IMG/VR virus record: IMGVR_UViG_3300025770_001492
Span: 62,001-126,000 of that record
DNA length: 64,000 nucleotides
Reading direction: 5' to 3' (one strand)
Shown here: positions 1-64,000 of the stretch, piece by piece
Numbering within the stretch: the stretch's first letter is position 1
Layout of the letters: every line of letters begins with the position of its first letter
Program-made: the position numbers and the translations under genes
The notes under the pieces: model-generated
Told to the model about the DNA's origin: nothing
Seen by the model: only the letters and a program-made list of their open reading frames with translations
The model's database searches: none

Positions 1-121
1 CTTTTTTTGGCGTTGTTTTGTTGATTCCGACATCAGAAAATGCCAAAAGCATGTTTTCGCCTTTTCTGGATCGCCTAACTGCTGCCTCGTTCAAAGCTTT
101 AATAGTTTCCAAGCACCACAT
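1..121 (-). CDS. hypothetical protein, partial (runs off left edge)
   Basis: ATG at 121, open frame MWCLETIKALNEAAVRRSRKGENML... to the window edge; below the ORF-track cutoff. Confidence 0.4.
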   Translation of the reverse strand, partial: MWCLETIKALNEAAVRRSRKGENMLLAFSDVGINKTTPKK

Positions 122-134
122 AGTTAACTTTCTG

Positions 135-206
135 TAAATGATGAAGGATTCGAACTTGCGGCCTCAAGGTTATGAGCCTTGCGAGATACCCCTTCTCCAT
201 CCTGCG
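135..206 (-). pseudogene. tRNA-fMet(CAT) pseudogene with non-cognate 3' end
   Basis: Minus strand CGCAGGA-TG-GAGA/TCTC D arm, CAAGG-CTCATAA-CCTTG anticodon arm and TTCGAAT T loop are intact, with C1 as in initiator tRNAs. The 3' T-stem strand (CCTTC) and acceptor strand (ATCATTT) do not pair with GCAAG and CGCAGGA. Confidence 0.8.
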
Positions 207-241
207 TCATTGTAATTTTATTGTAGTCAGAACAATTCAAA

Positions 242-340
242 AAAATGAAAAAACGGGAAACCACACCTGAACTTGCGGGGGATCAAGTTTGGATTAAACA
301 TTAGAATGCGGGGTCTAATGCCTAACCCGTTTTTTCATTT
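242..340. other. multibranch inverted-repeat element (putative structured RNA or terminator-ended ncRNA)
   Basis: Perfect 16-bp outer stem aaaatgaaaaaacggg (242-257) / cccgttttttcatttt (325-340) enclosing hairpins aacttg/caagtt and cattaga/tctaatg. Confidence 0.55.
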
Positions 341-497
341 TGAGTGTAACAGTGGCCGACTATTACACTAAGTGTTTCAAAAAGAATGCAGGAGCCTAAT
401 CACTCCCAAGGAATTGAAGCCCTCTCAGAAAACAATTATTCTGGTACTTGCCACCTAAGTGCTATGCATCGCACAATTACATTCTATGTTTCAAATG

Positions 498-860
498 TTA
501 CTTGGTTTCTTTTTCGTTGACAAGCTCAATTTTCTTTTCAACTTTCGAAGCCATAATTTGAACCTCAGTACCTCTGTCATATCCATCATGCCAAATTTGC
601 TCATAATGTTCTGGGCGGCTCAATGTCTCGACCACCCCAGAAACATAGTTTCTGGTGCCAACCATTTCACTTTCGGACTTAGCGATTTTCAACTCATACA
701 TAAGGTCACGAATTTGATCGTCAGCTATCTCTCTAGCTCTATCTGAATACTCGACAATACTTTCGAGTCTTTCGACCTTATTTTCAGAATAAATGTAATA
801 ATGAATCGCCACAGATGCTAAACAAATTCCAAGCAGCGAATAAACAGGTTTCTTGTCCAT
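498..860 (-). CDS. membrane-anchored coiled-coil hypothetical protein
   Basis: AAGGAG Shine-Dalgarno before ATG at 860 (MDKKP) rather than the track start at 914; N-terminal hydrophobic helix. Confidence 0.65.
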   Translation of the reverse strand: MDKKPVYSLLGICLASVAIHYYIYSENKVERLESIVEYSDRAREIADDQIRDLMYELKIAKSESEMVGTRNYVSGVVETLSRPEHYEQIWHDGYDRGTEVQIMASKVEKKIELVNEKETK

Positions 861-909
861 TTGTATCTCCTTAAGATAGGACGCCAGAAATAAAACACTT
901 GAGTGCTTT

Positions 910-937
910 ATCATACAGAAATTATTATTTCTGTAAA
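910..937 (-). promoter_or_regulatory. sigma70-like promoter with palindrome in the spacer
   Basis: TTTACA-N16-TATGAT; perfect inverted repeat tacagaaat-tatt-atttctgta at 914-935. Confidence 0.45.
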
Positions 938-939
938 GT

Positions 940-1575
940 CTAATCCTCTATCTCGGCTCGAATTTTTTCTATTGCGTTAAACGCACAGTGTCTTGCCCCC
1001 GCCCGTGTCATGTCGAAGCAATCACCTATTTCTTGCCAAGATTTATTCTCTAGAAATCTCATTTTCAGCATTTGTTTGTCTCTTTGATGTTTCTCTCCTT
1101 CAGAATCATCACAACTGAAAATTTTATCAAAATCCAAATCTGGGAGTTTTTCCTCTGCTTGTTCTTCAGGAAAATCAAGATTGTCTAACTCTGAAATTCT
1201 AACCAAAGGAATGTTTCTCTTTTTCCTCTGATTGAACTTAAACGAATCTAAGATTCTATTTCTCATGCATTTCCATGCGTAAGTCGAGAAGGCATCATTT
1301 ATGTGTGGATCATACGTTGACGCCGCATCCCATAAGCCAATCAAGGCAATTGAATATTCTTCTGAATCTCGAACCTCAATCGAATTTTTGACATAACGAG
1401 ACGCACATTTGAGAGCCAACCCAATGTGGTCTTCAACCGAAATAGGAACAATCTTTTCTTCTAGAAAAATTGTTTCTACAGGAATTTCAGATTTTAAAGG
1501 AGCAGAAATCAGATCTAACATAAACCAGTCTTTGGCGTTTAAAAGTAAATCATCCCTGATTCTGTTGTTGTTCAA
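940..1575 (-). CDS. sigma-70 family RNA polymerase sigma factor
   Basis: Region 2 (GLWDAASTYDP...FSTYAWKCMRNRILD) and region 4 HTH (SWQEIGDCFDMTRAGARH); AGGAGG before a TTG start. Confidence 0.85.
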   Translation of the reverse strand: MNNNRIRDDLLLNAKDWFMLDLISAPLKSEIPVETIFLEEKIVPISVEDHIGLALKCASRYVKNSIEVRDSEEYSIALIGLWDAASTYDPHINDAFSTYAWKCMRNRILDSFKFNQRKKRNIPLVRISELDNLDFPEEQAEEKLPDLDFDKIFSCDDSEGEKHQRDKQMLKMRFLENKSWQEIGDCFDMTRAGARHCAFNAIEKIRAEIED

Positions 1576-1622
1576 CCCCTCCTACTTGGTGGCATGCGGA
1601 AGGCCCGCATCGAGTAAAAATT

Positions 1623-1651
1623 ATAGTAGCCAACAAAATTGGTGTTGTAAA
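1623..1651 (-). promoter_or_regulatory. sigma70-like promoter of the sigma factor gene
   Basis: TTTACA-N17-TACTAT, followed by leader hairpin ATGCGG/CCGCAT (1594-1610) and AGGAGG. Confidence 0.5.
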
Positions 1652-1661
1652 GTCTTAAAAA

Positions 1662-2069
1662 TCAATTTTTTCTCTTGTTCGCAATCGACATATGAAAAGT
1701 TTTTTGAAATCCTTCGGGAAGAATCGAGAAATTTTCTTCGCAAGAAAGCCCCAACTCTGTTCGGATTTCTTCAAATCTTTTAGAAAAAGCATTGATCCAA
1801 AAATAAACTTCACCTTCCCTTATAATCCCATCGTAAAAGAATTCAACCGCTTCTCCCTCGTATTGTCCCCAATTAGACATATCCGTGGGCTTATCGTATT
1901 CTAACCCGTTCTTTTCACGCACAATTGTAATGTGTGCAGGATATCGTAAACCATTTACATTCTTGTACTTAGGAACCAATTTTCGATAATAATCGGCTAT
2001 TTGCTGATCTACTTCGAGTCGCAATGACCAATTTCCTCGATAACTGAGGGTTCCTTTTGAAGAAAACAT
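1662..2069 (-). CDS. 2H-phosphoesterase family protein (Acb1/gp57B-like fold)
   Basis: Two Hx[T/S] motifs, PAHITIV and TFHMSIA, in a ~135-aa protein; likely start MFSSKG at 2069. Confidence 0.65.
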   Translation of the reverse strand: MFSSKGTLSYRGNWSLRLEVDQQIADYYRKLVPKYKNVNGLRYPAHITIVREKNGLEYDKPTDMSNWGQYEGEAVEFFYDGIIREGEVYFWINAFSKRFEEIRTELGLSCEENFSILPEGFQKTFHMSIANKRKN

Positions 2070-2171
2070 ATTTTTGGATTTCCAGATAAACCAGTAGCTA
2101 CACCTGCATACGGAAATCACCTCATTGCTTCCCATACGGGAATTCGGTTCAAAGACCAAAGGCGAATTACG

Positions 2172-2372
2172 CTACTTTCGCAACTTTACTGAACTCTGTG
2201 CCGTGGCACAACGGAGCCAAAAGAACAATATGGCTGATGCAAGCCAAGTCCAAAAACTGTATTCGACTCCTGTTGAAAGGAGCGTATTCAAAGACCAAAT
2301 AAGCCCAAACGGGAAAAATATGATTGCCAGAATCCCAAGAATTCCTAAGGCTATATCGTTGTTATCACTCAT
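2172..2372 (-). CDS. small two-TM membrane protein
   Basis: Two hydrophobic segments; GTTTACA-N16-TAAGAT-N6-ATG upstream (2379-2406) suggests a leaderless transcript. Confidence 0.6.
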   Translation of the reverse strand: MSDNNDIALGILGILAIIFFPFGLIWSLNTLLSTGVEYSFWTWLASAILFFWLRCATAQSSVKLRK

Positions 2373-2414
2373 ACTTCAATCTTACCTAAAAAAATAAACT
2401 TGTAAACCAAAAAA

Positions 2415-3479
2415 CTAAATCCAATGAGGATTCTCTAAAGTCCAATCGACAATTGAATCGATGCTCGAATCAAAAGAGTATGGAGGATTCCATCCTTTTT
2501 CCTTCATCTTTGAGCCATCGAGAGCGTATCTACGGTCGTATCCTTTGCGAGCAGACTCAGATTTAATTAGCTTATACTTCAAATCTTTACCCATACATTT
2601 GGCAATAGTTTGAGCCATCTCTAAATTGTTAAGCTCTATATCTCCACAAATATTATATCTATCGGGTCTTTCGCCGCCTTCCTCATAAGAAGATGGTGGA
2701 AACTGAGACAAAAACACAAATGCATCTGCGTGATTTTTTGCATGCATGTAGTATCTGGTCCCTATATTATCTGGATTGTCTGCATAGATTGGAACCTCTT
2801 CTCCCTTGTAAACCTTTTGGATGATTTTAGGAAGAAACTTCTCCGCATCTTGCCATTCTCCAATATTGTTCATTGTATTGGTTAAAACAACAGGAACCCC
2901 GTATGTTCTCCAATACGCTATCGCCATTGCTTCCTGTGCTGCTTTGCTTGCAGCGTATGGGTTGCTTGGCATGATAACATCCCATTCATCATGCGCCTGA
3001 TTCTGCTTTGCCTCTCCGTAGACTTCGTCTGTAGAAACTTGAAAAAATATTTCTGGCTTAATTTTTCTAGCAAACTCTAACATGTTGAAAACGAGTTCGT
3101 AGTTGTTAAAAAGACAATGCCTTGGGTCTTTAGTTGATCGTTCAACAGCACTGTCGCTTGCCATATTTATTATGTAATCAATCTTATCTTCAACTATGTT
3201 TCCGTCTTCTAGCCTTCTGTTGAGCACCAGCTTCTCTAATTGATCATCTATAGGAGCAGATAAATCATGATAATATACCTTGAACCTATCTCTATTGTGG
3301 ATGCTGCTGATGAAGTCCACATGCCTTTTTGAGGCTTCTTCCACCCTGCGGTATGTTCCCTTGTGTCGAAAGGAATCAATTCCAATGATTTCCCAATCAG
3401 TGTGATTTAGAAAATATTCAAGACAATGCGCACCAATAAAGCCGCCCACGCCTGTAAGTAAAACTCTCTTAGACATCAT
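2415..3479 (-). CDS. dTDP-glucose 4,6-dehydratase-like NAD-dependent epimerase/dehydratase
   Basis: TGVGGFIG Rossmann motif, STDEVYG, catalytic YAASK. Confidence 0.9.
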   Translation of the reverse strand: MMSKRVLLTGVGGFIGAHCLEYFLNHTDWEIIGIDSFRHKGTYRRVEEASKRHVDFISSIHNRDRFKVYYHDLSAPIDDQLEKLVLNRRLEDGNIVEDKIDYIINMASDSAVERSTKDPRHCLFNNYELVFNMLEFARKIKPEIFFQVSTDEVYGEAKQNQAHDEWDVIMPSNPYAASKAAQEAMAIAYWRTYGVPVVLTNTMNNIGEWQDAEKFLPKIIQKVYKGEEVPIYADNPDNIGTRYYMHAKNHADAFVFLSQFPPSSYEEGGERPDRYNICGDIELNNLEMAQTIAKCMGKDLKYKLIKSESARKGYDRRYALDGSKMKEKGWNPPYSFDSSIDSIVDWTLENPHWI

Positions 3480-3925
3480 TGCTCCAATTCTTTAAAGGTG
3501 TCTTCAATTTGATTTTTTTGTTGTAAACCTAAAATCTTTTTCACAACTTTTCCATCTTTAAAAAAGACCAACGCCGGTATTGAAGAAATACTGTACTCAG
3601 ATGCCAAATCTGATTCTTCTTCCACGTTGACTTTGTATACCCCATATCCTTCCTCGTTCAATTGATCAATAGTTGGGGTCAAAGCGTTACACGGTCCACA
3701 CCAAGGTGCCCAAAAGTCAACCAACAAAACTTTTCCCTGATTATCCGCAGAATTAATCGTTGCTTCAAAATTAGAACTATTCAAACCTATAGCCATTTTA
3801 ACTTCTCTTTCTCTTTTAATGAAATCTAGTGTGCCAAAAATTGCGATTACCAAACAAAAGACAAGCACCCACCTGTCGCTTCTATAATAGCGCAAATCAT
3901 TCGTTTCTGAATTATTCAAGTCCAC
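3476..3925 (-). CDS. trxA: thioredoxin (classical domain starts MAIGL at 3796; possible N-terminal TM extension)
   Basis: DFWAPWCGPC active site and cis-Pro loop SIPALVFFKDG. Confidence 0.92.
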   Translation of the reverse strand: MDLNNSETNDLRYYRSDRWVLVFCLVIAIFGTLDFIKREREVKMAIGLNSSNFEATINSADNQGKVLLVDFWAPWCGPCNALTPTIDQLNEEGYGVYKVNVEEESDLASEYSISSIPALVFFKDGKVVKKILGLQQKNQIEDTFKELEQ

Positions 3926-4638
3926 AATGCATCCTTTGCCAAAACGAAAAATTCTTTTTCATCGGACTGTAAATACTTTTTAACTTCTTTGTCAGACTTG
4001 TTCTCAAAAAAAGTCAACCACCCATATCTTCCTGTTACTGCCGTGGATTTATCTTTTTTAAAATTTGTAAAACCAAAAAGAAATCTCATCATGGCATTTT
4101 TAGTCCTTTTTGAATACCCATACGAGAAAAGAGCATCTTCATAGTTGTCCATAAAAGGATTGTAGGACATGCTAGACCGCATCATTATCGAAAGCAAAGA
4201 TCTTTTCATTGAGCAAGACTTCCAAAAAGGAGAAGGGTTTATCCAGATCACAGATTTTAAATTAGTTTTAGAAAACTCGCTGTAACACATTTCCTCTGAA
4301 ATTCCTGAAAATTCAGATATTATTGATTCGGTTTTTCTCATAAACTCACAAACATTAACAGGATAGTCTTTAGGGATTCCCCCATCCCCTGTAGGCCATC
4401 TTCTTTTTTCAACATTGCAAGAAAAGTAAAAACCTTCTGTGGAATTATTGAACTTGTTTGCAAATGCTTCTCTGCACGTAATCCACTTAACCTCATCTAA
4501 AGGATTTTTAGATCGTGCTTCAATAATTCCAAAAGACCCGTCTTTAGGCATCCTGAAAGAGTTTTGTGAAACATACTTCCTCTTGGTTTCAGGAAGACTC
4601 ACGGATGATTTAAACTCATATCTGTTTTGCATCTTCAA
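3916..4638 (-). CDS. hypothetical protein, paralog of 43927..44523
   Basis: Shares CRE.F, W....PFW, M.RS, E.AL, RFL.G and GW..F motifs with the 43927 ORF. Confidence 0.7.
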   Translation of the reverse strand: MKMQNRYEFKSSVSLPETKRKYVSQNSFRMPKDGSFGIIEARSKNPLDEVKWITCREAFANKFNNSTEGFYFSCNVEKRRWPTGDGGIPKDYPVNVCEFMRKTESIISEFSGISEEMCYSEFSKTNLKSVIWINPSPFWKSCSMKRSLLSIMMRSSMSYNPFMDNYEDALFSYGYSKRTKNAMMRFLFGFTNFKKDKSTAVTGRYGWLTFFENKSDKEVKKYLQSDEKEFFVLAKDALWT

Positions 4639-5353
4639 TCCTCTCGTAAGTAGACTGAATGTAATCAGGATTTATTTCGCTTCCAATAAAACGTCTGCTA
4701 AGGGTGCTAGAGCAAACAGCAGTCGTTCCCGTGCCAGAGAAGGGATCATAAATAATATCACCCTCATTAGTAAAGTTGTTTAAGATTTTAAAAACCAACT
4801 CTTGCGGCATGACCGCAGCATTTGACTTGTTAGATGTTCTTTCTCTTTTGATCGTCCAAAGATCTGACAGAGTTCCTCTATCAAATCTGCCACGGTTTCT
4901 AAATTGTCTAGAAATAGGATAGTCTTTCTCGAAAACCAAAAGCAATTCAGTTTGTCGATTCAAAACTCCTTTTTGCATTGCCGGTTGCGCATGGCCTTTA
5001 TCCCACACAATTATATCTTTCAGAGACTCGTTAAAATCTCCGATCATTTTAAATACTGATCTCTTGCTGCCTGTTACTATTTGTATGTTGTAAAATACTA
5101 GATCTGATACCCTGAGTAGCTCTCTCAAAACCTCAGAGTGAAATTTGTTGTATTCGTCTATTGGGAGATTGTCGTCAAAATTAGAATACTTGGTGCTAAA
5201 TTCTTTAACGATTTGCCTAGAACAATACTTCCCATTCCTTATTCTAAGATTCATGTTGTAAGGAGGTGAAGTAATAACCACATCTACAGAATCGTCTTCC
5301 ATCTTTGACAAAGTATCAATGCATGATTCGTTGTATATCCTGTCCAGTTCCAT
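4616..5353 (-). CDS. beta-class N4-C/N6-A DNA methyltransferase
   Basis: TSPPY motif IV near the N-terminus and DPFSGTGTT motif I near the C-terminus; AAGGAG SD. Confidence 0.92.
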   Translation of the reverse strand: MELDRIYNESCIDTLSKMEDDSVDVVITSPPYNMNLRIRNGKYCSRQIVKEFSTKYSNFDDNLPIDEYNKFHSEVLRELLRVSDLVFYNIQIVTGSKRSVFKMIGDFNESLKDIIVWDKGHAQPAMQKGVLNRQTELLLVFEKDYPISRQFRNRGRFDRGTLSDLWTIKRERTSNKSNAAVMPQELVFKILNNFTNEGDIIYDPFSGTGTTAVCSSTLSRRFIGSEINPDYIQSTYERIEDAKQI

Positions 5354-5423
5354 CTGTAGATTTGCTCCTTTGAGAAAACATTTGAATTAAACATTTTTCC
5401 CAAAGTGCAAAAAAAAGTCAATG

Positions 5424-6092
5424 TCAAAAAGACTTCAAGAAATCAGCAAAAGGATAGTTGTACCTTTCAACAAATTCTCTTTTGAATTCAATCCATCTTT
5501 TTCTCATCGACGATCCCAAAATGTCTCCATTACTAAATGTTGAATACATTTGCAATTTAGACTTATTTGACACCTCTTCTTGAAACACCAAAGAAATGCT
5601 TTTTATCCTATCTCTCAAAAAACTGCTCTCGTAAAAGGCATTTTGATTCGAAATTATGAAAAATTGCATTGCAGATATTTTCACCAAACTTGGGTCAGAA
5701 ACTACAACATCAGGGTTTATCTTTTTTGCCAAATCAAACATGTATTGTTCGTAATTTTCAAGTTCAATATAGTTCCTTTTTTCCACGCAAAAGTAGAGCG
5801 AACAAAAATGAGACTTATATTGCATGCATCCGTGATTAGACAAATTGAATGAAATAAATTTTTCACGCCTTGATTTTGAAAACGCCTTAGGGGAGTACTT
5901 TTCAAACAAGTAACAAGGAGGCATAAAAGATCTGGTTGCCTTCTCGACTCTCATAAAGGACCAAAGAACACAATCTCCCTGCTTTGCAGCAGGGAGATTG
6001 TTCTTTAAGATTAAAAATCCATATTTTGAAAAGTCAACCAAAGGAAATTTTATATTATTTCTTTGGCAGTATTCTTTTGCAAGATTCATCAA
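5424..6092 (-). CDS. hypothetical protein
   Basis: 222-aa ORF tiling with its neighbours; no motif recognised. Confidence 0.6.
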   Translation of the reverse strand: MMNLAKEYCQRNNIKFPLVDFSKYGFLILKNNLPAAKQGDCVLWSFMRVEKATRSFMPPCYLFEKYSPKAFSKSRREKFISFNLSNHGCMQYKSHFCSLYFCVEKRNYIELENYEQYMFDLAKKINPDVVVSDPSLVKISAMQFFIISNQNAFYESSFLRDRIKSISLVFQEEVSNKSKLQMYSTFSNGDILGSSMRKRWIEFKREFVERYNYPFADFLKSF

Positions 6093-6325
6093 TCGTCCTG
6101 TTTTTTAAACAATTCAAATCTTGATACTTGCGATATATCGGTAGTCCAAGACCAGCAACGTTTCTCTTCATCCCATATCAATGGAAATTTATCCGGTATT
6201 GTTTCCAACACGTCGAACAAATGACCAGGCGAATCTGCACGTTCCACCGATCTGTGGAAAATTAATGTATCTATATGTTTGTATCTTTCTTTAAAAGATT
6301 TCAAAACATCATCATCAATTCTCAT
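6089..6325 (-). CDS. hypothetical protein
   Basis: 78 aa, overlapping start/stop with its neighbours. Confidence 0.6.
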   Translation of the reverse strand: MRIDDDVLKSFKERYKHIDTLIFHRSVERADSPGHLFDVLETIPDKFPLIWDEEKRCWSWTTDISQVSRFELFKKQDD

Positions 6326-6599
6326 TATCTTTCTTTTCCAATGCGATTATCTGATTTAATTTAAATCTACGGTAGATGTAACAAAATATTACACCTCCTG
6401 CAATGCCCATCAAAATTCCCGATGTAGAAAAAACTTCACCTTTGCCTAGCATCCAGTTTATAAATCCTCCAACATAGCTACCGGCTATGCCTATTCCGAC
6501 TGTTGGGAGAAACCCAACAGGATCATCACCGGGATGTAACGCTTTTGCGCAAAGCCCAACAATTAAACCATAAACAATCCAAATAAGTATACTTAACAT
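6315..6599 (-). CDS. GlsB/YeaQ/YmgE family stress-response membrane protein
   Basis: WIVYGLIVGLCAKALHPG...GIAGSYVGG pattern; AGGAGG before ATG at 6599. Confidence 0.85.
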   Translation of the reverse strand: MLSILIWIVYGLIVGLCAKALHPGDDPVGFLPTVGIGIAGSYVGGFINWMLGKGEVFSTSGILMGIAGGVIFCYIYRRFKLNQIIALEKKDNEN

Positions 6600-6628
6600 G
6601 TTACCTCCTACAAAACAATGTTTACACA

Positions 6629-7537
6629 TTATTTATACTTAATAGGCATTATCTGCAAGTAGCTATTCGGAGTAACACCATTTGAAATGTCAGTTATTAA
6701 GTTTTTAGAATACCTTTTAAAAGTTTGGTTTAGATGGTCAAAATTCTGAAATCCATAAACCATCTTAAAATTCTCTTCGGTATTTGGATTTCTAAAAAAA
6801 TCCAAAAGATTCTTTTGACCAAATTCTTTCCTCAACAGCAAACAGGCCATAGCTGATGCTCCGTCAAAATCTTTCCTTTTTTCTGGCGACATCTTTTTGT
6901 AATCTTCTCTCGTAACAGAAAACATGTTTCCATTTTGAAGATCAGGATTCACTTTTTTCAAACTAGTCTTAATGTTTGGGATGGTACTATTTAAAACACT
7001 CATCCCACGCACTGCCCAAAAACCAAAGTTGTAATTATAATCAGACTCAACTTGACTTAAACAAACCATAGTAAGTGCTGGTGGGATTGTTTCTGCGGGT
7101 GTGCCGTCAAGAACAAGCCACAAAAACCTTTTTTCTATTTTCCCATCTTTTGAAACAACTTCTCCATAAGACTCCTCTAAATTAAAAAGTTTTTTCATCA
7201 AAGTCTTATTGGGCACACATAAAACCATACAACCTGGCTCTGATTTTTCTCCAAGTTTAGAACTAGGAAAACCTTCAGACGGAAGCCCCCATCTTGAGGC
7301 AACCCAATCTTTCATGTTCTCTATGTTGGTTTGAAGATACCTTCCTTGATCATCGTTTAAGCTTAAAATCACAAAGTTCTCTGTGGATCTGCGATTCCAT
7401 ACAAGATTTTTTATATCGGGGTCTTGCTCTACCTGAATTCCTGTTGGCGTTGGAATCTGAAAATGACTTACATTTTGCTGTGCAATAACAATTTGCTGGG
7501 AGAGCAAGATGATCACTAAAAAAATAAAATTTTTCAT
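6629..7537 (-). CDS. secreted protein, degenerate gluzincin (Peptidase_MA-like) fold
   Basis: Signal-peptide-like N-terminus; W..RG and LRKEFGQKNLLDF resemble MA-clan elements, but there is no HExxH. Confidence 0.4.
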   Translation of the reverse strand: MKNFIFLVIILLSQQIVIAQQNVSHFQIPTPTGIQVEQDPDIKNLVWNRRSTENFVILSLNDDQGRYLQTNIENMKDWVASRWGLPSEGFPSSKLGEKSEPGCMVLCVPNKTLMKKLFNLEESYGEVVSKDGKIEKRFLWLVLDGTPAETIPPALTMVCLSQVESDYNYNFGFWAVRGMSVLNSTIPNIKTSLKKVNPDLQNGNMFSVTREDYKKMSPEKRKDFDGASAMACLLLRKEFGQKNLLDFFRNPNTEENFKMVYGFQNFDHLNQTFKRYSKNLITDISNGVTPNSYLQIMPIKYK

Positions 7538-7546
7538 TCTAAACCT

Positions 7547-8062
7547 TTATGCTGCCATTTCTTTTGCATCTCTGCTAAGTTCAATCTTGGCAGATTTCTT
7601 TGCTTGACTGAGCATTTGAGAAATCCTACTTTCACTCACGCCCAACTGATTTCCTATATCTTTTAAAGAGTATCCATCAATATAATATTTTCTCAAAACA
7701 AGATAAAGGCTACTTTTTATTTTATGAGATATTTCTTCTAGAAAATCACATTTACAATCCGACACAAAGCAATCAAAAACGCAGTCGTTGTCCAGAGACA
7801 ATGGAATAAATGGGCTTTTTCTAGTTCCCCAGGAAATACCTCTCATGAAATCAAAAATTTCTCCCATTATTCTAATTCGGGCATATGTGCAGAAGTTCAC
7901 AGAATAATCATATTTATTTGCTGCATCAACTAAGCCAAAGTATGCAGCAGATTTTAAGTCGTCTATAGAAATGTTGGGAGGAGTAGACCGACATTTTTCC
8001 CATGCCATCTTTTCAGCTAGAGGCATATAATCTAAAATAAGCTTGTTTGTTTTTTCGTTCAT
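7547..8062 (-). CDS. compact FliA/WhiG-like sigma-70 family sigma factor
   Basis: DDLKSAAYFGLVDAANKYD...FCTYARIRIMGEIFDFMR region 2; SLKDIGNQLGVSESRISQM region 4. Confidence 0.9.
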   Translation of the reverse strand: MNEKTNKLILDYMPLAEKMAWEKCRSTPPNISIDDLKSAAYFGLVDAANKYDYSVNFCTYARIRIMGEIFDFMRGISWGTRKSPFIPLSLDNDCVFDCFVSDCKCDFLEEISHKIKSSLYLVLRKYYIDGYSLKDIGNQLGVSESRISQMLSQAKKSAKIELSRDAKEMAA

Positions 8063-8122
8063 TTTGTACCTTTTTTAGTTAAAACTTAGTATTTTGTAGT
8101 TACAGTATTTATTAATTTCAAG

Positions 8123-9091
8123 TCAATTATTTTGAATATTTATATTTTTCCAAACGTCCCAAGAATCCTTCCAAAGGTGGGTGTTTTTTGCAAATCTTTG
8201 AATTCTTGACAATACCCACGATCTTGTTTGGCTCAAGTCCTGTCCGTATATGCGGAAACCATTTCCATGCCCCATTCCTATCACTTCTAGAAATTCGTCT
8301 ACATCTTTAACTGCATCCAAGTCAGAAGGAAACCCAGAATTATACTCTAAAAAATTGATAAACATGATCGTCCAATTCACTATCGACCAACCATCGAGGG
8401 TGCCTTCTGGAAGTCTGAGTTCTAAAGTTTCTCTAGACTTTAAATTTCTAATATAATTGACCAAATTCAAAGAAAACTTCTTTTGCTCATTGTTGTGAAT
8501 CCTCTTGTCAGTTGGCTTCATGATGTCCCAAAAAATATCAGGACTAGTTCGAATCTCTCGAACTAGTGAATTCGCTTTTTTGAAACTAAGGCTATCTCTC
8601 CATCTTTTGCAGTAATTGGAGTCAGATCTTCTTTCGGGAACCATGTTGAAAAAAATGTCTTCTACTTTAATCCAATTTGCCAATATGCTAGAAACTCGAT
8701 CTTCAGAAAAATCTGAAACATCAACATGAATATGAAATCCGCAGTTACAATTAACCAAAGCTCCTTGAGATTTCAAGAACTCTGCCACTTCTGCTATGTG
8801 AAGGATATCTTTTTTACCAGCAGCCTTATACGACGCCACTTCCCATCCAAACGGCTTCGACCATTGCGGAAATGAAGGAACTTCATCGCCACAAGTAGAA
8901 TCATGTTTGACATGCCAGTATGAATTATTTTTAGATTCAGCCCACCCTCTGGCAACTTTCACTCTTTTATGGGTCTTTTTAGAAATTATATCTGAAATTT
9001 GATTTCTGGAAAAATCAGAATCGCCAAACTCAATTTCTACACCAAAAAAACGATTACTATCAAATTCTTTATACTCGACTGAATTCAACAT
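8123..9091 (-). CDS. putative amidoligase (COOH-NH2 ligase type 2)
   Basis: FGVEIEF, HDSTC, WEVAS, CGFHIHV and TLELRLPEGT motifs. Confidence 0.85.
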   Translation of the reverse strand: MLNSVEYKEFDSNRFFGVEIEFGDSDFSRNQISDIISKKTHKRVKVARGWAESKNNSYWHVKHDSTCGDEVPSFPQWSKPFGWEVASYKAAGKKDILHIAEVAEFLKSQGALVNCNCGFHIHVDVSDFSEDRVSSILANWIKVEDIFFNMVPERRSDSNYCKRWRDSLSFKKANSLVREIRTSPDIFWDIMKPTDKRIHNNEQKKFSLNLVNYIRNLKSRETLELRLPEGTLDGWSIVNWTIMFINFLEYNSGFPSDLDAVKDVDEFLEVIGMGHGNGFRIYGQDLSQTRSWVLSRIQRFAKNTHLWKDSWDVWKNINIQNN

Positions 9092-9112
9092 GTCATAAAC
9101 TCTAATATGAAA

Positions 9113-9469
9113 TTACAAAGGTTCAGCTTCCTGTTCGACAACATTTCCGTTGTCATCAAGCCTCTCTGTGAGAACGGTTCTTCTTACATTCCTGTTAACG
9201 GGACCGATGTCCTTCAATCCTGTCTGCCTCGGAGAGGTATTACCAGATGCTTTCGTAAGATCATAGTCAAGACGAGTTGTAAAATTATCTTTTAGAATTT
9301 TTATTTGATCGGCTATTCTTAAAATAAAAGTAACAACAGAGAGAGTGAGGAGTAAATTTAAGACCGTAGCTACCAAAATTACAGAAATCACGACCCAAAG
9401 AGTAGCAGGGCTTATCCCCAATTGTTCCAACATTTCAATCTCCAAAATATTTCGCTTTGCAAGAGTCAA
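9113..9469 (-). CDS. single-TM hypothetical protein
   Basis: Long hydrophobic N-terminal stretch followed by a soluble tail; start uncertain. Confidence 0.6.
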   Translation of the reverse strand: MTLAKRNILEIEMLEQLGISPATLWVVISVILVATVLNLLLTLSVVTFILRIADQIKILKDNFTTRLDYDLTKASGNTSPRQTGLKDIGPVNRNVRRTVLTERLDDNGNVVEQEAEPL

Positions 9470-9481
9470 ATTATTGTTTAA

Positions 9482-12400
9482 CTATACAGGAAACAACGAT
9501 ATTATGTCAACCTTTCTTACGCCAGAAGATAAAACTGATTCTGAAATTTGAATTTTCAATTCAGGATCAGTTTGCCACCCGCCAACAAAGAATCCCATTG
9601 AATCATGAAAAACTTCATAATCTACAACATAAGGCGAGTTTCCTGAGACATAAGAGACTTTTGAGTCTACATCGATATTGAACTCAAAGTTTAACTTGTC
9701 GCTTACGCAAACAGTATCCCGACTAAATGTATACAACAACCTAGCATCATAATCTTCTAAGCTAACTAGATTCTTTCTCTTTATGTAAAGGGAAAGCTTC
9801 CAATTCGGGGTTTGTGTCTGTTCCGAGATAAAATTATTGTTATTACAAGTGAACTCAAACAAAAACGTCCACCTCTCTTGAGAAGAACCATCAATACCAA
9901 TGCCAGTATATTGAATGTTTTCTCTCCAAGAAACATTCAAAGAGTCGTACCTTAACGTTAAAATGTCTGGAAAAGTTATATCATTTAATGTTGAAAAACT
10001 CCTCAACAAAGTGCTTTTGTTTAAATTTTGTTTTAAACTTAAGGTCAAGGGAAGAGGATCGCATCCACAGATAGTGGTAACCGTACCGTCATCTATAGTT
10101 AAAGTATCGCCTGTAATAATGCCTGGGAATGAAGCCGCTTCTTCAGTCAACTCCGCTTCTGCTCCGATGTAAGCTGTTAAAGTTCCCAAGAAGGAGCTAA
10201 ACACTCCAGCACTGCCGCCCATACTCATACTTCCAGAGCCAGACGCACTCCAGCTAGAACTAATAACAACAGGATTACCGCTTAAACCAATTCCTCCTAA
10301 TGATTCATAACTATAATGAATTATAAAACCTGAAGATCCAGAAACCGATATGTCTCCTGTTGATTCAATAGATCTAGAAATCAAGACTTCTCCAGAAGCA
10401 GAAAGGCCACCACTGCCTGCATAAGTAACATAAGAAGAAACATCCTCAGAGTCACCTGAAATTATCAATCCTCCATCTCCTTCGTAAGAATGATTATTCT
10501 TTAAATTATTAGCCTCTCCAGATAATGTAATTCCTCCAGATGAAATATAGTTGAAACCACCAGTACTGACAGATGCTTCTCCTGAAGTAGAAATTAAAGG
10601 AAAGAGAGGAATAAATTCAAGAGCAACTTCCTGAACTGAACTTCCTTCTAAAAAGATTCCAGAACTAGCAACGAACGTATAGCTACTAGACTCATTAGCA
10701 ATCGTCCCCGATACCCCTATAGATCCAGATCCAATATAGGCATAAAACTCAGAAGAAATATCTGAATTTCCTAGCAGCACCACCTCGCCATTAGACTCGT
10801 AAATCCAAGAACTACTTTCTGTCGTTATGCTTCCAGAAGCAACTATTCCTCCTGTAGACTCATAAGAGTAAAATCCAACTTCTCCTGATGTTGCACTAGC
10901 GAATAGACCTCCGACAGATTCGTAGACAAAGAATGTATCTTGAATCGTTACATTCATACCCATGAAGACTTGAGGCTGCTCCGAAAGGCAAAACTCTGCA
11001 CACTCTGGTATTTGACAAAACTCTTCTTCAACCAACTCTAAGCAATCATGATTTATTCCTTGAGCTTCCTGACTCCGAATCACATTTAAATTGGCAGGTC
11101 TACTAAATCTTTTTATACTCTTAACAGGCCATATCATCGGATAAGAGAAATATGCTTGTTTTAATTTTTCGCAGACATCTGACACCGATCTTGCAACAAC
11201 AGTCTGGAAAAACCTTTTTCCTTGGGTGCATGTTTCACCGTCATCAAAAGTAGCGTTTTCGCAATCTGGCTGCTGGCAGTCACCTTCAACTCTATAAAAC
11301 ATTAATGGCGACTCGCCCACATCCCACTGGAAGTTCTGGAAGGAATAAACCTCTCCCTGTACAGCCCATTGGAAATCTTGAGTAAATATATAATCTACAA
11401 CAACTACTGTTTTGTTAAAGATATTTTCTGTAATTAAAAGACCGCCAGAAGATTCGAATGCTATCAGCCACTTGCTTTCTGCAAAACCTGACAGGCTGAG
11501 ACCGCCAGAAGATTCATATTTATAATCTTTTACCCCTTCATTTGAATCACCCGATATTATCACGCCGCCAGATGAAACATAGTTGAACCCACTTATCAAA
11601 TAGTCGGATTCCCCTGAAACAGATAATCCTCCAGATGATGTGAATCTTTTGGTTAACAATACATTTGCAGAACCTGAAAGTTGGACTCCACCTCTTGCTA
11701 CCCAGTCTCCCCTAACAGAAGAACTTCCCGATACAACTAATCCACCAGAAGATTCAAAAGCAAATGAATTCGATGTTACACCAGACTGGCCAGATAATAA
11801 TATTCCACCGGATGGAACAACAGGGATAATCAGTGAAGTTTCAGACTCTCCGCTTAATATAATTCCACCAGAAGCTTCGGCAGAATACTCCCTTTGATCT
11901 ATAGAATCCCCGGCTAGTACCAGACCGCCAGAACCTTCTACTGAAATGTTTGTCATTCCAGCATCAGACTCACCAGCAACTGACACTCCAACACCAGTCG
12001 TGCGAAGCAAATCAGAACTGCCACTTAATGTAATTCCTCCGTCAGATTCGGCAGGAATAGACATAGAATAAAAATAAAACCCAGAGTTATAATGAGCAGA
12101 GACATCTTCTGTGCTTAAAACTGAATTCCAATAAGCGGTGTAGCCTAATTGCCCATCAAAGAATTTGGGAGATGCCGTCCCAGATTGAGTCACATATCCA
12201 AGATGCCCACCAACCAAATTTCTGTCTCCAGAAGGGTTGCATCCGGTACATGCTCCTCTGTCGTCGTACAATCTCGCCAACTTAGTTGTGGTTTGTGTTC
12301 CTATCAACTCTCCGTTCAAATAAGCTTTTAATGTCGCTCCAGTTGATGGCCAATTACTTTCAAAAGTAATCACCACCTGGTGGGGTTTGTCCCAATTTGC

Positions 12401-15400
12401 AACAAAGTCAAGAGCAGAACCGCCTGCATTCGGGGTAAACCCCCCTCCAAGACGGATGCTCCAAGGTTCTGCAACTCCTACATCTGTTGTAGAATCGTAA
12501 ATCCATATGTCTAAGTAATTACCCCTAGAGGGGTTAACTACGCTGTTACTACCATAATCAATCCAAATACCATGACCAAAATCATTTATTGCTGGAGATG
12601 GCCCTCCTACTCCCTGATGCCAAAGAGGCATGTTTTGATTAAAAGATGAGTATATTGATTTCGTTGGCAAGAACCAAATTTCTACACTCTTAGATGTATA
12701 GGGACCACCAGTGTTTATAAAATCGCTGTCTGGTATTAGAACTCTATCGGCGTCGATTGCACTAAGGTCAATTGTTGTATCTGTAGTGGCTTGAATTATA
12801 GGAGGAGACCCAAGATCGATAGGTCCTACATACTCTCCATCTAAAGAATCACCCTCTGTTCCAAGATTGTCCGATACTGTTCCAGAAGATTCATTGAATT
12901 TCCAGAATCCAACTGCGTCGGATGATGTTATCAAGTCGGACAATGTCAAAGGAAGAACTCTAATCCCCCCGCTGGCTATAAATTTCCTTTCAAGAGATGC
13001 CTCTCCAGAAAGTGTAATACCACCAGAAGATGTGTGTGATATTATTGGCAAAGCATCTGCAACCCCTGTGAGGGATATTCCACCAGAAGAAGTGTAGTCA
13101 AACGAAGAAGCAACTAAGTCGGCTTGGCCAGACATCGAAACTCCGCCCTCTCCATCCATTTGCCTTGTGACGTAAACATTAGATTCTCCACTTAAGGAGA
13201 CCCCACCTCTTGCTAACCAATCCCCCCTAATAGAAGAGTTTCCTGATATAGCCAAGCCGCCAGAAGGCTCAAAACTAAATGATGAAGAAGTTACGCCAGA
13301 CTGACCAGATAATGATACTCCACCTCCTGCAATGTAGAGACTGACATAAGCATCAGAGCCTCCGCCTATCGTGATCCCTCCAGAACCTGTAACAGACTGT
13401 TGCCATTTCGATTCCGTCGTAGATCTTAGTATCAGACCGCCAGAACCTTCTACTGAGGTATTTGTCATTCCAGCATCAGACTCGCCAGAAGTTATTACGC
13501 CACCACCTGATGTGAAACTTATTTCATATGGTTCATAACTTCCGCTAAGTGTAACTCCACCAGAACCTTCAACAAAATATTGTTCTTGCTCTTCGGAATC
13601 CCCGCTTAGTATCAGACCGCCAGAACCTTCAAAAATACGTGCTCCTGATATCGTGACAGATTCACCAGAAACTGTTGCCCTAACGCCAGTTGTGCGAAGC
13701 AAATCAGAACTGCCGCTTAGTGCAATGCCGCCAGAACCTTCAACAAAATATTGTTCTTGCTCTTCGGAATCCCCGCTTAGTATCAGACCACCAGAACCTT
13801 CTACTAAGTAGTAGCTTGACATCAAGTAGTCAGATTCACCAGAAACTGCTACCCCAACACCCGTTGTACGAAGCAAATCAGAACTGCCGCTTAGTGTAAT
13901 GCCTCCGTCAGATTCAGCAGGAATGGATAGGCCATATGGAAAATAAGTATACGACTGTCTAGTTTCTATGTCAGACTGAGATAAGACTATATTGTAAGAT
14001 GCGATGTATCCAATTCGGCCTTCAAAGAAGTTGCCAATACCAGAAACATCACCATCATGATATTTAGTTTGGCCTCTTACTCCGAAGTATCCAGTTGCCA
14101 CTGGAATGATAGACATGCTACCCACAGAAAGATCACTGCCAACTTCTGTACCATTTAAATAAAGTCTAAAAGATGTGCTGTCCAAGAAAGTTAAAACAAC
14201 ATGATATATCTCGCCCAACTCCAGATCATCAACATTAATGAAAGCCTGCCAAGAGTTAGATGTGTCCCACGCTCCAGCATACAAACTAGATCCATCTAAA
14301 TAGATATTGAACCCGTTTGCAGCATTACCTGCGGTGTATATGGCCCGTCTGCCACTTAAGGAATTTGGACTAACCCACAATTCAATGGACTTATCTCCAC
14401 TCGCTCTTAACTCGGTTCCGTCAGACCTCTCTACTCTGTCATCACCAGGAATTTTCTGAAAATCTCGCACAAGTGGAGACTCTGTAGGAATGAGTCCCTC
14501 TGACCAACGTATATTACCTTCGTGAATCCCATTCTCGGCACTACCAGAACTGCTTCGGTTTTTAGCCACGGTTCCAGAACCCTCGTCCAACGGCCAGAAT
14601 CCTGCGGATTCGGAAGCCATTAGTGTAAACAGACGAGGACTCCTTAGTGTCAAGCCGCCTGAAGCAATAATTTTCGGCGTAATGTCTACTTCGCCTGAAA
14701 TCGACACTCCTCCAGATCCTGTGACAAAAAGCTGCACTTCCTCTACGGCATCCCCACTTAGCACCAATCCACCAGAAGATACAAAACTTATCTTGTATGG
14801 TTCGTAGCTGCCACCTAGTGTGATTCCGCCTTCTGAAACGTGTCTGTAACCCGTTATTAAATGATCAGACTCTCCAGACAAGATAAATGGATTAGAAGAT
14901 CTGTAAGTTATTGAGGGCCAGAATCGGTTTGCTAGTGTCACAGCGGGTTCTCCGCCATCGGCCACCAGTCCTCCTGAAGGATTCCCATCCAGAATCATGT
15001 TGAAGTTATAAACTCCAGCAGAATAATGTCTTCTAACTTCCGTTGCCGATAAAGTTGCATTTTGCAGAGAAAGATGGTTTATTTTTCCATTAAAATAATT
15101 TCCAACCAAAAACCCATCATGGTATTCTACACCGGCTGTGGTGCCGCCAATGAAAGGGGCTTGAGTGTGTGACCGAAGCTGACCGCAACTTTCAGATCCA
15201 ATTTCTTCTCCATTCAAGTACCCTTTGAGTTGACCCCCTGTATTTGACAAGGTTGGATTATCGAATGTAAGCACAACATGATAGATCCCTCCTGCATCAA
15301 CAGGAGCGGATACAAATTTTTCCCATTGGCTCGCACCGGCACCACCATTGTTATATCCATAAACATAAAGAATTCCGTCAAGGATGTATATATTTAACCC

Positions 15401-16774
15401 TCTTGTCCCTCCACCCTGACAATATATTGTGCGTCTTCCATAAGTAGAATATGCTTGAAACCAAATTTCAACGCTTTTGTTCGGATAGCCACCGCTCGAC
15501 GTGCCCCCAGCAGCGAGTGGATTGTTGCCTATTAAATCATTGGCCGGAATTGACACATAGTCGTTTACTCCATCAAACTCAGCAGCGAAACCCCCTACTT
15601 CCTGAAGTATGCCACCCTCTCCAGTAGTCACAAAGTTTTTATATGTTCCATCAACTGCTGTGCCAATCGTTCCATAATTTTCAGCAACAGAAGCACCTGA
15701 CGATTCATCCAACTTCCAATATGCTATTGGTTGAGAACCAGATACAATGTCAACATAAGAGTCTTTTGATATAATCAAAGAACCTTGAGACATTGCTCTA
15801 AGTTCAGTGATTGAAGCAGCACTTGTTCCAGAAACTGACACCCCGCCCGATGCTGTGACGTACCTTTCGTCTGATTTGTCCAGAGCGGTTGATTCACCTG
15901 CGACAGAGATGCCACCAGAAGATACGCCGCCCCAAGCACTACTTTTAACTGACGACTGGCCCGATATTACAACGCCACCACTTGAGGTGTCAGATAAACT
16001 AAAGGATATTTCAGCCTGTCCTCCTATCGAAATCCCACCATTTACAGAATGACTTAATCTAAGATCGACATCTGCCGTGCCGCTAATCGTTTTTGGCCTC
16101 TCTTCTGCTAGTGTATCCGCCCAATAACTTAAATCAGATTGTAGAAGCAATCCTGATCCTGCAATTGTCACGACACCAGCATAATAGGCGTCGTTTTCTT
16201 TAACAATTCCGTCATTAAAACCATTATATTTTCCATCGCTGGAATCCGCCCACGGATGGTTTGATGCAGGTTGCCCAGCAGTCTCCATCGGAGACCCATC
16301 ATCTGATTGGTCTTCTGCAACTAAGACATTATCTACCCATACCCGAACCCTCGCTACTGGTTCGACTTGAAATTCCCACATTAAATCAAAATCTACATTC
16401 TGTGGCAGGGATGCAGTGGATATTTCAACTCTAGCGTAATTGTTTACATCGACCTCAGGGGTTCCTGGCCCGCCCGGGGGATATTTTCCATCTCCCATTC
16501 TGACAATCAATGTGCTTGATGAATTAAAGCCGCAATATCCACCTTTGGTATTCGACCCCATTTCAAAAATGCAACCGTATGGATTTTTTCCCGTTGGTAT
16601 TTTTATAGTTGCTTTGAATACAGAGTTTTGATTTGACCCCATGCTGGGAACAGCACCACCGGAATTGTAGTTATAGTCTCTGGTTATATTGGTGCCACTA
16701 GTGATCGATTCATCAGCAGATACAATAGGAGTCGGATCAAAATCAATGTCTGTTGCAAAACTGAAATCCGCCAT
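9482..16774 (-). CDS. giant (~2,430 aa) LamG/concanavalin-A-domain repeat protein, probably virion-associated
   Basis: Three YWKLDE/FWPLDE/FWKFNE LamG modules plus an N-terminal beta-sandwich, separated by dozens of SGG-x-x-SG repeats; Cys-rich C-terminal region; AGGAAGGAAG before ATG at 16774 (MADFSF). Confidence 0.75.
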   Translation of the reverse strand: MADFSFATDIDFDPTPIVSADESITSGTNITRDYNYNSGGAVPSMGSNQNSVFKATIKIPTGKNPYGCIFEMGSNTKGGYCGFNSSSTLIVRMGDGKYPPGGPGTPEVDVNNYARVEISTASLPQNVDFDLMWEFQVEPVARVRVWVDNVLVAEDQSDDGSPMETAGQPASNHPWADSSDGKYNGFNDGIVKENDAYYAGVVTIAGSGLLLQSDLSYWADTLAEERPKTISGTADVDLRLSHSVNGGISIGGQAEISFSLSDTSSGGVVISGQSSVKSSAWGGVSSGGISVAGESTALDKSDERYVTASGGVSVSGTSAASITELRAMSQGSLIISKDSYVDIVSGSQPIAYWKLDESSGASVAENYGTIGTAVDGTYKNFVTTGEGGILQEVGGFAAEFDGVNDYVSIPANDLIGNNPLAAGGTSSGGYPNKSVEIWFQAYSTYGRRTIYCQGGGTRGLNIYILDGILYVYGYNNGGAGASQWEKFVSAPVDAGGIYHVVLTFDNPTLSNTGGQLKGYLNGEEIGSESCGQLRSHTQAPFIGGTTAGVEYHDGFLVGNYFNGKINHLSLQNATLSATEVRRHYSAGVYNFNMILDGNPSGGLVADGGEPAVTLANRFWPSITYRSSNPFILSGESDHLITGYRHVSEGGITLGGSYEPYKISFVSSGGLVLSGDAVEEVQLFVTGSGGVSISGEVDITPKIIASGGLTLRSPRLFTLMASESAGFWPLDEGSGTVAKNRSSSGSAENGIHEGNIRWSEGLIPTESPLVRDFQKIPGDDRVERSDGTELRASGDKSIELWVSPNSLSGRRAIYTAGNAANGFNIYLDGSSLYAGAWDTSNSWQAFINVDDLELGEIYHVVLTFLDSTSFRLYLNGTEVGSDLSVGSMSIIPVATGYFGVRGQTKYHDGDVSGIGNFFEGRIGYIASYNIVLSQSDIETRQSYTYFPYGLSIPAESDGGITLSGSSDLLRTTGVGVAVSGESDYLMSSYYLVEGSGGLILSGDSEEQEQYFVEGSGGIALSGSSDLLRTTGVRATVSGESVTISGARIFEGSGGLILSGDSEEQEQYFVEGSGGVTLSGSYEPYEISFTSGGGVITSGESDAGMTNTSVEGSGGLILRSTTESKWQQSVTGSGGITIGGGSDAYVSLYIAGGGVSLSGQSGVTSSSFSFEPSGGLAISGNSSIRGDWLARGGVSLSGESNVYVTRQMDGEGGVSMSGQADLVASSFDYTSSGGISLTGVADALPIISHTSSGGITLSGEASLERKFIASGGIRVLPLTLSDLITSSDAVGFWKFNESSGTVSDNLGTEGDSLDGEYVGPIDLGSPPIIQATTDTTIDLSAIDADRVLIPDSDFINTGGPYTSKSVEIWFLPTKSIYSSFNQNMPLWHQGVGGPSPAINDFGHGIWIDYGSNSVVNPSRGNYLDIWIYDSTTDVGVAEPWSIRLGGGFTPNAGGSALDFVANWDKPHQVVITFESNWPSTGATLKAYLNGELIGTQTTTKLARLYDDRGACTGCNPSGDRNLVGGHLGYVTQSGTASPKFFDGQLGYTAYWNSVLSTEDVSAHYNSGFYFYSMSIPAESDGGITLSGSSDLLRTTGVGVSVAGESDAGMTNISVEGSGGLVLAGDSIDQREYSAEASGGIILSGESETSLIIPVVPSGGILLSGQSGVTSNSFAFESSGGLVVSGSSSVRGDWVARGGVQLSGSANVLLTKRFTSSGGLSVSGESDYLISGFNYVSSGGVIISGDSNEGVKDYKYESSGGLSLSGFAESKWLIAFESSGGLLITENIFNKTVVVVDYIFTQDFQWAVQGEVYSFQNFQWDVGESPLMFYRVEGDCQQPDCENATFDDGETCTQGKRFFQTVVARSVSDVCEKLKQAYFSYPMIWPVKSIKRFSRPANLNVIRSQEAQGINHDCLELVEEEFCQIPECAEFCLSEQPQVFMGMNVTIQDTFFVYESVGGLFASATSGEVGFYSYESTGGIVASGSITTESSSWIYESNGEVVLLGNSDISSEFYAYIGSGSIGVSGTIANESSSYTFVASSGIFLEGSSVQEVALEFIPLFPLISTSGEASVSTGGFNYISSGGITLSGEANNLKNNHSYEGDGGLIISGDSEDVSSYVTYAGSGGLSASGEVLISRSIESTGDISVSGSSGFIIHYSYESLGGIGLSGNPVVISSSWSASGSGSMSMGGSAGVFSSFLGTLTAYIGAEAELTEEAASFPGIITGDTLTIDDGTVTTICGCDPLPLTLSLKQNLNKSTLLRSFSTLNDITFPDILTLRYDSLNVSWRENIQYTGIGIDGSSQERWTFLFEFTCNNNNFISEQTQTPNWKLSLYIKRKNLVSLEDYDARLLYTFSRDTVCVSDKLNFEFNIDVDSKVSYVSGNSPYVVDYEVFHDSMGFFVGGWQTDPELKIQISESVLSSGVRKVDIISLFPV
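13560..13789. repeat. 59-bp identical direct repeat in the giant gene
   Basis: ccagaaccttcaacaaaatattgttcttgctcttcggaatccccgcttagtatcagacc at 13560-13618 and 13731-13789; further near-identical repeats at ~12003/13695/13869 and 11921/13433. Confidence 0.9.
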
Positions 16775-16776
16775 GG

Positions 16777-16911
16777 TCAGTCTTCCTTCCTGTGTGAAGC
16801 GTCCTTGAACAAGTCGCCAATTGAAGACCAAGATTGCGCAGGCGATACCACATCAGACTTGCCACTTGTCTGATAACTCCCGCTATCTGCTGTGTAAACG
16901 AAATCAGCCAT
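16777..16911 (-). CDS. 44-aa ORF resembling the start and linker repeats of the downstream giant protein
   Basis: MADFVYTADSGSYQTSGKSDVVSPAQSWSSIGDLFKDASHRKED; not in the ORF track; same MADF start as the giant gene. Confidence 0.55.
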   Translation of the reverse strand: MADFVYTADSGSYQTSGKSDVVSPAQSWSSIGDLFKDASHRKED

Positions 16912-16915
16912 ATTT

Positions 16916-17575
16916 TTATTCACTAAGTTTATCTAAAATTTGACCAACCAAAGGATGACGAACTATGTTGTCATTCTTAAACCTGATTATTCCTATTCCT
17001 TTTAAAGTTTCCAAACGAGTCATCACATCGACCAATCCAGTTCTATTCCCAATGTCGCTTTGCATTGGGTCGCCTGTTATTATCAGCTTGCTATTTTCTC
17101 CAAATCTACTCATAAACAAGGTCAGTTGACCCTTGGTAGCATTTTGAGATTCATCAAAAATGCAAATCGAATCATCAAAAGTTCTTCCTCTCATGTACGC
17201 AATTGGAGCAACTTCTATGCATTTTTCTACTTCTTCTCTCTGCGGTCCTTGATAACCAACGAGCTTTCCTAGAACATCATAAAGAGGAGACATGTATGGA
17301 TCGACTTTCTCTTGAAAATCTCCAGGCAAAAATCCTAAATTTTCACCCGACTCAACAATCGGTCTTGTTAAAATTATTCTTTTACAATTTTTTTGAAGCA
17401 ATTCGCTAATTGCAAAAGCCATCGCTAGATGAGTCTTGCCCACTCCTGCGGGTCCTGTAAGAAACAACACGTCATGTTGCTGGAATGCTGCCCATGCTAA
17501 CTTTTGTGCCGTATTTTTAAATTCCATGTGGAATTTATTACTCGAAGAGGACTTTTGACGTTTCCTTGGTGCCAT
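16916..17575 (-). CDS. phoH: PhoH family ATPase
   Basis: GPAGVGKT Walker A, RGRTF and DESQN motifs; GGAG SD before ATG at 17575. Confidence 0.95.
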   Translation of the reverse strand: MAPRKRQKSSSSNKFHMEFKNTAQKLAWAAFQQHDVLFLTGPAGVGKTHLAMAFAISELLQKNCKRIILTRPIVESGENLGFLPGDFQEKVDPYMSPLYDVLGKLVGYQGPQREEVEKCIEVAPIAYMRGRTFDDSICIFDESQNATKGQLTLFMSRFGENSKLIITGDPMQSDIGNRTGLVDVMTRLETLKGIGIIRFKNDNIVRHPLVGQILDKLSE

Positions 17576-17624
17576 ATATGATACTCCAATACTAAAAAGG
17601 CTTGTACTGTATATATCAATCAAC

Positions 17625-17659
17625 AAAAAAGAAAAGCTCGCTTAAAAGCGAGCTTTTCT
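17625..17659 (-). terminator. intrinsic terminator
   Basis: 12-bp stem agaaaagctcgc/gcgagcttttct followed by a U-tract on the minus strand. Confidence 0.8.
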
Positions 17660-18065
17660 AGCCATGCACCTATTGCCACAAAAATTTGCTAAATTATTTG
17701 GTTTAATTTGTTATTTTGGCGGGTTGCACCAAAACTAAACTCAACTAACAAAACATCCGCATGGAACAATTAAAAATAAAAAAGAAACGTAATACGATTA
17801 AACAAAGTTTCTTTAGCGGAATAAAGAAAACAATTCTTTTTTATTCTAAAAATTTATCCATTTATCAAGTCTGTGTTAATGGCAATCAATGTAAATAGCA
17901 GCATGAAATCACGTTAACTGAATCGTGGCTCAGTTGGGCATTGCTTTAAGTTTCAAGTCTTCAAACAAGACTCCTTTTTACATAAGGACATGACGGAAAT
18001 TAAAATCTATCGTCTGATTCCCTTTTACAATTAGAAATTATTAAAAGGGCATAATTTCTAACTTT
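17660..18065 (-). other. ORF-free, hairpin-rich intergenic region (candidate ncRNA or replication origin)
   Basis: At least six stem-loops visible by eye, bounded by a TTGAAA-N17-TATTAA promoter-like site (~18066-18094) and the 17625 terminator. Confidence 0.35.
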
Positions 18066-18122
18066 ATTAATAGTTACATTAATGTGCATTTTCAAGTCAG
18101 AAACTGTATATAAAATAGAAAA

Positions 18123-18551
18123 ATGAATTTTAGACAATTTTTAATAGAATCAGATTACAACGTAAAAAAGACCCTTGGAAAAGTACCAAAGAGTCATCGA
18201 TCCCTTATTGAAAAATATAAAGTAGAATTTGAAAAGGGAAACACTCTGGATGGGGACCACATTGGTGAAATAGATGAAAAAAAGAAGAAAATAAAACTTG
18301 CTGGCCCATGGAACTACGGAAGAGAATTCACCTTCCTGCACGAATTGGGCCATGCAGTATGGAATTACTTACTTGATGAAGAAAGTAAAAAAGAATGGAC
18401 GAAAGTTGTCAAAAAAACAAATAAACCAAGACAGCATCAAGGAATGGAAGAATTATTCTGCATGGCATATGCCAATTTTTACGCAAAAAACAAAATCGTA
18501 ATTCACGATCATCCAGAATGGGAAGAATTTATCAAAAAGTTGCCCAAATAA
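18123..18551 (+). CDS. HExxH zinc metallopeptidase-like protein with N-terminal capsid-targeting-like motif
   Basis: FLHELGHAVW plus downstream EELF third-ligand helix; starts MNFRQFLIESD; TATATA at 18107-18112. Confidence 0.7.
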   Translation: MNFRQFLIESDYNVKKTLGKVPKSHRSLIEKYKVEFEKGNTLDGDHIGEIDEKKKKIKLAGPWNYGREFTFLHELGHAVWNYLLDEESKKEWTKVVKKTNKPRQHQGMEELFCMAYANFYAKNKIVIHDHPEWEEFIKKLPK

Positions 18552-18579
18552 GTATACAACTCTCATCCAGAAAAGTACA

Positions 18580-18669
18580 ATGTACCGGATCTCATTCAAA
18601 AGCTTCATACAAGAAAAGCGATTCTTGAAATGGAAACAACTTCTTCAGAAAAAGACCAGCTACGTCTGA
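18580..18669 (+). CDS. 29-aa ORF with capsid-targeting-like motif, -1 out of frame with the RNA ligase
   Basis: MYRISFKSFIQEKRFLKWKQLLQKKTSYV; a -1 shift at GAA-AAG (18613-18618) gives MYRISFKSFIQEKAILEMETT, continuous with the ligase. Confidence 0.5.
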   Translation: MYRISFKSFIQEKRFLKWKQLLQKKTSYV

Positions 18670-19868
18670 TTATAACGAAATTGGCACTGGGCGACTTCAA
18701 CTGGCTCAAGGAGAAAGACATTCTAGTCGGTGATAAAGGTTCATCATGGATCTTAAATTATGGAATGAAAGATAAAAACGAGTTCAATAGACTTGTTCGT
18801 GGAATGGTAGTAGAAAAACCACATGCAAATAATTTCTTTCATGGCGACGATCCGCTAAAAGAAATCAAAAGCTTTCCTTTCATCAGATTTTTCAATCAAG
18901 GAGAAAAAGAATCTGACGAAATCGACATGAACGATTCGGAAATGCTTGAAAAGCTAGATGGAACCATGGTTGGAGTGTTTTTCTCAACCTATGATCCATC
19001 TAGCCCACAATGGCACACGAGAAGAATGTTAAGTTCATACGAATCCGATATGAAAAATACAGTCAAAGGATTTCATGGAGGGAATTACAACCTTATGTAT
19101 GAGATTGGCAAGTATGTAAAGAAACTTAATTTCAACCGAGAAGACACAAGCCACACATACGTTTTTGAATTCATTCATGACGCATCAACCGTGTTGACAA
19201 AATACAAAGAGAGCCAATGGGGATTATATCTTTTAGCTGGAAGAAACGTTGAAACGCACAAAGAAGAAACAGAAAGCGAATTGGACAAAATCTCAAAAAG
19301 AATTGGTGCCAACCGCCCTCAGAGATGGGATGCCACAAGCGAAGAGGAAATTAAAAACATGATGCAAAAAGCTGCATCTGAGATCGAAGACTTTGAGGGC
19401 ATGGTTTTTCGTGATAAAAAAACAGGCAAAAGAGTGAAATTAAAAGATCCCAAGTATGTAGAAAAACATCACATGCTGGGAGACACATCTCTCAAAAGAC
19501 TGATCCCAAAAACAATAGAGGGAGAAGAAGATGAAGTAACTGCATACTTTCCTCACGTAAAAGAATTGGTAGACGATATAAAGGAAAGACATGCAAACAT
19601 CAAAAACAAAACTGTGGAAACTGTAAATCAGTTTCAGAAATACAAAAATCTTCCAAGAAAAGAACTATGGGAGAAGGTTTCAAATATAGACAATGCTTTC
19701 ATCAGAAGCATGGTAATGAAGCACGTTGAATGCGAAGATTTGGAATACGAGATAGAAAAAGAACTCAAAAGAATTGCTGTAGCAACTGTTGAAAAAGACA
19801 CTTATTTAGGAAAGCAGACATTCAGTTATGCTTCTCGAAAGTATTTAGACTTACTAGGACTCAAATAG
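18630..19868 (+). CDS. T4 Rnl1-like ATP-dependent RNA ligase
   Basis: Motif I EKLDGT, motif IIIa FEFI, motif IV EGMVF, motif V VKLK. Confidence 0.85.
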   Translation: METTSSEKDQLRLIITKLALGDFNWLKEKDILVGDKGSSWILNYGMKDKNEFNRLVRGMVVEKPHANNFFHGDDPLKEIKSFPFIRFFNQGEKESDEIDMNDSEMLEKLDGTMVGVFFSTYDPSSPQWHTRRMLSSYESDMKNTVKGFHGGNYNLMYEIGKYVKKLNFNREDTSHTYVFEFIHDASTVLTKYKESQWGLYLLAGRNVETHKEETESELDKISKRIGANRPQRWDATSEEEIKNMMQKAASEIEDFEGMVFRDKKTGKRVKLKDPKYVEKHHMLGDTSLKRLIPKTIEGEEDEVTAYFPHVKELVDDIKERHANIKNKTVETVNQFQKYKNLPRKELWEKVSNIDNAFIRSMVMKHVECEDLEYEIEKELKRIAVATVEKDTYLGKQTFSYASRKYLDLLGLK

Positions 19869-20626
19869 TGAACGAAATCATAATCAAGAATAAGCAGCAA
19901 ATAGATGGAATACGAATAAGCTGCAAACTTGCTGCTGAGACACTAGATTACATTGAGGAATTTGTAGTAGAAGGAATCACTACAGAAGAAATCAATAATA
20001 TTGCAGCTAAATTCATAAAAGATAATGGAGCTACCTCTGCTCCACTGAACTACAAAGGATTTCCAAAAGAAACATGTATTTCCATCAACGAAGTAATATG
20101 CCACGGCATTCCAGATCAAACCGTCCTCAAGAACGGAGACATTCTGAATATCGACATAACCACAATCCTAGACGGATTCTATGGGGACACGAGCAGAATG
20201 TTTGCAGTCGGAGAAATAAACGAAACTGCGAAGGAACTGGTTCAGACGACCAAAGAATGCCTCATGATGAGCATAGAGACAGTGAAGCCTCAAAGTATGC
20301 TGTCGGGTATCGCCAAAGTAATTACCCAACATGCTGAATCTAACGGATTTAGCGTTGTCAACGCATTTTGTGGTCATGGGGTAGGACTTGAATTTCACGA
20401 GCCTCCATTCGTGCAGCACGACTATAAATCTGTAAAAGACGGATTTCTAATCAGTCTGGAAGAAGGCATGATTTTCACAATTGAACCAATGCTGTGCGAA
20501 GGGGAACGCCAAGCAATGCTTTTAGAAGACAATTGGACGGCGATTACCACAGACAAAAAACTGTCTGCTCAATTTGAGCATACAGTTTTAGTGACTAAAG
20601 GTGGATACGAAATATTGACTAAGTGA
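19868..20626 (+). CDS. map: type I methionine aminopeptidase
   Basis: DIT, GDTSR, GHGVG..FHE, TIEP and QFEHT metal-ligand motifs. Confidence 0.96.
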   Translation: MNEIIIKNKQQIDGIRISCKLAAETLDYIEEFVVEGITTEEINNIAAKFIKDNGATSAPLNYKGFPKETCISINEVICHGIPDQTVLKNGDILNIDITTILDGFYGDTSRMFAVGEINETAKELVQTTKECLMMSIETVKPQSMLSGIAKVITQHAESNGFSVVNAFCGHGVGLEFHEPPFVQHDYKSVKDGFLISLEEGMIFTIEPMLCEGERQAMLLEDNWTAITTDKKLSAQFEHTVLVTKGGYEILTK

Positions 20627-20677
20627 AACAGATCAAAGGTGCCACCTGCACACCATAGGTTTTATGAATTTTTAATA

Positions 20678-21424
20678 TTAAACAATTGGTTTAACAGAAT
20701 CGCTTTGAGCATCTTTAAGCAATTGAGGTATAGTAACCATTGCTGACTCTGTTAGTCTTTCGTACTCGTTGATATCTAGACTAAATATTCTATAGTGATG
20801 TGCAATCGGATTCCTCATAATCTGAGGCTTATATCCCTTGTGTTGCGCTTTCACCGTCACAATAAATGCAGGACCAACTTGTGGCAAGTGTTCTGGCCAT
20901 GGACCAACGGCTTCCCAGCACTCTCTTGTGGCCATCATCAGCCACTCCTGTACAAAGTCAACCTTCTGTTGTTGCATGTAGTACGACTGAAGTTCGACTC
21001 CAACAATCCCAGCATTTTGAGACTCGCAAACGTTAACCAAAAGATCCAACCACGCAGGATTTGTAACGACCACATCGCAATGCATGAAAACTATGTATTT
21101 TGAATCTTTACTTGCATTTTGATATCCTATATTACAAGCTTCGGACCAGTAAAGATTTTTATCGTTTTTAACAACCTTAACCTCACCATCAATGTCATCT
21201 AGAAAATCCTGACTATCATTATCCGATCCATTATCAACAACAATAATTTCGTAATTGTTGTTGAAACTAGTTACGGCAATAGATTGCAAACAAATATTTA
21301 GGTATTCTGGTCGGTCACGATGAACGACAACTATTGATATCTGTTCTTCACTTCCGTCATGAAGGTTGATCGTCATTTCTGGACGTTCTCCCTCCAGAGG
21401 ATTGTGTGGGTTTTGATCTGGCAT
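20678..21424 (-). CDS. family 2 glycosyltransferase
   Basis: ISIVVVHRDR...IIVVDNGS...FMHCD GT-A pattern. Confidence 0.85.
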   Translation of the reverse strand: MPDQNPHNPLEGERPEMTINLHDGSEEQISIVVVHRDRPEYLNICLQSIAVTSFNNNYEIIVVDNGSDNDSQDFLDDIDGEVKVVKNDKNLYWSEACNIGYQNASKDSKYIVFMHCDVVVTNPAWLDLLVNVCESQNAGIVGVELQSYYMQQQKVDFVQEWLMMATRECWEAVGPWPEHLPQVGPAFIVTVKAQHKGYKPQIMRNPIAHHYRIFSLDINEYERLTESAMVTIPQLLKDAQSDSVKPIV

Positions 21425-21425
21425 T

Positions 21426-21662
21426 TTAATCCTCTAATTCTATTTCGAAAGCACCAACCTCACAGAAGCATTCAGCATCTCCTTGCGGTGTGGCTATGTT
21501 TACTATATTGACTTTTCCGTCAGTCGAGTATTGGCTTTTAAGACTTTGCAAAAGACTATCTGCCTTTTTTGCACTACTAAATGCTTTTTCTGTTTTGATG
21601 AATACGTATTCACCTTCAACCTGTCTAGCAACTGTAATTACTGCAAATACATTTTTACTCAT
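21426..21662 (-). CDS. hypothetical protein
   Basis: 78 aa with GGAG SD. Confidence 0.65.
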   Translation of the reverse strand: MSKNVFAVITVARQVEGEYVFIKTEKAFSSAKKADSLLQSLKSQYSTDGKVNIVNIATPQGDAECFCEVGAFEIELED

Positions 21663-21671
21663 ATTGACTCC

Positions 21672-22151
21672 TTAAACCCATTCAAACGAATAGACAGGTT
21701 CGACCCACATTGTCGCAATAGGATCTTTATTTTTTATCATCATAAATTCTTTTCCCAAATTCATCAAGGTCAAAACAACTCTTCCCTCTGTCATCTGGTT
21801 TGGAGAAACTAAAAATAACCCCTTGCCAGACAGTTCTTCATTGACAGAAAATCGAACCTTGTACCCATTAGAAACATCTAAAGAAAATCCACAATCTATC
21901 TGAACAAATCCTCTATTGGGAATTCTAGTATATTTCTCGCCAGTGTAATCTTCTTCTTTTTCAGACAAGTTGGCAAACAGTCCCGCCATGTGGCTGCCAT
22001 TCGAACTTTTGTAATGAGAAGGCATAAAGCAATCGTCATCAGCATCTATCTTTGTACAGATACTTTTCACATCTGGACAGTCCCAATTTTTAACTTCTGA
22101 AGTGACCGGACTTGCTTCCGCTTTCACTCTAGGTTTATTTTTATTTTCCAT
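21672..22151 (-). CDS. trimeric dUTPase-fold protein lacking catalytic motifs
   Basis: AGLFA, QIDCGFSLDVSNGY and LMNLGKEFMMIKNKDPIA align with dUTPase; the motif III G.ID.DY.G is replaced by SPNQMTEGR and motif V is absent. Confidence 0.6.
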   Translation of the reverse strand: MENKNKPRVKAEASPVTSEVKNWDCPDVKSICTKIDADDDCFMPSHYKSSNGSHMAGLFANLSEKEEDYTGEKYTRIPNRGFVQIDCGFSLDVSNGYKVRFSVNEELSGKGLFLVSPNQMTEGRVVLTLMNLGKEFMMIKNKDPIATMWVEPVYSFEWV

Positions 22152-22166
22152 GTATTAAATAAGTAA

Positions 22167-22412
22167 CTAGGAATCAGAATTTTTCTTTTTTTGAATAGCT
22201 ATAACGTAATTATTGAAATTTTTACGAAATTGTTCGTAGGCTCCTGGCGGATATTTTTTGGCCTTTTTAATAAGCTCATTTGTTAAATATGGATCTAAAT
22301 TCTTGTCATTTATCCAATTTATAACATTCTCTAAACCAGGCTGTGAGTGCCACATTTTACTATCCTTCTTCCCCGGAATTTGAATCTTTATCGGCAGATT
22401 GTACTCGCTCAT
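22167..22412 (-). CDS. hypothetical protein
   Basis: Likely start MSEYN at 22412. Confidence 0.55.
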   Translation of the reverse strand: MSEYNLPIKIQIPGKKDSKMWHSQPGLENVINWINDKNLDPYLTNELIKKAKKYPPGAYEQFRKNFNNYVIAIQKKKNSDS

Positions 22413-22737
22413 CGTCTTTCTCCATATCGTCTTCTTTATCAATCTCAAAGTTATTTAGAACATCGGCCTGTTTCTGGGCATTCGCCCTCTGAATCATAGC
22501 AGATGAAATGTCCATAGGAATTGTAGGAGCATCTAATATTTGCTCCTGCATGATCGCCTCTCCTAATACTTTAACAATGTCTGCTGATACTTCTTTAAAC
22601 TCCGAAGATTCATATGTTTTTGAATTTGAAAAATCATAAAACAAGACTTTGGACACTTTTTCACCATCAACAAGTAGCTCAACATGCATTGGAACCAAAC
22701 CCGTCATAGATACTAGTGACATATTATTTTTTGACAT
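22360..22737 (-). CDS. hypothetical protein with acidic tail
   Basis: 125-aa ORF, AAGGG SD-like. Confidence 0.6.
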   Translation of the reverse strand: MSKNNMSLVSMTGLVPMHVELLVDGEKVSKVLFYDFSNSKTYESSEFKEVSADIVKVLGEAIMQEQILDAPTIPMDISSAMIQRANAQKQADVLNNFEIDKEDDMEKDDERVQSADKDSNSGEEG

Positions 22738-22788
22738 TTAATCCCTTTAAACATAAATAAATTAGCTTATGAAAATATAAGAGTAACA

Positions 22789-23223
22789 ATGATTAAATTT
22801 AAAGAATACATTGAAAAAAAAATGCAAGAGCAAAATACTGTTGGCAAGCACAACGATGGTGCCACCACAAATAATGCTGGAGCATATCTTGGGAGCGATT
22901 GGACTGGGAGCGAGCAAAGTCCAACAATGGGATATCTGGGACACCCTGTTCATTTACCAAGTCTAGACCTTGTGGTAAACATGCCAAGCCTCGGATTGCC
23001 AACAGTGAAAAGAAGTTCAAAAATCATACTAATTCAAAAGAACAAAAATCCAATATCGGTATTTCTATCCGATGGAACAAAAATATTTTTAACGCTTGAC
23101 GAATTCAATCGCATAAACGGGAAAAAACCCGAAGTAGGCAAGAACATTACCGTCACGTTCCAGCGTCATAATAAAAACAATTCAGAAGAAAACTCTAAAA
23201 TTCAAAACATCATGTGTCACTGA
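22789..23223 (+). CDS. hypothetical protein with capsid-targeting-like N-terminus
   Basis: Starts MIKFKEYIEKKMQE; TAAATA upstream; isolated plus-strand gene. Confidence 0.6.
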   Translation: MIKFKEYIEKKMQEQNTVGKHNDGATTNNAGAYLGSDWTGSEQSPTMGYLGHPVHLPSLDLVVNMPSLGLPTVKRSSKIILIQKNKNPISVFLSDGTKIFLTLDEFNRINGKKPEVGKNITVTFQRHNKNNSEENSKIQNIMCH

Positions 23224-23498
23224 CGTTGCTCTTCCCACTGGCTTTCCCAATTGTTCTCTGGTTCAAATCGAATGGCCTTATTAGCTGTTTTGTCTCTCCA
23301 AATGTTTGGATTAACTTTGTCGGGATCAATTCCAGGAAAATAAGGACCTGGTGAATAATCCTTCATCAATCTTTCTACAACTTTGTCTGTTATGCGATCA
23401 ACTATTACTGGTCCTGCTAAGGACACAAATAGCAAAGCAACTGCTATTGCTCCAGCTACCCACATCAACTTGTTTTCTAAAATTTGCTTAAGATCCAT
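23217..23498 (-). CDS. single-TM hypothetical protein
   Basis: Hydrophobic helix at residues 11-32; GAGG SD. Confidence 0.65.
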   Translation of the reverse strand: MDLKQILENKLMWVAGAIAVALLFVSLAGPVIVDRITDKVVERLMKDYSPGPYFPGIDPDKVNPNIWRDKTANKAIRFEPENNWESQWEEQRQ

Positions 23499-23524
23499 TG
23501 TTTTTACCTCTTTCTATAATCTAG

Positions 23525-24514
23525 TTATACATCACTCTTTTTTTCTATCTTCAATAACTCAGAAAGAATCTCTTTATGTTTTTCAGATACTTTTTCAGGA
23601 ACATCTAAAACTATCTTAATCAAAAGATTGCCTCTAACTTTTTGATTTTCCACAGAAGGCATCCCTTGACCCTCCACTTTAAAAATCTGTCCAACTTTTG
23701 TGCCAGCAGGAATTTTTAACAACATGACAGAACCCAGTGTTCTTACCTCTACATGGCTTCCAAGAACAAGCTCTGCATACGAAGCTGATACCTCTGCCTC
23801 TAAATCTAAACCATTTGGGGCATAGGAAAAATAGTCATCTTCTCTTACCTTTATGGCAATCAGCAAATCTCCAAAGCGACCATCAGGAGTTTCTTCTCCC
23901 TCGCCTTTCATCACAAGCTGACTCCCAGTCTGAACGCCAATTGGAATGTTAACTTTAAAGGTAAAATTCTCAACCCCATCATTGCCGCTCCCTCTACATT
24001 TGTCACATTTTTTAGAAGGCGTTTGACCTCTACCCTTGCAAACATTGCACTTGGCCTGTAAATTAAAAAATCCTTGCTGTATGTTTAAAACTCCCTTGCC
24101 GAGGCAGGTGCTACACGTTTTAAATTCTGTATAGCCCTCTGAGGAGCAGGATTTGCAAGGCTTGTTCTTCTCTACTTTTACATCTTTTTTACATCCTTGA
24201 AACGCATCTATCAGATCAATTTCTAATTCAACCAATATATGTTTAAGCGGTCTGACTTCCCAAGCTCTACGTCTAAAAGAAAACATGTCTCCGAACGAGC
24301 CAGAGACATGTCTATCGTATGAACGCCTTTTGATTGGATCTTTTAGAACATCGTATGCCCCACATATTGACTTGAACTTATTAGCAGCATCTGGGTCGTC
24401 AGGATTGGCATCAGGATGTGTCTGTCTGGCAAGGTTGCGATAAGCCTTATTGATTTCATCATCGCCAGCATCTCTTGAGACGCCTAATATTTCGTAGTAA
24501 TCAGGAGATGCCAT
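23525..24514 (-). CDS. dnaJ: DnaJ chaperone (J domain, four CxxCxGxG-type repeats, C-terminal domain)
   Basis: DYYEILGV...THPD; CKSC, CSTCLGKG, CNVCKGRG, CDKCRGSG; G/F linker is short. Confidence 0.95.
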   Translation of the reverse strand: MASPDYYEILGVSRDAGDDEINKAYRNLARQTHPDANPDDPDAANKFKSICGAYDVLKDPIKRRSYDRHVSGSFGDMFSFRRRAWEVRPLKHILVELEIDLIDAFQGCKKDVKVEKNKPCKSCSSEGYTEFKTCSTCLGKGVLNIQQGFFNLQAKCNVCKGRGQTPSKKCDKCRGSGNDGVENFTFKVNIPIGVQTGSQLVMKGEGEETPDGRFGDLLIAIKVREDDYFSYAPNGLDLEAEVSASYAELVLGSHVEVRTLGSVMLLKIPAGTKVGQIFKVEGQGMPSVENQKVRGNLLIKIVLDVPEKVSEKHKEILSELLKIEKKSDV

Positions 24515-24529
24515 AATTTTACAAAAAGA

Positions 24530-24874
24530 TTATTCTTCTTCGACAATCCCGTGAATGTTATGAATTTCCAAAAGAGCAATGACTCTTCCTTTTTCAGCCC
24601 CACGAGGGTCTGCGACTGCCAATCCTTTTCCATCCCAGAAGACCCTTTGGCCTACTTTGATACCACAATTGTCATCAAACGCTGGTCCCAACTCCATGAT
24701 ATAAGCCTGTGGGGGGCCTTCGTTCTCCAGCCCATCTGGTAGAACTAAGGATGTATCAATCATCTCTTCACCATTGATAATCTCTACAAGAATCTTCGAT
24801 CTAAAAGGATGTACTGCTTTTATCTTTGGAACTTTGGCTGCTTTAGTTCCGTCTACGCCTACAATGCTGCTCAT
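24530..24874 (-). CDS. groES: GroES/Cpn10-like co-chaperonin
   Basis: IKAVHPFRSKILVE...LVLPD...ELGP...IKVGQRV...IHGIVE matches the Cpn10 pattern. Confidence 0.75.
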   Translation of the reverse strand: MSSIVGVDGTKAAKVPKIKAVHPFRSKILVEIINGEEMIDTSLVLPDGLENEGPPQAYIMELGPAFDDNCGIKVGQRVFWDGKGLAVADPRGAEKGRVIALLEIHNIHGIVEEE

Positions 24875-24945
24875 TTTGAAACCTCTTATCTGGTTAAAGT
24901 TGTATTTATTAAAATAGTATCTTGAACAAAATTCTAAAAATATTT

Positions 24946-25341
24946 TTATAAAGTGTAACTGAGGACGTTCGGTACTGTGTGTTGTATCGAAACATTCTCT
25001 GGAATTGAATTTATTTGAACATTTGAAAAATCATCTCCGTTCCTGTTAGTACCAGCAGAATGAGTTTCTCCGATTTGGATGTAATGATCTGTCTCTGAGT
25101 TTACAAAAGAAACATAGGGGTTGTCGATACTGTGTCTGTACCAATCCCGACTAGTGGCTTGTACACTTAGATTCGCACTATTGAGTTCCGCATTTTGCGA
25201 CTGAGCCAGATGTTTATTCTCATCTTTGTATTTTTGCACTATTGCATAGCAATTTGCAGTCATTTGCTCAAAGTAGCCTTCATATCCAGATTGATAAGCC
25301 TCTTCAAGCATAGATAGCAACTCTTGTTCTGAAATATTCAT
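24946..25341 (-). CDS. hypothetical protein
   Basis: 131-aa ORF overlapping the upstream stop. Confidence 0.6.
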   Translation of the reverse strand: MNISEQELLSMLEEAYQSGYEGYFEQMTANCYAIVQKYKDENKHLAQSQNAELNSANLSVQATSRDWYRHSIDNPYVSFVNSETDHYIQIGETHSAGTNRNGDDFSNVQINSIPENVSIQHTVPNVLSYTL

Positions 25342-26264
25342 TCGCTAACGGCTCTTCCTTTTAGTGTTTCCCAATCTTTTTCTGGTCTGACTCTTAGATT
25401 GGTTTCCCATGCAGCAGACATTGTTGAACAATCCACATCATTAGACTTACAAAGTTGCAAAATAGCGTTCAAATCCTTCGGGAAGCAACTTCCGCCAAAT
25501 CCATTTTTTCCATCCGGTCCCGGCACGCTCCAGTGAGAATTGCCAAGTCTTTCATCTTTCGTTGCATGTTTTGCCACTTCGTCATAATCGACATTGATAG
25601 CTTTACACAATTCAAAAAGTTCATTGGCAAATGAAACCTTAACAGCCAAGAAGCAATTAGTTGTATACTTCACAAGCTCTGCAACTGATGAAGATGTTTT
25701 AAATAGAGGGACTTCGGGAAATGAAGACTCAAAAACTTGACTAAGGATTTCCAAACTTTCTTCTGGTCCTCCTATGATGATCCTATTTTGATTTTTGAAA
25801 TCTTCTACTGCATTTCTCTCCGTGAGAAACTCTGGATTGAAGCAAATATTGTTTTTGAATTCTGAATTGAAACCATCAACTGTGCCAGGAGGCACAGTTG
25901 ATTTTATTACCACAGTTCTAACTTCTTCAGAAAGATCATCCAACATCTTTAAGGCACTTCTTAAAATGCTCAAATCGCATTCGCCACTTTTATTCATAGG
26001 CGTCGGCAAACACACAAATATAGGACCATCTGTTTGAGACAAAACAGATTTATAGCCTTCTTCACACGATAGAGTTTTATCCACTTGCTCTACAAACTGT
26101 ATGACTACATCTTCATGCTCTTCTGATCTTGGAACCCAATCAGGGATAAAAGACCTTTTAAAGCCTTTGGATATGTCATATGTGTTCACAGCAAAAGCGT
26201 GTTTGAAGCCCTCATACAAAGCACTTCCAACAAAGCCTTGTCCTATTATTCCTATGCTTTTCAT
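25338..26264 (-). CDS. UDP-glucose/GDP-mannose 6-dehydrogenase family (C-terminal domain absent)
   Basis: GIIGQGFVG, KSTVPPG, PEFL, KYTTNCFLAVKVSFANE and GFGGSCFPKD. Confidence 0.9.
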   Translation of the reverse strand: MKSIGIIGQGFVGSALYEGFKHAFAVNTYDISKGFKRSFIPDWVPRSEEHEDVVIQFVEQVDKTLSCEEGYKSVLSQTDGPIFVCLPTPMNKSGECDLSILRSALKMLDDLSEEVRTVVIKSTVPPGTVDGFNSEFKNNICFNPEFLTERNAVEDFKNQNRIIIGGPEESLEILSQVFESSFPEVPLFKTSSSVAELVKYTTNCFLAVKVSFANELFELCKAINVDYDEVAKHATKDERLGNSHWSVPGPDGKNGFGGSCFPKDLNAILQLCKSNDVDCSTMSAAWETNLRVRPEKDWETLKGRAVSE

Positions 26265-26271
26265 CAAAATA

Positions 26272-26475
26272 TTACCTTGGTTTATCCAAACAAACTGCAT
26301 CTACTTCATTTCTACCATACCACTTTTCTCTTCTCATTGTGGCAAGGTCAAAACTTGCAAGACAGTCAGACAAATATTCTGCCAGTATCCAATCAGGAGT
26401 ATTGGAGCCATTTTCCTTGCTGCAACAGTTTATTAAAGTTTCTAATTCTTCTCGAAAATTTTCTGGTGAACTCAT
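26272..26475 (-). CDS. hypothetical protein
   Basis: 67 aa, ENGSNTPDWILAEYL. Confidence 0.6.
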   Translation of the reverse strand: MSSPENFREELETLINCCSKENGSNTPDWILAEYLSDCLASFDLATMRREKWYGRNEVDAVCLDKPR

Positions 26476-26476
26476 T

Positions 26477-27964
26477 TTAATTACCTGTTTTCATACCTTG
26501 TGCCCAACTTATACCGTGTTCATAATTTGCAGTAACTGCCATTGTATGAGTTACCGCTTTATATGTGGCAGAAGCAGATGCTCCATATCCGCTCTTCTTC
26601 CAGCTTGAAAATGGAAGGTGGGATTCGGCAGCAATCGATCCGCCGTTTAAGTAGAGCATTCCAGTTGTACATTCTTGCTCAATTATTTTATGCTTTCTGT
26701 AGTCGTCTGTCACGATTCCCAAAGCAAGTCCGTAATCAGTGTCATTATAAATTCTGATTGCGTCATCTAAATCATCAAATGGGATCAATACAACATGTGG
26801 ACCAAAGACTTCGTTCTTTAAAAACTCTTTCTCGCCCCATTCACACTGATAAACAAAAGGTGTTAAAAAATATCCTTTTGGATGTGTGTTCTTAGTTGTG
26901 GAATCAGGAGATCCAGAAACTAGAACCTTGGCATCTTTGTCATCTCTCACCATTTGATTGAAAGACATAACTTTATCCATTTGTTCTTTGCTGATGATAG
27001 GTCCGTAAAAAGGAGCATCAGTTTCAAAGGGACAACCTGTACCAAGGGATGCAGCATGACTAGAGAAATCTCTGGAAAACTTATCAAAGATCGATCTTTG
27101 AACCAAAATCCTGCTCGAACTTACACATCGTTGTCCACTTAGCTTGAAAGCGGAGGCGATTGTTGCCTCTAATGCCAAATCATAATTTCCATCCTCAAAT
27201 ACAATTGTGGCGGACTTTGATCCACACTCCATGCTGCAAGTTTTTGTGAATGATTCTGCGCAGTGCTTTCTTATTTCCTGTCCTACTTCCGCAGAGCCAG
27301 TAAACAAGATGTGATCGACTTCCGATCTGACAAGGGCTTTTCCTGTTTCTCCAGCACCGTGTACCATGTTGTACACGCCTGGTGGGAAGCCTGCTTCGTC
27401 GTACAGCTTGGCGACCTTTTGTGCGATCATAGGTGTTAATTCTGATGGCTTATGCACCACCGTGTTGCCTTCCACAATTGCTGGAGCAGATGACCAAAAT
27501 GAACCAATCGCAAGAGGGAAATTCCAAGGACTGATGACTGCTATTACGCCTTTGGGTTTTCTTATTACTTTTGCATCTTTAGTTGACAGTTCAGATGCAA
27601 TCACTTCTCCATAAGGCTGACGACCAGCAGACGCTGCCACTTGACACATATGCAGGGCTTCAATTACTTCTGCATGTGACTCGTTTGTATTCTTTCCTGT
27701 TTCAAGAGAAATGGTTTTAACCAAGTCGTCATGATCTCTCTTTAGCAACTGAGCGAGCGTGTCGAAAAAGTCTGCTCGTTGGACTCTGCTTACTTTCTTC
27801 CAGCCATGTTGAACCGCACGAGCGACAGATACAGCTTCCTCAACCTCTTGTTTTGTGCTCTCTGGAAAACTTCCCAAACTATCTTCTGTAGCTGGGTTTA
27901 TGTTTTCAAAATCAGGGCGAGTTGGACAAAAATCGCCATTTACATAATTCATTCCTATAATCAT
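26477..27964 (-). CDS. NAD(P)-dependent aldehyde dehydrogenase
   Basis: PWNFP, KPSE, FTGS, ECGSKS, catalytic GQRC and EVFGP. Confidence 0.95.
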   Translation of the reverse strand: MIIGMNYVNGDFCPTRPDFENINPATEDSLGSFPESTKQEVEEAVSVARAVQHGWKKVSRVQRADFFDTLAQLLKRDHDDLVKTISLETGKNTNESHAEVIEALHMCQVAASAGRQPYGEVIASELSTKDAKVIRKPKGVIAVISPWNFPLAIGSFWSSAPAIVEGNTVVHKPSELTPMIAQKVAKLYDEAGFPPGVYNMVHGAGETGKALVRSEVDHILFTGSAEVGQEIRKHCAESFTKTCSMECGSKSATIVFEDGNYDLALEATIASAFKLSGQRCVSSSRILVQRSIFDKFSRDFSSHAASLGTGCPFETDAPFYGPIISKEQMDKVMSFNQMVRDDKDAKVLVSGSPDSTTKNTHPKGYFLTPFVYQCEWGEKEFLKNEVFGPHVVLIPFDDLDDAIRIYNDTDYGLALGIVTDDYRKHKIIEQECTTGMLYLNGGSIAAESHLPFSSWKKSGYGASASATYKAVTHTMAVTANYEHGISWAQGMKTGN

Positions 27965-27973
27965 CTATATTCC

Positions 27974-28324
27974 TCAACAACTAAAGCTAGACCCGCATCC
28001 ACAATTGGACTTTGCGTTTGGATTTGTAAACGCAAATCCACGCTTATTTATATCTTCATGAAAGTCTATCACTGTGCCATCCATATGAATGAGAGACTTT
28101 TTATCAATAACAACTTTCAAATCTTCTTCTTCCTTTAAAATGTAGTCATCTTCTGTGACCTCAGAATCATCTATGAACCCCAATTGATACTGGAATCCGC
28201 TGCACCCTCCTCCAACGACTCCTACTCGTAACACATTGACTTCAATTTCTTGATCTTTAATAGTTGATCTGACCTCTTTTAAAGCCTTTTCTGTGATTTC
28301 TACATTTATTTCTACATTTGCCAT
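27974..28324 (-). CDS. iscA: IscA/ErpA (HesB) A-type Fe-S carrier
   Basis: GGGCSGFQY and CGCGSSF; GGAG SD before ATG at 28324. Confidence 0.93.
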   Translation of the reverse strand: MANVEINVEITEKALKEVRSTIKDQEIEVNVLRVGVVGGGCSGFQYQLGFIDDSEVTEDDYILKEEEDLKVVIDKKSLIHMDGTVIDFHEDINKRGFAFTNPNAKSNCGCGSSFSC

Positions 28325-28326
28325 GA

Positions 28327-29409
28327 TTAGCTCCAATATGATACAAAATAACACTTACCAGATCTCTCTCCCAATATGACCGGAGAAATAATTTCATTCC
28401 TAATTAAGTAAGAACATGCTTCTTTTTCGCAAAGCGTCTTAAATTTATCGACACAAAGTTGTTTTTCAAAGTCTCCAAAAGTATACAAAACGAATAGATG
28501 GTCAAACAACGCTCTATTTCCCACCTTATCAAATTTTTCTATTTTATTTAGAATTTTTCCAACTTTAGAAGAAGCCTTCAATGCAGAAGGAATATTGAAA
28601 ACAGGGGAAGAAAAAACTTTTAGACTGTCATAATCCGAAAAATTATATCCATGCTGTTTTGCAAGAATTATTGAAGCATCGCCCATGTTCAAACGATTAA
28701 ATCCATAATATGATTCTTCTTTTGTGGCAACACTATCCATGATCATCTTTGAAAACTCATTGAGGCCATAAGCCTTTAGAGCGTTAGACTTTTCAGTAGC
28801 CAATTTAACTTCATCGTCAAATGAATCAACTCCATAACAATACTTAGAAAAATCGTCTGCCGTGCTCATCCATCTGTCTAAGTCGATGCATACACGACTA
28901 GACTCTTTTTTGTTTCTAAGCTTCTGTACTTCACTTTTGTCTTTTAACAACCGAATATACAGGGAAGGGTTAATCGAAGATTTTTTTAAATAAGAATTTA
29001 AATATTGCCTAGCAGACTTGTTAACATTATTTTGAATACCTGGGGTTTCTTTACTTGCGTAGTCTGATAAATCTATAAAGTCTAATAGGGATTTGAAGTT
29101 TGATGGGTTAAAAATGCCATTAAGCACATCAAAAATATCAGGATGCTCTACATTGCAGATGCTTAAAAAATCATACAAGCAAGATCCTTTCTTGCCAAAT
29201 ATATTAACAATCTTTTTTTTAGGATTGTTTAAAAATAAAGTTTTATATGACTTCAAATCCTTGAAAACACATTTTGAAAACTTGCTTCTTTTGTTTATGT
29301 TTTTATAAACAATGTTTATAACTTTATTTTTATCTTCAATCAAAGCGTCCATGTTGAAAGCAACTCTTGAATCGAATTCGCCTAAACCGACCTTAATGCT
29401 GGATTTCAT
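28327..29409 (-). CDS. hypothetical protein
   Basis: Long ORF between infC and iscA; start uncertain. Confidence 0.6.
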   Translation of the reverse strand: MKSSIKVGLGEFDSRVAFNMDALIEDKNKVINIVYKNINKRSKFSKCVFKDLKSYKTLFLNNPKKKIVNIFGKKGSCLYDFLSICNVEHPDIFDVLNGIFNPSNFKSLLDFIDLSDYASKETPGIQNNVNKSARQYLNSYLKKSSINPSLYIRLLKDKSEVQKLRNKKESSRVCIDLDRWMSTADDFSKYCYGVDSFDDEVKLATEKSNALKAYGLNEFSKMIMDSVATKEESYYGFNRLNMGDASIILAKQHGYNFSDYDSLKVFSSPVFNIPSALKASSKVGKILNKIEKFDKVGNRALFDHLFVLYTFGDFEKQLCVDKFKTLCEKEACSYLIRNEIISPVILGERSGKCYFVSYWS

Positions 29410-29424
29410 CGACTTATTCCCGAT

Positions 29425-29973
29425 TTATTGTTTCAATGGCTCTATTAAACAATTCAAATTATTTCCATTAAGTTTCGGCTTTGAGACCGCCAATCCAATA
29501 TCTTTTAAATCTTCTATAATTCCGTCTAAGACTTCGAATCCCTGTTCTTTATGTGCGTTCTCTCGTCGTCTGTATTGCAACCTAAATTGCACCTTGTTGC
29601 CTTGAGCCAAAAATTTTCTAGCTGCTTTGACCTTTGTGTCTATGTCGTGTTTGCCAATAGATGGCCTTAAGCGAATTTCTTTAGTTTGTGCAGTTTGAGA
29701 ATTTCTTTTTTGATTCTTCTCTTTAATAGACTTTTCATATTTATGTTTGCTGTAGTCCATTATTCGACAGACAGGAGGTCTAGAATTAGGAGAGATCTCC
29801 ACCAAATCTAGACCATCTTTTCTTGCCATGTACTGGGCGTCCTTTATGGGCTTGGTTCCCAAGTTTTTCCCATCTTTGTCTATAACTACAATTGGGGATA
29901 TTCTAATCCTTTCGTTTATTCTAACCTCGTAGTTTCCCGTGTCTCTGGAATTGTTATTTTTGTTGTTTTTCAT
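29425..29973 (-). CDS. infC: translation initiation factor IF-3
   Basis: RINERIR, LDLVEISP...PPVCRIMDYSKHKYE, KEIRLRPSIGKHD and KARKFL..G.KV; ATG start. Confidence 0.95.
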   Translation of the reverse strand: MKNNKNNNSRDTGNYEVRINERIRISPIVVIDKDGKNLGTKPIKDAQYMARKDGLDLVEISPNSRPPVCRIMDYSKHKYEKSIKEKNQKRNSQTAQTKEIRLRPSIGKHDIDTKVKAARKFLAQGNKVQFRLQYRRRENAHKEQGFEVLDGIIEDLKDIGLAVSKPKLNGNNLNCLIEPLKQ

Positions 29974-29981
29974 ATTTTTAT

Positions 29982-31613
29982 TTAGACTTTTTTCGCAAGC
30001 CCGCTTGTCATCCTCTCCAAAGCATTTGAAACATCATATGAGTCTAAGGAAACATTAATCAAAAACATTTCCTTAGCATTAAGGGCCTCGTCAACAACTG
30101 ACTCTAATTCAGATTCAGTCTCTACCATCGCCCCTTTACCTCCGCCAATTATATCAACAAACTTATGATAGTTCCAGTCAGGAATATCATTAAAATCCCC
30201 ATCCAATAAAAATCTTTCTGTGGTATAACCATGATTATTCAATATGAATATAATTGGATTTAATTTATTCGCAACAATAGTGCTTAACTCCGTGCAAGAC
30301 ATTTGAAAAGCACCATCGCCAACTATCACAATAGTCCTGCTATCGGGTCTGGCAAATCCTGCCCCCAACGCTCCCGGAATTGATGTGCCCATACTTGTGT
30401 AAAATGCAGAACCTAAAAAAGCATTTTTGTGATGCATTGTTAAATCTGCTGCCCCAAACAAACTGTCGCCTATGTCTGCAACGACCGACATATCTTTTGT
30501 CAGCAAAGAATCAATTTTATCAAACAACCTTTTGCTCGTAATCGGAGTACCCGCAAGCGGAGAGAAACTCTTATTAGATCGAGTATTCACCACAGAAGGC
30601 TTGTTTGAATGGGTAGGAATCGAAGCCTCATCAAAAAGTTTATTGCAAAAGTCTTCAAAATTTACAGAAGCATACATATGATTTTTAACTTTCAATCCTT
30701 GTATGCTGCAAGATACGGTATTCCTTTTTACAAATTTTGAAGGCATAAAGCTTAATGTCATATCAGTGAGCATCGCCCCAAACATAAGAAGACAATCAGA
30801 TCCCTCGACTGCTGCCTGCACTCCCTCTTGACTCGTGCTTCCAGCATATACGCCTAAATAAAGCGGATGAGTCTCGCCAATTACTGATTTGCTAAGAAGA
30901 GTTGTTGCAATTGGAATGTTCGCTTTTTCAGCAAACTTGACCAGTTTAGATCCAAGTCCAAATCTTGAAACCTCAATCCCTGCTAATATAACTGGATTTT
31001 TTGAATTATTTATCCAAGTTTCAACTTCTTCAAAAGACTCTTCTAAGTTTTGCAAATCTGTACTTGGAGAATCTGGAGTTCCCTGCTTGTAAACATCGTA
31101 ACCAATCGGCTTGTCCGCAACGTCTCTTGGAAGCTCAATATAGATGGGCTGCTTATAGTAGTGAAGGGCTTCAAAAGCTTTATCGATTTTGTATCCCGCT
31201 GTATTCGGGTCGTCTAGAACAACAGACTCACATGTGAAATTTTCAAAAACTTCTTTTTGACACTCGAATGAACGAACCATATGATGGAGCAAAACACCTT
31301 CGTCTCGCTCTTTCATTCCAGGCGAACCTGAAATGACAACTAAAGGAGACCTCTCAGCATAAGCACATTGAACTGCATTTATAAGTTTTGCTGCTCCAAC
31401 ATTATATGTGACACAAACGCAACCAATACCCTTTATTCTAGAATACGCATCTGCTGCAAATCCTGCGTGATTTTCGTCTGTAGTGTTGATCAAACTTATG
31501 TCTGAATTATTTAATTTTTTATAGAAATTAAGAACATAATCTCCAGGAACTCCAAAGACGTGTTCAATTCCAGAATTTTTCATTCTGTCGATTAAGAAAT
31601 CTGACACTAACAT
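29982..31613 (-). CDS. ThDP-dependent 2-keto-acid decarboxylase (pyruvate/indolepyruvate/phenylpyruvate decarboxylase family)
   Basis: FGVPGDY, DENHAGFAADAY, LLHH and the ThDP-binding GDGAFQM...NNHGY. Confidence 0.93.
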   Translation of the reverse strand: MLVSDFLIDRMKNSGIEHVFGVPGDYVLNFYKKLNNSDISLINTTDENHAGFAADAYSRIKGIGCVCVTYNVGAAKLINAVQCAYAERSPLVVISGSPGMKERDEGVLLHHMVRSFECQKEVFENFTCESVVLDDPNTAGYKIDKAFEALHYYKQPIYIELPRDVADKPIGYDVYKQGTPDSPSTDLQNLEESFEEVETWINNSKNPVILAGIEVSRFGLGSKLVKFAEKANIPIATTLLSKSVIGETHPLYLGVYAGSTSQEGVQAAVEGSDCLLMFGAMLTDMTLSFMPSKFVKRNTVSCSIQGLKVKNHMYASVNFEDFCNKLFDEASIPTHSNKPSVVNTRSNKSFSPLAGTPITSKRLFDKIDSLLTKDMSVVADIGDSLFGAADLTMHHKNAFLGSAFYTSMGTSIPGALGAGFARPDSRTIVIVGDGAFQMSCTELSTIVANKLNPIIFILNNHGYTTERFLLDGDFNDIPDWNYHKFVDIIGGGKGAMVETESELESVVDEALNAKEMFLINVSLDSYDVSNALERMTSGLAKKV

Positions 31614-31643
31614 AACCGCTCCTTGGGGAATGCGAGGTTTAAT

Positions 31644-31687
31644 TATTTATAAATTACAGAATAGCTCTCTGCCTGTCTTGGCGTCAA
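31644..31687 (-). promoter_or_regulatory. tandem sigma70-like and T4-late-like promoters of the decarboxylase gene
   Basis: TTGACG-N18-TATTCT (31658-31687), then a perfect TATAAATA (31644-31651), then AAGGAG. Confidence 0.5.
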
Positions 31688-31697
31688 TACCATTAAC

Positions 31698-32519
31698 CTA
31701 TTCCGTTGTAGGAGAAAAAGGAATGTGAATTAAAAACCCTTCGCCTGTCGTTGGAAATCTCCTAACCCATTCGACACCTGATCCTATGGTGCAGCCAAAA
31801 TCAGTAGGCGTAAGACTGCTAGGTGTGAAACTGGGGGTGACAGATGGGGCACTAGATGAAAGAAAGCTCACGCTCTCTTCCATTTTCAAAAGTTTAAATT
31901 CAAACCAATAACAACCAGGAAGACATGTGTTATTGGCGTTCCAATTATATACCAAAAGAGTTTCTAATAACTGGTCTTTTAAAGTTGTTCCGTCTTCCTG
32001 AGTTATGTCTCCCAAAACCAACTCTATAACAGCAGACGCATCCAAAACCCTAAATATCCTCATCGAAGATCCTTTCTTCCATGAAGACTCATTGGTTCCA
32101 TTATATCCTCTCTGAACTTGAATTAACTTATTTGTTTCATCAAATCCAGTCACAAGCATATGCTCAGGAAGTCTAACTCTATCCATGATGATGATGTCGC
32201 CAACCATCACCTGTTCAAACCCAATGTCGTCTGCCAACCTAAAGTAGGTATCAGATGTGTCAATGCTCGTCTTTAACTTAGCAATAGCCCACATGTTTGC
32301 CTCTAACACCAAAGACGTGTCTAGTTCCCCAGTGTCTGGGTCTGTCAAGTCTAAAGGACCATCACAATCATCAGCAGCCAGTCTAAATGGCGGCTTAACA
32401 TCGTGCCTTCTAATGGTAAAATCAGGACAAACATTGGACGGACATCCAAATTTATCTAAACAGTTGGAGTTTGTCGTGAGATCACACGAAACTCCTATTC
32501 TCGCTCCTTGAATACTCAT
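31698..32519 (-). CDS. probable virion structural protein (BppU-like baseplate-type N-terminus)
   Basis: FTIRRHD..P...D..GPLDLT and Y.W....T..PG.YWFEF pattern; TATATA-N5-ATG at 32519. Confidence 0.45.
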   Translation of the reverse strand: MSIQGARIGVSCDLTTNSNCLDKFGCPSNVCPDFTIRRHDVKPPFRLAADDCDGPLDLTDPDTGELDTSLVLEANMWAIAKLKTSIDTSDTYFRLADDIGFEQVMVGDIIIMDRVRLPEHMLVTGFDETNKLIQVQRGYNGTNESSWKKGSSMRIFRVLDASAVIELVLGDITQEDGTTLKDQLLETLLVYNWNANNTCLPGCYWFEFKLLKMEESVSFLSSSAPSVTPSFTPSSLTPTDFGCTIGSGVEWVRRFPTTGEGFLIHIPFSPTTE

Positions 32520-32538
32520 ACAACTATATATGGAATAT

Positions 32539-33069
32539 TTATTCAAAAACTCCCAACAACTCCATCTGGGAAACTCTATCTCTGATCCAATTTAAATTTC
32601 CTTCAAATTCTTGAAGGGTTACATTGCCTTTTTTTGCAATCTCTTGTACTTTTTGGATAGAATCAGCACTGTTTAAAGAAGATTTTGAATCTTTAGATTT
32701 ATATGGAAAAAAAATAACTTTATCAATTTTATTTTTAACAATTTTGAGCATGCATTTTTTACACGGCCTAGCAGTAACATAAAGAGTAGAACCATCTAAA
32801 GTTTGAAAGCCCAGTCTGCTAAAATCTATTGCATTTTCTTCAGCATGTTCCACGTAGTCATATTTGTGAGGTCGTTCCCAATTTATATCTTCGTCCTTTA
32901 TCGAAGATGGTGGGCCGTTGTATCCCCAACCCAGTGGACGATTCGAAGAATCTATAATAAAAGCCCCAACCTGTGTATCAGGGTCTTTCGAAAAAGACGC
33001 TGCCCACAGTGCCATGGCCATATATCTTTCATCACGACTAGGTACTGCTCTAGGCTTTTTCATTGTCAT
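32539..33069 (-). CDS. dCMP deaminase
   Basis: SKDPDTQVGA, GYNG, HAEENAI and PCKKC. Confidence 0.93.
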   Translation of the reverse strand: MTMKKPRAVPSRDERYMAMALWAASFSKDPDTQVGAFIIDSSNRPLGWGYNGPPSSIKDEDINWERPHKYDYVEHAEENAIDFSRLGFQTLDGSTLYVTARPCKKCMLKIVKNKIDKVIFFPYKSKDSKSSLNSADSIQKVQEIAKKGNVTLQEFEGNLNWIRDRVSQMELLGVFE

Positions 33070-33838
33070 CCCTTTCTATAATTCTTTGTTCGAAATCATT
33101 TGGATAAAGAGTAAGAACAAATTGATAATCTAAAGAACTATGATCGATTACAACATTTTCTGTTATGTGTGTTAAACAATGATTTAAAACTTTAGACGGC
33201 TCATAATAAAACAAATCATTAAATCTGAATTGTTTGTGGCCATCACTTCGTTGGTTTGCTCTATCTGACAAGATCGTGACAATGACTCCTTCGTCGCACA
33301 GGTTGAACATTTTTTCAAGAACAGAAAAAAGATATGCGTATTGATTGGGCGAATCAAGCAATCTGAGATTAAAAGTCCCCGCAGCAATTACCCATTCAAA
33401 AGATTTCTCAAATTCTAAATCTAAAAAATCTCCACAGCCAAAGCTAATTCTTGAAGTCGGGATTAGTTCGAGACCTTCCCGATGAGGCAGGGTTTCCCAC
33501 ACGCTTTCTGCCTGCCTCTTCGCTTCTTGTATCACATCCTCAGATATGTCTATTCCTGTATATGTCCAACCGCTTCTTTTATAATGGTTTTTGAACAAAT
33601 AAGGCAAGAAGTCTCCAACCCCGCACCCAACATCCAACACACTGTCATAATTCGTTTGAGACCCTTTAACATTCTTCATAATTACGTCAAAAATTCGACG
33701 CTGGTATCCTGAAGAAGACCAACTTGCAGCTTTCCATCCTGTTGCAGTTTCGTTCTCATTTCCGTTTCTAGAATGAGCAAGTCTGAGATTGTAAAAATTG
33801 TTTATAATCTCGCTTGTACCATTAAACTCAATACTCAT
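33050..33838 (-). CDS. class I SAM-dependent methyltransferase
   Basis: VLDVGCGVGDF and YTGIDIS. Confidence 0.88.
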   Translation of the reverse strand: MSIEFNGTSEIINNFYNLRLAHSRNGNENETATGWKAASWSSSGYQRRIFDVIMKNVKGSQTNYDSVLDVGCGVGDFLPYLFKNHYKRSGWTYTGIDISEDVIQEAKRQAESVWETLPHREGLELIPTSRISFGCGDFLDLEFEKSFEWVIAAGTFNLRLLDSPNQYAYLFSVLEKMFNLCDEGVIVTILSDRANQRSDGHKQFRFNDLFYYEPSKVLNHCLTHITENVVIDHSSLDYQFVLTLYPNDFEQRIIERDDNEKA

Positions 33839-34377
33839 TTAATCATTATCTCCGAGAGCTTACACTTATCTTCGGTTTCTCTGGCTATGACAATATAGCG
33901 ATTTTCATTCAGCCAGGATAGTGCTGATTTATTATTGCCCTCAATTAAATGCGGCAAATGAAAAGAAACATTAGAATCAATAAATTTTGTATCTTTCAAA
34001 TCAAAGATATCGCTGCCTTGAAACCAGACTCCCATCCTTATTAAACACCTGCGAATTGCAATATCAGAATAATGATCAGAATAGCCAGTCTGATGTTTAT
34101 AATTAAAAAGAGAATCTATGTCGTGTCTATCATGTACAAAAACGTTGTGTTTAGAAATCAATTCTTTAATCGAAGATATATCATTTCGAAAAAAATTCCA
34201 ATAGGCGTCCTCATACATCTGCATTCCGAATTCCCACGAATACAGTTTAGCTTTGCACCTAAAGGCCCAAAACCAGTTTCCCTTACCGGCTTGCTTGCTA
34301 ACGTTGCCTAAAAATTTATCTCTATTTTTCCCTAAATTTCCCACTTGCAAATAATGAATCAAATCAAAACATTCCAT
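33835..34377 (-). CDS. hypothetical protein
   Basis: 180-aa ORF tiling in the operon. Confidence 0.6.
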   Translation of the reverse strand: MECFDLIHYLQVGNLGKNRDKFLGNVSKQAGKGNWFWAFRCKAKLYSWEFGMQMYEDAYWNFFRNDISSIKELISKHNVFVHDRHDIDSLFNYKHQTGYSDHYSDIAIRRCLIRMGVWFQGSDIFDLKDTKFIDSNVSFHLPHLIEGNNKSALSWLNENRYIVIARETEDKCKLSEIMIK

Positions 34378-34687
34378 ATGTTAAATAAAAAAATAATGCT
34401 ATTTGAAAAGAAGCTATGAAAGAAGCAACAGTCAACCCCCACTTCTTTTTAAAGAAATAAATCAAAGGAATCATTAGAATTACGATCATAGTTCCTATCA
34501 TTTTCAATGTCATAAATAAAGCGACATCTCCACCATCCGCTTCTATAAGCATTACTCCTATTGGATTTTTTTCATGTTCTAAAATTACATCTGCTGTCTT
34601 AAACGTCCAATAAGAATCGTATATTGAAACAAAAACAATTATCAACATTAAAAGCGACAAGAAAAAAATTTGCATCTTTGCAAACAT
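34364..34687 (-). CDS. three-TM membrane protein (E.NP motif, DUF5658-like)
   Basis: Hydrophobic helices with HEKNPIG. Confidence 0.55.
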   Translation of the reverse strand: MFAKMQIFFLSLLMLIIVFVSIYDSYWTFKTADVILEHEKNPIGVMLIEADGGDVALFMTLKMIGTMIVILMIPLIYFFKKKWGLTVASFIASFQIALFFYLTYGMF

Positions 34688-34689
34688 AA

Positions 34690-34884
34690 CTAACCTTTTT
34701 TCTTTTTCTTTTTCTTTTTCTTCTTCTTTTTAGTTAAACTCTCCAACTCAAAAGGCGAAGCAGTTGACCTGCCGTGGACAGAGCCTACAACGGCCAGCGG
34801 CATCAAGCCAAGAGCGGCGGCATGTCTGGCCCTTGTGGATGCACTAGATTCTTTGGTAATTAGCCAATCTTTGAAAGTAATCAT
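34690..34884 (-). CDS. small basic protein with 12-Lys tail and capsid-targeting-like N-terminus
   Basis: MITFKDWLITKE...TKKKKKKKKKKKKG; TACATA-N5-ATG. Confidence 0.65.
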   Translation of the reverse strand: MITFKDWLITKESSASTRARHAAALGLMPLAVVGSVHGRSTASPFELESLTKKKKKKKKKKKKG

Positions 34885-34965
34885 AAATGTATGTATTACT
34901 TCAAGATCCCATTATTTATAAAATTGATAAATGCAATTCCGACATTTTTCAATTAGAAATTTATA

Positions 34966-35003
34966 AAAAAACAACCCTTCTAGCTAAAGTAGGGTTGTTT
35001 TTT
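34966..35003. terminator. bidirectional intrinsic terminator-like hairpin
   Basis: aaaaaacaaccct / agggttgtttttt inverted repeat. Confidence 0.65.
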
Positions 35004-35169
35004 CCAGTTTTTGAAGTTCTTCTAAGTGAGAATCTAATTCTTTCTCGGCAATCTCTATTCTTTTTATGTCAAAATTTAAAGGATTTTTTTTAAATCTTTC
35101 GCTAAAAATACTTAATTTTAAAAAAGTTTCATCTAGCTTTCCTTGTAAAATTGCGATTTCATTTAACAT
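34984..35169 (-). CDS. small coiled-coil hypothetical protein
   Basis: 61 aa, GAGG upstream. Confidence 0.5.
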   Translation of the reverse strand: MLNEIAILQGKLDETFLKLSIFSERFKKNPLNFDIKRIEIAEKELDSHLEELQKLEKTTLL

Positions 35170-35510
35170 TTACCCTCGTTTCTTAGTATTGCTTTATATT
35201 TTAATTTTCCAGATTTTATAAGAGATAGTTTTTCAAAATCCAAATCTCTCTTGGCGTTATTATGAACTCTTTCTAAGGTTATTATTTTATTCCTTAAAGT
35301 AGAAAGCCATCTTTCTGAACAAACGTACCCTGTATGTCTAGAAAAATATTTTATATTTATATTGCCATCAAATGTAAAATAGTATTTTAAGAATTGTCTT
35401 TGAGACTCGTTCCTAAAATATTTGAATAAGTATTTTTTTTCTTTAGGCAAATCACAATGAAGAAACTCGCCTGATATAAATTTTAATTCTCTATCACTCA
35501 ATTCCTTCAC
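35163..35510 (-). CDS. hypothetical protein
   Basis: 115 aa, GGAG SD. Confidence 0.6.
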   Translation of the reverse strand: MKELSDRELKFISGEFLHCDLPKEKKYLFKYFRNESQRQFLKYYFTFDGNINIKYFSRHTGYVCSERWLSTLRNKIITLERVHNNAKRDLDFEKLSLIKSGKLKYKAILRNEGKC

Positions 35511-35961
35511 ACAACTCCAAATATATCAAAAGCAATCCTGCTGCGAACTGCTTTGGTATCTCCCTAATGCTGCACTCTTTGAAAACCGACATTACCAATC
35601 TAACATCATCGGACAACATCGCATCGTCCTCTTCTATAACCACGTCAGGGCATCGTTCAATTTTTTCATAAGCTTCCAGAACTCCCGTGCTTATATCTGT
35701 GTTCAGAACCGTGCTGATATTCCTCGGAGAAAAAAGTATATCTTCTCCAATCTCTCCGCCAAAATAATATGTCTTATCAGAAAAAAAAGTTTGCATGTGC
35801 TTCTTTGCAACTGATTTAGCATCTTTTAAAAATCCCAAGAAGAAATCTCCCATTTCTTCTTGTTTCTCTTCAATTGCAACCACATCCTGTTCTTGATAAC
35901 CCATGAAATACTCCGTCAAGCGAATAAGTGAATAGTCGATAAATCTTAAAATAAATAACAT
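35494..35961 (-). CDS. hypothetical protein
   Basis: 155-aa ORF. Confidence 0.55.
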   Translation of the reverse strand: MLFILRFIDYSLIRLTEYFMGYQEQDVVAIEEKQEEMGDFFLGFLKDAKSVAKKHMQTFFSDKTYYFGGEIGEDILFSPRNISTVLNTDISTGVLEAYEKIERCPDVVIEEDDAMLSDDVRLVMSVFKECSIREIPKQFAAGLLLIYLELCEGIE

Positions 35962-36010
35962 ACCATGTCAATAGATACATTAGATATTTAAAAGAAAGAA
36001 AGGACGCAAA

Positions 36011-36517
36011 ATGAAAAAAGGAATTTTACTGGCATCTATGTTGTTTTCTATGATAATCTGTTCAGGATGCTCTAACAATTTATCTCCATTTAGCCCAGAC
36101 ATGAAAAATGAGATAAACAACCAAAGTGGGAGAATAGAAGACATAAAGAGTAATCAAAACGGCCTAATGTTGGAGTTAATGAAACTTAGGAACGAACAAC
36201 AGATTAATGCAGACAAAATTGAAAATTTTCAACAAGGTCTATTAAATCTTTCTGGAAAAAATGAAAACTTTGGAGTTCAAATTTTACAGGGTGATGGGTC
36301 GCTGGTGATGGTTTTTGCGTTAGGAACGATTGCCATGATGTTGATTTACCACTACAGAACAAAGTCAATAAAGAAAGAAAAAGCGGCAGGCATATTAGCG
36401 CAGCAAATTGTAAACTACAACGATGATTCGTTAACAGATGGCGTATTCGTTAGCGCAATGTACACAGATGTAGAAAAAGATGTTTATGAGTTGATCTCAA
36501 AGAATCAAAATCTGTAA
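36011..36517 (+). CDS. lipoprotein with coiled coil and internal TM helix
   Basis: MKK...CSGC lipobox; AAGGA SD; TAGATA twice upstream. Confidence 0.65.
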   Translation: MKKGILLASMLFSMIICSGCSNNLSPFSPDMKNEINNQSGRIEDIKSNQNGLMLELMKLRNEQQINADKIENFQQGLLNLSGKNENFGVQILQGDGSLVMVFALGTIAMMLIYHYRTKSIKKEKAAGILAQQIVNYNDDSLTDGVFVSAMYTDVEKDVYELISKNQNL

Positions 36518-36569
36518 GAGGTAAATGAGAAGATTTAAAAAACCCATTTGCAAATTGAAATAATACAAT

Positions 36570-36845
36570 TCAGACATCGTATCCTTGCTTTATATTTTTC
36601 AACAAGGGGTATCCTTTACAATTATCACCCAGCGGCACACCAGACGCCGCTGGGTCTTTGCCTTTACTCTGACAAGATACAACCCACATTGAAATCTTGG
36701 CATCAATAAGAGACTTGTCGCTAATCTTATGTTTTAAACAATACCATTTATTCCAATTTTTCTCATCTTGCCTTAAATATCGACAGGTATTTGAATCCGA
36801 TCCACCAAGAAGGCACACGTTAACTAGTTGATTTTTAGAAAGCAT
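36570..36845 (-). CDS. Cys-containing hypothetical protein
   Basis: 91 aa, CRYL...CLKH...NCKGY. Confidence 0.6.
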   Translation of the reverse strand: MLSKNQLVNVCLLGGSDSNTCRYLRQDEKNWNKWYCLKHKISDKSLIDAKISMWVVSCQSKGKDPAASGVPLGDNCKGYPLLKNIKQGYDV

Positions 36846-36849
36846 ATTT

Positions 36850-37383
36850 TCACCAAATAGAAATTTCTTCCCCTATGTCAGATATCAAAGTACCATTTTG
36901 ATGATCTATCTCATGAGCATAAACTACAGCATGCAAATCAGTCAACGTATCTTGAAAGCCTTCAAGAAAAAGACCTCCTTGTTCGTTTATAGACAACCTA
37001 CTCCCTGTAACCAATATTTTATTAGACCTATCCACCCAATATCTTTTCAAAGTTCCGTCTGAATTTTTTAAAGAGAGGCAACCTTCTATGCCTCTCTTTG
37101 ACTCGGATGCATCTTTAACCTCTGCATAAGAACAATTTACAAGATGATCGAATTCACCGTCTGGACTCTTTACTACAAAAAGTTTTAGTGGAACGCCAAC
37201 CTGCACTGCTGACAGACCTATACCATCTGCTTTGATGCAAGCTCTTTCCATTTTGAGACACAAATCGTATGCCTCAACCAAAGATTTGCAATCATCCTGA
37301 ACGTCTTCTACAAATTCGCAATCAGGTATATCCTTTAAATCAACTATATCGGCCCCACGAAGAGGTTTTTTGTTTAATTTCAT
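36850..37383 (-). CDS. def: peptide deformylase
   Basis: GIGLSAVQVG, EGCLS and HEIDHQNG motifs. Confidence 0.95.
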   Translation of the reverse strand: MKLNKKPLRGADIVDLKDIPDCEFVEDVQDDCKSLVEAYDLCLKMERACIKADGIGLSAVQVGVPLKLFVVKSPDGEFDHLVNCSYAEVKDASESKRGIEGCLSLKNSDGTLKRYWVDRSNKILVTGSRLSINEQGGLFLEGFQDTLTDLHAVVYAHEIDHQNGTLISDIGEEISIW

Positions 37384-37643
37384 TTTGACAAAGCTTTTAC
37401 TATTCCAGAAACTCTAGAATCTAACCAAACCTTCAAGTCCTCTGGATTGCCTCGGAGGCTAGTGGGAATCTTTAGTATCACAGGAATTTCTTCACCATCA
37501 TTCACGATTAAATCTATATGTTTGTCTACTAGATCTCTAACAAGAGAAGATACCGAACATCCCATCTTTTTAGATGAGTTCTTTAACAGTTCCTGCATTT
37601 CAGGCTCTACTGACAAACTCATTATCTTTAATTTTTTACTCAT
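37380..37643 (-). CDS. ribbon-helix-helix (CopG-like) DNA-binding protein
   Basis: IMSLSVEPEMQELLKNSSKKMGCSVSSLVRDLV. Confidence 0.7.
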   Translation of the reverse strand: MSKKLKIMSLSVEPEMQELLKNSSKKMGCSVSSLVRDLVDKHIDLIVNDGEEIPVILKIPTSLRGNPEDLKVWLDSRVSGIVKALSK

Positions 37644-37652
37644 AATAAACCC

Positions 37653-37913
37653 TTAACCAAAATGTTGACGCAATTTTTGCTTTAATTCTTCTTTTTTAAC
37701 ATTTGCAGCCGTTTCCTTGGCTTTTCTTCTACGCTTTTCGCCTTTGCTCTCATAAAATTGCTTTTGTTTCCATTGAGCAAGAATGCCTGCTTCATTGCAC
37801 TGCTTTTTAAATGCAGAAAACATTCCCTTAAACGCCCTTTCCTTCTCTTCTCTAGAAGCATTGGGATTATATCTTTTTAACTCTACTCTAACTCTCGTGA
37901 CGTTAGCCATCAA
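37653..37913 (-). CDS. rpsU: ribosomal protein bS21 homolog
   Basis: FKKQCNEAGIL...QFYESKGEKRRRK, the bS21 signature, with an N-terminal insertion. Confidence 0.8.
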   Translation of the reverse strand: MMANVTRVRVELKRYNPNASREEKERAFKGMFSAFKKQCNEAGILAQWKQKQFYESKGEKRRRKAKETAANVKKEELKQKLRQHFG

Positions 37914-37921
37914 TAAGTTCC

Positions 37922-39064
37922 TTAAACTTTAGGTATTTTTATAAACCTTGAACCAAATCTTTTATTTTTTAGTTCTCTAACTTTTTTATAAGGGACAATT
38001 TCTTCTATTTCCGCTGTAGAAGGCCAGTTGTCCCTATTTAAATCGGGTAAAAATTTATCTAGTCTATTGGTTAATGCGTCAAAAACATTCACCTTCCAAG
38101 AAGTATTATCTCTATGACCTAATATAGTAGGAAATCCAAAAATATATTCTCTAGGGATGTCATCTGCCATCAGATCGTCTATTTCAAACTCTTTACAATT
38201 AGAATATCTGCTTCTCTCATCAAACGCCACAAAGGGGCATCTTGCTATAATTGATAATCTTGAAATGCCAGAGTAAAAATCTACAACAAGCCCAACATGC
38301 CTCATAGCTGCCAATATATGAGAGATGTCTCCGTCATTTATGTACAAACATTTATCTAAAAAATCTCCAGAAATATCATGAGTATATTTGTCAAGATACA
38401 CAACTGGCTGGTATCCTTTAACCAGAAGGCTTTCAACTAGACCTATCCAAAAATTCTTATCAACGTCCACATAGTTAATTCTTCCATTTTTCCAGTGCCT
38501 AGCAATAGAGTTTGGATATATAAACACTTTAAAACCTTGAGACTTACCCATATCTCTAATGAACTGGTTCCCTAAAATTGCAGCCGAGGATATCGCTGGG
38601 AAATACTTTTTAACATTCTTGAATGCGTCAAAAAATCCCTGCTTTATTCCTCTATTGTAGAATTTTTGCAAGTCTTTATAAGAAGAACAGTCTACAAAAA
38701 AATGATTTAAATTTCTTTCGTATCTAACACACAAATCTGAATTGTTTCTCATCCCGTCAGTTTGACGATACATTGATTTCATTACAGATTTTTCGCTTAT
38801 CGACCAATATTCATCTACATATGGAAATAGATTTTCATATCCAGTCCATGAGCAAAATATAAAATATTTAGATGATTTTAATTCTTCTCTAAACCTCTTC
38901 ACTATCAAAGAAGAGGCAATTGACATAGATCGCATATCGCCAAATAAAAACAAAACACAAACATTGTCAGGATCTATCGATGTAGGAACATTGTTTGAGT
39001 CATATCTAACACGCTCGAAGCCACATTTATCAGCAGCATTTTTTAAAAATAGAGAAGAATCCAT
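37922..39064 (-). CDS. GT9 (heptosyltransferase-like) GT-B glycosyltransferase homolog
   Basis: GDMRSM N-terminal loop; LVVDFYSGISRLSIIARCPFVAF resembles the GT9 DSG..HLA..G.P motif. Confidence 0.5.
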   Translation of the reverse strand: MDSSLFLKNAADKCGFERVRYDSNNVPTSIDPDNVCVLFLFGDMRSMSIASSLIVKRFREELKSSKYFIFCSWTGYENLFPYVDEYWSISEKSVMKSMYRQTDGMRNNSDLCVRYERNLNHFFVDCSSYKDLQKFYNRGIKQGFFDAFKNVKKYFPAISSAAILGNQFIRDMGKSQGFKVFIYPNSIARHWKNGRINYVDVDKNFWIGLVESLLVKGYQPVVYLDKYTHDISGDFLDKCLYINDGDISHILAAMRHVGLVVDFYSGISRLSIIARCPFVAFDERSRYSNCKEFEIDDLMADDIPREYIFGFPTILGHRDNTSWKVNVFDALTNRLDKFLPDLNRDNWPSTAEIEEIVPYKKVRELKNKRFGSRFIKIPKV

Positions 39065-39068
39065 ATAT

Positions 39069-40238
39069 TTACCTAATTAAAACCTCACGCTCTTTCTTCA
39101 TGTTTTGAGCCACTACATCAGATTCTAACAGACCAAATACATCTTCGTAATTTCCGACTTCCATCTCTGTTATACATTGATTGGTCAAAGACAATGCTGC
39201 TTCATTGTCGTCATACATATTTAAGTAATGACAAATGCAAAGTTTATTATCAGAAAAATCACACAATTCTCTCCGATAACCCTCTTGCCCTCGACCCCAA
39301 ATTTGATCTGGGCTTTCAAACAACAAGTACGGCGTGCCAACCATAGAAGCTAGTCGGGTAGAAGCTGTCCAGTACTGAATAGTGAAATTCAAAGAAGATA
39401 TCAAAGCCAGAGTTAACTCTAAATCTCTAGACTCAGGCATCCTAGAAAAATCTACAACATCCTCAACAGGACATGGCAGAGTACTTTGTTTCTCGCCAAG
39501 CCAAATAGGGCTATATCCCATATCCCTGAGCATTTTTATTAAATTAACATAAAACTCAGGCTGCATGTTTCTGCCATATGTTTTTCTTCCACGAGCAAAT
39601 ATTCCAACAGGGTTTTTCCCCAAATAATATTTTGCTTGATCTATTTTAAATTTTGATGGATTAGGAGTTAACTTTGCATATTTTTTAAAACTCTTGGGAT
39701 CTGAGAAAAGTGAAGGAATGACATCTTCACTTTCGCAGTACTTGCACTTCTTACATGGATCAGTTTGTCCCCATGAAGCCCCGCAACTCTTGCATTTACA
39801 TCCTACTGCAATTCTACCCATTTCCTGTGTTGTGATAACTCTTCCAAGTTTTTTCAAAGCCTTTTCTAAGTTGGATAGATTCTTGGAGTCATAATGAAAA
39901 GCCCTACAATAATCTCTCAAATGTTGAAACTCTTCTTTTATTTCCCAAAATTCATCTGCCAGATGCCGATATAAATATTCCCTACCAAACCAACCTACAA
40001 TAATTACATATTTTCCAGGATTCTCACGAAGGATTCTGGGAATGCAGTACATGCATCCAACAATCTCGCAACCAAATTCTGACAAGCTTGAAATAATTAG
40101 TATATCATCTGGATTCTTGGGCTTTGTTCTTGGATTGTTTTTAAATAAATTAAAACTTATATCTACAACAGGCTCTTCTGCCTCAATCGACTTCTTGTCG
40201 CCAGCATTCTGTGGTTTGGGTTTTATGATTCTACTCAT
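39069..40238 (-). CDS. GT9-like glycosyltransferase homolog with zinc-ribbon insert
   Basis: EFGCE...; YWTASTRLASMVGTPYLLF; CKCKSC...CKKCKYC insert. Confidence 0.5.
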   Translation of the reverse strand: MSRIIKPKPQNAGDKKSIEAEEPVVDISFNLFKNNPRTKPKNPDDILIISSLSEFGCEIVGCMYCIPRILRENPGKYVIIVGWFGREYLYRHLADEFWEIKEEFQHLRDYCRAFHYDSKNLSNLEKALKKLGRVITTQEMGRIAVGCKCKSCGASWGQTDPCKKCKYCESEDVIPSLFSDPKSFKKYAKLTPNPSKFKIDQAKYYLGKNPVGIFARGRKTYGRNMQPEFYVNLIKMLRDMGYSPIWLGEKQSTLPCPVEDVVDFSRMPESRDLELTLALISSLNFTIQYWTASTRLASMVGTPYLLFESPDQIWGRGQEGYRRELCDFSDNKLCICHYLNMYDDNEAALSLTNQCITEMEVGNYEDVFGLLESDVVAQNMKKEREVLIR

Positions 40239-40420
40239 TTAGTGTTACCCTTAGTTCTGTACATCTTCGACGCATGTCCGCACTCAGGGCACCTGAACTG
40301 TCTACCCCCGCAATTCTTGCATTTTTTGATTTCTTTAAGATGATCTAGATCTGAAGAAAGTCCGGTAGACTTTTCTGCCCAATTGCAGGCTTTACATTTT
40401 ATAAGAAACCTTTTATCCAT
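40235..40420 (-). CDS. double zinc-ribbon small protein
   Basis: CKAC, CKNC and CPEC. Confidence 0.7.
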   Translation of the reverse strand: MDKRFLIKCKACNWAEKSTGLSSDLDHLKEIKKCKNCGGRQFRCPECGHASKMYRTKGNTK

Positions 40421-40441
40421 GAAATAATATAGTTAATAACT

Positions 40442-41611
40442 TTATTTTTTCATCTGCCTTAGAATTCTATTTCTTTCTTTTTCATTATACAAATCCCAAG
40501 TCTTAACCTTGGTGGCTTCATCATCGTCTTCATCTATCCCGCCACCGCCCATGCCGTAGAGGTATGCTCCCTTACCAAGTTTCCCTCCACCATTCCCTTT
40601 TTTCGCCTCTCCCAAGTCTTTACAAAGTTTAGGAACAGACACGGTAGAAGAAGAACTGCGAACTGAGCCTTCAATCCTGTCCCCATCAACCATTGCAAAG
40701 CTTATAGCGGTGGTCACCCCTTCCCATGTAACCATGTCATCAGACATGTCTGCGATCATATCTCTATGCCTAGAAGGAATTATCCCCATGCCCACAACGG
40801 CCACTCCCTCATTGATATACGCTTTCTTAGTAGCCTCTGCTTTTGAATCAACCCAAAACTTTGGACGTTCAAAATTAACTATAGACTTCAAAGCAGACGG
40901 ATGCCTGTATTCAAACAACCCTGACCACGCTTTGAATTCATACTCGGTTGCGTCATCAGCCATCAAGTTTTCAGTATCTGTGCTTATCCCAACCATCAAG
41001 GCAGTAGCCAACTTAGAGTCAATGTCATTATCTGGATCAAATTTTAGACCCGTTTTTTCTATCAAATCATAGACGGTAGCCGAACAACTTCCTGCTTTCA
41101 AATTAATCCATAGACCTTGAAAACTAGCAGAAGGATTTTCCCTATGGTGATCAACTACAATGTCAAATGTGACTTCATCACACAATCCCGCATTAACTGG
41201 GACTGTATCGCACAAAATATGGATACTATAGGGAGACTCTTTATGTATTTGGGCGTATTCGTCAACCCTTCTTAGATTGGGATCAAGAAGGTTGACCATC
41301 GCAACATTTTGCGGATGAGAAACTTCTCCAGAATAGAACAAATCACTTTCAATTCCATAAGACTTTTCTAACAACCACTGCATCCCCATCATGGAGCCGA
41401 TAGCATCTGGATCTGGACACCTATGAGTGAATATCGCAGCCTTGTTGCAAGACTCTGAATTGTTGCGATTTTCAAAGCCTGTAGCCTCGCTGAAAAAGGA
41501 TTTAAACTTTGTGAAGTACGTTGCCCTTTTACCAGAAGCAGGCTTTTTTTTAGAAGTTTTTTCTTGAGAAGATTCTTCAACATCCTTAGCCTTGGAAGAA
41601 GCGGTGTTCAT
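40442..41611 (-). CDS. DHH/DHHA1 phosphoesterase (NrnA/GdpP-like)
   Basis: HRCPDPDAIGS, LCD, VVDHH, GISTDT and GGG motifs; ATG at 41611 directly after the upstream stop. Confidence 0.9.
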   Translation of the reverse strand: MNTASSKAKDVEESSQEKTSKKKPASGKRATYFTKFKSFFSEATGFENRNNSESCNKAAIFTHRCPDPDAIGSMMGMQWLLEKSYGIESDLFYSGEVSHPQNVAMVNLLDPNLRRVDEYAQIHKESPYSIHILCDTVPVNAGLCDEVTFDIVVDHHRENPSASFQGLWINLKAGSCSATVYDLIEKTGLKFDPDNDIDSKLATALMVGISTDTENLMADDATEYEFKAWSGLFEYRHPSALKSIVNFERPKFWVDSKAEATKKAYINEGVAVVGMGIIPSRHRDMIADMSDDMVTWEGVTTAISFAMVDGDRIEGSVRSSSSTVSVPKLCKDLGEAKKGNGGGKLGKGAYLYGMGGGGIDEDDDEATKVKTWDLYNEKERNRILRQMKK

Positions 41612-41612
41612 C

Positions 41613-42026
41613 TTATACCTTAAAAACGAGTCCTTTGTTCCTGAGAAAAGTAACGATACTAATATCTTTTCCCATGTCATCTGTGACACGAATGTCAACG
41701 ATCCAAAACGAGTCTTTTTTTTCCTTCAAAACACAACGAGGATTTGTGCTAGAATTGAACAACTTGATCAATTCATCCTTTGCCTTGTAAGAAGATGTAA
41801 CTTCTAGAAAGGCCCAAACTTTCCTTCCGTCTTCAAGAACCAATTCAAACTCGTGACCAGAATTAACCCTTACTTGATTTATTCCAAAAACTCCAAAAGA
41901 ATCAACAATTCCAGATGTGGAATTGTTTGAAAATGGAGACTTTATACTACACATGACAACAAAGTTTGACAAAAGCAAAACAATCAAAATAAGCTTTAGC
42001 AAAGTATTTTTATTCATTTTAACCAC
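41613..42026 (-). CDS. membrane-anchored protein, weak thermonuclease (SNase)-like pattern
   Basis: N-terminal TM; OB-like strands and a C-terminal FLRNKGL helix; catalytic residues not evident. Confidence 0.35.
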   Translation of the reverse strand: MVKMNKNTLLKLILIVLLLSNFVVMCSIKSPFSNNSTSGIVDSFGVFGINQVRVNSGHEFELVLEDGRKVWAFLEVTSSYKAKDELIKLFNSSTNPRCVLKEKKDSFWIVDIRVTDDMGKDISIVTFLRNKGLVFKV

Positions 42027-42075
42027 TCAATATGATATGACACAATCCGCAAATACAAATAGAAAAAGATGTTTT

Positions 42076-42627
42076 CTAAGCTTGTTCCTCACCATTGGAC
42101 TTATCATTATCTATTATCGCATCATTCAATTCTAAAAGTTCTTCGCACCACAAACCATATCTCGAAACATTCTGCGTGAAAACCAACAAGTCCAAAGGAG
42201 AAACCTTCCATTTCGGATTTCCGTCATCATCAATTTTCAACTCATTAGAATATTGAACTCTTCCAAATTCGTCTTTTACGACTTTTTTCTTCCCATTTTC
42301 AACCACTACCTCTGGTAAGAATTCAGCTTCCATTCGGGTCATGTGCAAATCTATGAATGCATGCTTTTGGTCGGGGCCAAGTATTTGGTGCCATATATCT
42401 GAACAAATTACAATGCAAAAATCATATTTTGTGGCTTGCCATACTTTTGAAAACTCTGAAAATTTCTTAGTCGAACCCCAATTAAAACGATTATTTGTAA
42501 ATGGCTTCGAATCTACAAAAGCAGCAGTGACTCGTGCTTCGTCTAAACGAGGAGAATGATGAAAAGATTTCACATCGTTAATTGTTGTTTGAACAGTGTC
42601 AGGTACTTTCCAAGTAACAGGCATCAT
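42076..42627 (-). CDS. phage metallopeptidase-like domain lacking HExxH
   Basis: YDFCIVI...W...QKHAFIDLHM...D...F..NVSRYGLW pattern; DLHM where DHELxH is expected. Confidence 0.5.
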   Translation of the reverse strand: MMPVTWKVPDTVQTTINDVKSFHHSPRLDEARVTAAFVDSKPFTNNRFNWGSTKKFSEFSKVWQATKYDFCIVICSDIWHQILGPDQKHAFIDLHMTRMEAEFLPEVVVENGKKKVVKDEFGRVQYSNELKIDDDGNPKWKVSPLDLLVFTQNVSRYGLWCEELLELNDAIIDNDKSNGEEQA

Positions 42628-42836
42628 TTTTCCTTTTCTGTTTTTGTAATTTTAGATTTAACTTTTTCGTTTCGATTAAAAATATGAAAAAGTGTAGACA
42701 AGAATAACATTCCAAGCACGAAAAAACAAATGTTATTGAATATGCTAAGAACGCCATCCTTTTCATAAGAGTAATATCCAACCAATACCGCTAGGGAAAG
42801 ATAGGACAACGCAGACAAAGCATATAATATTTTCAT
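42624..42836 (-). CDS. small two-TM membrane protein
   Basis: Two hydrophobic helices. Confidence 0.6.
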   Translation of the reverse strand: MKILYALSALSYLSLAVLVGYYSYEKDGVLSIFNNICFFVLGMLFLSTLFHIFNRNEKVKSKITKTEKEK

Positions 42837-42840
42837 AAAA

Positions 42841-42870
42841 AAACCTTCCTAAAACTATTTAGGAAGGTTT
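42841..42870 (-). terminator. intrinsic terminator containing a TAAATA box
   Basis: AAACCTTCCTA-AATAGTTT-TAGGAAGGTTT followed by a U-tract, then the next ATG. Confidence 0.7.
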
Positions 42871-42901
42871 ATTCTTAATTATATCTGAATGAAAGTCAAC
42901 G

Positions 42902-43678
42902 TCAATATGCTTGGCCAGAGGATATAGATTCTGGAGCCGAATGAGATAATTCGTCGCTCAACTTGTCAAGCTTTTCTTTAAGAGACTCCATCTTTTTTTC
43001 CATTGCTTCTGAGCGTTTTCCCAAACCTAACAAAGAATTGATTTTGTCACCCATCTCGTGCAGTTTAGCCTTAGCTTCTTCGATTTTCTCAAGATCTTCT
43101 TCACTATATGTTACTCCCAATTGCTCTGGTTCCAACTCTTGGTCAGGACCAATCGTATTTGGACGGATAGGATTGGGGGATTGCCTTATTGCATCAGCAA
43201 CTTTTTTGATTCCCTCTTTATCAATAACTGACTCTGTGAACACCTCTTTAGGAGCAAGCTCGCCATTCGCAGACATATTGTGAACAGTGTTCCAGTAGTC
43301 AGCATCTCGCTCAGACACGCCATCTGAAGGGTCTGAGTTCGTGGCTCCAAAAAAACTGACGTTTGCAGTTTTTTGGGACGGGACGAAGTGGTTAGGAGCA
43401 TTTTCGAAAACTCCATCGCTTTTTGCCTTTTCCCACTTTTCACACCAATCATCAAAGTCTCCTCTTTGCTCCTGCTCTCTGTCTTGGCCAAAAGAAGGAT
43501 CGAATCCAGCAGAAGAAGAAACAAATGACTCGCTATCTGTCACTTTAGGCTGTGGATTTAAGTTTCCATTTCCATCAGTAATAGCACCTTTGGAAAAGTC
43601 TTCTTCATTCTTCGCTTTGTCCCATTTTTGACACCAATCGGCAAAGTCTTCTCTTTGTTGTTGTTCATAATCTTTCAT
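42902..43678 (-). CDS. hypothetical protein with duplicated DF.DWC.KW motif and C-terminal coiled coil
   Basis: QREDFADWCQKWDKAK and QRGDFDDWCEKWEKAK; TATATA-N6-ATG. Confidence 0.7.
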   Translation of the reverse strand: MKDYEQQQREDFADWCQKWDKAKNEEDFSKGAITDGNGNLNPQPKVTDSESFVSSSAGFDPSFGQDREQEQRGDFDDWCEKWEKAKSDGVFENAPNHFVPSQKTANVSFFGATNSDPSDGVSERDADYWNTVHNMSANGELAPKEVFTESVIDKEGIKKVADAIRQSPNPIRPNTIGPDQELEPEQLGVTYSEEDLEKIEEAKAKLHEMGDKINSLLGLGKRSEAMEKKMESLKEKLDKLSDELSHSAPESISSGQAY

Positions 43679-43702
43679 AATAATTATATATGGTTTTCGA
43701 GC

Positions 43703-43915
43703 TTATTTTTTTAATTCTGGGTCGAAATAAATGGCCAAACTAGCAGTTGTGCTCTTCATCTCTCCAGAAAAATAAGCATCTCTAAGACGAGATATGGCTA
43801 AATTTGTTATGTTATACTTATATTCTAAATGTTCCCAGCTTTCATCGAAGCCTCTCATCATACACAGTAGCTCGTCAATAATCTTCAAATCATCTAAACG
43901 ATATTCTTTATTCAT
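43703..43915 (-). CDS. hypothetical protein
   Basis: 70 aa. Confidence 0.55.
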   Translation of the reverse strand: MNKEYRLDDLKIIDELLCMMRGFDESWEHLEYKYNITNLAISRLRDAYFSGEMKSTTASLAIYFDPELKK

Positions 43916-43926
43916 AACGATATTCT

Positions 43927-44523
43927 TTATTTATCAGGCTCAACAAGCAGTCTATCGATTTTCTCTTTTGATCTAAACTTAAACTCATCATGCCACCCAG
44001 TAGTTTTCCCCGTGTACCTCACGTTGCCCTTCAAAAACCTTCTCACAGCATACTCAGTATCTGAAGTATATCTAATACTTAAGAGAGCTTCTTCAAAATT
44101 GTTCTCTACCCAATCATAGTTTTGGGAACAACGAAGCATCATGGTAAAAAACGACCTTCTCATGCCAGTCTTGGTCCAAAATGGAACAACTTTTATCCAA
44201 GAAATTGTTGATCTTTGAGTTGGGCCAATTCGAGACTTGTCTTTAAGTTTCAACTTGTTTTCGACTTTTCTAATAAACCTAGCAACATCTTCTGTTTGAT
44301 GTTTCGAGTGAGAATATAAAATCCTTGTCACTCCCTGAGATTCTTGTTGAAACCATTCTCTGCAAAAGTACCACTTATTCGCCAGCCAAATTTCTTCGTT
44401 AGAAGGATGTGTTCGGGAGGAATGTCTAACTTTAGAAAAGGAACCTTGAGTGACTCGCATTGCAGAAGATCGTTTCTCACCAGTATCATTAGCAACTTTC
44501 TTTTTCTCGCCAATAATTGACAT
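43927..44523 (-). CDS. hypothetical protein, paralog of 3916..4638
   Basis: Shared motif series (see 3916..4638); GGAG SD. Confidence 0.7.
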   Translation of the reverse strand: MSIIGEKKKVANDTGEKRSSAMRVTQGSFSKVRHSSRTHPSNEEIWLANKWYFCREWFQQESQGVTRILYSHSKHQTEDVARFIRKVENKLKLKDKSRIGPTQRSTISWIKVVPFWTKTGMRRSFFTMMLRCSQNYDWVENNFEEALLSIRYTSDTEYAVRRFLKGNVRYTGKTTGWHDEFKFRSKEKIDRLLVEPDK

Positions 44524-44542
44524 CTATTTTCTCCAAGGGTTC

Positions 44543-45028
44543 TTAAGAGCTTTCTTCTGTCAGAATGTTTGCTCTAATCGTAAGGCCATCCTCAGTGTTT
44601 TCGATGGCGTCATCTAAATTTATCAAAGAGACACAACTCCAGTGAGGATCATCACGAGGAATATATTCCTGTTGGGTATAAAAGTAAACCTCAACTGTAT
44701 AGCTGTATTTCTTTTTTGCTAAATCATCGTGAGACATCCCAGCCAACAAATCCTCCGACATCTCTCTTGGAATCCGAATAGAATCTTTTTCATTTGCGTG
44801 AAGCAGTTTTCGCATGATTTGCATAACTGCTTCAATTTTTCCATCCCCTTGAAGCATCGACATAATGTTTCTTTTTTCCATTCCATCAAGAAACTCAGCT
44901 TTGGCTGTGTAACAAGCCATAACCTGACCTCTCTGAGGCTCATGCCTTCTGACATCAAAAAAATATTGATCAAAATTTTCTTCCGTGATGACCAGCAACT
45001 CTTCTTTTTCTTTTTCTTCTTCACTCAT
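44543..45028 (-). CDS. hypothetical acidic protein
   Basis: 161 aa directly after the C-terminal dnaE gene; GGGAA upstream. Confidence 0.65.
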   Translation of the reverse strand: MSEEEKEKEELLVITEENFDQYFFDVRRHEPQRGQVMACYTAKAEFLDGMEKRNIMSMLQGDGKIEAVMQIMRKLLHANEKDSIRIPREMSEDLLAGMSHDDLAKKKYSYTVEVYFYTQQEYIPRDDPHWSCVSLINLDDAIENTEDGLTIRANILTEESS

Positions 45029-45029
45029 T

Positions 45030-47762
45030 TTATATTCCCACTATTGTAAAGCCTTCATCGTTTATATCTTTCAAAAGCTTTTCCTCTGCCTTGGAAGGCT
45101 CATGCTTTATTTCAACTTGTTCCGGTTTAGCCATGACGACGAGTCTGCCATCTGCTGCTTTTTCAGGTAGCTCCGAACGATTTCGTTTGGTCGGACTCTG
45201 AAAAACGTGACTGCTAAATCCGGGATCAGGTCGATTGATCCTCATTCTAAGAAAGTTACCTTGGCGGAATTCTCCGTCCCAATGCTCTATTTCTTCCTTA
45301 AATCTAACAAAATCATCTTCCCACATCGTCACCAGTCTTGTGTTAAAATTTTCATCTTGAACAGTAAAAACATAATAAGGATTTCCCTTTTTAGAAAGCC
45401 TCTCCTGTAATGATGACTCCTTTTTAGGAAGCCCTTTTTTATCCAAGCTTACTATCTGACATTCAATTGGTGCCCAAAGCAAGGTTGATTCCTCATCAAA
45501 ACGGTCAAAAGTCATTCCGCCTTTATAGTCAGGGCTGAACTCTATAGGATGCTGCCATGCGAATCCATAATACATCGATTCTGCAATGCCTAGCAACTCG
45601 TTGTAAACATTTTCAAATCCCGTGTCGATTTCTCCAGAAGGCATAAAATCAGCAAGAGTGATTGGCAGATCAGAATCTTTCTTCTTCTTCAAAGATTCGA
45701 CGTTTCTCTTGTACTTCTTTCCAATCTTTAAAATGTCTTCCAAATCATCTTTTAAGTGTTGGAAATTAAAATTCTCAAATTCAAATTCAGAAATGAAGAA
45801 ATCTTTCTTAGGCAAATCTAATAAACCGCTTTTCAGAATCTCTTTTAAAAAGTTTTCAGAGGAACCATCGCCCCCATTCTTGTAAAGAACGTAGTCCATC
45901 TCTTCTACAATTTTTAATTTAGATTTATCCGCACGCTTATCTCTGTCCTGACGCTTTTTTGTTTCATGTTTAAAGTACTCCCAAAATTCATGGAGCACCT
46001 TTCTGTCTTCCTCTTCTCCGAAGCAATTTAAGGCAATCAAAGGCTTTAGAACTTTTGAATCTGTGCCAAATCTTTGCAAGAAGTCATCAAATCCACTGTA
46101 TGGCTGTCCTTCCTCGATCTTATGAGAGACATCTTCCCCTATTCCCTTAATGTCAGAGAAGCCCATATAGACCAAATCATCAACAATTTCCCAGTTCCAA
46201 CCTGATTTGTTGATGTCTACCCTTTTTAGCTCTACACCATCTTTCTCTGCCTCAAGTTTGTAATCTTTAATTTTACCTGACTGGGTTTCGCATTGCAAAG
46301 TTCCACAATAAAACTCAATTGGAAAATGTGCCTTCAAGTAAAGAAGCCTAGACGAAATATAAGAATATGCGTAAGCGTGGCTTGCGTTAAATCCGTACTC
46401 TGAAAAAGCTTCCACTTGATCCCACAGTTCTTCAACTTCTTTCTTTTCCCAGCCGAGATTTGATTGCCCACGACCAACGAACTGCTCTTTATATCGAGCA
46501 AACTCCTTAACCTTTTTCTTACTCATTGCTTTTCTGACTTTTTCGCAATGAATAAGCGGAATGTCTCCCACGACATTCAAAATTTTCATAACCTGTTCTT
46601 GGTAAACCATAACTCCATATGTTCTGCCAAGAATTGGCCTGAGAATCGGATGCAAATCTCCATCCATGTCTGGAACTGGATTACTAACAGGCTCTTGTCC
46701 TCTTTTTCGCCTGATGTACGTTTTATCCATGTCCATATTAAGAGGGCCGGGTCTGTACAGAGCAGAATAAGCAGGTAAATCATCAAACCCTGTTACACCG
46801 CCTTTTTTAACCATCTCACGCATTCCATTAGAATCAAACTGGAAAATGCACTTTAGCTTTCCTTCATCCGCTAAAGCAATTGCTTTAGGGTCATTCAGAT
46901 AGGCAGTATCAGACCAATCGTCATCCGTGCCATCCAAAGCAGATATTGTCTTTATGTGAGGATGATTCCTTTTGACTAACTCGCTGATGGTTACAATTCT
47001 TTTCAAATCCGTAACAACCAAGAGGTCAAATTTAATCAAACCCAAAGGGCCTAAGTCGGTTCCAGACAGCCCTTCCACAAATGCAGAAACATAAGCGTCG
47101 TCTTTGCCCTTAACCAGTGGAACCAGTTTATTGATTCTTTGATCAGAAATGATTAGCCCACCAGCATGCATTCCCATTCCACGATTGCGATTTAAAAGCC
47201 TACGGGCAGCGTCTGCAACATCTGGATTGTCTTCGCAATATTTGCCCAATTTCTCAAATTGCTCTAAAGCTTTATCGAAAGTAAGAGTCTTGCCATCATT
47301 ATCTTTCAAGCCAAGCTGAGTGGTTAGTCCTATAATTTCATTTCGATCCTTATCATGGACCTTGGCCATATCAATTAAAGAACTTTTTATTCCGTAAGTT
47401 GTGTAGTTGCCAATTGCGCAAACATTTTCTTTTCCAAACTCTTTCGGTGCCCACTCAACCTTTAGATAATCACGAACTTGAGGTAAGTAATCTATATCAA
47501 TATCTGGAAACTCGCCCTGTACAGAAACTGGTGGCAAATTTATGTCGAAATCATCGACCAAGTCTAAAAGATAAGCAATTAAAAGATTGTTTTCATTGTT
47601 TTCAAATTTAGCTTTTTTAGAATGAAGATCTACAAAATACTCATGTTCCGCCTGAGCATCAAGCTCTTTAAGCTCCTCTCTTAATCGCTCTTTATATTCA
47701 GAAGAATCTAAGCCCTTTTTGGACATTCCTTCCACGCAAAGTTTTAGTAGTTGATCTCTCAT
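45030..47762 (-). CDS. dnaE: DNA polymerase III alpha, C-terminal polypeptide (catalytic palm, fingers, HhH, OB)
   Basis: FPDIDIDY, HAGG, KFDLL, FQFDS, ALYRPGP, YQEQVM, YGFNASHA and KAHFP; no PHP, no GPGRGS, no intein. Confidence 0.95.
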   Translation of the reverse strand: MRDQLLKLCVEGMSKKGLDSSEYKERLREELKELDAQAEHEYFVDLHSKKAKFENNENNLLIAYLLDLVDDFDINLPPVSVQGEFPDIDIDYLPQVRDYLKVEWAPKEFGKENVCAIGNYTTYGIKSSLIDMAKVHDKDRNEIIGLTTQLGLKDNDGKTLTFDKALEQFEKLGKYCEDNPDVADAARRLLNRNRGMGMHAGGLIISDQRINKLVPLVKGKDDAYVSAFVEGLSGTDLGPLGLIKFDLLVVTDLKRIVTISELVKRNHPHIKTISALDGTDDDWSDTAYLNDPKAIALADEGKLKCIFQFDSNGMREMVKKGGVTGFDDLPAYSALYRPGPLNMDMDKTYIRRKRGQEPVSNPVPDMDGDLHPILRPILGRTYGVMVYQEQVMKILNVVGDIPLIHCEKVRKAMSKKKVKEFARYKEQFVGRGQSNLGWEKKEVEELWDQVEAFSEYGFNASHAYAYSYISSRLLYLKAHFPIEFYCGTLQCETQSGKIKDYKLEAEKDGVELKRVDINKSGWNWEIVDDLVYMGFSDIKGIGEDVSHKIEEGQPYSGFDDFLQRFGTDSKVLKPLIALNCFGEEEDRKVLHEFWEYFKHETKKRQDRDKRADKSKLKIVEEMDYVLYKNGGDGSSENFLKEILKSGLLDLPKKDFFISEFEFENFNFQHLKDDLEDILKIGKKYKRNVESLKKKKDSDLPITLADFMPSGEIDTGFENVYNELLGIAESMYYGFAWQHPIEFSPDYKGGMTFDRFDEESTLLWAPIECQIVSLDKKGLPKKESSLQERLSKKGNPYYVFTVQDENFNTRLVTMWEDDFVRFKEEIEHWDGEFRQGNFLRMRINRPDPGFSSHVFQSPTKRNRSELPEKAADGRLVVMAKPEQVEIKHEPSKAEEKLLKDINDEGFTIVGI

Positions 47763-47768
47763 ATGAAA

Positions 47769-47797
47769 TTTATAACCTAAATCAATTACATTTGCAA
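47769..47797 (-). promoter_or_regulatory. putative promoter of the C-terminal dnaE gene
   Basis: TTGCAA-N17-TATAAA, 6 nt before the ATG. Confidence 0.35.
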
Positions 47798-47798
47798 C

Positions 47799-48200
47799 TT
47801 ATCTTTTTCTTTTGACAACATTTGAATCTTTTCTCTTTCTTCTTCTTTTTGGCTTTTCTTCCTCTTTTTCTTCCTCAACCGGAATAGGTTCTGGATCGAG
47901 TTGAAGAACAGACGAATCGGTCCACTTATGTCGATCCCACACCTGAACTGAACGGTTAAATTTTTGAAAAACCTTTTCTGCCTCGGTTTTTAAATCTTTT
48001 AAAGTGTTGCTTTCCTTGTAGTGAACGTAACAATTAGGATTATCTTCTTTAGACAAACCTAGAACATATCTGAACTCGTATTTGACCATTCCATATTCAT
48101 CAAATTCTAATTCAATTTTAGGTTTTTCTTCTTCGCCTTCTATTATTTCCTCTTCTATTATTTCCTCTTCTTTAATCTTCCTCTTTCTTCCCATTTTCAT
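47799..48200 (-). CDS. hypothetical protein with charged termini
   Basis: Likely start MKMGRKRK. Confidence 0.6.
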   Translation of the reverse strand: MKMGRKRKIKEEEIIEEEIIEGEEEKPKIELEFDEYGMVKYEFRYVLGLSKEDNPNCYVHYKESNTLKDLKTEAEKVFQKFNRSVQVWDRHKWTDSSVLQLDPEPIPVEEEKEEEKPKRRRKRKDSNVVKRKR

Positions 48201-48504
48201 TCCAGTATATTTGAGTGTGTTTATTGTTTTTGGAAAGCCATTCATGAACGTGATGGAGTGTATCAATACAATCTTGCTCAGTGAAATCCTTTAGCCTCTT
48301 TTTCTTTGGGAAATATGAATACTCTGAACTATCCGACCAGCCCTCGCCAGCAAGCTCCATCCCAAAGAGACCTTCTGCGTGCCCTAGAAACGAAGCCAGG
48401 AGAGACGTTACGTCTTGCAATTGTTTTAATTCATCAGAACTCATTTTTAATCCCAAATTAAAGTGCTTCTGTACCAATCCTTGACCCAAAAATGATCTCT
48501 CCAC
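48172..48504 (-). CDS. hypothetical protein
   Basis: ORF tiling in the operon; true start probably MSSDE. Confidence 0.5.
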   Translation of the reverse strand: MERSFLGQGLVQKHFNLGLKMSSDELKQLQDVTSLLASFLGHAEGLFGMELAGEGWSDSSEYSYFPKKKRLKDFTEQDCIDTLHHVHEWLSKNNKHTQIYWNENGKKEED

Positions 48505-48704
48505 ATGGGGTCAAGTTTATATGGATGCTCTTTGTAATAATCCATTAATTTTATATTCAGCATCCCTTTCATTTTGGCATACTCTACAGGATCTATTTCT
48601 TGGCCGCAATCCTGGCATGTATAGCTCCCAATTAAACTATACATGCCATTAAATGTTGCATTGTCGTGTTCGCAGATTAAGTCATCATAACTCTGATGCA
48701 TCAT
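48447..48704 (-). CDS. zinc-finger-like hypothetical protein
   Basis: CEH...CQDC; AAGGAAG upstream. Confidence 0.55.
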   Translation of the reverse strand: MMHQSYDDLICEHDNATFNGMYSLIGSYTCQDCGQEIDPVEYAKMKGMLNIKLMDYYKEHPYKLDPMWRDHFWVKDWYRSTLIWD

Positions 48705-48813
48705 CTGGGGCTTCCTTGAAAAAGTCTAAGGGGTATTCAACAACCGCACCTGTCTCCAACGGCTGAATTTCAAAAATCAAACTCAAGTCAACATATTGCC
48801 CGTGAAATATCAT

Positions 48814-49212
48814 TTAATGATCTCCCTCAAATATGTTTCCAATTACTTCTATTTCACCCAGAAAATCACAATGTAACCAACCGCCGTTGGGAACCCAGAT
48901 TCCCCAACATAGATTATCTAAAGTTTGATCACTGTTCCACTCAACAAACCCAACATATCTTTCGCCGCCAATATCTGAGTTGTCAAAAACAACTTTATCT
49001 CCCTCGTAAATGTCAACTCCATTTTTATCTACAAGACCAATCCACTGCTGAGTAATGATGCCTTCTATTGGATGTGACAACCGATGACAATTATGGCAGT
49101 CACTAGGGTTGGGACGAAAGCTGCTGCTGCATATGCCACGATTGCCAATATGCAGATTTTCCCTGAACATGCCAGAGCTTTGATCCCAGAATCTAAACCT
49201 AAACCTACTCAA
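48814..49212 (-). CDS. YopX family protein
   Basis: FRFRFWD...QWIGLVDKNGVDIYEGD...EVIGNIFE. Confidence 0.9.
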   Translation of the reverse strand: MSRFRFRFWDQSSGMFRENLHIGNRGICSSSFRPNPSDCHNCHRLSHPIEGIITQQWIGLVDKNGVDIYEGDKVVFDNSDIGGERYVGFVEWNSDQTLDNLCWGIWVPNGGWLHCDFLGEIEVIGNIFEGDH

Positions 49213-49231
49213 GTCATCTCCAATTTAAACC

Positions 49232-49450
49232 TCAATTATTTTCCGCAAATATCTCGTTAAAATAAGCCCTCGACGCTTCAGCGGTATCGTATCCGCTTGG
49301 ATTAGTCTCCATGAAATCAGCAACATCTGCCGATGGACCAATTTGAACTAATTCTTCAAAGCATTCACGACATATGTAACCGTATGTATGAGAGTACCTT
49401 TCACACATGACGTTAGGACAATTTCCTCTGGCACAGGGAAGAACACTCAT
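49232..49450 (-). CDS. Cys-rich hypothetical protein
   Basis: CARGNCPNVMC...ICRECF; AAGGA SD. Confidence 0.6.
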   Translation of the reverse strand: MSVLPCARGNCPNVMCERYSHTYGYICRECFEELVQIGPSADVADFMETNPSGYDTAEASRAYFNEIFAENN

Positions 49451-49480
49451 TTCTTTTCCTTTGATATTAGAGTTTCAAAC

Positions 49481-49509
49481 ATCTTAAAAAAATGTCACGC
49501 ATGAGTCAA
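49481..49509 (-). promoter_or_regulatory. sigma70-like promoter
   Basis: TTGACT-N17-TAAGAT. Confidence 0.6.
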
Positions 49510-49544
49510 TAAAAAAAAGCTCAGTCATGCTTCATAACTCATAA

Positions 49545-49577
49545 TAAAAAAGCTCCCCTCGCAATGCGAGGGGAGCT
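49545..49577 (-). terminator. intrinsic terminator of tmRNA
   Basis: 12-bp GC-rich stem agctcccctcgc/gcgaggggagct plus U-tract. Confidence 0.88.
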
Positions 49578-49581
49578 TCAG

Positions 49582-49937
49582 TGGACCGGACGGGAGTCGA
49601 ACCCGTGTGTTGCGCTACCTATTCAAAAGCGTCTACCTGTATAGTTTGATGTTTGAGTTTCGCATCATTAAACCACAACAAACAAAGGTTTAAATCAACT
49701 ATCAAACAACGAGTCTTAGTTCAAAAGTAGTTTGATTTGCTTTGAACGCATCCAGTATTGCGGCAAGTTGTCAAACGTCACTGGCAGACCTTTGAAACTT
49801 GGGCTACTTATAATTAAGCAGCCATAGCGAAATTAGTTTTGTCAACTAAATTTTTAATCGGATTTTTAAGGAGCCTTCCGATCAACTCCTACAGGCAACT
49901 CAAGAACTCAACAGCCAATCGATACCATTTCCAGCCC
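49582..49937 (-). ncRNA. ssrA: tmRNA, tag (A)DKTNFAMAA
   Basis: Acceptor stem GGGCTGG/CCGGTCC-A with G3.U70; T arm ACGGG-TTCGACT-CCCGT; tag frame 49843-49814 GAC AAA ACT AAT TTC GCT ATG GCT GCT TAA after TTTAGTT; CCA not encoded. Confidence 0.95.
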
Positions 49938-49947
49938 GTGTGTTTTA

Positions 49948-49976
49948 GTTATACGCAAAAAAGATATTTTTGTAAA
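49948..49976 (-). promoter_or_regulatory. sigma70-like promoter of tmRNA
   Basis: GTTTACA-N17-TATAAC. Confidence 0.6.
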
Positions 49977-49984
49977 CTTAATTT

Positions 49985-50305
49985 CTAATTTTTATGAGCA
50001 TCTGCCCATTTTGAATCTTCTGGAATGTCGTGTGTTTTGACGTAATCTCGCCACTTTTCATATCCATAAAGATCGATATATTCGCCTCTTCTTAGAGATC
50101 TTTTTTCTTCTGCCTGCTTGAGAATCTTTTTCCTATCTTGATCAAGCTTTGGATAATCGGCACGACCAGATTGCTGCGATGCTGCTGTATTCGCCCTCTT
50201 TAGCTTCTTTTCAAAAGATTTACTAGTTTTTCTCAACTCTTCCCGTCCTTCTAAGAACTTAGAAAAATTCATAAAATATTCAGTCTGTTTGTTGTGTGAT
50301 TTCAT
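49985..50305 (-). CDS. basic hypothetical protein with capsid-targeting-like motif
   Basis: TATATA-N5-ATG at 50305; MNFSKFLEGREE motif from the internal ATG at 50272. Confidence 0.6.
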   Translation of the reverse strand: MKSHNKQTEYFMNFSKFLEGREELRKTSKSFEKKLKRANTAASQQSGRADYPKLDQDRKKILKQAEEKRSLRRGEYIDLYGYEKWRDYVKTHDIPEDSKWADAHKN

Positions 50306-50321
50306 ACTATTATATACCAGC

Positions 50322-50963
50322 ATGGTAAAAATATATTCCAACATATTTCCAGGAAAAATCACTGGCAGCGAATTCTGGAACAGGAATGGCCACTTAAATG
50401 ACACCATCTGCTTTCTAAATGATTATTACAAATTTAATTTTTTATGTATACCCAAAAATGCCTCGAACACCATACGTAAAGAGCTTAATTCCAAAAGAGA
50501 AAAACTATTTTCCAAACTGAACAAGGATGAACAACTTTATCCAATTATCTGCTTTGTAAGACCTGTGGATGATAGATTTTGGTCTGCTGTCAATACTATT
50601 TTGAGAAGAAAAAACGGCAGCACTAGAATGTTTTTAAGAAACTGCGATAGTATCGAGAAATTAGCAGATTACATTGCCTCCGGTAACGACCCGCACCTTG
50701 CATCCGTTTCCGTCTTAACATCAAACATAAAACACACGGACATACGTTGGTATGATTTGAAGGTTTTAGACCAACTTAACATTTGCCACCCAAGCATAAA
50801 TCGCAATTTTGACACTTTAGACACATTGAAGCAGCTTGACATATTTGGATCAAAAAAAATCCAATCTTATTATGAAAAAGATTTTGAAATTTATGAAAAC
50901 TCAAAAAAAGAGATTGAAAACATTAAGTTGAAGAAGTTATGTCATAAAAAAAGCCTGTTTTAA
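50322..50963 (+). CDS. sulfotransferase family 2-like protein
   Basis: FLCIPKNASNTIR (5'-PSB) and FVRP..RFWSA (3'-PB) motifs. Confidence 0.7.
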   Translation: MVKIYSNIFPGKITGSEFWNRNGHLNDTICFLNDYYKFNFLCIPKNASNTIRKELNSKREKLFSKLNKDEQLYPIICFVRPVDDRFWSAVNTILRRKNGSTRMFLRNCDSIEKLADYIASGNDPHLASVSVLTSNIKHTDIRWYDLKVLDQLNICHPSINRNFDTLDTLKQLDIFGSKKIQSYYEKDFEIYENSKKEIENIKLKKLCHKKSLF

Positions 50964-50977
50964 AAACAGGCTTTTTT
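50946..50977. terminator. bidirectional terminator between convergent genes
   Basis: aaaaaagcctgttt/aaacaggcttttt inverted repeat. Confidence 0.75.
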
Positions 50978-51002
50978 ATTTCGGCTTATGGAAATTCTTG
51001 TT

Positions 51003-51680
51003 TCATCTCATGTTCATATAGCTTTTCATGGCGTCAGGCATTCCATCTGGAAGTCTTCTTTCACTGTGTTTCGATCTTAATCTTTCGAGTGGACCCATTT
51101 CGTCATCCATGCCCTCTTCGTCGTCTTCCATGTCTTCGTCGTCAGCATCCATGTCCATTTCGTCGGCATCCATGTCTTCGTCGTCGGCATCCATGTCTTC
51201 GTCGTCAGCATCCATGTCTTCGTCGTCAGCATCCATGTCTTCGTCGTCAGCATCCATGTCTTCGTCGTCATCCATGTCATCTTCAGTGCCCATGGGAGGA
51301 CCAACCGCTTCGTTTTTATTTTGCATAAATGCATCAAAGCTTTCTGGCCATGTTTTTGCCTCTTTGCCGCTGGCATCTGTGTCTGGACTGTAGATTAAGT
51401 TTTTGTCGCCATCGTCTCCAAGTCCTTTTTCTTTGCCACCATCTGCAACTTGCATCCCAGGGTCTTTACCAGCAGCTTTGTATGGTGCAGGCTTAGAAGT
51501 TTTACTTCCAGCTACGTCTTCCATACCTTTTCCATCATCCTTTAACTTACGACCAGCCTGAGACTTCTCTGGAGAAGCTGGGGTTGGACCGTCATAGTCA
51601 GCAACTTTTTTAGTGCTTGCCTTTTCTCTCGTCTTGCTTCTAGAGTCTATATACTCGTTCCAAGTTTTCCAATTGTTCAT
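51003..51680 (-). CDS. low-complexity acidic protein with MDADDED repeats (candidate head scaffold or internal protein)
   Basis: N-terminal WKTWNEYI, Lys/Gly/Pro-rich middle and D/E/M tandem repeat; GGAG SD. Confidence 0.7.
   Translation of the reverse strand: MNNWKTWNEYIDSRSKTREKASTKKVADYDGPTPASPEKSQAGRKLKDDGKGMEDVAGSKTSKPAPYKAAGKDPGMQVADGGKEKGLGDDGDKNLIYSPDTDASGKEAKTWPESFDAFMQNKNEAVGPPMGTEDDMDDDEDMDADDEDMDADDEDMDADDEDMDADDEDMDADEMDMDADDEDMEDDEEGMDDEMGPLERLRSKHSERRLPDGMPDAMKSYMNMR
51128..51277. repeat. coding 21-nt tandem repeat (MDADDED)
   Basis: About 6-7 copies of catccatgtcttcgtcgtc(a/g)g with no spacers. Confidence 0.92.
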
Positions 51681-51688
51681 CTTTTCTC

Positions 51689-51871
51689 CTAATGTGCATT
51701 TTCTGCTATTAGCATTATAATTAATAAAATGAGATAAAGCCCTAGGCCAGTGCCGAAAAATACAATGCCTAAAACAAATCCTAGTCTAACTGTTGTAGGG
51801 TTGATGTTTAAGTCTCTTCCCAATCCTGAACAGACACCAAACAAAACCTTATTGCCAAGATCTCTCTTCAT
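51689..51871 (-). CDS. PspC domain protein
   Basis: KRDLGNKVLFGVCSGLGRDLNINPTTVRL; AGGAG SD before ATG at 51871. Confidence 0.88.
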   Translation of the reverse strand: MKRDLGNKVLFGVCSGLGRDLNINPTTVRLGFVLGIVFFGTGLGLYLILLIIMLIAENAH

Positions 51872-51937
51872 AATATACTCCTGTTTTATATTTAGTGTAT
51901 TATGTGCTTTTTTTTTAAAGCATAAAGTATATATTGT

Positions 51938-52258
51938 ATGCAATTCAGAAAATGGCTAATAAAAGAAATGGCTCACATATCAATTGATGAACCAATCGAC
52001 ATTGGAGATCAAAAAAATGTATCTATGATTGATATGCAGTTTGAACTATATCCCGACATGACCCAGACAACTCTAGCTCACTGGATAGTCAACGGATTTG
52101 CCGCCAAAGTCCCAAATAGCAATTATTATATAGTTTTTGACGGAAAAACAGGAAAAGCAAAGGTGTCCGATTCGACAGAGAACAAAATGCAAGTTCCTGG
52201 CGAATGGCACAAAATGGCTTATATGTCGAGCGATATGCCAGCTTGGAAATCTGCGTGA
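51938..52258 (+). CDS. hypothetical protein with capsid-targeting-like N-terminus
   Basis: MQFRKWLIKEMAH; TATATA-N4-ATG. Confidence 0.65.
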   Translation: MQFRKWLIKEMAHISIDEPIDIGDQKNVSMIDMQFELYPDMTQTTLAHWIVNGFAAKVPNSNYYIVFDGKTGKAKVSDSTENKMQVPGEWHKMAYMSSDMPAWKSA

Positions 52259-52259
52259 G

Positions 52260-53640
52260 TTATTGATCTGACCAAACACGATCAGTTCTTCCTAGAAAAG
52301 GCGCAGACTCAATTGCTTCGTCCATGGGAATGGGATCAATATTCGAAAAAGATGGTTCTCCCGAAAATCTAAACTTAATTTGTTTTCCGCCACGAGCAGG
52401 ACTCAAAAATCTAGAAAACAATAGACCATGCTTGATTGGATCGACATCCGTTATCCCAAGACAGTAGCAACTAAGAGCACCAACTGCCGAGCCTCTTCCG
52501 GGACCGACTGCCGAAGAACCGCTGGAGCCATATGTCTCAAAGTACCATCTTCTGGCTTCATCGGTCATCATTTTTTGGATCAAAAAGTAAGAGGAAAAGC
52601 CTTTTTGGCAAATTAAAGAATATTCTTCTTCTATCCTATCCAAATATTCTTTATTCCTAGGAATTTTCCTCTTAACAACCCCTTCTATGATTGATTCCTT
52701 AAACTTAATGTCAGATTCGCTAAATGCAGGAAGTTTGATAGTTCTATCAAGCTTTACGCCTTTTGCTTTTTCGCAAAGGGCAACGGTATTTAACTTGGCC
52801 TGCTTAAGTATTTCGTAATCTATTACATCCTTGTAATCACTTTCCCACTTCGCATTTATCTCTTCTTCTGACTTCATCCATAAGTTTGAATCTTGCAATT
52901 CGAACATATCAGCCATGTCATTCTGTGCCAACGCTTGTTCGATTTGCTTCATGGTTCTTCCTGTTTGAACCATAATCATCTTTCTCTGCATTTCGCTGTC
53001 TTCTTTGAGACAGTAGTGGCAATCATTTGTAACAATAATTGGTAAATTATATTTTTGGCTGGCTTTTATTATAAACTCATCATAAGGCTTTTGTTTCGAG
53101 AAGTCTAAAAGCATTATTTCTAGATAGAAGTTTTCTCCGAACATGGCCATATATTTTTCGACCATCTCCATAGCTGGACCTTCGCCACCCACATCAAAAG
53201 CTTGTCCAATTTCACTGTTATAACAGCAAGAAGTGAATATAATTCCTTCTTTATATTGCATGAGGACTTCGTGATTGACTCTGGGTTTCCTGTAGAAACC
53301 CCTCGTCCAACCCCAAGATGAAAGAGTAACCAGATTGCTGTAGCCTGTTTCATTATAGGCTATGGCAAGCAGATGATTCGATTTTCTTAACTTGGCTTGC
53401 TCTTCTTGCGTACCCAGACCTCTATTGAATTCCGTCATAGAAGGAATAGTGGTCGTGTCAGGCTGCAACTGATTTACATAAAGCTCACAAGCAAATATAG
53501 GCTCTAGGTTGTTTTCATCGCATGCTCTAATCTGGCGTGGGACAGAACCCATCGCACCATGATCTGATATGCATAAAAACTTTTGATTTACCTGTTTAGA
53601 ATATTTTCCATATTCTTCAACAGTGGCGTATCCATCTAAG
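52260..53640 (-). CDS. dnaE: DNA polymerase III alpha, N-terminal polypeptide, exon 2 (PHP domain and first palm segment)
   Basis: LDGY, SDHG, ACELY, NHL, NDCHY, GPGRGS and FSRFLSPAR, then a short unrelated tail and stop. Confidence 0.93.
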
Positions 53641-53863
53641 CACAAACTCCACAGTTTCTTGTGGTGTAGACTATATCATCACCCCGAAGGGTGTCGGACG
53701 CTCTGGCCTGTAATTAAGAGGACTGAACCTCTCAGGTAGTCGTTGCACGTTCCAAAAGTGTACTTCTGGCTTCGCTCAGGATTGCCCTCGACTTTACGTT
53801 AGGGTTTCCCTGAATTCATCCGATTTGCATGCAAGATTTCTCTCACATGGCCCCAGTTAGTTA
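53641..53863 (-). ncRNA. group I self-splicing intron, 223 nt, no endonuclease ORF
   Basis: P1 GCCU|UA..UGGGGC with U.G at the 5' splice site; P2 with GAAA loop; P3 UCGGAUG/CGUCCGA; P4 UUCAGG/CCUGAG; P7 GACUA/UAGUC; P8 with UUCG loop; P9; terminal omega-G. Removal restores HTDFSLLDGY. Confidence 0.93.
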
Positions 53864-53919
53864 AGGCTGAAATCAGTATGTCTGTGTAGATGTTCAAAAC
53901 CTACAATCAGGTCTTTCAT
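53864..53919 (-). CDS. dnaE: DNA polymerase III alpha, N-terminal polypeptide, exon 1
   Basis: AAGGAG-N6-ATG; MKDLIVGFEHLHRHTDFS+CT carrying the PHP HxH motif. Confidence 0.9.
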
Positions 53920-53979
53920 ATTTTACTCCTTTAGATTCAAGATACTTTTCAAATTCGCCAGCGTCATATTTGCCATTAT

Positions 53980-54504
53980 TTAATCTTTCCATTGTTTCCA
54001 TTTGCCCGTCTTTTCATTTTTAAAGTAAAAAGCAGCTTTTGGATCTTGTGTGTCTACCTTGAAGAAAGGCTCAGATCCTTTTCTGTTTCTGCACCACTTG
54101 TTTTCAACAGGCGACTCCAGCATGGCTTCACGATTTACAATGAACAGCCTTTTGTAATCGCCCCCGATTATCATCATATGAGTGGCATGCTCTTCTGCTT
54201 TGTCCCTTTTGCGGTAAGGGAAGTCCATTGTATGAAATTTGAAAGGAACGTCAAACCATTTTGTTCCCCAATCTTGCTTTATCTCGGCCTCAATTCTCCA
54301 TTCACCGATACTCTTTTTTGAATGCGTTCCAGCAACATCCCATATCTTTTTAAATTTTCCTCTGCTCTCGTCTAAGTTCTCTGATATTTTTTTGAATCCA
54401 CGTTGTTGTAAAAATTCCGTTGCCACTAGCTTTGCAGGTCCATCATACTTTTCGTACCTATCTTTGCAAAACCTTATATCATTAGGTTTTGGCATCAAAT
54501 ACAT
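53980..54504 (-). CDS. PD-(D/E)XK nuclease-like protein
   Basis: WDVAG...IEAEIKQDW pattern. Confidence 0.55.
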   Translation of the reverse strand: MYLMPKPNDIRFCKDRYEKYDGPAKLVATEFLQQRGFKKISENLDESRGKFKKIWDVAGTHSKKSIGEWRIEAEIKQDWGTKWFDVPFKFHTMDFPYRKRDKAEEHATHMMIIGGDYKRLFIVNREAMLESPVENKWCRNRKGSEPFFKVDTQDPKAAFYFKNEKTGKWKQWKD

Positions 54505-55208
54505 TCCTTAAACTTAGAGCATCTCCTTATCTTTGCTATAGTTTCGAAACCTTTGGTTCCCAAAATCCCATCAGCAAAGCCGTAGTACACTGCCTCTTCC
54601 GCAGACATGTACCAATCACTCTTATCCTTGAGCTTTTTATCTATCCAAGATATAATTCGTGATTCTGTGTATTCTTTCTCTAAAAAGAACTCTCCAATCT
54701 TACAGCGTCTAGCAAATATTTGCAACATACGTTTCATATATTTATTATTCATTTCCACAGCGGAGTTTACAGCTATGGAGTTATCATGCAAAGCTATAGA
54801 ACCATGGTGAATCATGAATTCACAATTAGGCGTTAAAACTCTTTTATCAGCCGCTTGCAACAAAATTCCACTCATAGAAGAAGCTTGTGCATAAGTAACA
54901 AACGTGACTGATGAGTTTGCAAATCTAATTGCATCAAACATCGCTAACCCATCGCACCAACTTCCGCCAGTAGAATGCATGTGTACCAGTACGTTTTCAG
55001 AATTCTGATTCTCTAAAACAGATAAATTTTTATTAAATCTAACTGCCATTCTGTAATCTACACCTGGTTCGGAATCGTCAGACAAAGGGCTTAAAGAACT
55101 GTGCAGAAAGAGTTCTCTTGTATAGTGATTGATATTGTGAGAGTGAACATCGCTGAGAAGCTGTTCAATTTCCGACTTTTTACGCAAACTATTTTTCGTT
55201 GTAGCCAT
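54495..55208 (-). CDS. clpP: ClpP-like ATP-dependent protease proteolytic subunit
   Basis: STGG, ASSM (Ser), MIHHG (His) and DWYMSAEEAVYYGFADGI (Asp); GGAGG before ATG at 55208. Confidence 0.88.
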   Translation of the reverse strand: MATTKNSLRKKSEIEQLLSDVHSHNINHYTRELFLHSSLSPLSDDSEPGVDYRMAVRFNKNLSVLENQNSENVLVHMHSTGGSWCDGLAMFDAIRFANSSVTFVTYAQASSMSGILLQAADKRVLTPNCEFMIHHGSIALHDNSIAVNSAVEMNNKYMKRMLQIFARRCKIGEFFLEKEYTESRIISWIDKKLKDKSDWYMSAEEAVYYGFADGILGTKGFETIAKIRRCSKFKECI

Positions 55209-55319
55209 CGCAACCTCCAAAAAAGTCTTTATTTAATTCACTATTATATATCTGATTTATATTCTATTTATCTTTTTTAACTTCCTTCCTAGGAAAATAT
55301 TAAAACTATTAACTTCAAA

Positions 55320-55360
55320 AATGTTCATAAGTCCTTTTATTTAAAGAACTTATGAACATT
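55320..55360. other. 13-bp inverted repeat between spoVR and clpP
   Basis: aatgttcataagt (55320-55332) / acttatgaacatt (55348-55360). Confidence 0.5.
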
Positions 55361-55458
55361 ATGATCTTTAGAGATCCCATTCTCAGCCTCAGATTGTTTA
55401 TCACTCATTGCTTACATCCCTTTTGACTTTCTTTAATGCTTTTAGCAGGTCGAACACC

Positions 55459-57051
55459 CTATAGCGATTCGTATTCTTCTCTGGTCATGACGGCCACATC
55501 GCCATCCTGTGTTCCTACGCACCAATAAACTATTTCTTCGTCATCGGAACCAGTAGTAGACAACACCACATCATTCCCCCAAATGAATCTTAAAGACTTT
55601 AAAGTGGGGATTAAATCCGGCTCATACAAGCCTCTGCCATCGGAGTTGTGCTCTAGCAACATGACTCCCTTGCCTTGGTGGTTTGGATCTACTAGATATA
55701 TCTCTGGCAAGCCTCCATTCAAATGTCTTTTGATCAACTTACTTTTGATTGACTTGTGGTCACGATTTTCAATCTTGTACTCGCCATTTGGATATCTTTT
55801 CCATTCAAAAAACTCATATTTATTACAAAAATCTTCTGTGAAAAACTCCATCAAAGCTGTTAGGTCATTATATTGCTTTCGAACATCAAATATTTTATCT
55901 CTGCCTAGACCTAGATTCTTATCCCAATTTTCTTTTTCTACTATATTGCTACATTCTTCGTACTCTTGGCCAAACTTGCCTTTATTCCACCTCTCTTCGA
56001 TATCCAACAAAAGACAGAATCCTAGCTTATAAGGATTCATCGAATACTTGCCTCCGAGAACGCCCATCTTGTGAGCGGAGTATTCAACGATGCCGCAGTC
56101 TTCGCCTGTCTGCCCTAAGCCACAAAGTCCCATTTCACACATTACTGTATAATCTGTAAAGCTTGCCCATCCTTCGTTGAGCATTTTTGTAACTCTTTGA
56201 GGCGAAAAATATAAACTTTCCTCATACATCATGGAAAGAATGTCTGACTGCCAAGGTTTCAAAGGAGCACTATCTCTTAAAAATCCCATAATGTCTTTAG
56301 TTGGATTTTTAAATATTCCAATTTGCTGTGCGGCCTCATCTCGACTAATCTTTTCTTTTTGGCCATCAATCCATCTTTTAGGATTGATATAAGGCTCCAT
56401 GTAATCACGGTCAGAATTTACACCTAACCTTTTAGGCTGCTTGTAGGTTCTCTCATCTTGTATGACACGATCTTTTACAACCTTTTCTTCCCAAGCCTTC
56501 GCTGAGTCTATCAAAGTTTCAATCGAGCAGCAGTGGTCGATAAATTCTGTAACTTTCTCCACGCCCCAACGCTGCATGTATTTTCGGATGCGGGTTCCAT
56601 GATTAGCAAGTTGGTTCATCATATTTTGCGAGGTGGGCGCAAAATATATGTTGTTCTTAAAAAAGTCATTGTGGCCTAAAGCGTGAGCAATAACCGTAAC
56701 ATTATCCACCAGCGTATTTGAATCCAAACAGTAGATGTAACAAGGATTGGTATTAATAACCATTTCATAAATTCGGTGCATCCCATGCTCGTAACCTTTT
56801 TGAAGGCTTTCGTATTCCATTCCCCATTTCCAGTGTGGGTAACGAACTGGAAATCCTCCGTAAGATGCAACTTCACTTATTTCATCGTAAGTCAGCATCT
56901 GAACAACGGTGGGATAAAAATCGCAGCCGAAGTCTTTAACTGCCTTGAATATGTCAGGCATAATCTTCTTAAGCTCACTAGGAAGCTGAACGCCTGGCAC
57001 AGTGCTGTCACCGAGAAGCAGAGAAGAGCCTCTGAAAAATTTACTAGACAT
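55459..57051 (-). CDS. spoVR: SpoVR/YcgB family protein
   Basis: GFPVRYPHWKWG, IYEMVIN..PC, VIAHALGHNDFFKN, TKMLNEGWASF and NPYKLGF. Confidence 0.95.
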   Translation of the reverse strand: MSSKFFRGSSLLLGDSTVPGVQLPSELKKIMPDIFKAVKDFGCDFYPTVVQMLTYDEISEVASYGGFPVRYPHWKWGMEYESLQKGYEHGMHRIYEMVINTNPCYIYCLDSNTLVDNVTVIAHALGHNDFFKNNIYFAPTSQNMMNQLANHGTRIRKYMQRWGVEKVTEFIDHCCSIETLIDSAKAWEEKVVKDRVIQDERTYKQPKRLGVNSDRDYMEPYINPKRWIDGQKEKISRDEAAQQIGIFKNPTKDIMGFLRDSAPLKPWQSDILSMMYEESLYFSPQRVTKMLNEGWASFTDYTVMCEMGLCGLGQTGEDCGIVEYSAHKMGVLGGKYSMNPYKLGFCLLLDIEERWNKGKFGQEYEECSNIVEKENWDKNLGLGRDKIFDVRKQYNDLTALMEFFTEDFCNKYEFFEWKRYPNGEYKIENRDHKSIKSKLIKRHLNGGLPEIYLVDPNHQGKGVMLLEHNSDGRGLYEPDLIPTLKSLRFIWGNDVVLSTTGSDDEEIVYWCVGTQDGDVAVMTREEYESL

Positions 57052-57056
57052 ATTTT

Positions 57057-58289
57057 TTATCCTTGAATCTTCTTTTCTATTAAACCCGGTTTTCCTAATA
57101 AATCAATAATTGCTTCTCTGATTTTTACGTCTCTTTCTTCCTCTGAAATTTCAGAAGCAGGCCCCCAACTAGATACATTGTCTTCTGAGTCAGACATTAT
57201 ATCTGTGGTCACAACGTTAGAAGGAGGGCTTTCCGACATTAAAACATTCTCATCTACATATTCTTTCAAGCTTCCCTTGTATCTCCAAGGCAAAATTTGA
57301 GCTATTCCTATAAAGTTGACAATATCTTCTGTGAATTGATCTTTTATTATTTTTGAAAAGACTTCGTTGTCATTGTCCCAGTTTTCCCCGTCAGTAAAAT
57401 AAATTACGTACACATTCCACTTTTCAGGAGGAAACCTATTTTCCATCTGCTTTGAAATTAATTTCAAAGCAGATGAACATGTTGTTCCACCACCATATCG
57501 GTATTTATAGAATCTTTTCTCATCAACTTCCGAAGCTTCTGTGTCGTGCCAAATATAACATCTTTCGACACGTTTATAAAACTGCCTTATCCATAAATCT
57601 ATCCACCAAGACATATCGCTAACAATATCACACTTTGTCTGGTCCATTGAAGCAGATCCATCACGAGCGAAAAATATAACAGCATTGCTCGATGGAACTT
57701 TTATTTCTTTATATCGCCTATACCTGCGATCACTGTTTATCGGCATGATCATTTTTACAGGCTCCTTCATGCCGGGAATGGCATGGAGTTTTTCCAATTC
57801 TCCAGAAGCAGCCATTCTCTTCATGGCTTGCTGCATAGTTCTTCGATTGTGCCTTAAGGATTCTGGACCTTGTAATGAAATATCATTGTATTTAATTTTA
57901 ATTTCATCATAAGTTTGATTTGGCTTTGGCTTTAAATCAGGAAGTTCTAATTCATCCTGAAGAAATTTTAAAACATCTTCCAAGTCTATGGATATAGTAA
58001 CGCCATCAGATTGTCCTTGTCCTGCCTTGCCCTTGCCTTTTCCATCGCCTGGATCATCTCTCCCAACTACGTCTCCAGGTTTTCCACCGCCACGTCCGAC
58101 TCCCTCGCCACTATTCCCATAAACAATATGTGGTATGTCTATTTTTGGGATTGTGATGTTTATCTTTTTCCCATCTCCACGAGTTCTAAATATAGATCCG
58201 TTTTTAATCCTCTTTTGAAGATCTTTTCTTATTCGGCCAGAATAAACATCTCTAAATCTTTTGTGGTCTTCTTCAATACGTCTTGGCAT
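57057..58289 (-). CDS. yeaH: YeaH/YhbH (DUF444) vWA-like protein
   Basis: Gly-rich GRGGGKPGD segment, MIDAS-like DGSASM, GGGT..SSA and FTDGENW. Confidence 0.93.
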   Translation of the reverse strand: MPRRIEEDHKRFRDVYSGRIRKDLQKRIKNGSIFRTRGDGKKINITIPKIDIPHIVYGNSGEGVGRGGGKPGDVVGRDDPGDGKGKGKAGQGQSDGVTISIDLEDVLKFLQDELELPDLKPKPNQTYDEIKIKYNDISLQGPESLRHNRRTMQQAMKRMAASGELEKLHAIPGMKEPVKMIMPINSDRRYRRYKEIKVPSSNAVIFFARDGSASMDQTKCDIVSDMSWWIDLWIRQFYKRVERCYIWHDTEASEVDEKRFYKYRYGGGTTCSSALKLISKQMENRFPPEKWNVYVIYFTDGENWDNDNEVFSKIIKDQFTEDIVNFIGIAQILPWRYKGSLKEYVDENVLMSESPPSNVVTTDIMSDSEDNVSSWGPASEISEEERDVKIREAIIDLLGKPGLIEKKIQG

Positions 58290-58310
58290 TACTGAACCCT
58301 TTAGTAGTCT

Positions 58311-58351
58311 AAAATAAAGAGCCACCCCCACAAAGAAGTGAAGAGTGGCTC
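58311..58351 (-). terminator. terminator-like hairpin between prkA and yeaH
   Basis: GAGCCACTCTTCAC-TTCTTT-GTGGGGGTGGCTC followed by TTTATTTT. Confidence 0.55.
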
Positions 58352-58364
58352 ATCCTCTTTATAT

Positions 58365-60479
58365 CTAGGAGTCGTTAGCTACATCGCCTCTTGCAAATAT
58401 AGAACCAACATAATCAAGAACATCCGTTGCGGATTTTTCGTTATATCCATGATGCTTAATCAAGCGGGACTTAATTGCATCAATTTTTTCTTGAACGTCT
58501 GGATCAACTACAGAGGCACCAAGAGAATTTAAAGCAGAAAGCTTTATGTGATCTCTAGTGTCTTCGAATAGTTTGGTTTGCAAAGCCTTTTGCAACTGTG
58601 GGTTACTATCCCACTTAAAGGTTTTGCTTTCATGGGCAAGATTTCCAATGAAAGCTGCCAAACTTCTGCGGAAGTCGTCAGAGCCAACTTCTGGAACATC
58701 AATTTTTTCTTCAATCGATCTCATCAACTGCTCATCTGGCAACTGTTCCTGTCCTGTGTACGGATTGGTCACTTTTGCCTTTTTAATGTATGCCATCACG
58801 TTATCGACATAATTAGTACAAAGTCTAATAATGGCATTCTCATCACCAACAAGTGCTTTTTGAACTTCTGTTTTCAAAATCTCATCTAGCTCTTTCATAG
58901 CAAAATCAACACAAGTGTTAAACCTACTTGCGTCCTCTTGATTAGAGATCAAAGAAGATCCGTCAAGTCCTTCACGAATTTCATTCAGCACCATGAATGG
59001 ATTGATGTAATCATGGTGAGAACTCAAACAGTTAGAAATCTTGTCCTGAACATATCGAGCAGAGACTCCGCCAGACATCCCTTCATTTGGATATTTATCT
59101 CGCATTTCTTTTACTGAATCTTCAGTCCAGCCAGGCATTGATTTTCCATCATAAAGCTTTGACTTCTCTACCAAAGAAATTTTGCCATCTTTATCATCTT
59201 GCAATCTTGTCAAAACCGCCCAAAGAGCGGCAATCTCTAAAGTATGAGGAGCAACATGCTGAGGAACTTTACTTTTGCCGTAATCGTTCTGATAAACTTT
59301 AAGTTCATCAGAAAGACTTAAAAGATATGGAACATCGATCTTCACAGTTCTATCACGCAAGGCTTCCATGCTTTGATTGTTCTTGAGTTTTTCATACTCA
59401 GGATTATTTGTATGCCCAATTAAGACTTCATCGACCCCAATCTGAGCGAACTTTTTCGGCTTTATGCTTCGCTCTTGAGACGCTCCCAAAAGATCGTACA
59501 AAAACTCTTGAGCAAGCTTCAGCATCTCAATAAATTCAACAACACCACGATTCCCCACACAAAACTCACCATCAAAGTTGAAAGCTCTAGGATCACTATC
59601 AGATCCAAAGTGAGGAAGCTTCGCATAATTGATGTCACCAGTTAGCTCAGTAGCATCTTGATTCTTTTCGTCTTTAGGTTGAAAAGTTGCAATCCCGCAT
59701 CTGTCTGCTTCAGAATAAACTTTTCTCACAACAACAATGTGCTCGTCAACAACCTTTCTCCAATCACCCTTGTGTATTTTCAAAAGTTCATCCATAAACT
59801 TTTTACATCTCGGATTAAGCTCCCCGTCGCAACGGAGTTCGTATGTTTGCTCTCCTTGAGGGTGATTCCCAAACTCTGCCTTTACTTCATTCAAATCTTT
59901 GAGAAGTTCTGCTCGTACTTTCATGGGCACTAACTTAATGGGATCGTCATGCATCGGACAATCATCAGAATCATTTGTATAAATTCCATCGGACCCTGTT
60001 GGAAGGTTTTTCCAACGGTATGTATACCAAGCACCTTGGTCTGTTTGAGAGTATTCTTCCATGCCTCTTTTGATAAGTCGGCAAATTGTAGACTTAGACG
60101 AACCTACTGGCCCGTGGAGAAGAAGAATTCTTTTTTCGGTTCCGTACCAACCGGCAGCACCCCGAATAAATTTAACCAATTCATGTAGAGTATTGTCCAA
60201 ACCATAAATTGGAATTTCATCATTATCAAAGAAGTTATAATGGATATAGGTTTTTCGATACTTTTTAAACTCAGAAGTTCCAGCATTCATGATCATATCA
60301 TAAACTCGCTGGTAAGCTGATCGGACTAAGCCTGGACTTTTATAACAACTATCAATGTACTCAGAAAAAGTCATTTCCTGATTAAGTGTTTGAAATTTAC
60401 CAGTATCAAAAAATCCAGCAAGCTTGTCTAGCTTAGAAGTGCCTTCATGCTCTTCCTTGTTGAAATTTTCATTTTCCAT
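58365..60479 (-). CDS. prkA: PrkA/YeaG family AAA+ serine kinase/ATPase
   Basis: LLHGPVGSSKST Walker A, DEKNQDATELTG, NRGVVEFIEM, HTNNPEY and ALRDRT. Confidence 0.96.
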   Translation of the reverse strand: MENENFNKEEHEGTSKLDKLAGFFDTGKFQTLNQEMTFSEYIDSCYKSPGLVRSAYQRVYDMIMNAGTSEFKKYRKTYIHYNFFDNDEIPIYGLDNTLHELVKFIRGAAGWYGTEKRILLLHGPVGSSKSTICRLIKRGMEEYSQTDQGAWYTYRWKNLPTGSDGIYTNDSDDCPMHDDPIKLVPMKVRAELLKDLNEVKAEFGNHPQGEQTYELRCDGELNPRCKKFMDELLKIHKGDWRKVVDEHIVVVRKVYSEADRCGIATFQPKDEKNQDATELTGDINYAKLPHFGSDSDPRAFNFDGEFCVGNRGVVEFIEMLKLAQEFLYDLLGASQERSIKPKKFAQIGVDEVLIGHTNNPEYEKLKNNQSMEALRDRTVKIDVPYLLSLSDELKVYQNDYGKSKVPQHVAPHTLEIAALWAVLTRLQDDKDGKISLVEKSKLYDGKSMPGWTEDSVKEMRDKYPNEGMSGGVSARYVQDKISNCLSSHHDYINPFMVLNEIREGLDGSSLISNQEDASRFNTCVDFAMKELDEILKTEVQKALVGDENAIIRLCTNYVDNVMAYIKKAKVTNPYTGQEQLPDEQLMRSIEEKIDVPEVGSDDFRRSLAAFIGNLAHESKTFKWDSNPQLQKALQTKLFEDTRDHIKLSALNSLGASVVDPDVQEKIDAIKSRLIKHHGYNEKSATDVLDYVGSIFARGDVANDS

Positions 60480-60600
60480 GAGAAGTTCCTATTCTATAAT
60501 TTCGAAAGTTTGGAGAGTTTGGAGATTCTTGTTCCCGAATATAAAAGAGTATAAGACCTTCTAGAATTATGATCAATGCTAATTTGTTTGATAAATTATT

Positions 60601-60969
60601 TTACTTAACCTCGCCAAAATTTTCGCCACTAGTGATGTCATCGATCTGTTGACCAAACTTTTTAACATCAGCATCTCCATACGGATCAGTTCCCATTTTG
60701 CTAACAGCTTCTGCAATTTTTCTGGTCGCTTTCACACCGCCTGGTTTTTCCATTTTATGTTTAAACCTATAATCGTGCGAATTGTTAAACTTATCTGTTC
60801 CCTCTGGATTTGAAAAAGAAAAATTTGTAGAAGAAACCAAAGAAACTTTTGATTTTGATCCACATTCAGGACACTTGGCTTTTTTTATATTTTCTTCCCT
60901 GTTGGACATTGTAGACATGATGTCATAATCATGTCTACATTTTTTACATTCTAATTCATAAAAAGGCAT
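60601..60969 (-). CDS. FmdB-family zinc-ribbon protein
   Basis: MPFYELECKKC...CPECGS. Confidence 0.8.
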   Translation of the reverse strand: MPFYELECKKCRHDYDIMSTMSNREENIKKAKCPECGSKSKVSLVSSTNFSFSNPEGTDKFNNSHDYRFKHKMEKPGGVKATRKIAEAVSKMGTDPYGDADVKKFGQQIDDITSGENFGEVK

Positions 60970-60971
60970 TT

Positions 60972-61298
60972 TTACTCCGAGTCTTCTTCGTTTTCGTTTT
61001 TATCTTGTGTTTTTTTATACATCAATATATACAGTAATGTATAAAGTTCGGCTATTTTTTTTGACTTGTATTCTGGTGATCTGAATCTCCAAAACCAACT
61101 TTTTTCTAATGTTTTACGTACTGTTTCCAAAACCTTGGGTCTAGGATCTTTTGTCTTAACTTCAACGTGCGGCACCTCAAGGTATTCTCGCATTATATCT
61201 TCTTCATCAAAATAACGTTCTTCATTGAAAAAATTATCTATATCGTCCCTGAAATCTTCGTTGCCATCATAATCGAAATATCTCATCCTTTCCTCCAT
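60972..61298 (-). CDS. hypothetical protein with acidic N-terminus
   Basis: 108 aa, tiles with its neighbours. Confidence 0.6.
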   Translation of the reverse strand: MEERMRYFDYDGNEDFRDDIDNFFNEERYFDEEDIMREYLEVPHVEVKTKDPRPKVLETVRKTLEKSWFWRFRSPEYKSKKIAELYTLLYILMYKKTQDKNENEEDSE

Positions 61299-61299
61299 C

Positions 61300-61830
61300 C
61301 TAAAAGGTAGCCTTGTATAATTTTTCTGCCTTTTCCCACAGCTTAATTATCCTAGATTCATTAACGCTCATTTCGGAACTTATAAATCTTCGAGATATAG
61401 CACCAAAGGGTAGTACATTTTTATTTATGCACTCAGCTAAAACAAAGTTACCAACTCCATCTAAATAACTTACGAATGTAGATTGTTCATTAGATTTAGA
61501 AGAAGTAATTTTATCCCCTAAATAAGTGTCAACGGCCATAACGTCAGAATTAATAAATAAAGTTTTTTCAAAATGTCTACTAAATTTCGTTTTAGCAACA
61601 TTTAAATAATTTTGATCATTATATTGAGAAAAATTAATTTTACATCTTTTTGCCCAATTTGAAACAATATCGCTTTTAATAAAGTCTCCTCTTGCAAGTA
61701 TGAAAACCTTTGCGTCTGGTAAATTCTTAACAATTGAATACCATGAGCAAAACGCCATCCATGGCTCAAATGGGTCTTTATCAATATTAATAACAACAGC
61801 TAAGTTGTCGCCAGTTTTAGAGATAGTCAT
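61300..61830 (-). CDS. hypothetical protein, weak GT-A-like pattern
   Basis: SWYSIVKNLPD...LFINSDVM. Confidence 0.5.
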   Translation of the reverse strand: MTISKTGDNLAVVINIDKDPFEPWMAFCSWYSIVKNLPDAKVFILARGDFIKSDIVSNWAKRCKINFSQYNDQNYLNVAKTKFSRHFEKTLFINSDVMAVDTYLGDKITSSKSNEQSTFVSYLDGVGNFVLAECINKNVLPFGAISRRFISSEMSVNESRIIKLWEKAEKLYKATF

Positions 61831-61912
61831 GTTTTAATTTAGTTACCAGTGTAAATTTTCAATAACTAAATAAACTACTTAGACTTACAATCGCAGTGAC
61901 TGCTTTATTGCT

Positions 61913-62119
61913 TTATTCCTTTGATTCATCTTCTATCAATTCTCCAGATTCAGCATCAACGATAGCAAAATCAGAAACATCCATTTTCAATGTTTCTACA
62001 TACTCTGCACATGCAGCGAGCATTTCTTTCGCTTCTTCAACATCAGAAGTAAACCACAATCCAACTTGAGGATGCTTTAAGGTTCTGCCTGTCTTTTTAT
62101 TCAATAAAGTATACATCAA
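61913..62119 (-). CDS. hypothetical protein
   Basis: 68 aa. Confidence 0.6.
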   Translation of the reverse strand: MMYTLLNKKTGRTLKHPQVGLWFTSDVEEAKEMLAACAEYVETLKMDVSDFAIVDAESGELIEDESKE

Positions 62120-62508
62120 CCTATATTAGTATCAGGCGATGGAACTTGAACCGTTGAGTTAGCATTATTTTGAGCTTGTCCAAATTGTTGAGGCTGACCT
62201 ATGCCGCCGCCACGAACCGAACCAGATTTTGGCGTCGAGGGTGGGGACATATTAGAAGCAGGGGGAACAGGATTCGGCTGAGTGCCGGGACTCATGTTTG
62301 AAGCTGGTCTTTTGTTGTTTGTTTGCAATTTGTCAGACACATTAAATGCCGATCTGGGCTTTTTAGAACTATTTAAATTATCTTGAGGATTGATGCCTGC
62401 CATTTGTGGATTAGCAGGTGCTACAGGGCTTTCTCCTGCCCTTCCTGCTGCGTTCATTCCTGTGGCACTTGCTCCCGTGCCTTGCTCAAGCCATTTTCTG
62501 AATTCCAT
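62116..62508 (-). CDS. Pro/Gln/Gly-rich disordered protein with capsid-targeting-like N-terminus
   Basis: MEFRKWLEQG; PASNMSP twice; TACATA-N5-ATG. Confidence 0.65.
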   Translation of the reverse strand: MEFRKWLEQGTGASATGMNAAGRAGESPVAPANPQMAGINPQDNLNSSKKPRSAFNVSDKLQTNNKRPASNMSPGTQPNPVPPASNMSPPSTPKSGSVRGGGIGQPQQFGQAQNNANSTVQVPSPDTNIG

Positions 62509-62522
62509 ACTATTATGTAGAT

Positions 62523-62801
62523 ATGGGACGTAAAAAAACGCTAATCAACAAGAAAAACAAGAAAAGATTAGAAAGCTGTGCTTTTTGCGAATGTGCAGAC
62601 TATGAAATTTTAGATGTCCACAGAATAAACGAAGGAGCAGACGGAGGAAGATATACCAGTCACAACTCCTTGACTGTCTGTGCAAACTGCCATCGGAAAA
62701 TTCATTCTGGAAAAATAAAAACATTCAGAAAGCATCTAAGCACTGGCGGATATGTCCTTCATTGTGAAATCGAAGGACAAGAACAGTTTTTGAAACTATG
62801 A
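62523..62801 (+). CDS. HNH endonuclease family protein
   Basis: CAFC...DVHRI...N.LTVCANCHRKIH. Confidence 0.85.
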   Translation: MGRKKTLINKKNKKRLESCAFCECADYEILDVHRINEGADGGRYTSHNSLTVCANCHRKIHSGKIKTFRKHLSTGGYVLHCEIEGQEQFLKL

Positions 62802-63062
62802 TTACTTCTTTGCGTTATTGTCAGGCAAAAATTTTGCTGCATCGGCTGGCTTTAGCTGGCCGCTATCGATTGCTTTTATAACATTATTTTTTACAGCATC
62901 TTTTACGGCTTTAGAATCTCCACCACTTTTGATTGTTTTTGTGGTGTCTGCTTTAATTTGCTGGCTCAACTGAGAATTCTCTGCGTCCTTTTCCGCATTG
63001 CCCTGTTGTCCCACTTCCATCTCTTTAAGAGATACCCATTTTTCAAAAGAATAATTATTCAT
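62802..63062 (-). CDS. hypothetical protein with capsid-targeting-like N-terminus
   Basis: MNNYSFEKWVSLKEM; TAGATA-N7-ATG. Confidence 0.65.
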   Translation of the reverse strand: MNNYSFEKWVSLKEMEVGQQGNAEKDAENSQLSQQIKADTTKTIKSGGDSKAVKDAVKNNVIKAIDSGQLKPADAAKFLPDNNAKK

Positions 63063-63119
63063 AGTAATTTATCTATGTTTGAAGCGTAAATATTTAAAAC
63101 TTTATTTAAGGATGGATAA

Positions 63120-63305
63120 ATGAAAAAAATACTAACTTTACTAATTTTGGGAATGTGTTTTTCCCTAACTGGATGCTCTTCCGACGACTCTTCCTGCTGC
63201 TGTGAGGGGGATAAATGCCATTGTGTGGATATCGGTGCCTGCTGCTGTGAAGAAGGCAAATGCAAAATAGAATGTGATTGCGAAGGATGCGATTGCAGCA
63301 AATAA
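63120..63305 (+). CDS. Cys-rich (metallothionein-like) lipoprotein
   Basis: MKK-hydrophobic-LTGC lipobox, then 13 further Cys in 42 residues; AAGGA SD. Confidence 0.7.
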   Translation: MKKILTLLILGMCFSLTGCSSDDSSCCCEGDKCHCVDIGACCCEEGKCKIECDCEGCDCSK

Positions 63306-63327
63306 ACGTTGCGCAGACCACATAGCA

Positions 63328-63852
63328 TCAAATAGGTTTCAACCTCGCCATAAACTCTATCTCTTCTATCATGGCGACAACGCCTTCTTTAATCAAGTCA
63401 TCTACGGCTGTCTCTACTCCGAACCTTTTTCCGGGTCGCTGTAGATGATCCTTGTAGTCGTGACACAATATATCCTTAGCTCCACATCTAATTGATCCTA
63501 ATATATCCCTCTTCACAACCTCTGCATCGTGGTTGCCATCAATAAAAGCAAAATCTATTGATTCAGTAGTGGATTCAAAAAAATTATCACTAGACATGTG
63601 ATGAACAATACAATTGGTTAATTTCCTTGCTTTTATTCCAGCTACGAAAGCTGCCTTCCATTCTTCAATAGGCCATATATCGACACAATGAATTTTGCCG
63701 TTGCATATTTCAGCCATTGGAAAAATTGATGCACCTTGATATACGCCTATGTTGACTATATTCTGATAATTGTTTTCTTTGACAATCTCAGCCATTATTT
63801 GATATTGCTTATTTGAGCATTTTCCTCTCATGCCAGTATATAGTAATATCAA
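63328..63852 (-). CDS. class I SAM-dependent methyltransferase (Methyltransf_24-like)
   Basis: NIGVYQGAS, FIDGNH and CHDY. Confidence 0.82.
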   Translation of the reverse strand: MILLYTGMRGKCSNKQYQIMAEIVKENNYQNIVNIGVYQGASIFPMAEICNGKIHCVDIWPIEEWKAAFVAGIKARKLTNCIVHHMSSDNFFESTTESIDFAFIDGNHDAEVVKRDILGSIRCGAKDILCHDYKDHLQRPGKRFGVETAVDDLIKEGVVAMIEEIEFMARLKPI

Positions 63853-63897
63853 ATAAATTGTATTTTTAAAAAGTTTGAGGTGTGGGTAAATAAATAT

Positions 63898-64000
63898 ATG
63901 ATTAATGTCTTAATGTGTACTTATAAATCTGGCGATGTATTGCCTTTATCTTTAAAGCCTCTTGTGGACTTTCCGGGAATCACCAAGATACTCATAGCAG
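63898..64000 (+). CDS. family 2 glycosyltransferase, partial (runs off right edge)
   Basis: MINVLMCTYKSGDVLPLSLKPLVDFPGITKILIA, a GT2 N-terminal pattern; TAAATA-N5-ATG. Confidence 0.55.
   Translation, partial: MINVLMCTYKSGDVLPLSLKPLVDFPGITKILIA

What the first reader, a model, noticed from the sequence alone, without database searches (positions are those of the whole stretch)
18123..63062. Dispersed family of proteins sharing a T4 internal-protein-like N-terminal motif
Seen: MNFRQFLIESD (18123), MYRISFKSFIQE (18580), MIKFKEYIEKKMQE (22789), MITFKDWLITKE (34884), MNFSKFLEGREE (50272), MNNWKTWNEYID (51680), MQFRKWLIKEM (51938), MEFRKWLEQG (62508) and MNNYSFEKWVSLKEM (63062). The bodies are otherwise unrelated: protease, ligase, poly-Lys peptide, disordered proteins. 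Most follow a TA(N)ATA box, and several are isolated genes running against the local strand. Established: the T4 IPII/IPIII capsid-targeting sequence MKTYQEFIAE directs head packaging and is cleaved after Glu by the prohead protease. Inference: a short portable tag that recruits diverse cargo into the head, defining an ejected-protein toolkit.
Basis: partly seen in the sequence, partly recalled or inferred. Interest (0 to 1): 0.68.

Follow-up and report, generated by a model that had tools for sequence, protein, structure and literature searches.

The report
Head-targeting tag on many phage proteins
About 25 otherwise unrelated proteins of this very large uncultivated phage begin with the same roughly ten-residue tag, which closely matches the phage T4 signal that loads proteins into the head for injection, so the injected protein set could be predicted from sequence alone.

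Summary
All nine N-termini sit at the stated coordinates. The motif, M-x(0-5)-aromatic-[KRQS]-x-[FW]-[LIVM] usually followed by Glu, starts 18 of 369 blindly called genes in the 245.5-kb contig, against 0.8 expected (P about 1e-18). About 25 genes carry it in all. The bodies share nothing but the first 8-16 residues.

One of the nine (18580) is a 29-aa ORF out of frame with the RNA ligase, so the ligase is not tagged. Three others (22789, 51680, 63062) are weak variants.

The conserved positions are the ones shown by mutation to matter in the T4 capsid targeting sequence: residues 4 and 7 for targeting, 8 and 10 for cleavage. In T4 the same search finds only ipII, ipIII and gp61.1.

The contig is about half a genome and holds no head genes. 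Its relatives carry a T4-type portal, S77 prohead protease and gp23 capsid protein. In 76 loci chosen only by that protease, the tag starts 31 of 1149 genes against 1.2 expected.

Most tagged genes have an ATAAA-type box a few bases before the ATG and no Shine-Dalgarno site.

Best reading: a T4-like head-targeting propeptide, greatly expanded in a huge phage. Packaging, cleavage and ejection remain untested.

The parts
18123..18551 (+). Tagged gene, 142 aa. Strong tag, and the body carries an invariant HExxH (small zincin-like metallopeptidase).
   Evidence: Matrix score 17.9. 121 aligned homologues keep F3 (106 of 109 aligned), K/R4 (101) and F/Y6 (108), with H73, E74 and H77 invariant. In the AlphaFold model (pLDDT 83.9) residues 1-8 fall below 50. 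Fold matches are weak and all zincin peptidases. TATATAAA box lies 8-10 nt before the ATG.
22789..23223 (+). Tagged gene, 144 aa. Weak tag variant with Tyr at the second aromatic position. Isolated plus-strand gene.
   Evidence: score -0.2. The LR756511 orthologue carries a clear tag at an internal Met. TATAAG box 7 nt before the ATG. No Pfam or PHROG match.
34690..34884 (-). Tagged gene, 64 aa. Strong tag, ending in a run of 13 Lys.
   Evidence: Score 17.7. pI 10.7. The LR756511 orthologue keeps the tag.
49985..50272 (-). Probable tagged gene, 95 aa, basic. The tag starts at an internal Met of a 140-aa ORF, so the true start is uncertain.
   Evidence: It fits the strict amino-acid pattern but scores low on the matrix because of Ser at position 2.
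51003..51680 (-). Weakly tagged gene, 225 aa, with long acidic repeats (pI 4.1). SD-led.
   Evidence: The LR756511 homologue begins with a clearer tag.
51938..52258 (+). Tagged gene, 106 aa. Strong tag. Isolated plus-strand gene.
   Evidence: Score 12.2. CATAAAG and TATATA boxes 4-11 nt before the ATG. My gene caller picked a later start.
62116..62508 (-). Tagged gene, 130 aa, low-complexity and basic (pI 10.3).
   Evidence: Score 10.2. CATAAT 3 nt before the ATG. Composition.
62802..63062 (-). Weakly tagged gene, 86 aa, with the tag offset by five residues.
   Evidence: GATAAA box 5 nt before the ATG.
18580..18669 (+). 29-aa ORF with a motif-like start. Rejected as a member; it overlaps the ligase start in another frame.
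   Evidence: About 22 chance matches are expected among all ATGs of the genome.
18630..19868 (+). RnlA-like RNA ligase, 412 aa. Not tagged.
   Evidence: PHROG 562, E 2e-30. No start codon in its frame between the stop at 18549 and 18630.

Best explanation
The shared N-terminus is a capsid-targeting propeptide of the T4 kind. A short amphipathic helix places two aromatic side chains (i and i+3) and an aliphatic one (i+4) on a single face. This face docks the newly made protein onto the scaffolding core of the assembling prohead. A Glu two to five residues further on gives the S77 (gp21-type) prohead protease a site at which to cut off the tag. The cargo then stays inside the head with the DNA and enters the host at infection.

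In this roughly 500-kb phage lineage the tag has spread to about 25 unrelated genes in the half genome in hand. Most of them are separate transcription units, with an ATAAA-type box so close to the ATG that the mRNA is probably leaderless or nearly so.

Shown here: the tag, its enrichment, its conservation in orthologues, its match to the functional residues of the T4 signal, its link to the box, and its co-occurrence with T4-type head genes in relatives.

Inferred: binding to the core, cleavage, packaging, ejection, and the leaderless start.
For: - Enrichment: 18 of 369 genes against 0.81 expected. Clean bimodal separation on the weight matrix.
- Protein-level selection: F 24 and W 19 at the second aromatic position; 10 different codons at the aliphatic position, always with T as the second base. 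The offset from Met varies from 0 to 5 residues, and the tag occurs on both SD-led and box-led genes.
- Orthologues at 21-66% identity in LR756511 keep the tag while the linker varies. The 142-aa family keeps it in most of the 109 sequences that align over the N-terminus (F3 106, K/R4 101, F/Y6 108).
- T4 as control: the pattern finds only ipII, ipIII and gp61.1 at gene starts, and ipI differs at one position. T4 residues 4 and 7 target, 8 and 10 process, and the protease cuts after L/I-x-E (PMC9026906; CTS sequence in PMC8442874).
- A Glu lies 2-5 residues after the second aromatic in 23 of 25 tags. Hydrophobic-x-E is present in 23 of 25 against 63 of 309 other N-termini.
- Relatives: LR756511 shares 133 of 369 proteins with this contig. 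It has Portal_T4 (1e-74), Peptidase_S77 (7e-28) and Gp23 (5e-87) in T4 order, with three tag-like genes next to the capsid gene. G002 also has S77. The contig itself has a gp18-like sheath.
- Loci chosen only by the protease: 31 of 1149 genes tagged against 1.17 expected, P 4.5e-33.
- Contigs chosen only by box plus tag: 4 of 4 near-complete ones carry S77.
- Cargo fits an injected toolkit: an ArdC-like anti-restriction protein of 659 aa (ArdC-N 1e-8, PHROG anti-restriction 4e-11), a nucleotidyltransferase, HExxH peptidases, weak sub-threshold helix-turn-helix matches in a 99-aa protein, and poly-Lys and acidic-repeat proteins.
Against: - No head gene lies on this contig: S77 and Gp23 are absent, and it is 49% complete. 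My searches did not find the missing half.
- The canonical [LIVM]-x-E site is present in only 9 of 25 tags. In most, the Glu follows the aliphatic residue directly, so the P3 position would be aromatic.
- No gp55-type late sigma factor was found, so calling the box a T4-like late promoter is analogy only.
- There is no proteomic, transcript or structural evidence.
- The motif definition was refined after looking at the data.
- LR756511 and G002 are close to each other (capsid proteins 95% identical) and count as one replicate.
Confidence: 0.7

Rival explanations
1. The conserved start is a by-product of a nucleic-acid signal. Leaderless or near-leaderless mRNAs from the ATAAA-box promoters would need a particular A/U-rich 5' coding sequence for initiation, and the peptide itself would have no function.
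For: Strong link between tag and box without SD (15 of 25 against 22 of 310). The usual codons are A/T-rich: TTT in 33 of 43, and AAA or AGA at the second position.
Against: W (TGG) and F (TTT/TTC) alternate at one position, and ten codons are used at the aliphatic position. The distance from the ATG varies by up to 15 nt. Seven of 25 tagged genes have an SD, and box-led genes without the tag exist. T4 ipII and ipIII carry the same peptide behind ordinary SD sites.
Confidence: 0.08
2. The tag is a real peptide signal with another destination or purpose. Examples: docking on a different assembly (tail, baseplate, membrane), recognition by a chaperone, or a degron that times the removal of these proteins.
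For: Nothing here shows where the proteins go. The canonical cleavage motif is imperfect. Some cargo (nucleotidyltransferase, peptidases) could act inside the producing cell.
Against: Position-by-position match to the T4 head-targeting residues. Enrichment around head modules of the S77 lineage. Tag-like genes lie beside the capsid gene. The tag is charged and amphipathic, not a secretion or membrane signal.
Confidence: 0.17
3. Chance, N-terminal composition bias, or a paralogous family whose bodies have diverged beyond recognition.
For: The motif is short and A/T-rich codons favour F, K and N. About 22 matches per genome arise in shuffled sequence. At least two listed or found cases are chance: 18580, and the RfaE-like enzyme whose orthologue lacks the motif.
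Against: P values of 1e-18 to 1e-33 against the interior rate. In A/T-rich T4 the only N-terminal hits are the internal proteins and gp61.1. Bodies differ in fold class, length (46-995 aa) and charge (pI 4.1-10.7).
Confidence: 0.03

Closest known systems
[quoted passage not shown]
   Same: A tag of about ten residues at the extreme N-terminus. Aromatic residues at i and i+3, then an aliphatic residue, then Glu. Carried by otherwise unrelated small proteins, some basic and some anti-restriction. Found in phages with gp20, gp21, gp22 and gp23-type head assembly. The pattern derived here matches the T4 sequence and, in T4, finds only ipII, ipIII and gp61.1.
   Different: The consensus is M-x-F-[KR]-x-[FW]-[LI]-E rather than M-K-T-[YF]-[QK]-E-F-[IT]. 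The Glu usually comes one residue earlier, or one to two residues later, than in T4. There are about 25 carriers in half a genome against three or four in T4. Cargo reaches 995 aa and includes acidic proteins. Most genes have a promoter-like box abutting the ATG and no SD. The phage is only a remote T4 relative (10 T4 proteins hit at E below 1e-5). Function is untested here.
Long propeptides of ejection and inner-body proteins in phiKZ-like giant phages (SPN3US, 201phi2-1; PMC5694885)
   Same: Giant phages whose gp21-related prohead protease removes N-terminal propeptides, thought to target many proteins into the head. SPN3US gp53 and gp54 share an identical 15-residue N-terminus.
   Different: Those propeptides are mostly 100-130 residues long and are cut at A/S/G-x-E. 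No short portable consensus tag has been described across many unrelated proteins. Here the tag is about 10 residues.
P1 DarB N-terminal packaging signal (PMC9024508)
   Same: An N-terminal segment sufficient to send a heterologous protein into the capsid, carried by an anti-restriction protein that is injected.
   Different: It is 30 residues long with no reported shared consensus. P1 has a different head type. It is a single system rather than a genome-wide tag.
T4 late promoter TATAAATA
   Same: An A/T-rich box resembling (C)ATAAATA or TATATA lies upstream of the tagged genes. Similar boxes lie further upstream of SD-led head genes in the relative LR756511.
   Different: Here the box ends 3-11 nt before the ATG, so there would be no room for an SD-containing leader. 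No gp55 homologue was found. No transcript ends were seen.

Membership tests
T4-type capsid targeting sequence | Lies within the first 10-20 residues of the precursor | tested here: met
   The core begins at residues 2-7 in all members, and interior occurrences run at background rate.
T4-type capsid targeting sequence | Two aromatic residues three apart, which are the targeting determinants (T4 residues 4 and 7) | tested here: met
   Position 1 is F 39, W 3, Y 1. Position 4 is F 24, W 19, in 43 instances from three genomes. T4 mapping from PMC9026906. The set was selected by a pattern that requires these classes, so the 121-member orthologue alignment is the independent support.
T4-type capsid targeting sequence | Processing site L/I-x-E directly after the targeting part (T4 residues 8 and 10) | tested here: inconclusive
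   A Glu lies 2-5 residues after the second aromatic in 23 of 25, and hydrophobic-x-E in 23 of 25, but [LIVM]-x-E in only 9 of 25. In the wider IMG/VR set, L-[LI]-x-E is common.
T4-type capsid targeting sequence | Portable: unrelated mature proteins share only the tag | tested here: met
   All-against-all BLAST finds no body similarity beyond low complexity. Pfam and PHROG assignments are diverse.
T4-type capsid targeting sequence | The same genome encodes a gp21 (S77) protease and a gp22-type scaffolding core | tested here: inconclusive
   Absent from this 49%-complete contig. Present in the relatives LR756511 and G002, and in 4 of 4 near-complete contigs found by box plus tag. The missing half was not recovered.
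T4-type capsid targeting sequence | Tagged proteins enter the prohead, lose the tag and are ejected into the host | not testable with these tools
   The phage is uncultivated.
phiKZ/SPN3US-type head propeptides | Propeptides of about 100 residues or more, cut at A/S/G-x-E | tested here: not met
   The conserved part is about 10 residues, and orthologue alignments become body-like by about residue 15-30. The residue at P3 is hydrophobic, not A, S or G.
T4 late (gp55-dependent) promoter | A TATAAATA box at -10, and a gp55 late sigma factor encoded by the phage | tested here: inconclusive
   Box-like words are enriched, but exact TATAAATA is rare near starts. No gp55 homologue was found by phmmer in the contig or in the two relatives.

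The most novel reading that the evidence does not exclude
A clade of 160-kb to 600-kb phages with T4-type heads uses one short tag, together with a dedicated leaderless-type promoter, as a plug-in system. Any gene that acquires the roughly 40-bp box-plus-tag cassette becomes a head-packaged, injected protein. On this reading, dozens of effectors per genome (anti-restriction, peptidases, nucleotidyltransferases, DNA-binding and polyionic proteins) can be read off from sequence alone across hundreds of uncultivated phages. T4 gp61.1 would then be an overlooked fourth internal protein.
Probability: 0.4. Interest if true: 0.75.

Novelty: new variant of a known kind. Interest (0 to 1): 0.6.

Why it matters
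Proteins injected with phage DNA act first in an infection, and many are counter-defence factors. They are normally found only by virion proteomics of cultivated phages.

If this tag works as the T4 signal does, it gives a sequence-only way to list the injected proteins of huge uncultivated phages. At least 598 IMG/VR contigs carry the associated protease lineage. It would also point to new anti-defence candidates among the many tagged proteins without known domains.

The result would also show that the T4 targeting rule (two aromatics, an aliphatic residue, a Glu) is conserved across very distant relatives. A second natural tag consensus would be useful for protein-delivery phage engineering.

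The coupling to a promoter box abutting the start codon suggests a distinct class of probably leaderless phage transcripts.

Tried and rejected
- Ligase as cargo: rejected. The frames differ and the ligase frame has no upstream start. The ligase homologue in LR756511 lies elsewhere and is untagged.
- RfaE-like kinase/adenylyltransferase (476 aa, outside the window): it carries a motif-like start, but its orthologue does not and there is no box, so I treated it as chance.
- Search for the missing half of the genome. The end sequences found one contig that extends the record by about 25 kb, with no capsid gene. Searches with capsid and protease profiles returned no contig from the same samples.
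- gp55 late sigma: no homologue by BLAST or phmmer.
- The weight matrix trained on the IMG/VR hits is too strict at positions 1-2, because the DNA pattern fixed them. It scores T4 ipII and ipIII negative although they are the prototype. I used it only for the separation.
I redid it from coordinates.
- Foldseek against the PDB gave no match at E of 0.001 or better for the 142-aa protein. It gave only weak zincin-peptidase rows, which I use as a hint.
Full report
**What the window is**

The 64-kb window is bases 62001-126000 of a single 245,522-bp IMG/VR virus record with 37.7% G+C. CheckV rates the record 49% complete, so the whole phage is probably near 500 kb. Its nearest named relative in the phage collection is LR756511, an uncultivated 595-kb phage. 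That phage shares 133 of my 369 called proteins at a median 41% identity. The contig carries T4-like replication and recombination genes and a gp18-like tail sheath. It has no capsid, portal or prohead protease gene.

**The observation**

I called genes with a crude codon-usage and SD model that knows nothing of the motif. I then asked how often the core (aromatic, [KRQS], any, [FW], [LIVM]) begins at residues 2-7.
- It does so in 18 of 369 genes, against 0.81 expected from its rate inside proteins. With a following acidic residue it is 17 against 0.45.
- Counting every ATG with twelve open codons gives 47 matches, against 21.7 +/- 3.1 in Markov shuffles. So roughly twenty chance matches exist among non-genes.
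- A weight matrix built from other contigs separates 15 gene starts (at least 8 bits) from all the rest (5.4 bits or less).
- Adding starts that my caller had placed elsewhere, and variants supported by orthologues, gives about 25 tagged genes. Eight are in the window and the rest lie outside it.

**Corrections to the list**
- The start at 18580 opens only 29 codons, in a frame different from the RNA-ligase ORF at 18630. The ligase frame has no start codon between the stop at 18549 and 18630. The ligase is therefore untagged and this entry is best taken as chance.
- 22789, 51680 and 63062 are weak variants. For the first two, the counterpart in LR756511 begins with a clear tag.
- 50272 is an internal Met of a longer ORF. 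It fits the amino-acid pattern, but its start is uncertain.
- The protease label for 18123 is reasonable. H73, E74 and H77 are invariant in 121 homologues. The confident model (pLDDT 83.9) has only weak fold matches, all to zincin metallopeptidases.

**Peptide or nucleotide signal**

Across 43 instances in three genomes:
- The second aromatic position is W (TGG) 19 times and F (TTT or TTC) 24 times.
- The aliphatic position uses ten codons that share only the middle T.
- The basic position uses thirteen codons.

The tag starts zero to five residues after Met. It occurs behind SD sites as well as behind the box. Orthologues in LR756511 at 21-66% identity keep it while the next 10-20 residues vary. 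In the 142-aa family, the 109 sequences that align over the N-terminus keep F3 in 106, K/R4 in 101 and F/Y6 in 108, close to the conservation of the catalytic histidines. This is selection on the peptide. In the model of that protein the first eight residues are the only stretch below pLDDT 50. They form the start of a helix that does not pack on the body.

**Unrelated bodies**

All-against-all BLAST of the tagged proteins finds only the first 8-16 residues and low-complexity runs in common. Lengths run from 46 to 995 aa and pI from 4.1 to 10.7. Recognisable cargo:
- a 659-aa protein with PAP2, ArdC-N and metalloprotease parts, matching an anti-restriction PHROG;
- a DUF6036 nucleotidyltransferase;
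- two HExxH proteins;
- a 99-aa protein with only weak, sub-threshold helix-turn-helix matches;
- three small proteins ending in Lys runs;
- several acidic or Pro/Gln-repeat proteins.

**Comparison with T4**

The T4 targeting sequence is given in PMC8442874. PMC9026906 reports that residues 4 and 7 carry targeting and residues 8 and 10 carry processing, and that gp21 cuts after L/I-x-E. Those four positions are Tyr, Phe, Ile and Glu. They line up with the four conserved positions here.

Run on the T4 genome, my pattern finds at gene starts only ipII, ipIII and the unannotated gp61.1. IPI differs at one position. This also serves as a control: in an A/T-rich genome no ordinary N-terminus matched.

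The fit is not perfect. The Glu follows the aliphatic residue directly in 15 of 25 tags, and the canonical [LIVM]-x-E appears in only 9 of 25. A looser hydrophobic-x-E is present in 23 of 25, against 63 of 309 other N-termini.

**Head machinery in relatives**

LR756511 has Portal_T4, Peptidase_S77 and Gp23 in the T4 order, with a 310-aa scaffold-like gene between protease and capsid gene. Three genes with tag-like starts follow directly after the capsid gene; they narrowly miss the strict pattern. Its blind gene calls give 16 tagged starts against 2.5 expected.

G002, a 341-kb IMG/VR contig found through a tagged protein, also has S77 and shows a smaller excess. Its capsid protein is 95% identical to that of LR756511, so the two count as one replicate.

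**Two wider tests**
1. I scanned IMG/VR for the DNA pattern of box, 4-8 bases, ATG and the first five tag codons. This gave 116 hits in 104 stretches. Of these, 102 open ORFs of at least 40 codons. Positions the pattern did not constrain show the same continuation, commonly L-[LI]-x-E. Of 18 large contigs hit, nine have S77, including all four that are at least 90% complete.
2. I collected 76 loci (943 kb) using only a profile of the protease. There the tag starts 31 of 1149 called genes against 1.17 expected, with 21 distinct N-termini. That scan matched at least 598 contigs, so the lineage is large.

**The box**

Fifteen of 25 tagged genes have an A/T box in -20..-3 and no SD, against 22 of 310 other genes. 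Without any prior definition, ATAAA and CATAA are the most enriched 5-mers upstream. In the clearest cases (C)ATAAATA ends 4-7 nt before the ATG, and the same arrangement recurs in the orthologues. In LR756511 the SD-led head genes have similar boxes 15-35 nt upstream.

By analogy with the T4 late promoter, transcripts of the tagged genes would start at or next to the ATG. This is inference. I found no gp55 homologue and could obtain no read data.

**Conclusion**

The most likely reading (about 0.7) is a T4-type capsid-targeting propeptide that has spread to some 25 genes in this half genome. It would define a set of head-packaged and probably injected proteins.

Less likely readings are that the peptide is real but has another destination or role (about 0.17), that the conservation comes from a leaderless-mRNA requirement (about 0.08), or that it is chance or hidden paralogy (about 0.03).

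The concept is known for T-even phages, where reviews already suggest the CTS lets T4-like phages load varied proteins. Among the top-ranked papers on jumbo, huge or mega-phages in the library, none used the term. The SPN3US work describes much longer propeptides instead. I therefore class this as a new variant of a known kind. The rule is the same, but the consensus, the scale, the cargo range and the promoter arrangement differ, and the phage lineage is remote and very large.

Noticed in passing
window 49579-49937 (-): A phage-encoded tmRNA (Rfam 112 bits; ARAGORN tag peptide of nine residues ending in AA) lies directly beside the tagged gene at 49985-50272.
   Followed up: partly
window 53648-53873 (-): A group I intron (Rfam 90.7 bits) lies between the 461-aa ORF at 52260-53645 and the small ORFs at 53894-54504. 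The interrupted gene was not identified.
   Followed up: no
window 9482-16774 (-): A single ORF of about 2430 aa sits in a stretch of raised G+C (0.44 against 0.38 for the window). It was not annotated.
   Followed up: no
T4 genome AF158101, 18966-19130 (-), gene 61.1: This 54-aa hypothetical T4 protein starts with a near-perfect internal-protein tag and ends in a Lys/Glu-rich tail, like the small poly-Lys tagged proteins here. It may be an overlooked head-packaged protein of T4.
   Followed up: partly
T4 genome AF158101, 114210 (+), inside the uvsW annotation: An internal Met followed by a tag-like sequence opens the last 76 codons of the annotated uvsW. The record notes sequence discrepancies there.
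   Followed up: no
L044:3509-4981 (-) and L087:1203-2636 (-), capsid genes of LR756511 and G002: The gp23-like capsid proteins begin with a conserved ten-residue stretch ending in F-L-N-E. This resembles the second half of the tag and fits L-x-E, so the capsid propeptide may be very short here (65 residues in T4).
   Followed up: no
A2 alignment (homologues of window 18123-18548): Several database homologues were called with upstream extensions, so the tag begins at an internal Met. Twelve lack the N-terminus. Gene callers seem to misplace starts of these SD-less genes, as mine did at 51938 and 62508.
   Followed up: partly
L120, L123, L132, L145, L154, L180 (IMG/VR contigs): Pairs of tagged paralogues of 358 and 366 aa, each with its own box, recur about 1250-1260 nt apart in several contigs. 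This is a tandem duplication of a whole box-tag-cargo unit.
   Followed up: no
G000 162230-163384 and 163437-164591 (-), outside the window: Two tandem 384-aa paralogues with near-identical N-termini. The one scanned matches PHROGs annotated as head decoration, virion structural and tail fibre proteins.
   Followed up: partly
window 23525-24514 (-); G000 5529-5762 (+) and 10710-10868 (-): By their first residues, the 329-aa protein looks like a DnaJ-type J-domain protein and the two small ones look like CsrA-type regulators. Neither was checked against a profile library.
   Followed up: no
window 139-201 (-): A weak tRNA match (31.7 bits, just over threshold) that ARAGORN does not call.
   Followed up: no

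What the first reader, a model, noticed from the sequence alone, without database searches (positions are those of the whole stretch)
18580..19868. RNA ligase with a capsid-targeting-like leader one base out of frame: candidate virion-delivered tRNA repair with a frameshift switch
Seen: an unannotated ATG at 18580 opens MYRISFKSFIQEK, which carries the same FxxF/W-L/I..E motif as several other genes here. A -1 shift at GAA-AAG (18613-18618) continues it as KAILE-METTSSEK into the Rnl1-like ligase. The annotated ligase ATG (18630) has no Shine-Dalgarno. Established: A-AAG tetramers read by tRNA-Lys support -1 shifts in bacteria (IS3 family), T4 Rnl1 repairs anticodon-nuclease-cut tRNA, and T4 internal proteins are packaged via MKTYQEFIAE. 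Inference: either a programmed shift yields a minority packaged ligase isoform, or one A was lost in the A-run (mutation or assembly error) and the ligase simply carries the leader. Both readings imply an RNA ligase ejected with the DNA to counter tRNA-cleaving defences early in infection.
Basis: partly seen in the sequence, partly recalled or inferred. Interest (0 to 1): 0.75.

Follow-up and report, generated by a model that had tools for sequence, protein, structure and literature searches.

The report
RNA ligase that lost its capsid-targeting-like leader
In this uncultured huge marine phage, a real one-base deletion has cut an RNA-repair ligase off from a short N-terminal tag, which about 5% of the phage's genes carry and which resembles phage T4's capsid-targeting signal, so here the ligase is probably no longer packaged, although its relatives probably still package theirs.

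Summary
ATG 18580 opens a 29-codon ORF beginning MYRISFKSFIQE, one base out of frame with an Rnl1-type RNA ligase (18630-19868).

The leader is homologous to an in-frame leader in most ligase homologues. The closest in-frame allele class (88% aa) reads through GAAAAAG where the window has GAAAAG (18613-18618). The missing A is not an assembly artefact: three independent sequencing runs (2012, 2018, 2025) and several other assemblies have the same sequence.

The frameshifted alleles form one clade. No other homologue is frameshifted, no stimulatory RNA structure or tandem slippery heptamer is present, and sister lineages lost the leader in other ways. The best reading is therefore an ordinary lineage-specific indel, not a programmed switch. 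Weak incidental slippage at A_AAG is not excluded.

The larger result concerns the leader itself. The motif F-[K/R/S]-x-[F/W]-[L/I]-x(0-3)-E sits at the extreme N-terminus of 17 of 319 genes here and 9-12 genes in each of three relatives (28-50% GC). Tagged proteins include an ArdC-like protein, a nucleotidyltransferase and a metalloprotease-like protein. Relatives encode T4-type capsid, scaffold and prohead-protease genes.

Capsid targeting is a well-motivated inference, not shown.

The parts
18123..18551 (+). Upstream gene of 142 aa: a HExxH (HELGH) metalloprotease-like protein that itself starts with the leader (MNFRQFLIE...). It is conserved upstream of the ligase in relatives and is tagged in all four genomes examined.
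   Evidence: (phrog_1233, and phrog_17197 peptidase, weak)
18580..18669 (+). Leader-remnant ORF of 29 aa. Its first 12 codons (18580-18615) encode the complete tag motif M-Y-R-I-S-F-K-S-F-I-Q-E. The rest is out-of-frame read-through over the ligase start.
18613..18618 (+). GAAAAG, the site of the one-base deletion. It has A4 where the in-frame sister alleles have A5. It is also an A_AAG tetranucleotide on which -1 slippage would restore the ancestral fusion.
   Evidence: Atkins et al. 2016 (PMC5009743)
18618..18629 (+). Former tail of the leader (A-I-L-E in the ligase frame). It is now untranslated sequence just upstream of the ligase ATG, and corresponds to V-F-L-E in the in-frame alleles.
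18630..19868 (+). Rnl1-type ATP-dependent RNA ligase of 412 aa. The ORF is intact and the nucleotidyltransferase motifs are intact: K108 in EKLDG, E180, E256/G257 and K270/K272.
19868..20626 (+). M24 methionine aminopeptidase. Its GTG start overlaps the ligase stop by one base (TAGTG). The same arrangement is seen in relatives.
51938..52258 (+). Another leader-tagged gene in the window (MQFRKWLIKE...), 106 aa.
62116..62508 (-). Another leader-tagged gene (MEFRKWLEQ...), 130 aa.
34690..34884 (-). Another leader-tagged small gene (MITFKDWLITKE...), 64 aa. A similar small tagged ORF exists in relative G001.
49985..50272 (-). Possible leader-tagged gene (MNFSKFLEGRE...). The start is ambiguous, because the ORF is open to an earlier ATG at 50407.

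Best explanation
This is an Rnl1-type RNA ligase gene whose ancestral N-terminal leader has been uncoupled from the enzyme by loss of one A in a GAAAAAG run, now GAAAAG at 18613-18618. The deletion is a real, fixed genotype of one lineage of an uncultured huge marine phage. It arose once and is not a conserved recoding signal. The phage now most likely makes a leaderless ligase from the conserved Met at 18630, the same start that naturally leaderless homologues use, plus a 29-aa peptide carrying the orphaned tag. The leader belongs to a clade-wide family of N-terminal tags, M-x(0-7)-F-[K/R/S]-x-[F/W]-[L/I]-x(0-3)-E, carried by about 2-5% of genes. By analogy with the T4 capsid-targeting sequence MKTYQEFIAE, the tag most likely docks cargo proteins onto the scaffolding core of a T4-type prohead and is cut off after the Glu by a T4-type (S77) prohead protease, so that the cargo is ejected with the DNA. 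Shown: the frameshift, its reality and its single origin; leader homology; N-terminal enrichment of the tag; and the T4-type head genes in relatives. Inferred: packaging, cleavage and ejection; use of the 18630 start; and the tRNA-repair role.
For: Reality of A4: Logan contigs of three independent DNA runs (2012, 2018, 2025) and an ENA contig are identical over 18400-19000 with no gaps. Five further contigs of diverged, mosaic backgrounds carry the same A4. Leader homology: the sister alleles L002, L003, L082 and L083 read in frame as MRNRLSFK[N/D]FMYEKVFLE-MQTT through GAAAAAG. About 13 of 25 ligase loci carry an in-frame x-F-[K/R]-x-F-[L/I]-x-E-M-E-T-T leader. Single origin: the frameshifted alleles form one clade (support 100/97). 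Labile leader: L084 and L085 lost it through ATG to ATA, loss of F-K and E to G. Other lineages have none, for example L005 with a stop four codons upstream and a canonical SD. Starred branches of the tree force at least 4-5 changes of leader state. No recoding signals: folding 18619-18700 gives z = +0.88, there is no X_XXY_YYZ heptamer, and no other gene in four genomes shows an out-of-frame leader over a long ORF. Active enzyme: the motifs are invariant, the AF2 model has pLDDT 88.5, and the top Foldseek hit is T4 Rnl1 2c5u at E 2.6e-13. Tag family: 18, 12, 11 and 12 N-terminal occurrences in G0-G3 against 1.0-1.5 expected (p 1e-16 to 7e-8), across 28-50% GC. In 47 of 48 tagged proteins an E follows within 5 residues, against 29% of untagged proteins. 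T4-type head: Gp23-family capsid genes occur in G001, G002 and G003. An S77 protease, scaffold and capsid module occurs in G003 and in LR756511.1, the nearest database relative, with tagged genes beside it. T4 CTS facts come from PMC8442874, PMC3012670 and PMC5694885.
Against: No head genes or protease were found in the window's own 245-kb record, which is about 49% complete, nor an S77 protease in G001 or G002. There is no proteomic or experimental evidence that any tagged protein is in a virion or is cleaved. The position of the Glu relative to the hydrophobic residue does not always fit the T4 rule [L/I]-x-E. The 18630 ATG has no SD-like sequence, so its use is assumed, not shown. The leader ORF and the tail A-I-L-E are still intact, as would also be expected if slippage were being used. 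RNA contigs cover only 18715 onwards.
Confidence: 0.7

Rival explanations
1. Compensated indel. A minority of ribosomes starting at 18580 slip -1 on A_AAG (18615-18618) and make a full leader-ligase fusion. The phage would then keep a small packaged pool of ligase, either as a tuned ratio or as tolerated leakage.
For: A_AAG is the classic minimal -1 shift site in bacteria. It is used incidentally at A_CGA_AAG in B. subtilis cdd and productively at G_CGA_AAG in IS1222 (PMC5009743). The window's A_GAA_AAG has the same form. The slip restores exactly the ancestral junction E-K-[A/V]-[I/F]-L-E-M. The leader ATG, the motif and the tail are all still intact in every member of the frameshifted clade, and the single substitution in the leader is synonymous in the leader frame. 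The allele persists on several mosaic backgrounds from 2012 to 2025.
Against: There is no tandem heptamer, no downstream structure (z +0.88) and no upstream SD-like stimulator. The arrangement is unique to one shallow clade among about 25 loci and occurs in no other tagged gene. The shared block is only about 2% diverged, so an intact leader is expected even without selection. Sister lineages simply discard the leader.
Confidence: 0.13
2. Sequencing or assembly error. The true sequence has A5 and the ligase simply carries the leader.
For: Homopolymer miscounts do occur, and the nearest in-frame alleles have A5.
Against: Contigs assembled independently from runs of 2012, 2018 and 2025, an ENA assembly, and five further contigs from other samples all have A4 with no gap. 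All gene calls in the 90% cluster are 412 aa. A 4-5 base run is not error-prone in short-read data.
Confidence: 0.02
3. The shared N-terminal motif is not a capsid-targeting propeptide. It would instead be another kind of signal, such as a degradation or localisation tag, a partner-binding helix, or a by-product of a translation-initiation or promoter element. The ligase would then never have been a virion protein in any lineage.
For: There is no direct evidence of packaging or cleavage. The own record shows no head genes. Tagged genes share a CATAAATAAT-like box just upstream of the ATG, so regulatory co-evolution around the start exists. The Glu position does not always obey the T4 [L/I]-x-E rule.
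Against: The motif is kept at the protein level across 28-50% GC, with K/R, F/W and L/I exchanges. It is strictly N-terminal and nearly always followed by Glu, the residue after which all known T4-type and phiKZ-type prohead proteases cut (PMC5694885). It aligns residue for residue with the T4 CTS core Y-Q-E-F-I-A-E. Relatives have T4-type protease, scaffold and capsid genes, with tagged genes adjacent. The cargo includes an ArdC-like anti-restriction protein.
Confidence: 0.3

Closest known systems
[quoted passage not shown]
   Same: Both are N-terminal peptides of about 10 residues shared by otherwise unrelated proteins of one phage. Both have the pattern aromatic-x-x-aromatic-[I/L]-x-Glu and end in Glu. 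The phage clade has T4-type capsid, scaffold and S77 protease genes, and the cargo includes candidate anti-defence proteins.
   Different: The consensus differs: F-[K/R]-x-[F/W]-[L/I] rather than Y-Q-E-F-I. There are many more cargo genes (9-17 per partial genome, against three IPs) and the cargo includes enzymes. Spacing to the Glu is variable. Packaging and cleavage are untested. In this window's ligase the tag is out of frame.
T4 RNA ligase 1 (gp63, Rnl1)
   Same: Best structural match over about 400 aligned columns. PHROG 562 matches, PF09511 matches 11 of 32 homologues, and the nucleotidyltransferase motifs are conserved.
   Different: Only about 18% identity. The window protein itself misses the Pfam threshold, and a family profile finds no PDB chain by sequence. 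T4 Rnl1 has no CTS and is not, to my knowledge, a virion protein. No Pnkp partner was found in the available record.
A_AAG single-tRNA -1 frameshift sites (IS1222 G_CGA_AAG; B. subtilis cdd A_CGA_AAG)
   Same: The same tetranucleotide, in a similar non-tandem context (A_GAA_AAG), and the -1 direction restores a longer product.
   Different: There is no stimulator, no conservation among homologues, and a recent single origin. This looks like an indel that happens to sit on a shifty tetramer.
[quoted passage not shown]
   Same: An N-terminal signal that loads anti-defence enzymes into the head for co-injection (PMC9024508).
   Different: The P1 signal is not a short motif shared by many proteins, and P1 lacks a separate scaffold. 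No sequence similarity was tested or claimed.
Ejection-protein propeptides of phiKZ and SPN3US giant phages
   Same: Giant phages that package many proteins, with propeptides removed after Glu by a gp21-related protease (PMC5694885).
   Different: Those propeptides are longer and share only a cleavage motif ([S/A/G]-x-E or A-x-E), not a common N-terminal tag.

Membership tests
Rnl1-type RNA ligase (T4 gp63 family) | Covalent nucleotidyltransferase motifs: I (KxDG), III, IV and V | tested here: met
   E107-K108-x-D110-G111, F179-E180, E256-G257 and K270/K272 are invariant in a 32-sequence alignment.
Rnl1-type RNA ligase (T4 gp63 family) | Profile membership (PF09511 / PHROG 562) | tested here: inconclusive
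   PHROG 562 matches at E 2.3e-30. PF09511 matches 11 of 32 homologues, best E 4e-18. The window protein itself has no Pfam hit at E 0.01 or below, and the family profile finds no PDB sequence.
Rnl1-type RNA ligase (T4 gp63 family) | Rnl1 fold, including the C-terminal domain | tested here: met
   AF2 model with pLDDT 88.5. The top three Foldseek hits are T4 Rnl1 structures, E 2.6e-13 over 400 columns, with TM 0.44-0.50, lowered by domain orientation.
Rnl1-type RNA ligase (T4 gp63 family) | Works with an end-healing kinase-phosphatase (Pnkp) to reseal cleaved tRNA | tested here: inconclusive
   PF13671 and PF08645 were not found in the 245-kb record, but the record is only about 49% complete. 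Enzyme activity cannot be tested here.
T4-type capsid-targeting sequence | A short N-terminal peptide shared by several unrelated proteins of one phage | tested here: met
   18, 12, 11 and 12 N-terminal occurrences against 1.0-1.5 expected in four genomes.
T4-type capsid-targeting sequence | Ends in a Glu that the prohead protease cuts | tested here: inconclusive
   A Glu lies within 5 residues after the motif in 47 of 48 tagged proteins, against 29% of controls. Cleavage itself cannot be tested.
T4-type capsid-targeting sequence | The phage assembles a T4-type prohead (gp23-type shell, gp22-type scaffold core, gp21/S77 protease) | tested here: inconclusive
   Met in relatives: Gp23 in G001-G003, and S77 protease plus scaffold plus capsid in G003 and LR756511.1. 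Not found in the window's own partial record.
T4-type capsid-targeting sequence | The tag is translationally fused to its cargo | tested here: not met
   For this window's ligase the tag is in the +1 frame relative to the cargo, so a -1 shift would be needed. The feature is met in about 13 of 25 homologous loci.
T4-type capsid-targeting sequence | Sufficient to load a foreign protein into the capsid | not testable with these tools
   This needs a cultured phage of the clade.
Programmed -1 ribosomal frameshift | Slippery site | tested here: inconclusive
   Only the tetranucleotide A_AAG is present. There is no X_XXY_YYZ heptamer (PMC5009743).
Programmed -1 ribosomal frameshift | Stimulatory element (downstream structure or upstream SD-like sequence) | tested here: not met
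   Fold of 18619-18700: -9.3 kcal/mol, z +0.88. Fold of 18560-18680: z +0.40. No SD-like 4-mer lies upstream.
Programmed -1 ribosomal frameshift | The frameshift arrangement is conserved among homologues | tested here: not met
   The arrangement occurs in only one shallow clade. All other leader-bearing loci are in frame, and no other such arrangement exists in four genomes.

The most novel reading that the evidence does not exclude
The indel plus the A_AAG site acts as a dosage device. In this lineage most ligase is made untagged for cytoplasmic RNA repair, while rare -1 slippage keeps a trace of tagged ligase loaded into capsids and delivered with the DNA. This would be a natural 'indel with compensatory frameshifting' controlling whether a counter-defence enzyme is pre-packaged. 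Behind it lies the broader untested claim that a clade of huge phages uses a T4-like tag to package an RNA ligase, an ArdC-like protein, a nucleotidyltransferase and a protease.
Probability: 0.12. Interest if true: 0.75.

Novelty: new variant of a known kind. Interest (0 to 1): 0.55.

Why it matters
The frameshift itself is ordinary. What it exposed is not: a short, easily searchable N-terminal tag that marks 9-17 genes per partial genome in a clade of uncultured huge phages with T4-type heads.

If the tag is a capsid-targeting propeptide, it gives a sequence-only way to predict the set of proteins these phages inject ahead of gene expression. That set would include enzyme classes not, to my knowledge, known to be pre-packaged, such as an Rnl1 RNA ligase and an ArdC-like protein.

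The ligase family then becomes a natural experiment. The same enzyme occurs tagged, untagged, with a decayed tag, and with a frameshifted tag. This shows that packaged or cytoplasmic status is switched often in evolution. I found no description of this motif in the searchable literature.

Tried and rejected
- **Assembly error:** rejected. Independent contigs all have A4.
- **Phase-variable A-run toggling between A4 and A5:** rejected. The two allele classes differ by 30-39% in this segment, not just in run length, and each is uniform.
- **Conserved programmed frameshift:** rejected.
- **Downstream stimulatory structure:** none.
- **Alternative in-frame start upstream of 18630:** none; there is no ATG, GTG or TTG between 18552 and 18629.
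- **Internal SD before the conserved Met, as support for dual initiation:** inconsistent. Only some leader-bearing loci have an AGGAG-like run, and it is poorly spaced. Dual initiation therefore remains speculation.
- **Searches that returned nothing useful:**
  - Pfam on the window ligase.
  - The PDB sequence profile.
  - The single-protein scan of viral contigs.
  - An exact-pattern scan for A4/A5 variants in viral contigs.
  - S77, Gp23 and S78 in the own record.
  - tblastn of the 995-aa tagged protein against phages.
  - Pnkp domains.
- **Selection test on the leader after the frameshift:** no power. There is one substitution in a block about 2% diverged.
- **Read-level heterogeneity and RNA-level A insertion:** could not be examined, because only contigs were available and the RNA contigs start at 18715.
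Full report
**1. What is in the sequence**

The window is bases 62001-126000 of a 245.5-kb IMG/VR virus record (38% GC), judged about 49% complete. Its nearest record in the phage collection is LR756511.1, a 595-kb uncultured huge phage.

Reading 18300-19950 confirms every element of the observation:
- ATG 18580 opens MYRISFKSFIQEK and runs on as a 29-aa ORF to 18669.
- The 412-aa ligase ORF starts at ATG 18630, in the -1 frame relative to the leader ORF.
- GAAAAG lies at 18613-18618. A -1 slip of tRNA-Lys from AAG to AAA would continue as K-A-I-L-E-M-E-T-T.
- The ligase frame is open back to 18552 but holds no ATG, GTG or TTG before 18630.

Neither ATG has an SD-like 4-mer upstream. Only 48% of this genome's long ORFs have one, against 11% of random positions, so this carries little weight.

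**2. The enzyme**

The protein is an Rnl1-type RNA ligase:
- It matches PHROG 562, "RNA ligase and tail fiber protein attachment catalyst", the T4 gp63 family, at E 2e-30.
- PF09511 is found in 11 of 32 close homologues, although the window protein itself misses Pfam.
- An AlphaFold model built on 32 homologues (pLDDT 88.5) has the three T4 Rnl1 structures as its best PDB matches, at E 2.6e-13 over about 400 columns.
- The nucleotidyltransferase motifs are invariant in the family: K108 in EKLDG, E180, E256/G257 and K270/K272.

The enzyme therefore looks active. A tRNA-repair role is inferred from family membership only. No Pnkp-like kinase or phosphatase domain was found in the available half-genome.

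**3. The leader is real and ancestral**

Of 107 homologues, many carry an in-frame N-terminal extension just before a conserved M-E-T-T. One example ends ...S-L-K-F-K-E-F-L-L-E.

I read the DNA of about 25 homologous loci from viral and metagenome contigs:
- Thirteen have an in-frame leader x-F-[K/R]-x-F-[L/I]-x-E followed directly by the Met.
- Gene callers often clipped it. P0017/L038 is one example.
- Others have no leader at all. L005 has a stop four codons upstream and a canonical SD.

The closest in-frame allele class is 88% identical in protein (L002, L003, L082, L083). It reads MRNRLSFK[N/D]FMYEKVFLE-MQTT in one frame, passing through GAAAAAG exactly where the window has GAAAAG. Relative to its nearest in-frame relatives, the window lacks one A.

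**4. The missing A is not an artefact**

- Contigs assembled independently from DNA runs of 2012, 2018 and 2025, from different studies, match 18400-19000 with no difference and no gap.
- An ENA assembly is also identical.
- Five more contigs from other samples carry the same A4. Their ligases are 90-93% identical to the window's.
- These contigs are mosaics. The block 18600-19300 is about 2% diverged from the window, while the flanks differ by 8-20%.

The allele circulates on several genomic backgrounds.

**5. Programmed frameshift or plain indel?**

The evidence favours a plain indel:
- In a maximum-likelihood tree of 25 ligases, the three frameshifted alleles form one clade (support 100/97). 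The event happened once.
- No other locus has an out-of-frame leader.
- A scan of four genomes for leader-bearing short ORFs overlapping a long ORF in another frame found only this case.
- The RNA downstream of the site folds no better than shuffled sequence (z +0.88 and +0.40).
- There is no tandem X_XXY_YYZ heptamer and no upstream SD-like stimulator.
- The leader is evolutionarily labile. In L084 and L085, sister to the in-frame alleles, the ATG became ATA, the F-K was lost and E became G.
- Well-supported branches of the tree force at least 4-5 changes of leader state.

The simplest account is a one-base deletion that disconnects the tag, one of several routes by which this family sheds it.

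A_AAG is nevertheless a genuine minimal -1 shift site in bacteria (Atkins et al. 2016, PMC5009743). A slip there would rebuild the ancestral junction exactly. Low-level, possibly useful, slippage cannot be excluded, and I give it about 0.13. The intact state of the leader ORF carries no weight, because the shared block is too young. It shows one substitution, which is synonymous in the leader frame.

**6. What the leader is**

| Genome | GC | N-terminal occurrences (residues 1-8) | Expected | p |
|---|---|---|---|---|
| G0 (own record) | 38% | 18 of 32 total occurrences | 1.4 | 1e-16 |
| G001 | 41% | 12 | 1.2 | 5e-10 |
| G002 | 50% | 11 | 1.5 | 7e-8 |
| G003 | 28% | 12 | 1.0 | 3e-11 |

- The motif counted is F[KRS]x[FW][LI]. 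Counts are, and p values.
- In the own record, a non-overlapping gene set gives 17 tagged genes of 319.
- The signal persists across very different base composition and shows K/R, F/W and L/I exchanges, so it is selected at the protein level.
- In 47 of 48 tagged proteins a Glu follows within five residues, against 29% of untagged proteins at the same positions.
- The core F-K-E-F-L-L-E aligns position for position with Y-Q-E-F-I-A-E of the T4 capsid-targeting sequence MKTYQEFIAE. That sequence docks the internal proteins onto the prohead core and is cut off after its Glu by gp21 (PMC8442874; PMC3012670; PMC5694885).

Tagged proteins of the window's genome include:
- the HExxH protein just upstream of the ligase, which is tagged in all four genomes;
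- a 659-aa protein with PAP2, ArdC-N and metalloprotease regions;
- a Pol-beta-type nucleotidyltransferase (DUF6036);
- a 995-aa protein of unknown function.

**7. Does the clade have the T4 machinery?**

- Pfam Gp23 (T4 major capsid protein) is matched above its cut-off in G001, G002 and G003.
- G003 has a T4-ordered module: a 600-aa ORF, an S77 prohead protease (E 4.5e-27), a coiled-coil scaffold-like protein, and the capsid gene.
  - Its capsid protein has an L-N-E site ahead of the conserved core.
  - Three tagged genes lie beside the module.
- LR756511.1 has the same module (S77 at E 7e-28), followed by a 1076-aa ORF beginning MEFREWFRSAE.
- No head genes were found in the window's own partial record, and no S77 protease in G001 or G002.

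This part of the argument therefore rests on relatives. Packaging, cleavage and ejection are inferences. I put the capsid-targeting reading at roughly 0.55-0.65.

**8. Consequence for this locus**

- In relatives with an in-frame tag, the ligase is plausibly a packaged, co-injected enzyme.
- In this phage the tag is orphaned on a 29-aa peptide.
- The ligase is most likely made from the Met at 18630, the same start that leaderless homologues use.
- That Met is kept at the tag-enzyme junction in nearly all leader-bearing homologues. This could mean the two starts are used in parallel, but the evidence for an internal ribosome-binding site is inconsistent.
- The ligase stop overlaps the GTG start of the next gene, an M24 methionine aminopeptidase, by one base, as in relatives. 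This suggests, but does not prove, that the ligase ORF is still translated.
- A metatranscriptome holds contigs identical to 18715-19000. DNA carry-over cannot be ruled out.

**9. Comparison with what is known, and novelty**

- The enzyme is a new member of the Rnl1 family.
- The frameshift is an ordinary indel sitting on a known shifty tetramer.
- The tag behaves like the T4 CTS. It differs in consensus, in the number of cargo genes, in the enzymatic nature of the cargo, and in occurring in huge phages only distantly related to T4.
- Searches of the paper library for capsid-targeting sequences, packaged RNA ligases and the motif strings themselves found no prior description. The jumbo-phage survey of Iyer et al. 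discusses Rnl1 and Rnl2 in RNA repair but, in the passages retrieved, not their packaging (PMC7824862).
- I rate the whole as a new variant of a known kind.

**10. Verdict**

- Observation: confirmed.
- Interpretation: partly supported. The leader and the lost A are right. The assembly-error reading is wrong. A programmed switch is unlikely. Virion delivery is plausible for relatives but probably lost here.
- Interest is moderate, at 0.55. It comes from the clade-wide tag rather than from the frameshift.

Noticed in passing
window 49581-49937 (-): A tmRNA gene with tag peptide DKTNFAMAA*.
   Followed up: no
window 52260-53645 (-) and 45030-47762 (-): A DnaE-type DNA polymerase is split into two ORFs. 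They match contiguous parts of one PHROG profile, positions 56-439 and 441-998. The 4.5 kb between them holds the tmRNA and small ORFs, including one clear and one possible leader-tagged gene.
   Followed up: no
genome-wide; in the window, upstream of 18123, 51938 and 62508: Many leader-tagged genes have a CATAAATAAT-like or TATATA-like box ending 3-5 nt before the ATG. CATAAA occurs upstream of 5 of 17 tagged genes against 10 of 302 untagged genes (Fisher p 5e-4). The box is reminiscent of the T4 late promoter TATAAATA, as recalled from memory, and might imply very short or absent 5' UTRs.
   Followed up: partly
window 19866-19870: The ligase stop and the GTG start of an M24 methionine aminopeptidase overlap by one base (TAGTG). 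The same gene order, HExxH protein then ligase then aminopeptidase, is seen in relatives.
   Followed up: partly
window 18500-18700 compared with L002 and L084: The intergenic spacer, the leader and the first codons of the ligase form the most diverged stretch between the two allele classes. It shows 30-39% nucleotide differences, against 5-19% elsewhere. The frameshifted 5' block recombines onto different backgrounds.
   Followed up: partly
own genome 171905-173884 (+) (locus L067): A leader-tagged 659-aa protein combines PAP2, ArdC-N and metalloprotease regions. It is a candidate injected anti-restriction protein.
   Followed up: partly
own genome 209060-209692 (-) (locus L075): A leader-tagged Pol-beta-type nucleotidyltransferase, DUF6036/DUF2204. 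Whether it corresponds to the ligase-associated RlaP family described for jumbo phages (PMC7824862) was not tested.
   Followed up: no
window 9482-16831 (-): A very long ORF of 2449 aa, not examined.
   Followed up: no
LR756511.1 around 503509-544981 (locus L143): The nearest database relative has a T4-ordered head module: an 857-aa portal-like ORF, a 616-aa ORF, an S77 protease, a scaffold and a Gp23-type capsid gene. A second, weaker S77-like gene lies at 242621-242989. A 1076-aa ORF starting MEFREWFRSAE lies just downstream of the capsid gene.
   Followed up: partly

What the first reader, a model, noticed from the sequence alone, without database searches (positions are those of the whole stretch)
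26477..31613. 2-keto-acid decarboxylase plus aldehyde dehydrogenase: an Ehrlich-type or PDH-bypass pathway in a phage
Seen: both enzymes are full length with intact catalytic motifs and lie 2 kb apart on one strand with iscA and infC between them. The decarboxylase has both sigma70-like and TATAAATA promoter-like sites. Its DENHAGFAADAY...AYAERSPLVVISGSPG...LLHH region resembles, from memory, the Azospirillum phenylpyruvate/indolepyruvate decarboxylase type. Established: these two activities convert a 2-keto acid to aldehyde and then acid (pyruvate to acetate, indolepyruvate to IAA, phenylpyruvate to phenylacetate) and yield NAD(P)H. Inference: the phage redirects carbon or redox flux, or makes an aromatic signal molecule.
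Basis: partly seen in the sequence, partly recalled or inferred. Interest (0 to 1): 0.6.

Follow-up and report, generated by a model that had tools for sequence, protein, structure and literature searches.

The report
Keto-acid decarboxylase and aldehyde dehydrogenase in marine huge phage
A half-megabase-class marine phage carries an intact 2-keto-acid decarboxylase and an aldehyde dehydrogenase that it inherited with its lineage, but relatives often keep one enzyme without the other, so the "two-step pathway" is plausible rather than proven.

Summary
On the minus strand lie a 543-aa TPP 2-keto-acid decarboxylase (KDC, 29982-31613) and a 495-aa aldehyde dehydrogenase (ALDH, 26477-27964). All catalytic residues are intact.

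The window is part of a 245.5-kb IMG/VR virus fragment. It is collinear with the curated 595-kb huge phage LR756511.1, which has a large terminase; the fragment itself has none.

Both genes are native to the phage:
- Their GC3 matches the rest of the genome.
- The same gene order occurs in 18 non-redundant relatives.
- The stretch recurs near-identically in 20 marine metagenome runs from 16 studies.
- The phage KDCs form one clade, sister to a mostly Planctomycetota clade at 44-48% identity.

The link between the two enzymes is loose. ALDH is missing next to KDC in 8 of 18 relatives, and from the whole of a complete 572-kb genome. One lineage keeps ALDH beside a catalytically dead KDC. No related phage searched encodes a class I/II or IV aminotransferase or an Fe- or Zn-type alcohol dehydrogenase.

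KDC falls below the cut-offs of both curated IPDC/PPDC families, so its substrate is unknown; the pocket is hydrophobic. I found no paper describing it. This is an auxiliary metabolic gene family not yet described in phages, of moderate interest.

The parts
29982..31613 (-). TPP-dependent 2-keto-acid decarboxylase (KDC), 543 aa, of the PDC/IPDC/KdcA family
   Evidence: It has the three Pfam TPP domains. TIGR03394 scores 347 bits, below its 554.5 cut-off. The best PDB matches are KivD/KdcA (E 1e-84) and AbPPDC (E 1e-77). Catalytic and TPP-binding residues are invariant or nearly so in 26 relatives. It sits in a single phage clade.
26477..27964 (-). Non-acylating aldehyde dehydrogenase (ALDH), 495 aa, subfamily unassigned
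   Evidence: PF00171 scores 426.6 bits. Every NCBIfam subfamily model scores below its cut-off. PDB matches to several ALDH types all score about 240 bits. N148, E175, E246 and C280 are invariant in 25 relatives.
29425..29973 (-). Translation initiation factor IF-3 (infC), 8 bp downstream of KDC
   Evidence: PF05198 and PF00707 match. TIGR00168 scores 175.7 bits, over its cut-off of 60. It follows KDC in 17 of 18 non-redundant relatives.
28327..29409 (-). Unknown 360-aa protein, poorly conserved (21-44% identity among relatives)
   Evidence: No Pfam, NCBIfam or PHROG match. The Atlas gave no usable hit. It is present in most relatives.
27974..28354 (-). IscA/ErpA-like A-type iron-sulfur carrier, 126 aa
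   Evidence: PF01521 scores 71 bits. TIGR00049 scores 115.8 bits, over its cut-off; the ErpA model scores 105, below its cut-off of 117.
31698..32546 (-). Conserved phage-specific 282-aa protein directly upstream of KDC: Cys-rich N-terminus, all-beta, with a variable insert; function unknown
   Evidence: A homolog lies directly upstream of KDC in 18 of 18 non-redundant phage loci. It is absent beside the cellular KDC homologs. The AF2 model has mean pLDDT 64.7 and is all-beta, with no PDB fold match. The Atlas places it in a viral hypothetical-protein cluster of 340 members.
31614..31697 (-). 84-bp gap upstream of KDC holding a weak sigma-70-like site, TATAAATA and an AAGGAG ribosome-binding site
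   Evidence: The sites are not above chance. In the relatives whose coordinates I checked (for example L047, L048, L054) the upstream gene ends about 1-20 bp before KDC.

Best explanation
The window belongs to a marine huge phage whose full genome is about 0.5-0.6 Mb. Within a core syntenic block, the lineage carries an auxiliary metabolic gene for a TPP-dependent, non-oxidative 2-keto-acid decarboxylase, acquired once and inherited vertically since. In this genome and roughly half of its relatives, a NAD(P)+-dependent non-acylating aldehyde dehydrogenase lies a few genes downstream.

Proposed mechanism in the infected cell:
1. The host supplies 2-keto acids by its own transaminases or central metabolism. 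No class I/II or IV aminotransferase is encoded in the 8 related phage records searched.
2. KDC converts the 2-keto acid irreversibly into CO2 and an aldehyde.
3. Where ALDH is present, it oxidises the aldehyde to the carboxylate and yields NAD(P)H. Where it is absent, host enzymes must deal with the aldehyde.

The net effect would be an irreversible drain of 2-keto acids that gives reducing power and pulls host transamination forward. The pocket is hydrophobic and of middle size, which points to aliphatic, branched-chain or aromatic 2-keto acids rather than charged ones.

Shown: enzyme family, intact catalytic sites, phage ownership, single origin, strong conservation, and patchy co-occurrence of the two genes.

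Inferred: that both act on one pathway, the substrate class, and the benefit to the phage.
For: Identity and integrity of the enzymes.

Phage ownership:
- 113 of 311 proteins match LR756511.1 collinearly, at a median 43% identity.
- LR756511.1 has a terminase: PF03237 and PF17289 and phrog_2 at E 9.6e-42.
- GC3 is 0.318 for KDC and 0.343 for ALDH, against a genome mean of 0.335 +/- 0.054. Most cellular homologs lie in DNA of 0.5-0.69 GC.

Spread of the two families: more than 120 clusters at 90% identity for each enzyme, on contigs up to 693 kb.

Synteny: the order u282-KDC-infC...ALDH...DnaJ recurs in the relatives.

Single origin: 39 phage rows form one clade (SH-aLRT 99), sister to 79 cellular rows.

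Independent assemblies: the stretch is near-identical in 20 runs from 16 marine studies. One 18.4-kb contig spans it without a difference, and no joints were seen.

Likely co-transcription: gaps of 8, 15, -28 and 9 bp separate the genes from KDC to ALDH.

Co-divergence: identities of KDC and ALDH to the window's copies correlate across 9 loci (r = 0.82).

Precedent in cells: ALDH lies next to KDC in 3 of 79 cellular loci.

Pocket: M285, I381, L385, F386, T465, L469, M535 and L539 are hydrophobic and conserved in both the phage and the cellular clade.

Cofactor: ALDH has E175 at the KxxE position. From memory, this favours NAD+.
Against: - ALDH is absent within 6-10 kb of KDC in 8 of 18 non-redundant relatives. 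It is absent from the whole of a complete 572-kb genome with terminal repeats; positive controls in the same search matched.
- One lineage (L062/L063) keeps ALDH beside a KDC that lacks D25, H110, the GDG motif and the segment holding E466.
- The block is a collinear core region holding unrelated functions (S21, peptide deformylase, dCMP deaminase, infC, IscA, DnaJ), so proximity is weak evidence of shared function.
- The ALDH matches no subfamily model, and its closest solved relatives act on semialdehydes and betaine aldehyde as much as on simple aldehydes.
- The genomes that hold the cellular KDC clade have no ALDH closer than 34% identity, so the two genes have different histories.
- No RNA run holds the stretch, so there is no expression evidence.
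- The substrate and the host are unknown.
Confidence: 0.5

Rival explanations
1. The two enzymes are functionally independent. KDC is the lineage's conserved metabolic gene and works alone, its aldehyde being handled by host enzymes. ALDH is a separate accessory gene acting on another aldehyde, for example a semialdehyde, or serving general aldehyde detoxification.
For: KDC occurs without ALDH in 8 of 18 relatives, including a complete genome. ALDH occurs with a dead KDC in L062/L063. The KDC pocket is identical in ALDH-plus and ALDH-minus phages. The best ALDH models are semialdehyde and betaine-aldehyde dehydrogenases. The closest cellular relatives of the two genes differ.
Against: The genes are tightly packed in this genome. 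Their divergence is correlated. KDC-ALDH adjacency occurs occasionally in cells. No Fe- or Zn-type alcohol dehydrogenase is encoded in the related phages searched.
Confidence: 0.3
2. Pyruvate-specific PDH bypass: KDC is a pyruvate decarboxylase and ALDH an acetaldehyde dehydrogenase, making acetate plus NAD(P)H.
For: The catalytic D/E/HH/E set is shared with PDCs, and PDC structures match at E 1e-63 to 1e-68.
Against: PDCs score about 55 bits lower than KivD/KdcA and about 30 bits lower than AbPPDC. From memory of the PDC literature, the bulky residues that narrow the PDC pocket (Trp392 and Tyr290 of Zymomonas PDC) are Leu385 and Met285 here. The acetaldehyde dehydrogenase model ExaC scores 240 bits against a cut-off of 900.
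Confidence: 0.12
3. Production of an aromatic signal molecule: indolepyruvate to IAA, or phenylpyruvate to phenylacetate.
For: TIGR03394, the indolepyruvate/phenylpyruvate decarboxylase family, is the best NCBIfam model. The pocket is hydrophobic. Five relatives carry an indoleamine 2,3-dioxygenase (IDO) gene 3-9 kb upstream of KDC, and all five are ALDH-plus.
Against: The score is far below the family cut-off, for the phage clade and the cellular sister clade alike. The phenylacetaldehyde dehydrogenase models StyD score 268-270 bits against cut-offs of 800-850. IDO is absent from this record and from both complete relatives. The habitat is seawater and the host is unknown. No benefit to a lytic phage is evident.
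Confidence: 0.08
4. Host-derived contamination or chimeric misassembly; the genes are not the phage's.
For: The genes look cellular, and the record has no terminase or capsid match.
Against: The same gene order is found in 18 non-redundant phage loci. The whole record is collinear with a curated complete phage. GC3 is typical of the genome. The stretch was assembled independently in 16 studies with no joints. The phage copies form their own clade, only 44-48% identical to any cellular copy.
Confidence: 0.01
5. Phosphonate branch: phosphonopyruvate decarboxylase plus phosphonoacetaldehyde dehydrogenase.
For: The chemistry is analogous: a TPP decarboxylase followed by an ALDH (PMC8942020).
Against: PEP mutase (PF13714) is absent from this record, LR756511.1, the complete 572-kb relative and a fourth record. 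The control genomes matched. KDC has the three-domain PDC-type architecture and the HH motif.
Confidence: 0.01

Closest known systems
Lactococcus lactis branched-chain 2-keto-acid decarboxylases KivD/KdcA (PDB 9msa, 6vgs, 2vbf)
   Same: Best solved relatives (E 1e-83 to 1e-84, aligned end to end). They have the same three-domain architecture and the same catalytic Asp, Glu, His-His and Glu and GDG...NN TPP motif. The substrate pocket is hydrophobic.
   Different: The match is a remote homolog alignment (about 288 bits over 533 residues), not orthology. Pocket residues differ, in KivD numbering then the phage residue: Q377 to I, F381 to L, S/T286 to M, V461 to T, F542 to L. The assignment of these positions to the substrate pocket is from memory of the KdcA structure paper.
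Azospirillum brasilense phenylpyruvate/indolepyruvate decarboxylase type (TIGR03394; PDB 2nxw)
   Same: It is the best-scoring curated family model (347 bits) and the fourth-best solved structure (E 1.4e-77).
   Different: The score is well under the 554.5-bit cut-off. The cellular sister clade also fails at 404-427 bits. The phage clade plus its sister clade therefore form an uncharacterised subfamily.
Uncharacterised cellular KDC clade, mostly Planctomycetota (also Verrucomicrobiota, Hydrogenedentota, Nitrososphaerota and methanogen MAGs)
   Same: These are the closest cellular sequences at 44-48% identity. They are sister to the phage clade, with nearly the same pocket residues.
   Different: They lie in higher-GC chromosomes (mostly 0.5-0.69), have no conserved neighbours (at most 6 of 79 loci share one), and lack the phage neighbours u282 and infC. 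ALDH is adjacent in only 3 of 79 loci.
Ehrlich pathway (transaminase, 2-keto-acid decarboxylase, alcohol or aldehyde dehydrogenase)
   Same: This genome encodes the decarboxylase step and an aldehyde-oxidising step.
   Different: No aminotransferase (PF00155, PF01063) and no alcohol dehydrogenase (PF00465, PF08240) is found in 8 related phage records. The ALDH step is missing in many relatives.
Auxiliary metabolic and translation genes of huge phages (Al-Shayeb et al. 2020, PMC7162821; Mar_Mega_1, PMC9723777)
   Same: The setting is the same: a >200-kb phage with IF3, S21, peptide deformylase, tmRNA, DnaJ and nucleotide-metabolism genes. The closest deposited genome, LR756511.1, is from that study.
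   Different: Neither paper's main text mentions a 2-keto-acid decarboxylase, and Al-Shayeb's does not mention an aldehyde dehydrogenase either. Apart from LR756511.1, no record in the phage collection matched KDC above 30% identity, and those listed are bacterial-type contigs or unannotated fragments.

Membership tests
TPP-dependent 2-keto-acid decarboxylase family (PDC/IPDC/PPDC/KdcA) | Three domains: TPP_enzyme_N, TPP_enzyme_M and TPP_enzyme_C | tested here: met
   PF02776 at 99.6 bits, PF00205 at 87.4 bits and PF02775 at 94.7 bits, all over their cut-offs.
TPP-dependent 2-keto-acid decarboxylase family (PDC/IPDC/PPDC/KdcA) | Catalytic Asp, cofactor-activating Glu, His-His pair and second Glu, plus the GDG...NN Mg-TPP motif | tested here: met
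   D25, E47, H110, H111, E466, G432-D433-G434 and N459/N460 align with KivD D26, E49, H112, H113 and E462. They are invariant or nearly so in 26 phage relatives and in 79 cellular ones.
TPP-dependent 2-keto-acid decarboxylase family (PDC/IPDC/PPDC/KdcA) | Decarboxylase activity on a 2-keto acid | not testable with these tools
   This needs an enzyme assay.
TIGR03394 indolepyruvate/phenylpyruvate decarboxylase (Azospirillum type, equivalog) | Score at or above the curated cut-off of 554.5 bits | tested here: not met
   The window scores 347.1 bits. Phage relatives score 301-377 bits and cellular sister-clade members 404-427 bits.
TIGR03393 indolepyruvate decarboxylase (Enterobacter type, equivalog) | Score at or above the curated cut-off of 946 bits | tested here: not met
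   299.7 bits.
Aldehyde dehydrogenase superfamily (PF00171), non-acylating | Nucleophile Cys, general-base Glu, oxyanion Asn and Rossmann GxxxxG/FTGS | tested here: met
   PF00171 scores 426.6 bits. C280, E246, N148 and G223-S224 are invariant in 25 relatives.
Specific ALDH subfamilies (HpaE, 2-hydroxymuconic semialdehyde DH, BADH, SSADH, StyD phenylacetaldehyde DH, ExaC acetaldehyde DH) | Score at or above each curated cut-off | tested here: not met
   The best model is HpaE at 319 bits against 638. StyD scores 268-270 against 800-850, and ExaC 240 against 900.
Ehrlich-type pathway encoded by the phage | An aminotransferase that supplies the 2-keto acid | tested here: not met
   PF00155 and PF01063 gave no match in 8 related records, including two complete genomes. 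The control genomes matched.
Ehrlich-type pathway encoded by the phage | The decarboxylase and the aldehyde-converting enzyme always occur together | tested here: not met
   ALDH is present beside KDC in 10 of 18 non-redundant loci. No PF00171 match occurs anywhere in the complete 572-kb relative. The KDC of L062 is dead while its ALDH is kept.
Tailed huge phage (Caudoviricetes, >200 kb) | Large terminase or capsid genes on the same genome | tested here: inconclusive
   This 245.5-kb fragment has none. It is collinear with positions 190-495 kb of LR756511.1, whose terminase lies at about 535-537 kb.
Phosphonate biosynthesis branch (Ppm-Ppd-PhnY) | PEP mutase in the genome | tested here: not met
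   PF13714 is absent from 4 records, including two complete genomes.

The most novel reading that the evidence does not exclude
The phage KDCs and their mostly Planctomycetota sister clade form an uncharacterised subfamily of TPP decarboxylases with its own conserved pocket: M/I285, I/V381, D383, L385, F386, T465, M/L535 and L539. In huge phages it may serve as the irreversible step of a nitrogen-scavenging shunt. Decarboxylating the keto acids left by host transaminases would pull amino-acid nitrogen into glutamate for the very large nucleotide demand of a 0.5-Mb genome in nitrogen-poor seawater. ALDH, and IDO in some relatives, would be optional add-ons.
Probability: 0.15. Interest if true: 0.65.

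Novelty: new member of a known kind. Interest (0 to 1): 0.45.

Why it matters
Huge phages are known for carrying translation and nucleotide-metabolism genes. A conserved carbon-skeleton enzyme inherited throughout a lineage would be a different kind of host take-over, and it can be tested directly with two soluble enzymes.

The family is large: more than 120 clusters at 90% identity, on contigs up to 693 kb, and this member recurs in marine metagenomes from 16 studies. Its activity could therefore matter for how infected marine bacteria process amino-acid carbon and nitrogen.

The result also warns against reading pathways from gene proximity inside strongly collinear phage genomes. The supposed partner gene is missing in nearly half of the relatives.

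Tried and rejected
- Terminase and capsid in the record itself. PF03237, PF17289, PF05065 and PF04451 gave nothing, nor did tblastn with the LR756511.1 terminase. PHROG scans of 10 large proteins from outside the window found only replication and nucleotide-metabolism genes.
- A single-sequence scan of viral contigs found only an identical copy. A profile query was needed.
- The conserved upstream neighbour u282 as a candidate pathway enzyme. It has no Pfam or NCBIfam hit and only a faint PHROG tail-protein match (E 2.7e-4). The AF2 model is all-beta at pLDDT 64.7, Foldseek against the PDB gave nothing at E <= 0.001, and the Atlas gave only viral hypothetical clusters. Function left unknown.
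- The 360-aa ORF gave nothing.
- Conserved neighbours of the cellular KDC clade, to infer a substrate: none is shared by more than 6 of 79 loci.
- Phosphonate pathway: no PEP mutase.
- Upstream or alternative partners: no aminotransferases and no Fe- or Zn-type alcohol dehydrogenases. A Glu/Leu/Phe/Val dehydrogenase occurs in one relative only, far from KDC.
- A common donor for ALDH and KDC: genomes with the cellular KDC have no ALDH above 34% identity.
- Host. The Al-Shayeb supplement gives no confident phylum for LR756511.1 (82% unknown; Proteobacteria 4%, Parcubacteria 2.3%, Planctomycetes 2.2%). I did not resolve it.
- Expression: no RNA run holds the stretch.
- Tree with characterised references. 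Only Acinetobacter and Staphylococcus IpdC-like genes, taken from mislabelled phage records, served as outgroup.
- Not run: the large representative-protein search (not needed for the claims made) and complex prediction (no binding is claimed).

Full report
**What is at the coordinates.** All genes of the finding lie on the minus strand. In order of transcription they are:
- an unknown 282-aa protein, u282 (31698-32546);
- an 84-bp gap;
- the decarboxylase KDC (29982-31613, 543 aa);
- infC (29425-29973);
- an IscA/ErpA-like carrier (27974-28354);
- the aldehyde dehydrogenase ALDH (26477-27964, 495 aa).

Gaps between the last five genes are 8, 15, -28 (an overlap) and 9 bp, so one transcript is likely.

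KDC has the three TPP-enzyme domains. Its best NCBIfam model is TIGR03394, indolepyruvate/phenylpyruvate decarboxylase, at 347 bits, below the 554.5-bit cut-off. Its best solved relatives are Lactococcus KivD/KdcA (E about 1e-84), then Azospirillum PPDC (1.4e-77), then IPDCs and PDCs.

ALDH matches PF00171 at 426.6 bits but reaches no subfamily cut-off. In the PDB it matches several ALDH types about equally well, near 240 bits.

**Integrity.** In the KivD alignment, KDC has D25, E47, H110-H111 and E466 at the catalytic positions and GDG432-434...N459/N460 for Mg-TPP. These are invariant or nearly so in an alignment of 26 relatives whose mean column identity is 72%. ALDH has the oxyanion Asn148, general base Glu246, nucleophile Cys280, K172/E175 and the FTGS and EVFGP motifs. 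All are invariant in 25 relatives. Both proteins are therefore under strong purifying selection as enzymes.

**Promoter-like sites.** Sigma-70-like matches are at the shuffled expectation, 37 against 36.4. TATAAATA is only mildly enriched, 9 against 3.85 expected. In the relatives whose coordinates I checked, the upstream gene ends about 1-20 bp before KDC, so this gap is not a conserved feature.

**Is it a phage, and are the genes its own?** The window is G000:C1:62001-126000 of a 245,522-bp IMG/VR virus record that CheckV rates 49% complete. Coding density is 91% under code 11. The record has six tRNAs and a tmRNA.

It has no terminase or capsid match. However, 113 of its 311 ORFs match LR756511.1 in the same order, at a median 43% identity, over positions 190-495 kb of that genome. 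LR756511.1 is SR-VP_PHAGE_COMPLETE_CIR-CU-CL_42_23, a curated complete 595,163-bp phage from Al-Shayeb et al. 2020. Its large terminase lies at about 535-537 kb, just beyond the part our fragment covers. LR756511.1 carries the same order u282-KDC-infC-unknown-IscA...ALDH, with KDC and ALDH each about 52% identical to the window's.

GC3 of KDC (0.318) and ALDH (0.343) is typical of the genome (0.335 +/- 0.054). Most cellular homologs sit in DNA of 0.5-0.69 GC.

The stretch 26477-31613 is near-identical in 20 sequencing runs from 16 marine or seawater studies. When contigs from four of these runs were laid on 26200-31900, one 18.4-kb contig crossed the whole stretch without a difference, contigs of 99% identity or more tiled it in three other runs, and there were no joints. 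Misassembly and host contamination are excluded as far as sequence can show.

**How widespread.** The word search returned more than 120 clusters at 90% identity for KDC (59-94% identical to the window's) and as many for ALDH (60-96%). They lie on contigs up to 693 kb. A profile scan of IMG/VR gave 16 loci. Three large assemblies were fetched by identity. One 546-kb contig filed under a Bacteriovoracaceae MAG is clearly another such phage.

In a tree of 120 sequences the 39 phage rows form one clade (SH-aLRT 99). They are sister to all 79 cellular rows (98) when rooted on Acinetobacter and Staphylococcus IpdC-like genes. The cellular rows are 44-48% identical to the window's KDC. They come mostly from Planctomycetota, including complete chromosomes, and also from Verrucomicrobiota, Hydrogenedentota, Nitrososphaerota and methanogen MAGs. 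Because only the 80 best loci were kept, the donor is not resolved. A single ancient acquisition followed by vertical descent is the simple reading.

**Are the two enzymes a pair?** I compared 18 non-redundant phage loci.
- A u282 homolog lies directly upstream of KDC in all 18, and infC directly downstream in 17.
- ALDH is present within the fetched flank in only 10.
- For five ALDH-minus loci the whole records were searched and have no ALDH. One is a complete 572,167-bp genome with terminal repeats. A PF00171 search with positive controls confirmed this.
- On the KDC tree, ALDH presence needs about 4 changes (3-5 over bootstraps), but the backbone is unresolved.
- The L062/L063 lineage keeps ALDH beside a 517-aa KDC that has D25P, H110N, SED in place of GDG, and a deletion of the GYTTE segment holding the second catalytic Glu. 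That KDC is probably dead.
- In favour of coupling: the tight packing here, the correlated divergence of the two proteins (r = 0.82 over 9 loci), and adjacency in 3 of 79 cellular loci.
- None of 8 related records, two of them complete, has a class I/II or class IV aminotransferase or an Fe- or Zn-type alcohol dehydrogenase. One has a Glu/Leu/Phe/Val dehydrogenase far from KDC.

The phage thus encodes at most the last two steps of an Ehrlich-type route and depends on host-made 2-keto acids.

**Substrate.** Neither the phage clade (301-377 bits) nor the cellular sister clade (404-427 bits) reaches the TIGR03394 cut-off. Cellular homologs have no conserved neighbours. By my recollection of the KdcA structure paper, the positions below line the substrate pocket. 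Here they are M285, I381, L385, F386, T465, L469, M535 and L539. They are nearly the same in ALDH-plus phages, ALDH-minus phages and the cellular clade. The pocket is hydrophobic and of middle size. It lacks the Trp and Tyr that, from memory, narrow the PDC pocket, and it has no charged residue to suggest 2-oxoglutarate or guanidino substrates. I take aliphatic, branched-chain or aromatic 2-keto acids as most likely, with low confidence. ALDH has Glu at the KxxE position, which from memory favours NAD+. A phosphonate reading is excluded because PEP mutase is absent.

**Verdict.** The pathway reading is plausible for this genome but not general to the lineage. KDC is the conserved element and ALDH an accessory.

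I found no paper describing a phage 2-keto-acid decarboxylase, although JGI's automatic annotation already names these genes. The finding is best filed as a not-yet-described auxiliary metabolic gene family of marine and other huge phages, of moderate interest. The host and the substrate are the open questions.

Noticed in passing
window 45030-47762 and 52260-53645 (minus strand), with the tmRNA at 49581-49937 between them: DNA polymerase III alpha (DnaE) is split into two ORFs. The PHP/N-terminal part is 461 aa and the rest 910 aa. They are separated by about 4.5 kb that holds a tmRNA (tag DKTNFAMAA) and small ORFs. In LR756511.1 both parts match a single 1179-aa ORF.
   Followed up: partly
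window 55459-60479 (minus strand): A PrkA (704 aa), DUF444/YeaH (424 aa) and SpoVR/YcgB (530 aa) gene triad is conserved at 54-66% identity in LR756511.1. It is an unusual stress-kinase module for a phage.
   Followed up: no
L047:5965-7071; also L050, L052, L056 and L057 (records G006, G007, G009, G010): Five related huge phages carry an indoleamine 2,3-dioxygenase (PF01231) gene 3-9 kb upstream of KDC. All five also have ALDH. None of the 8 ALDH-minus loci has it, and it is absent from this record and from both complete relatives.
   Followed up: partly
L062 and L063 (IMGVR_UViG_3300010334_006851 and 3300027747_004524), KDC at 10001-11524: The KDC homolog is an open 517-aa ORF but has lost D25, H110, the GDG motif and the GYTTE segment. 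It is probably a pseudoenzyme, while the neighbouring ALDH is intact.
   Followed up: partly
window 31698-32546 (minus strand): A Cys-rich, all-beta 282-aa protein always lies directly upstream of KDC in the phages. It carries a variable insert of up to about 150 aa with repeated G-x-W-x-G...Y-T-G-like units in some relatives. No fold or family match was found.
   Followed up: yes
window 9482-16831 (minus strand): A 2449-aa protein whose only recognisable parts are two Laminin_G_3 (concanavalin A-like) stretches. It has no PHROG match.
   Followed up: no
window 25338-26300 (minus strand): A UDP-glucose/GDP-mannose dehydrogenase-like gene has the N-terminal and central domains only (320 aa). 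The overlapping next ORF (24946-25341) has no Pfam match. The gene follows ALDH in several relatives.
   Followed up: no
L065 (CALFYV010000090.1, 546,147-bp contig) and protein P0112: A 546-kb contig filed in a Bacteriovoracaceae MAG has the phage gene order dCMP deaminase-u282-KDC-infC-IscA-DnaJ at 36% GC, so it is a misbinned huge phage. A KDC named as Candidatus Thorarchaeota also falls inside the phage clade.
   Followed up: partly
window 18630-19868 (plus strand) and 16916-17626, 19868-20626, 40442-41698: Other accessory genes in the window: an RNA ligase/tail-fibre attachment catalyst (phrog_562), PhoH, a methionine aminopeptidase (M24) and a DHH phosphoesterase.
   Followed up: no
window, 9 sites (for example 31644, 34913, 35354): TATAAATA occurs 9 times against 3.85 expected, and 8 of the 9 are on the coding (minus) strand. 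Several lie inside genes, so a promoter role is unproven.
   Followed up: partly
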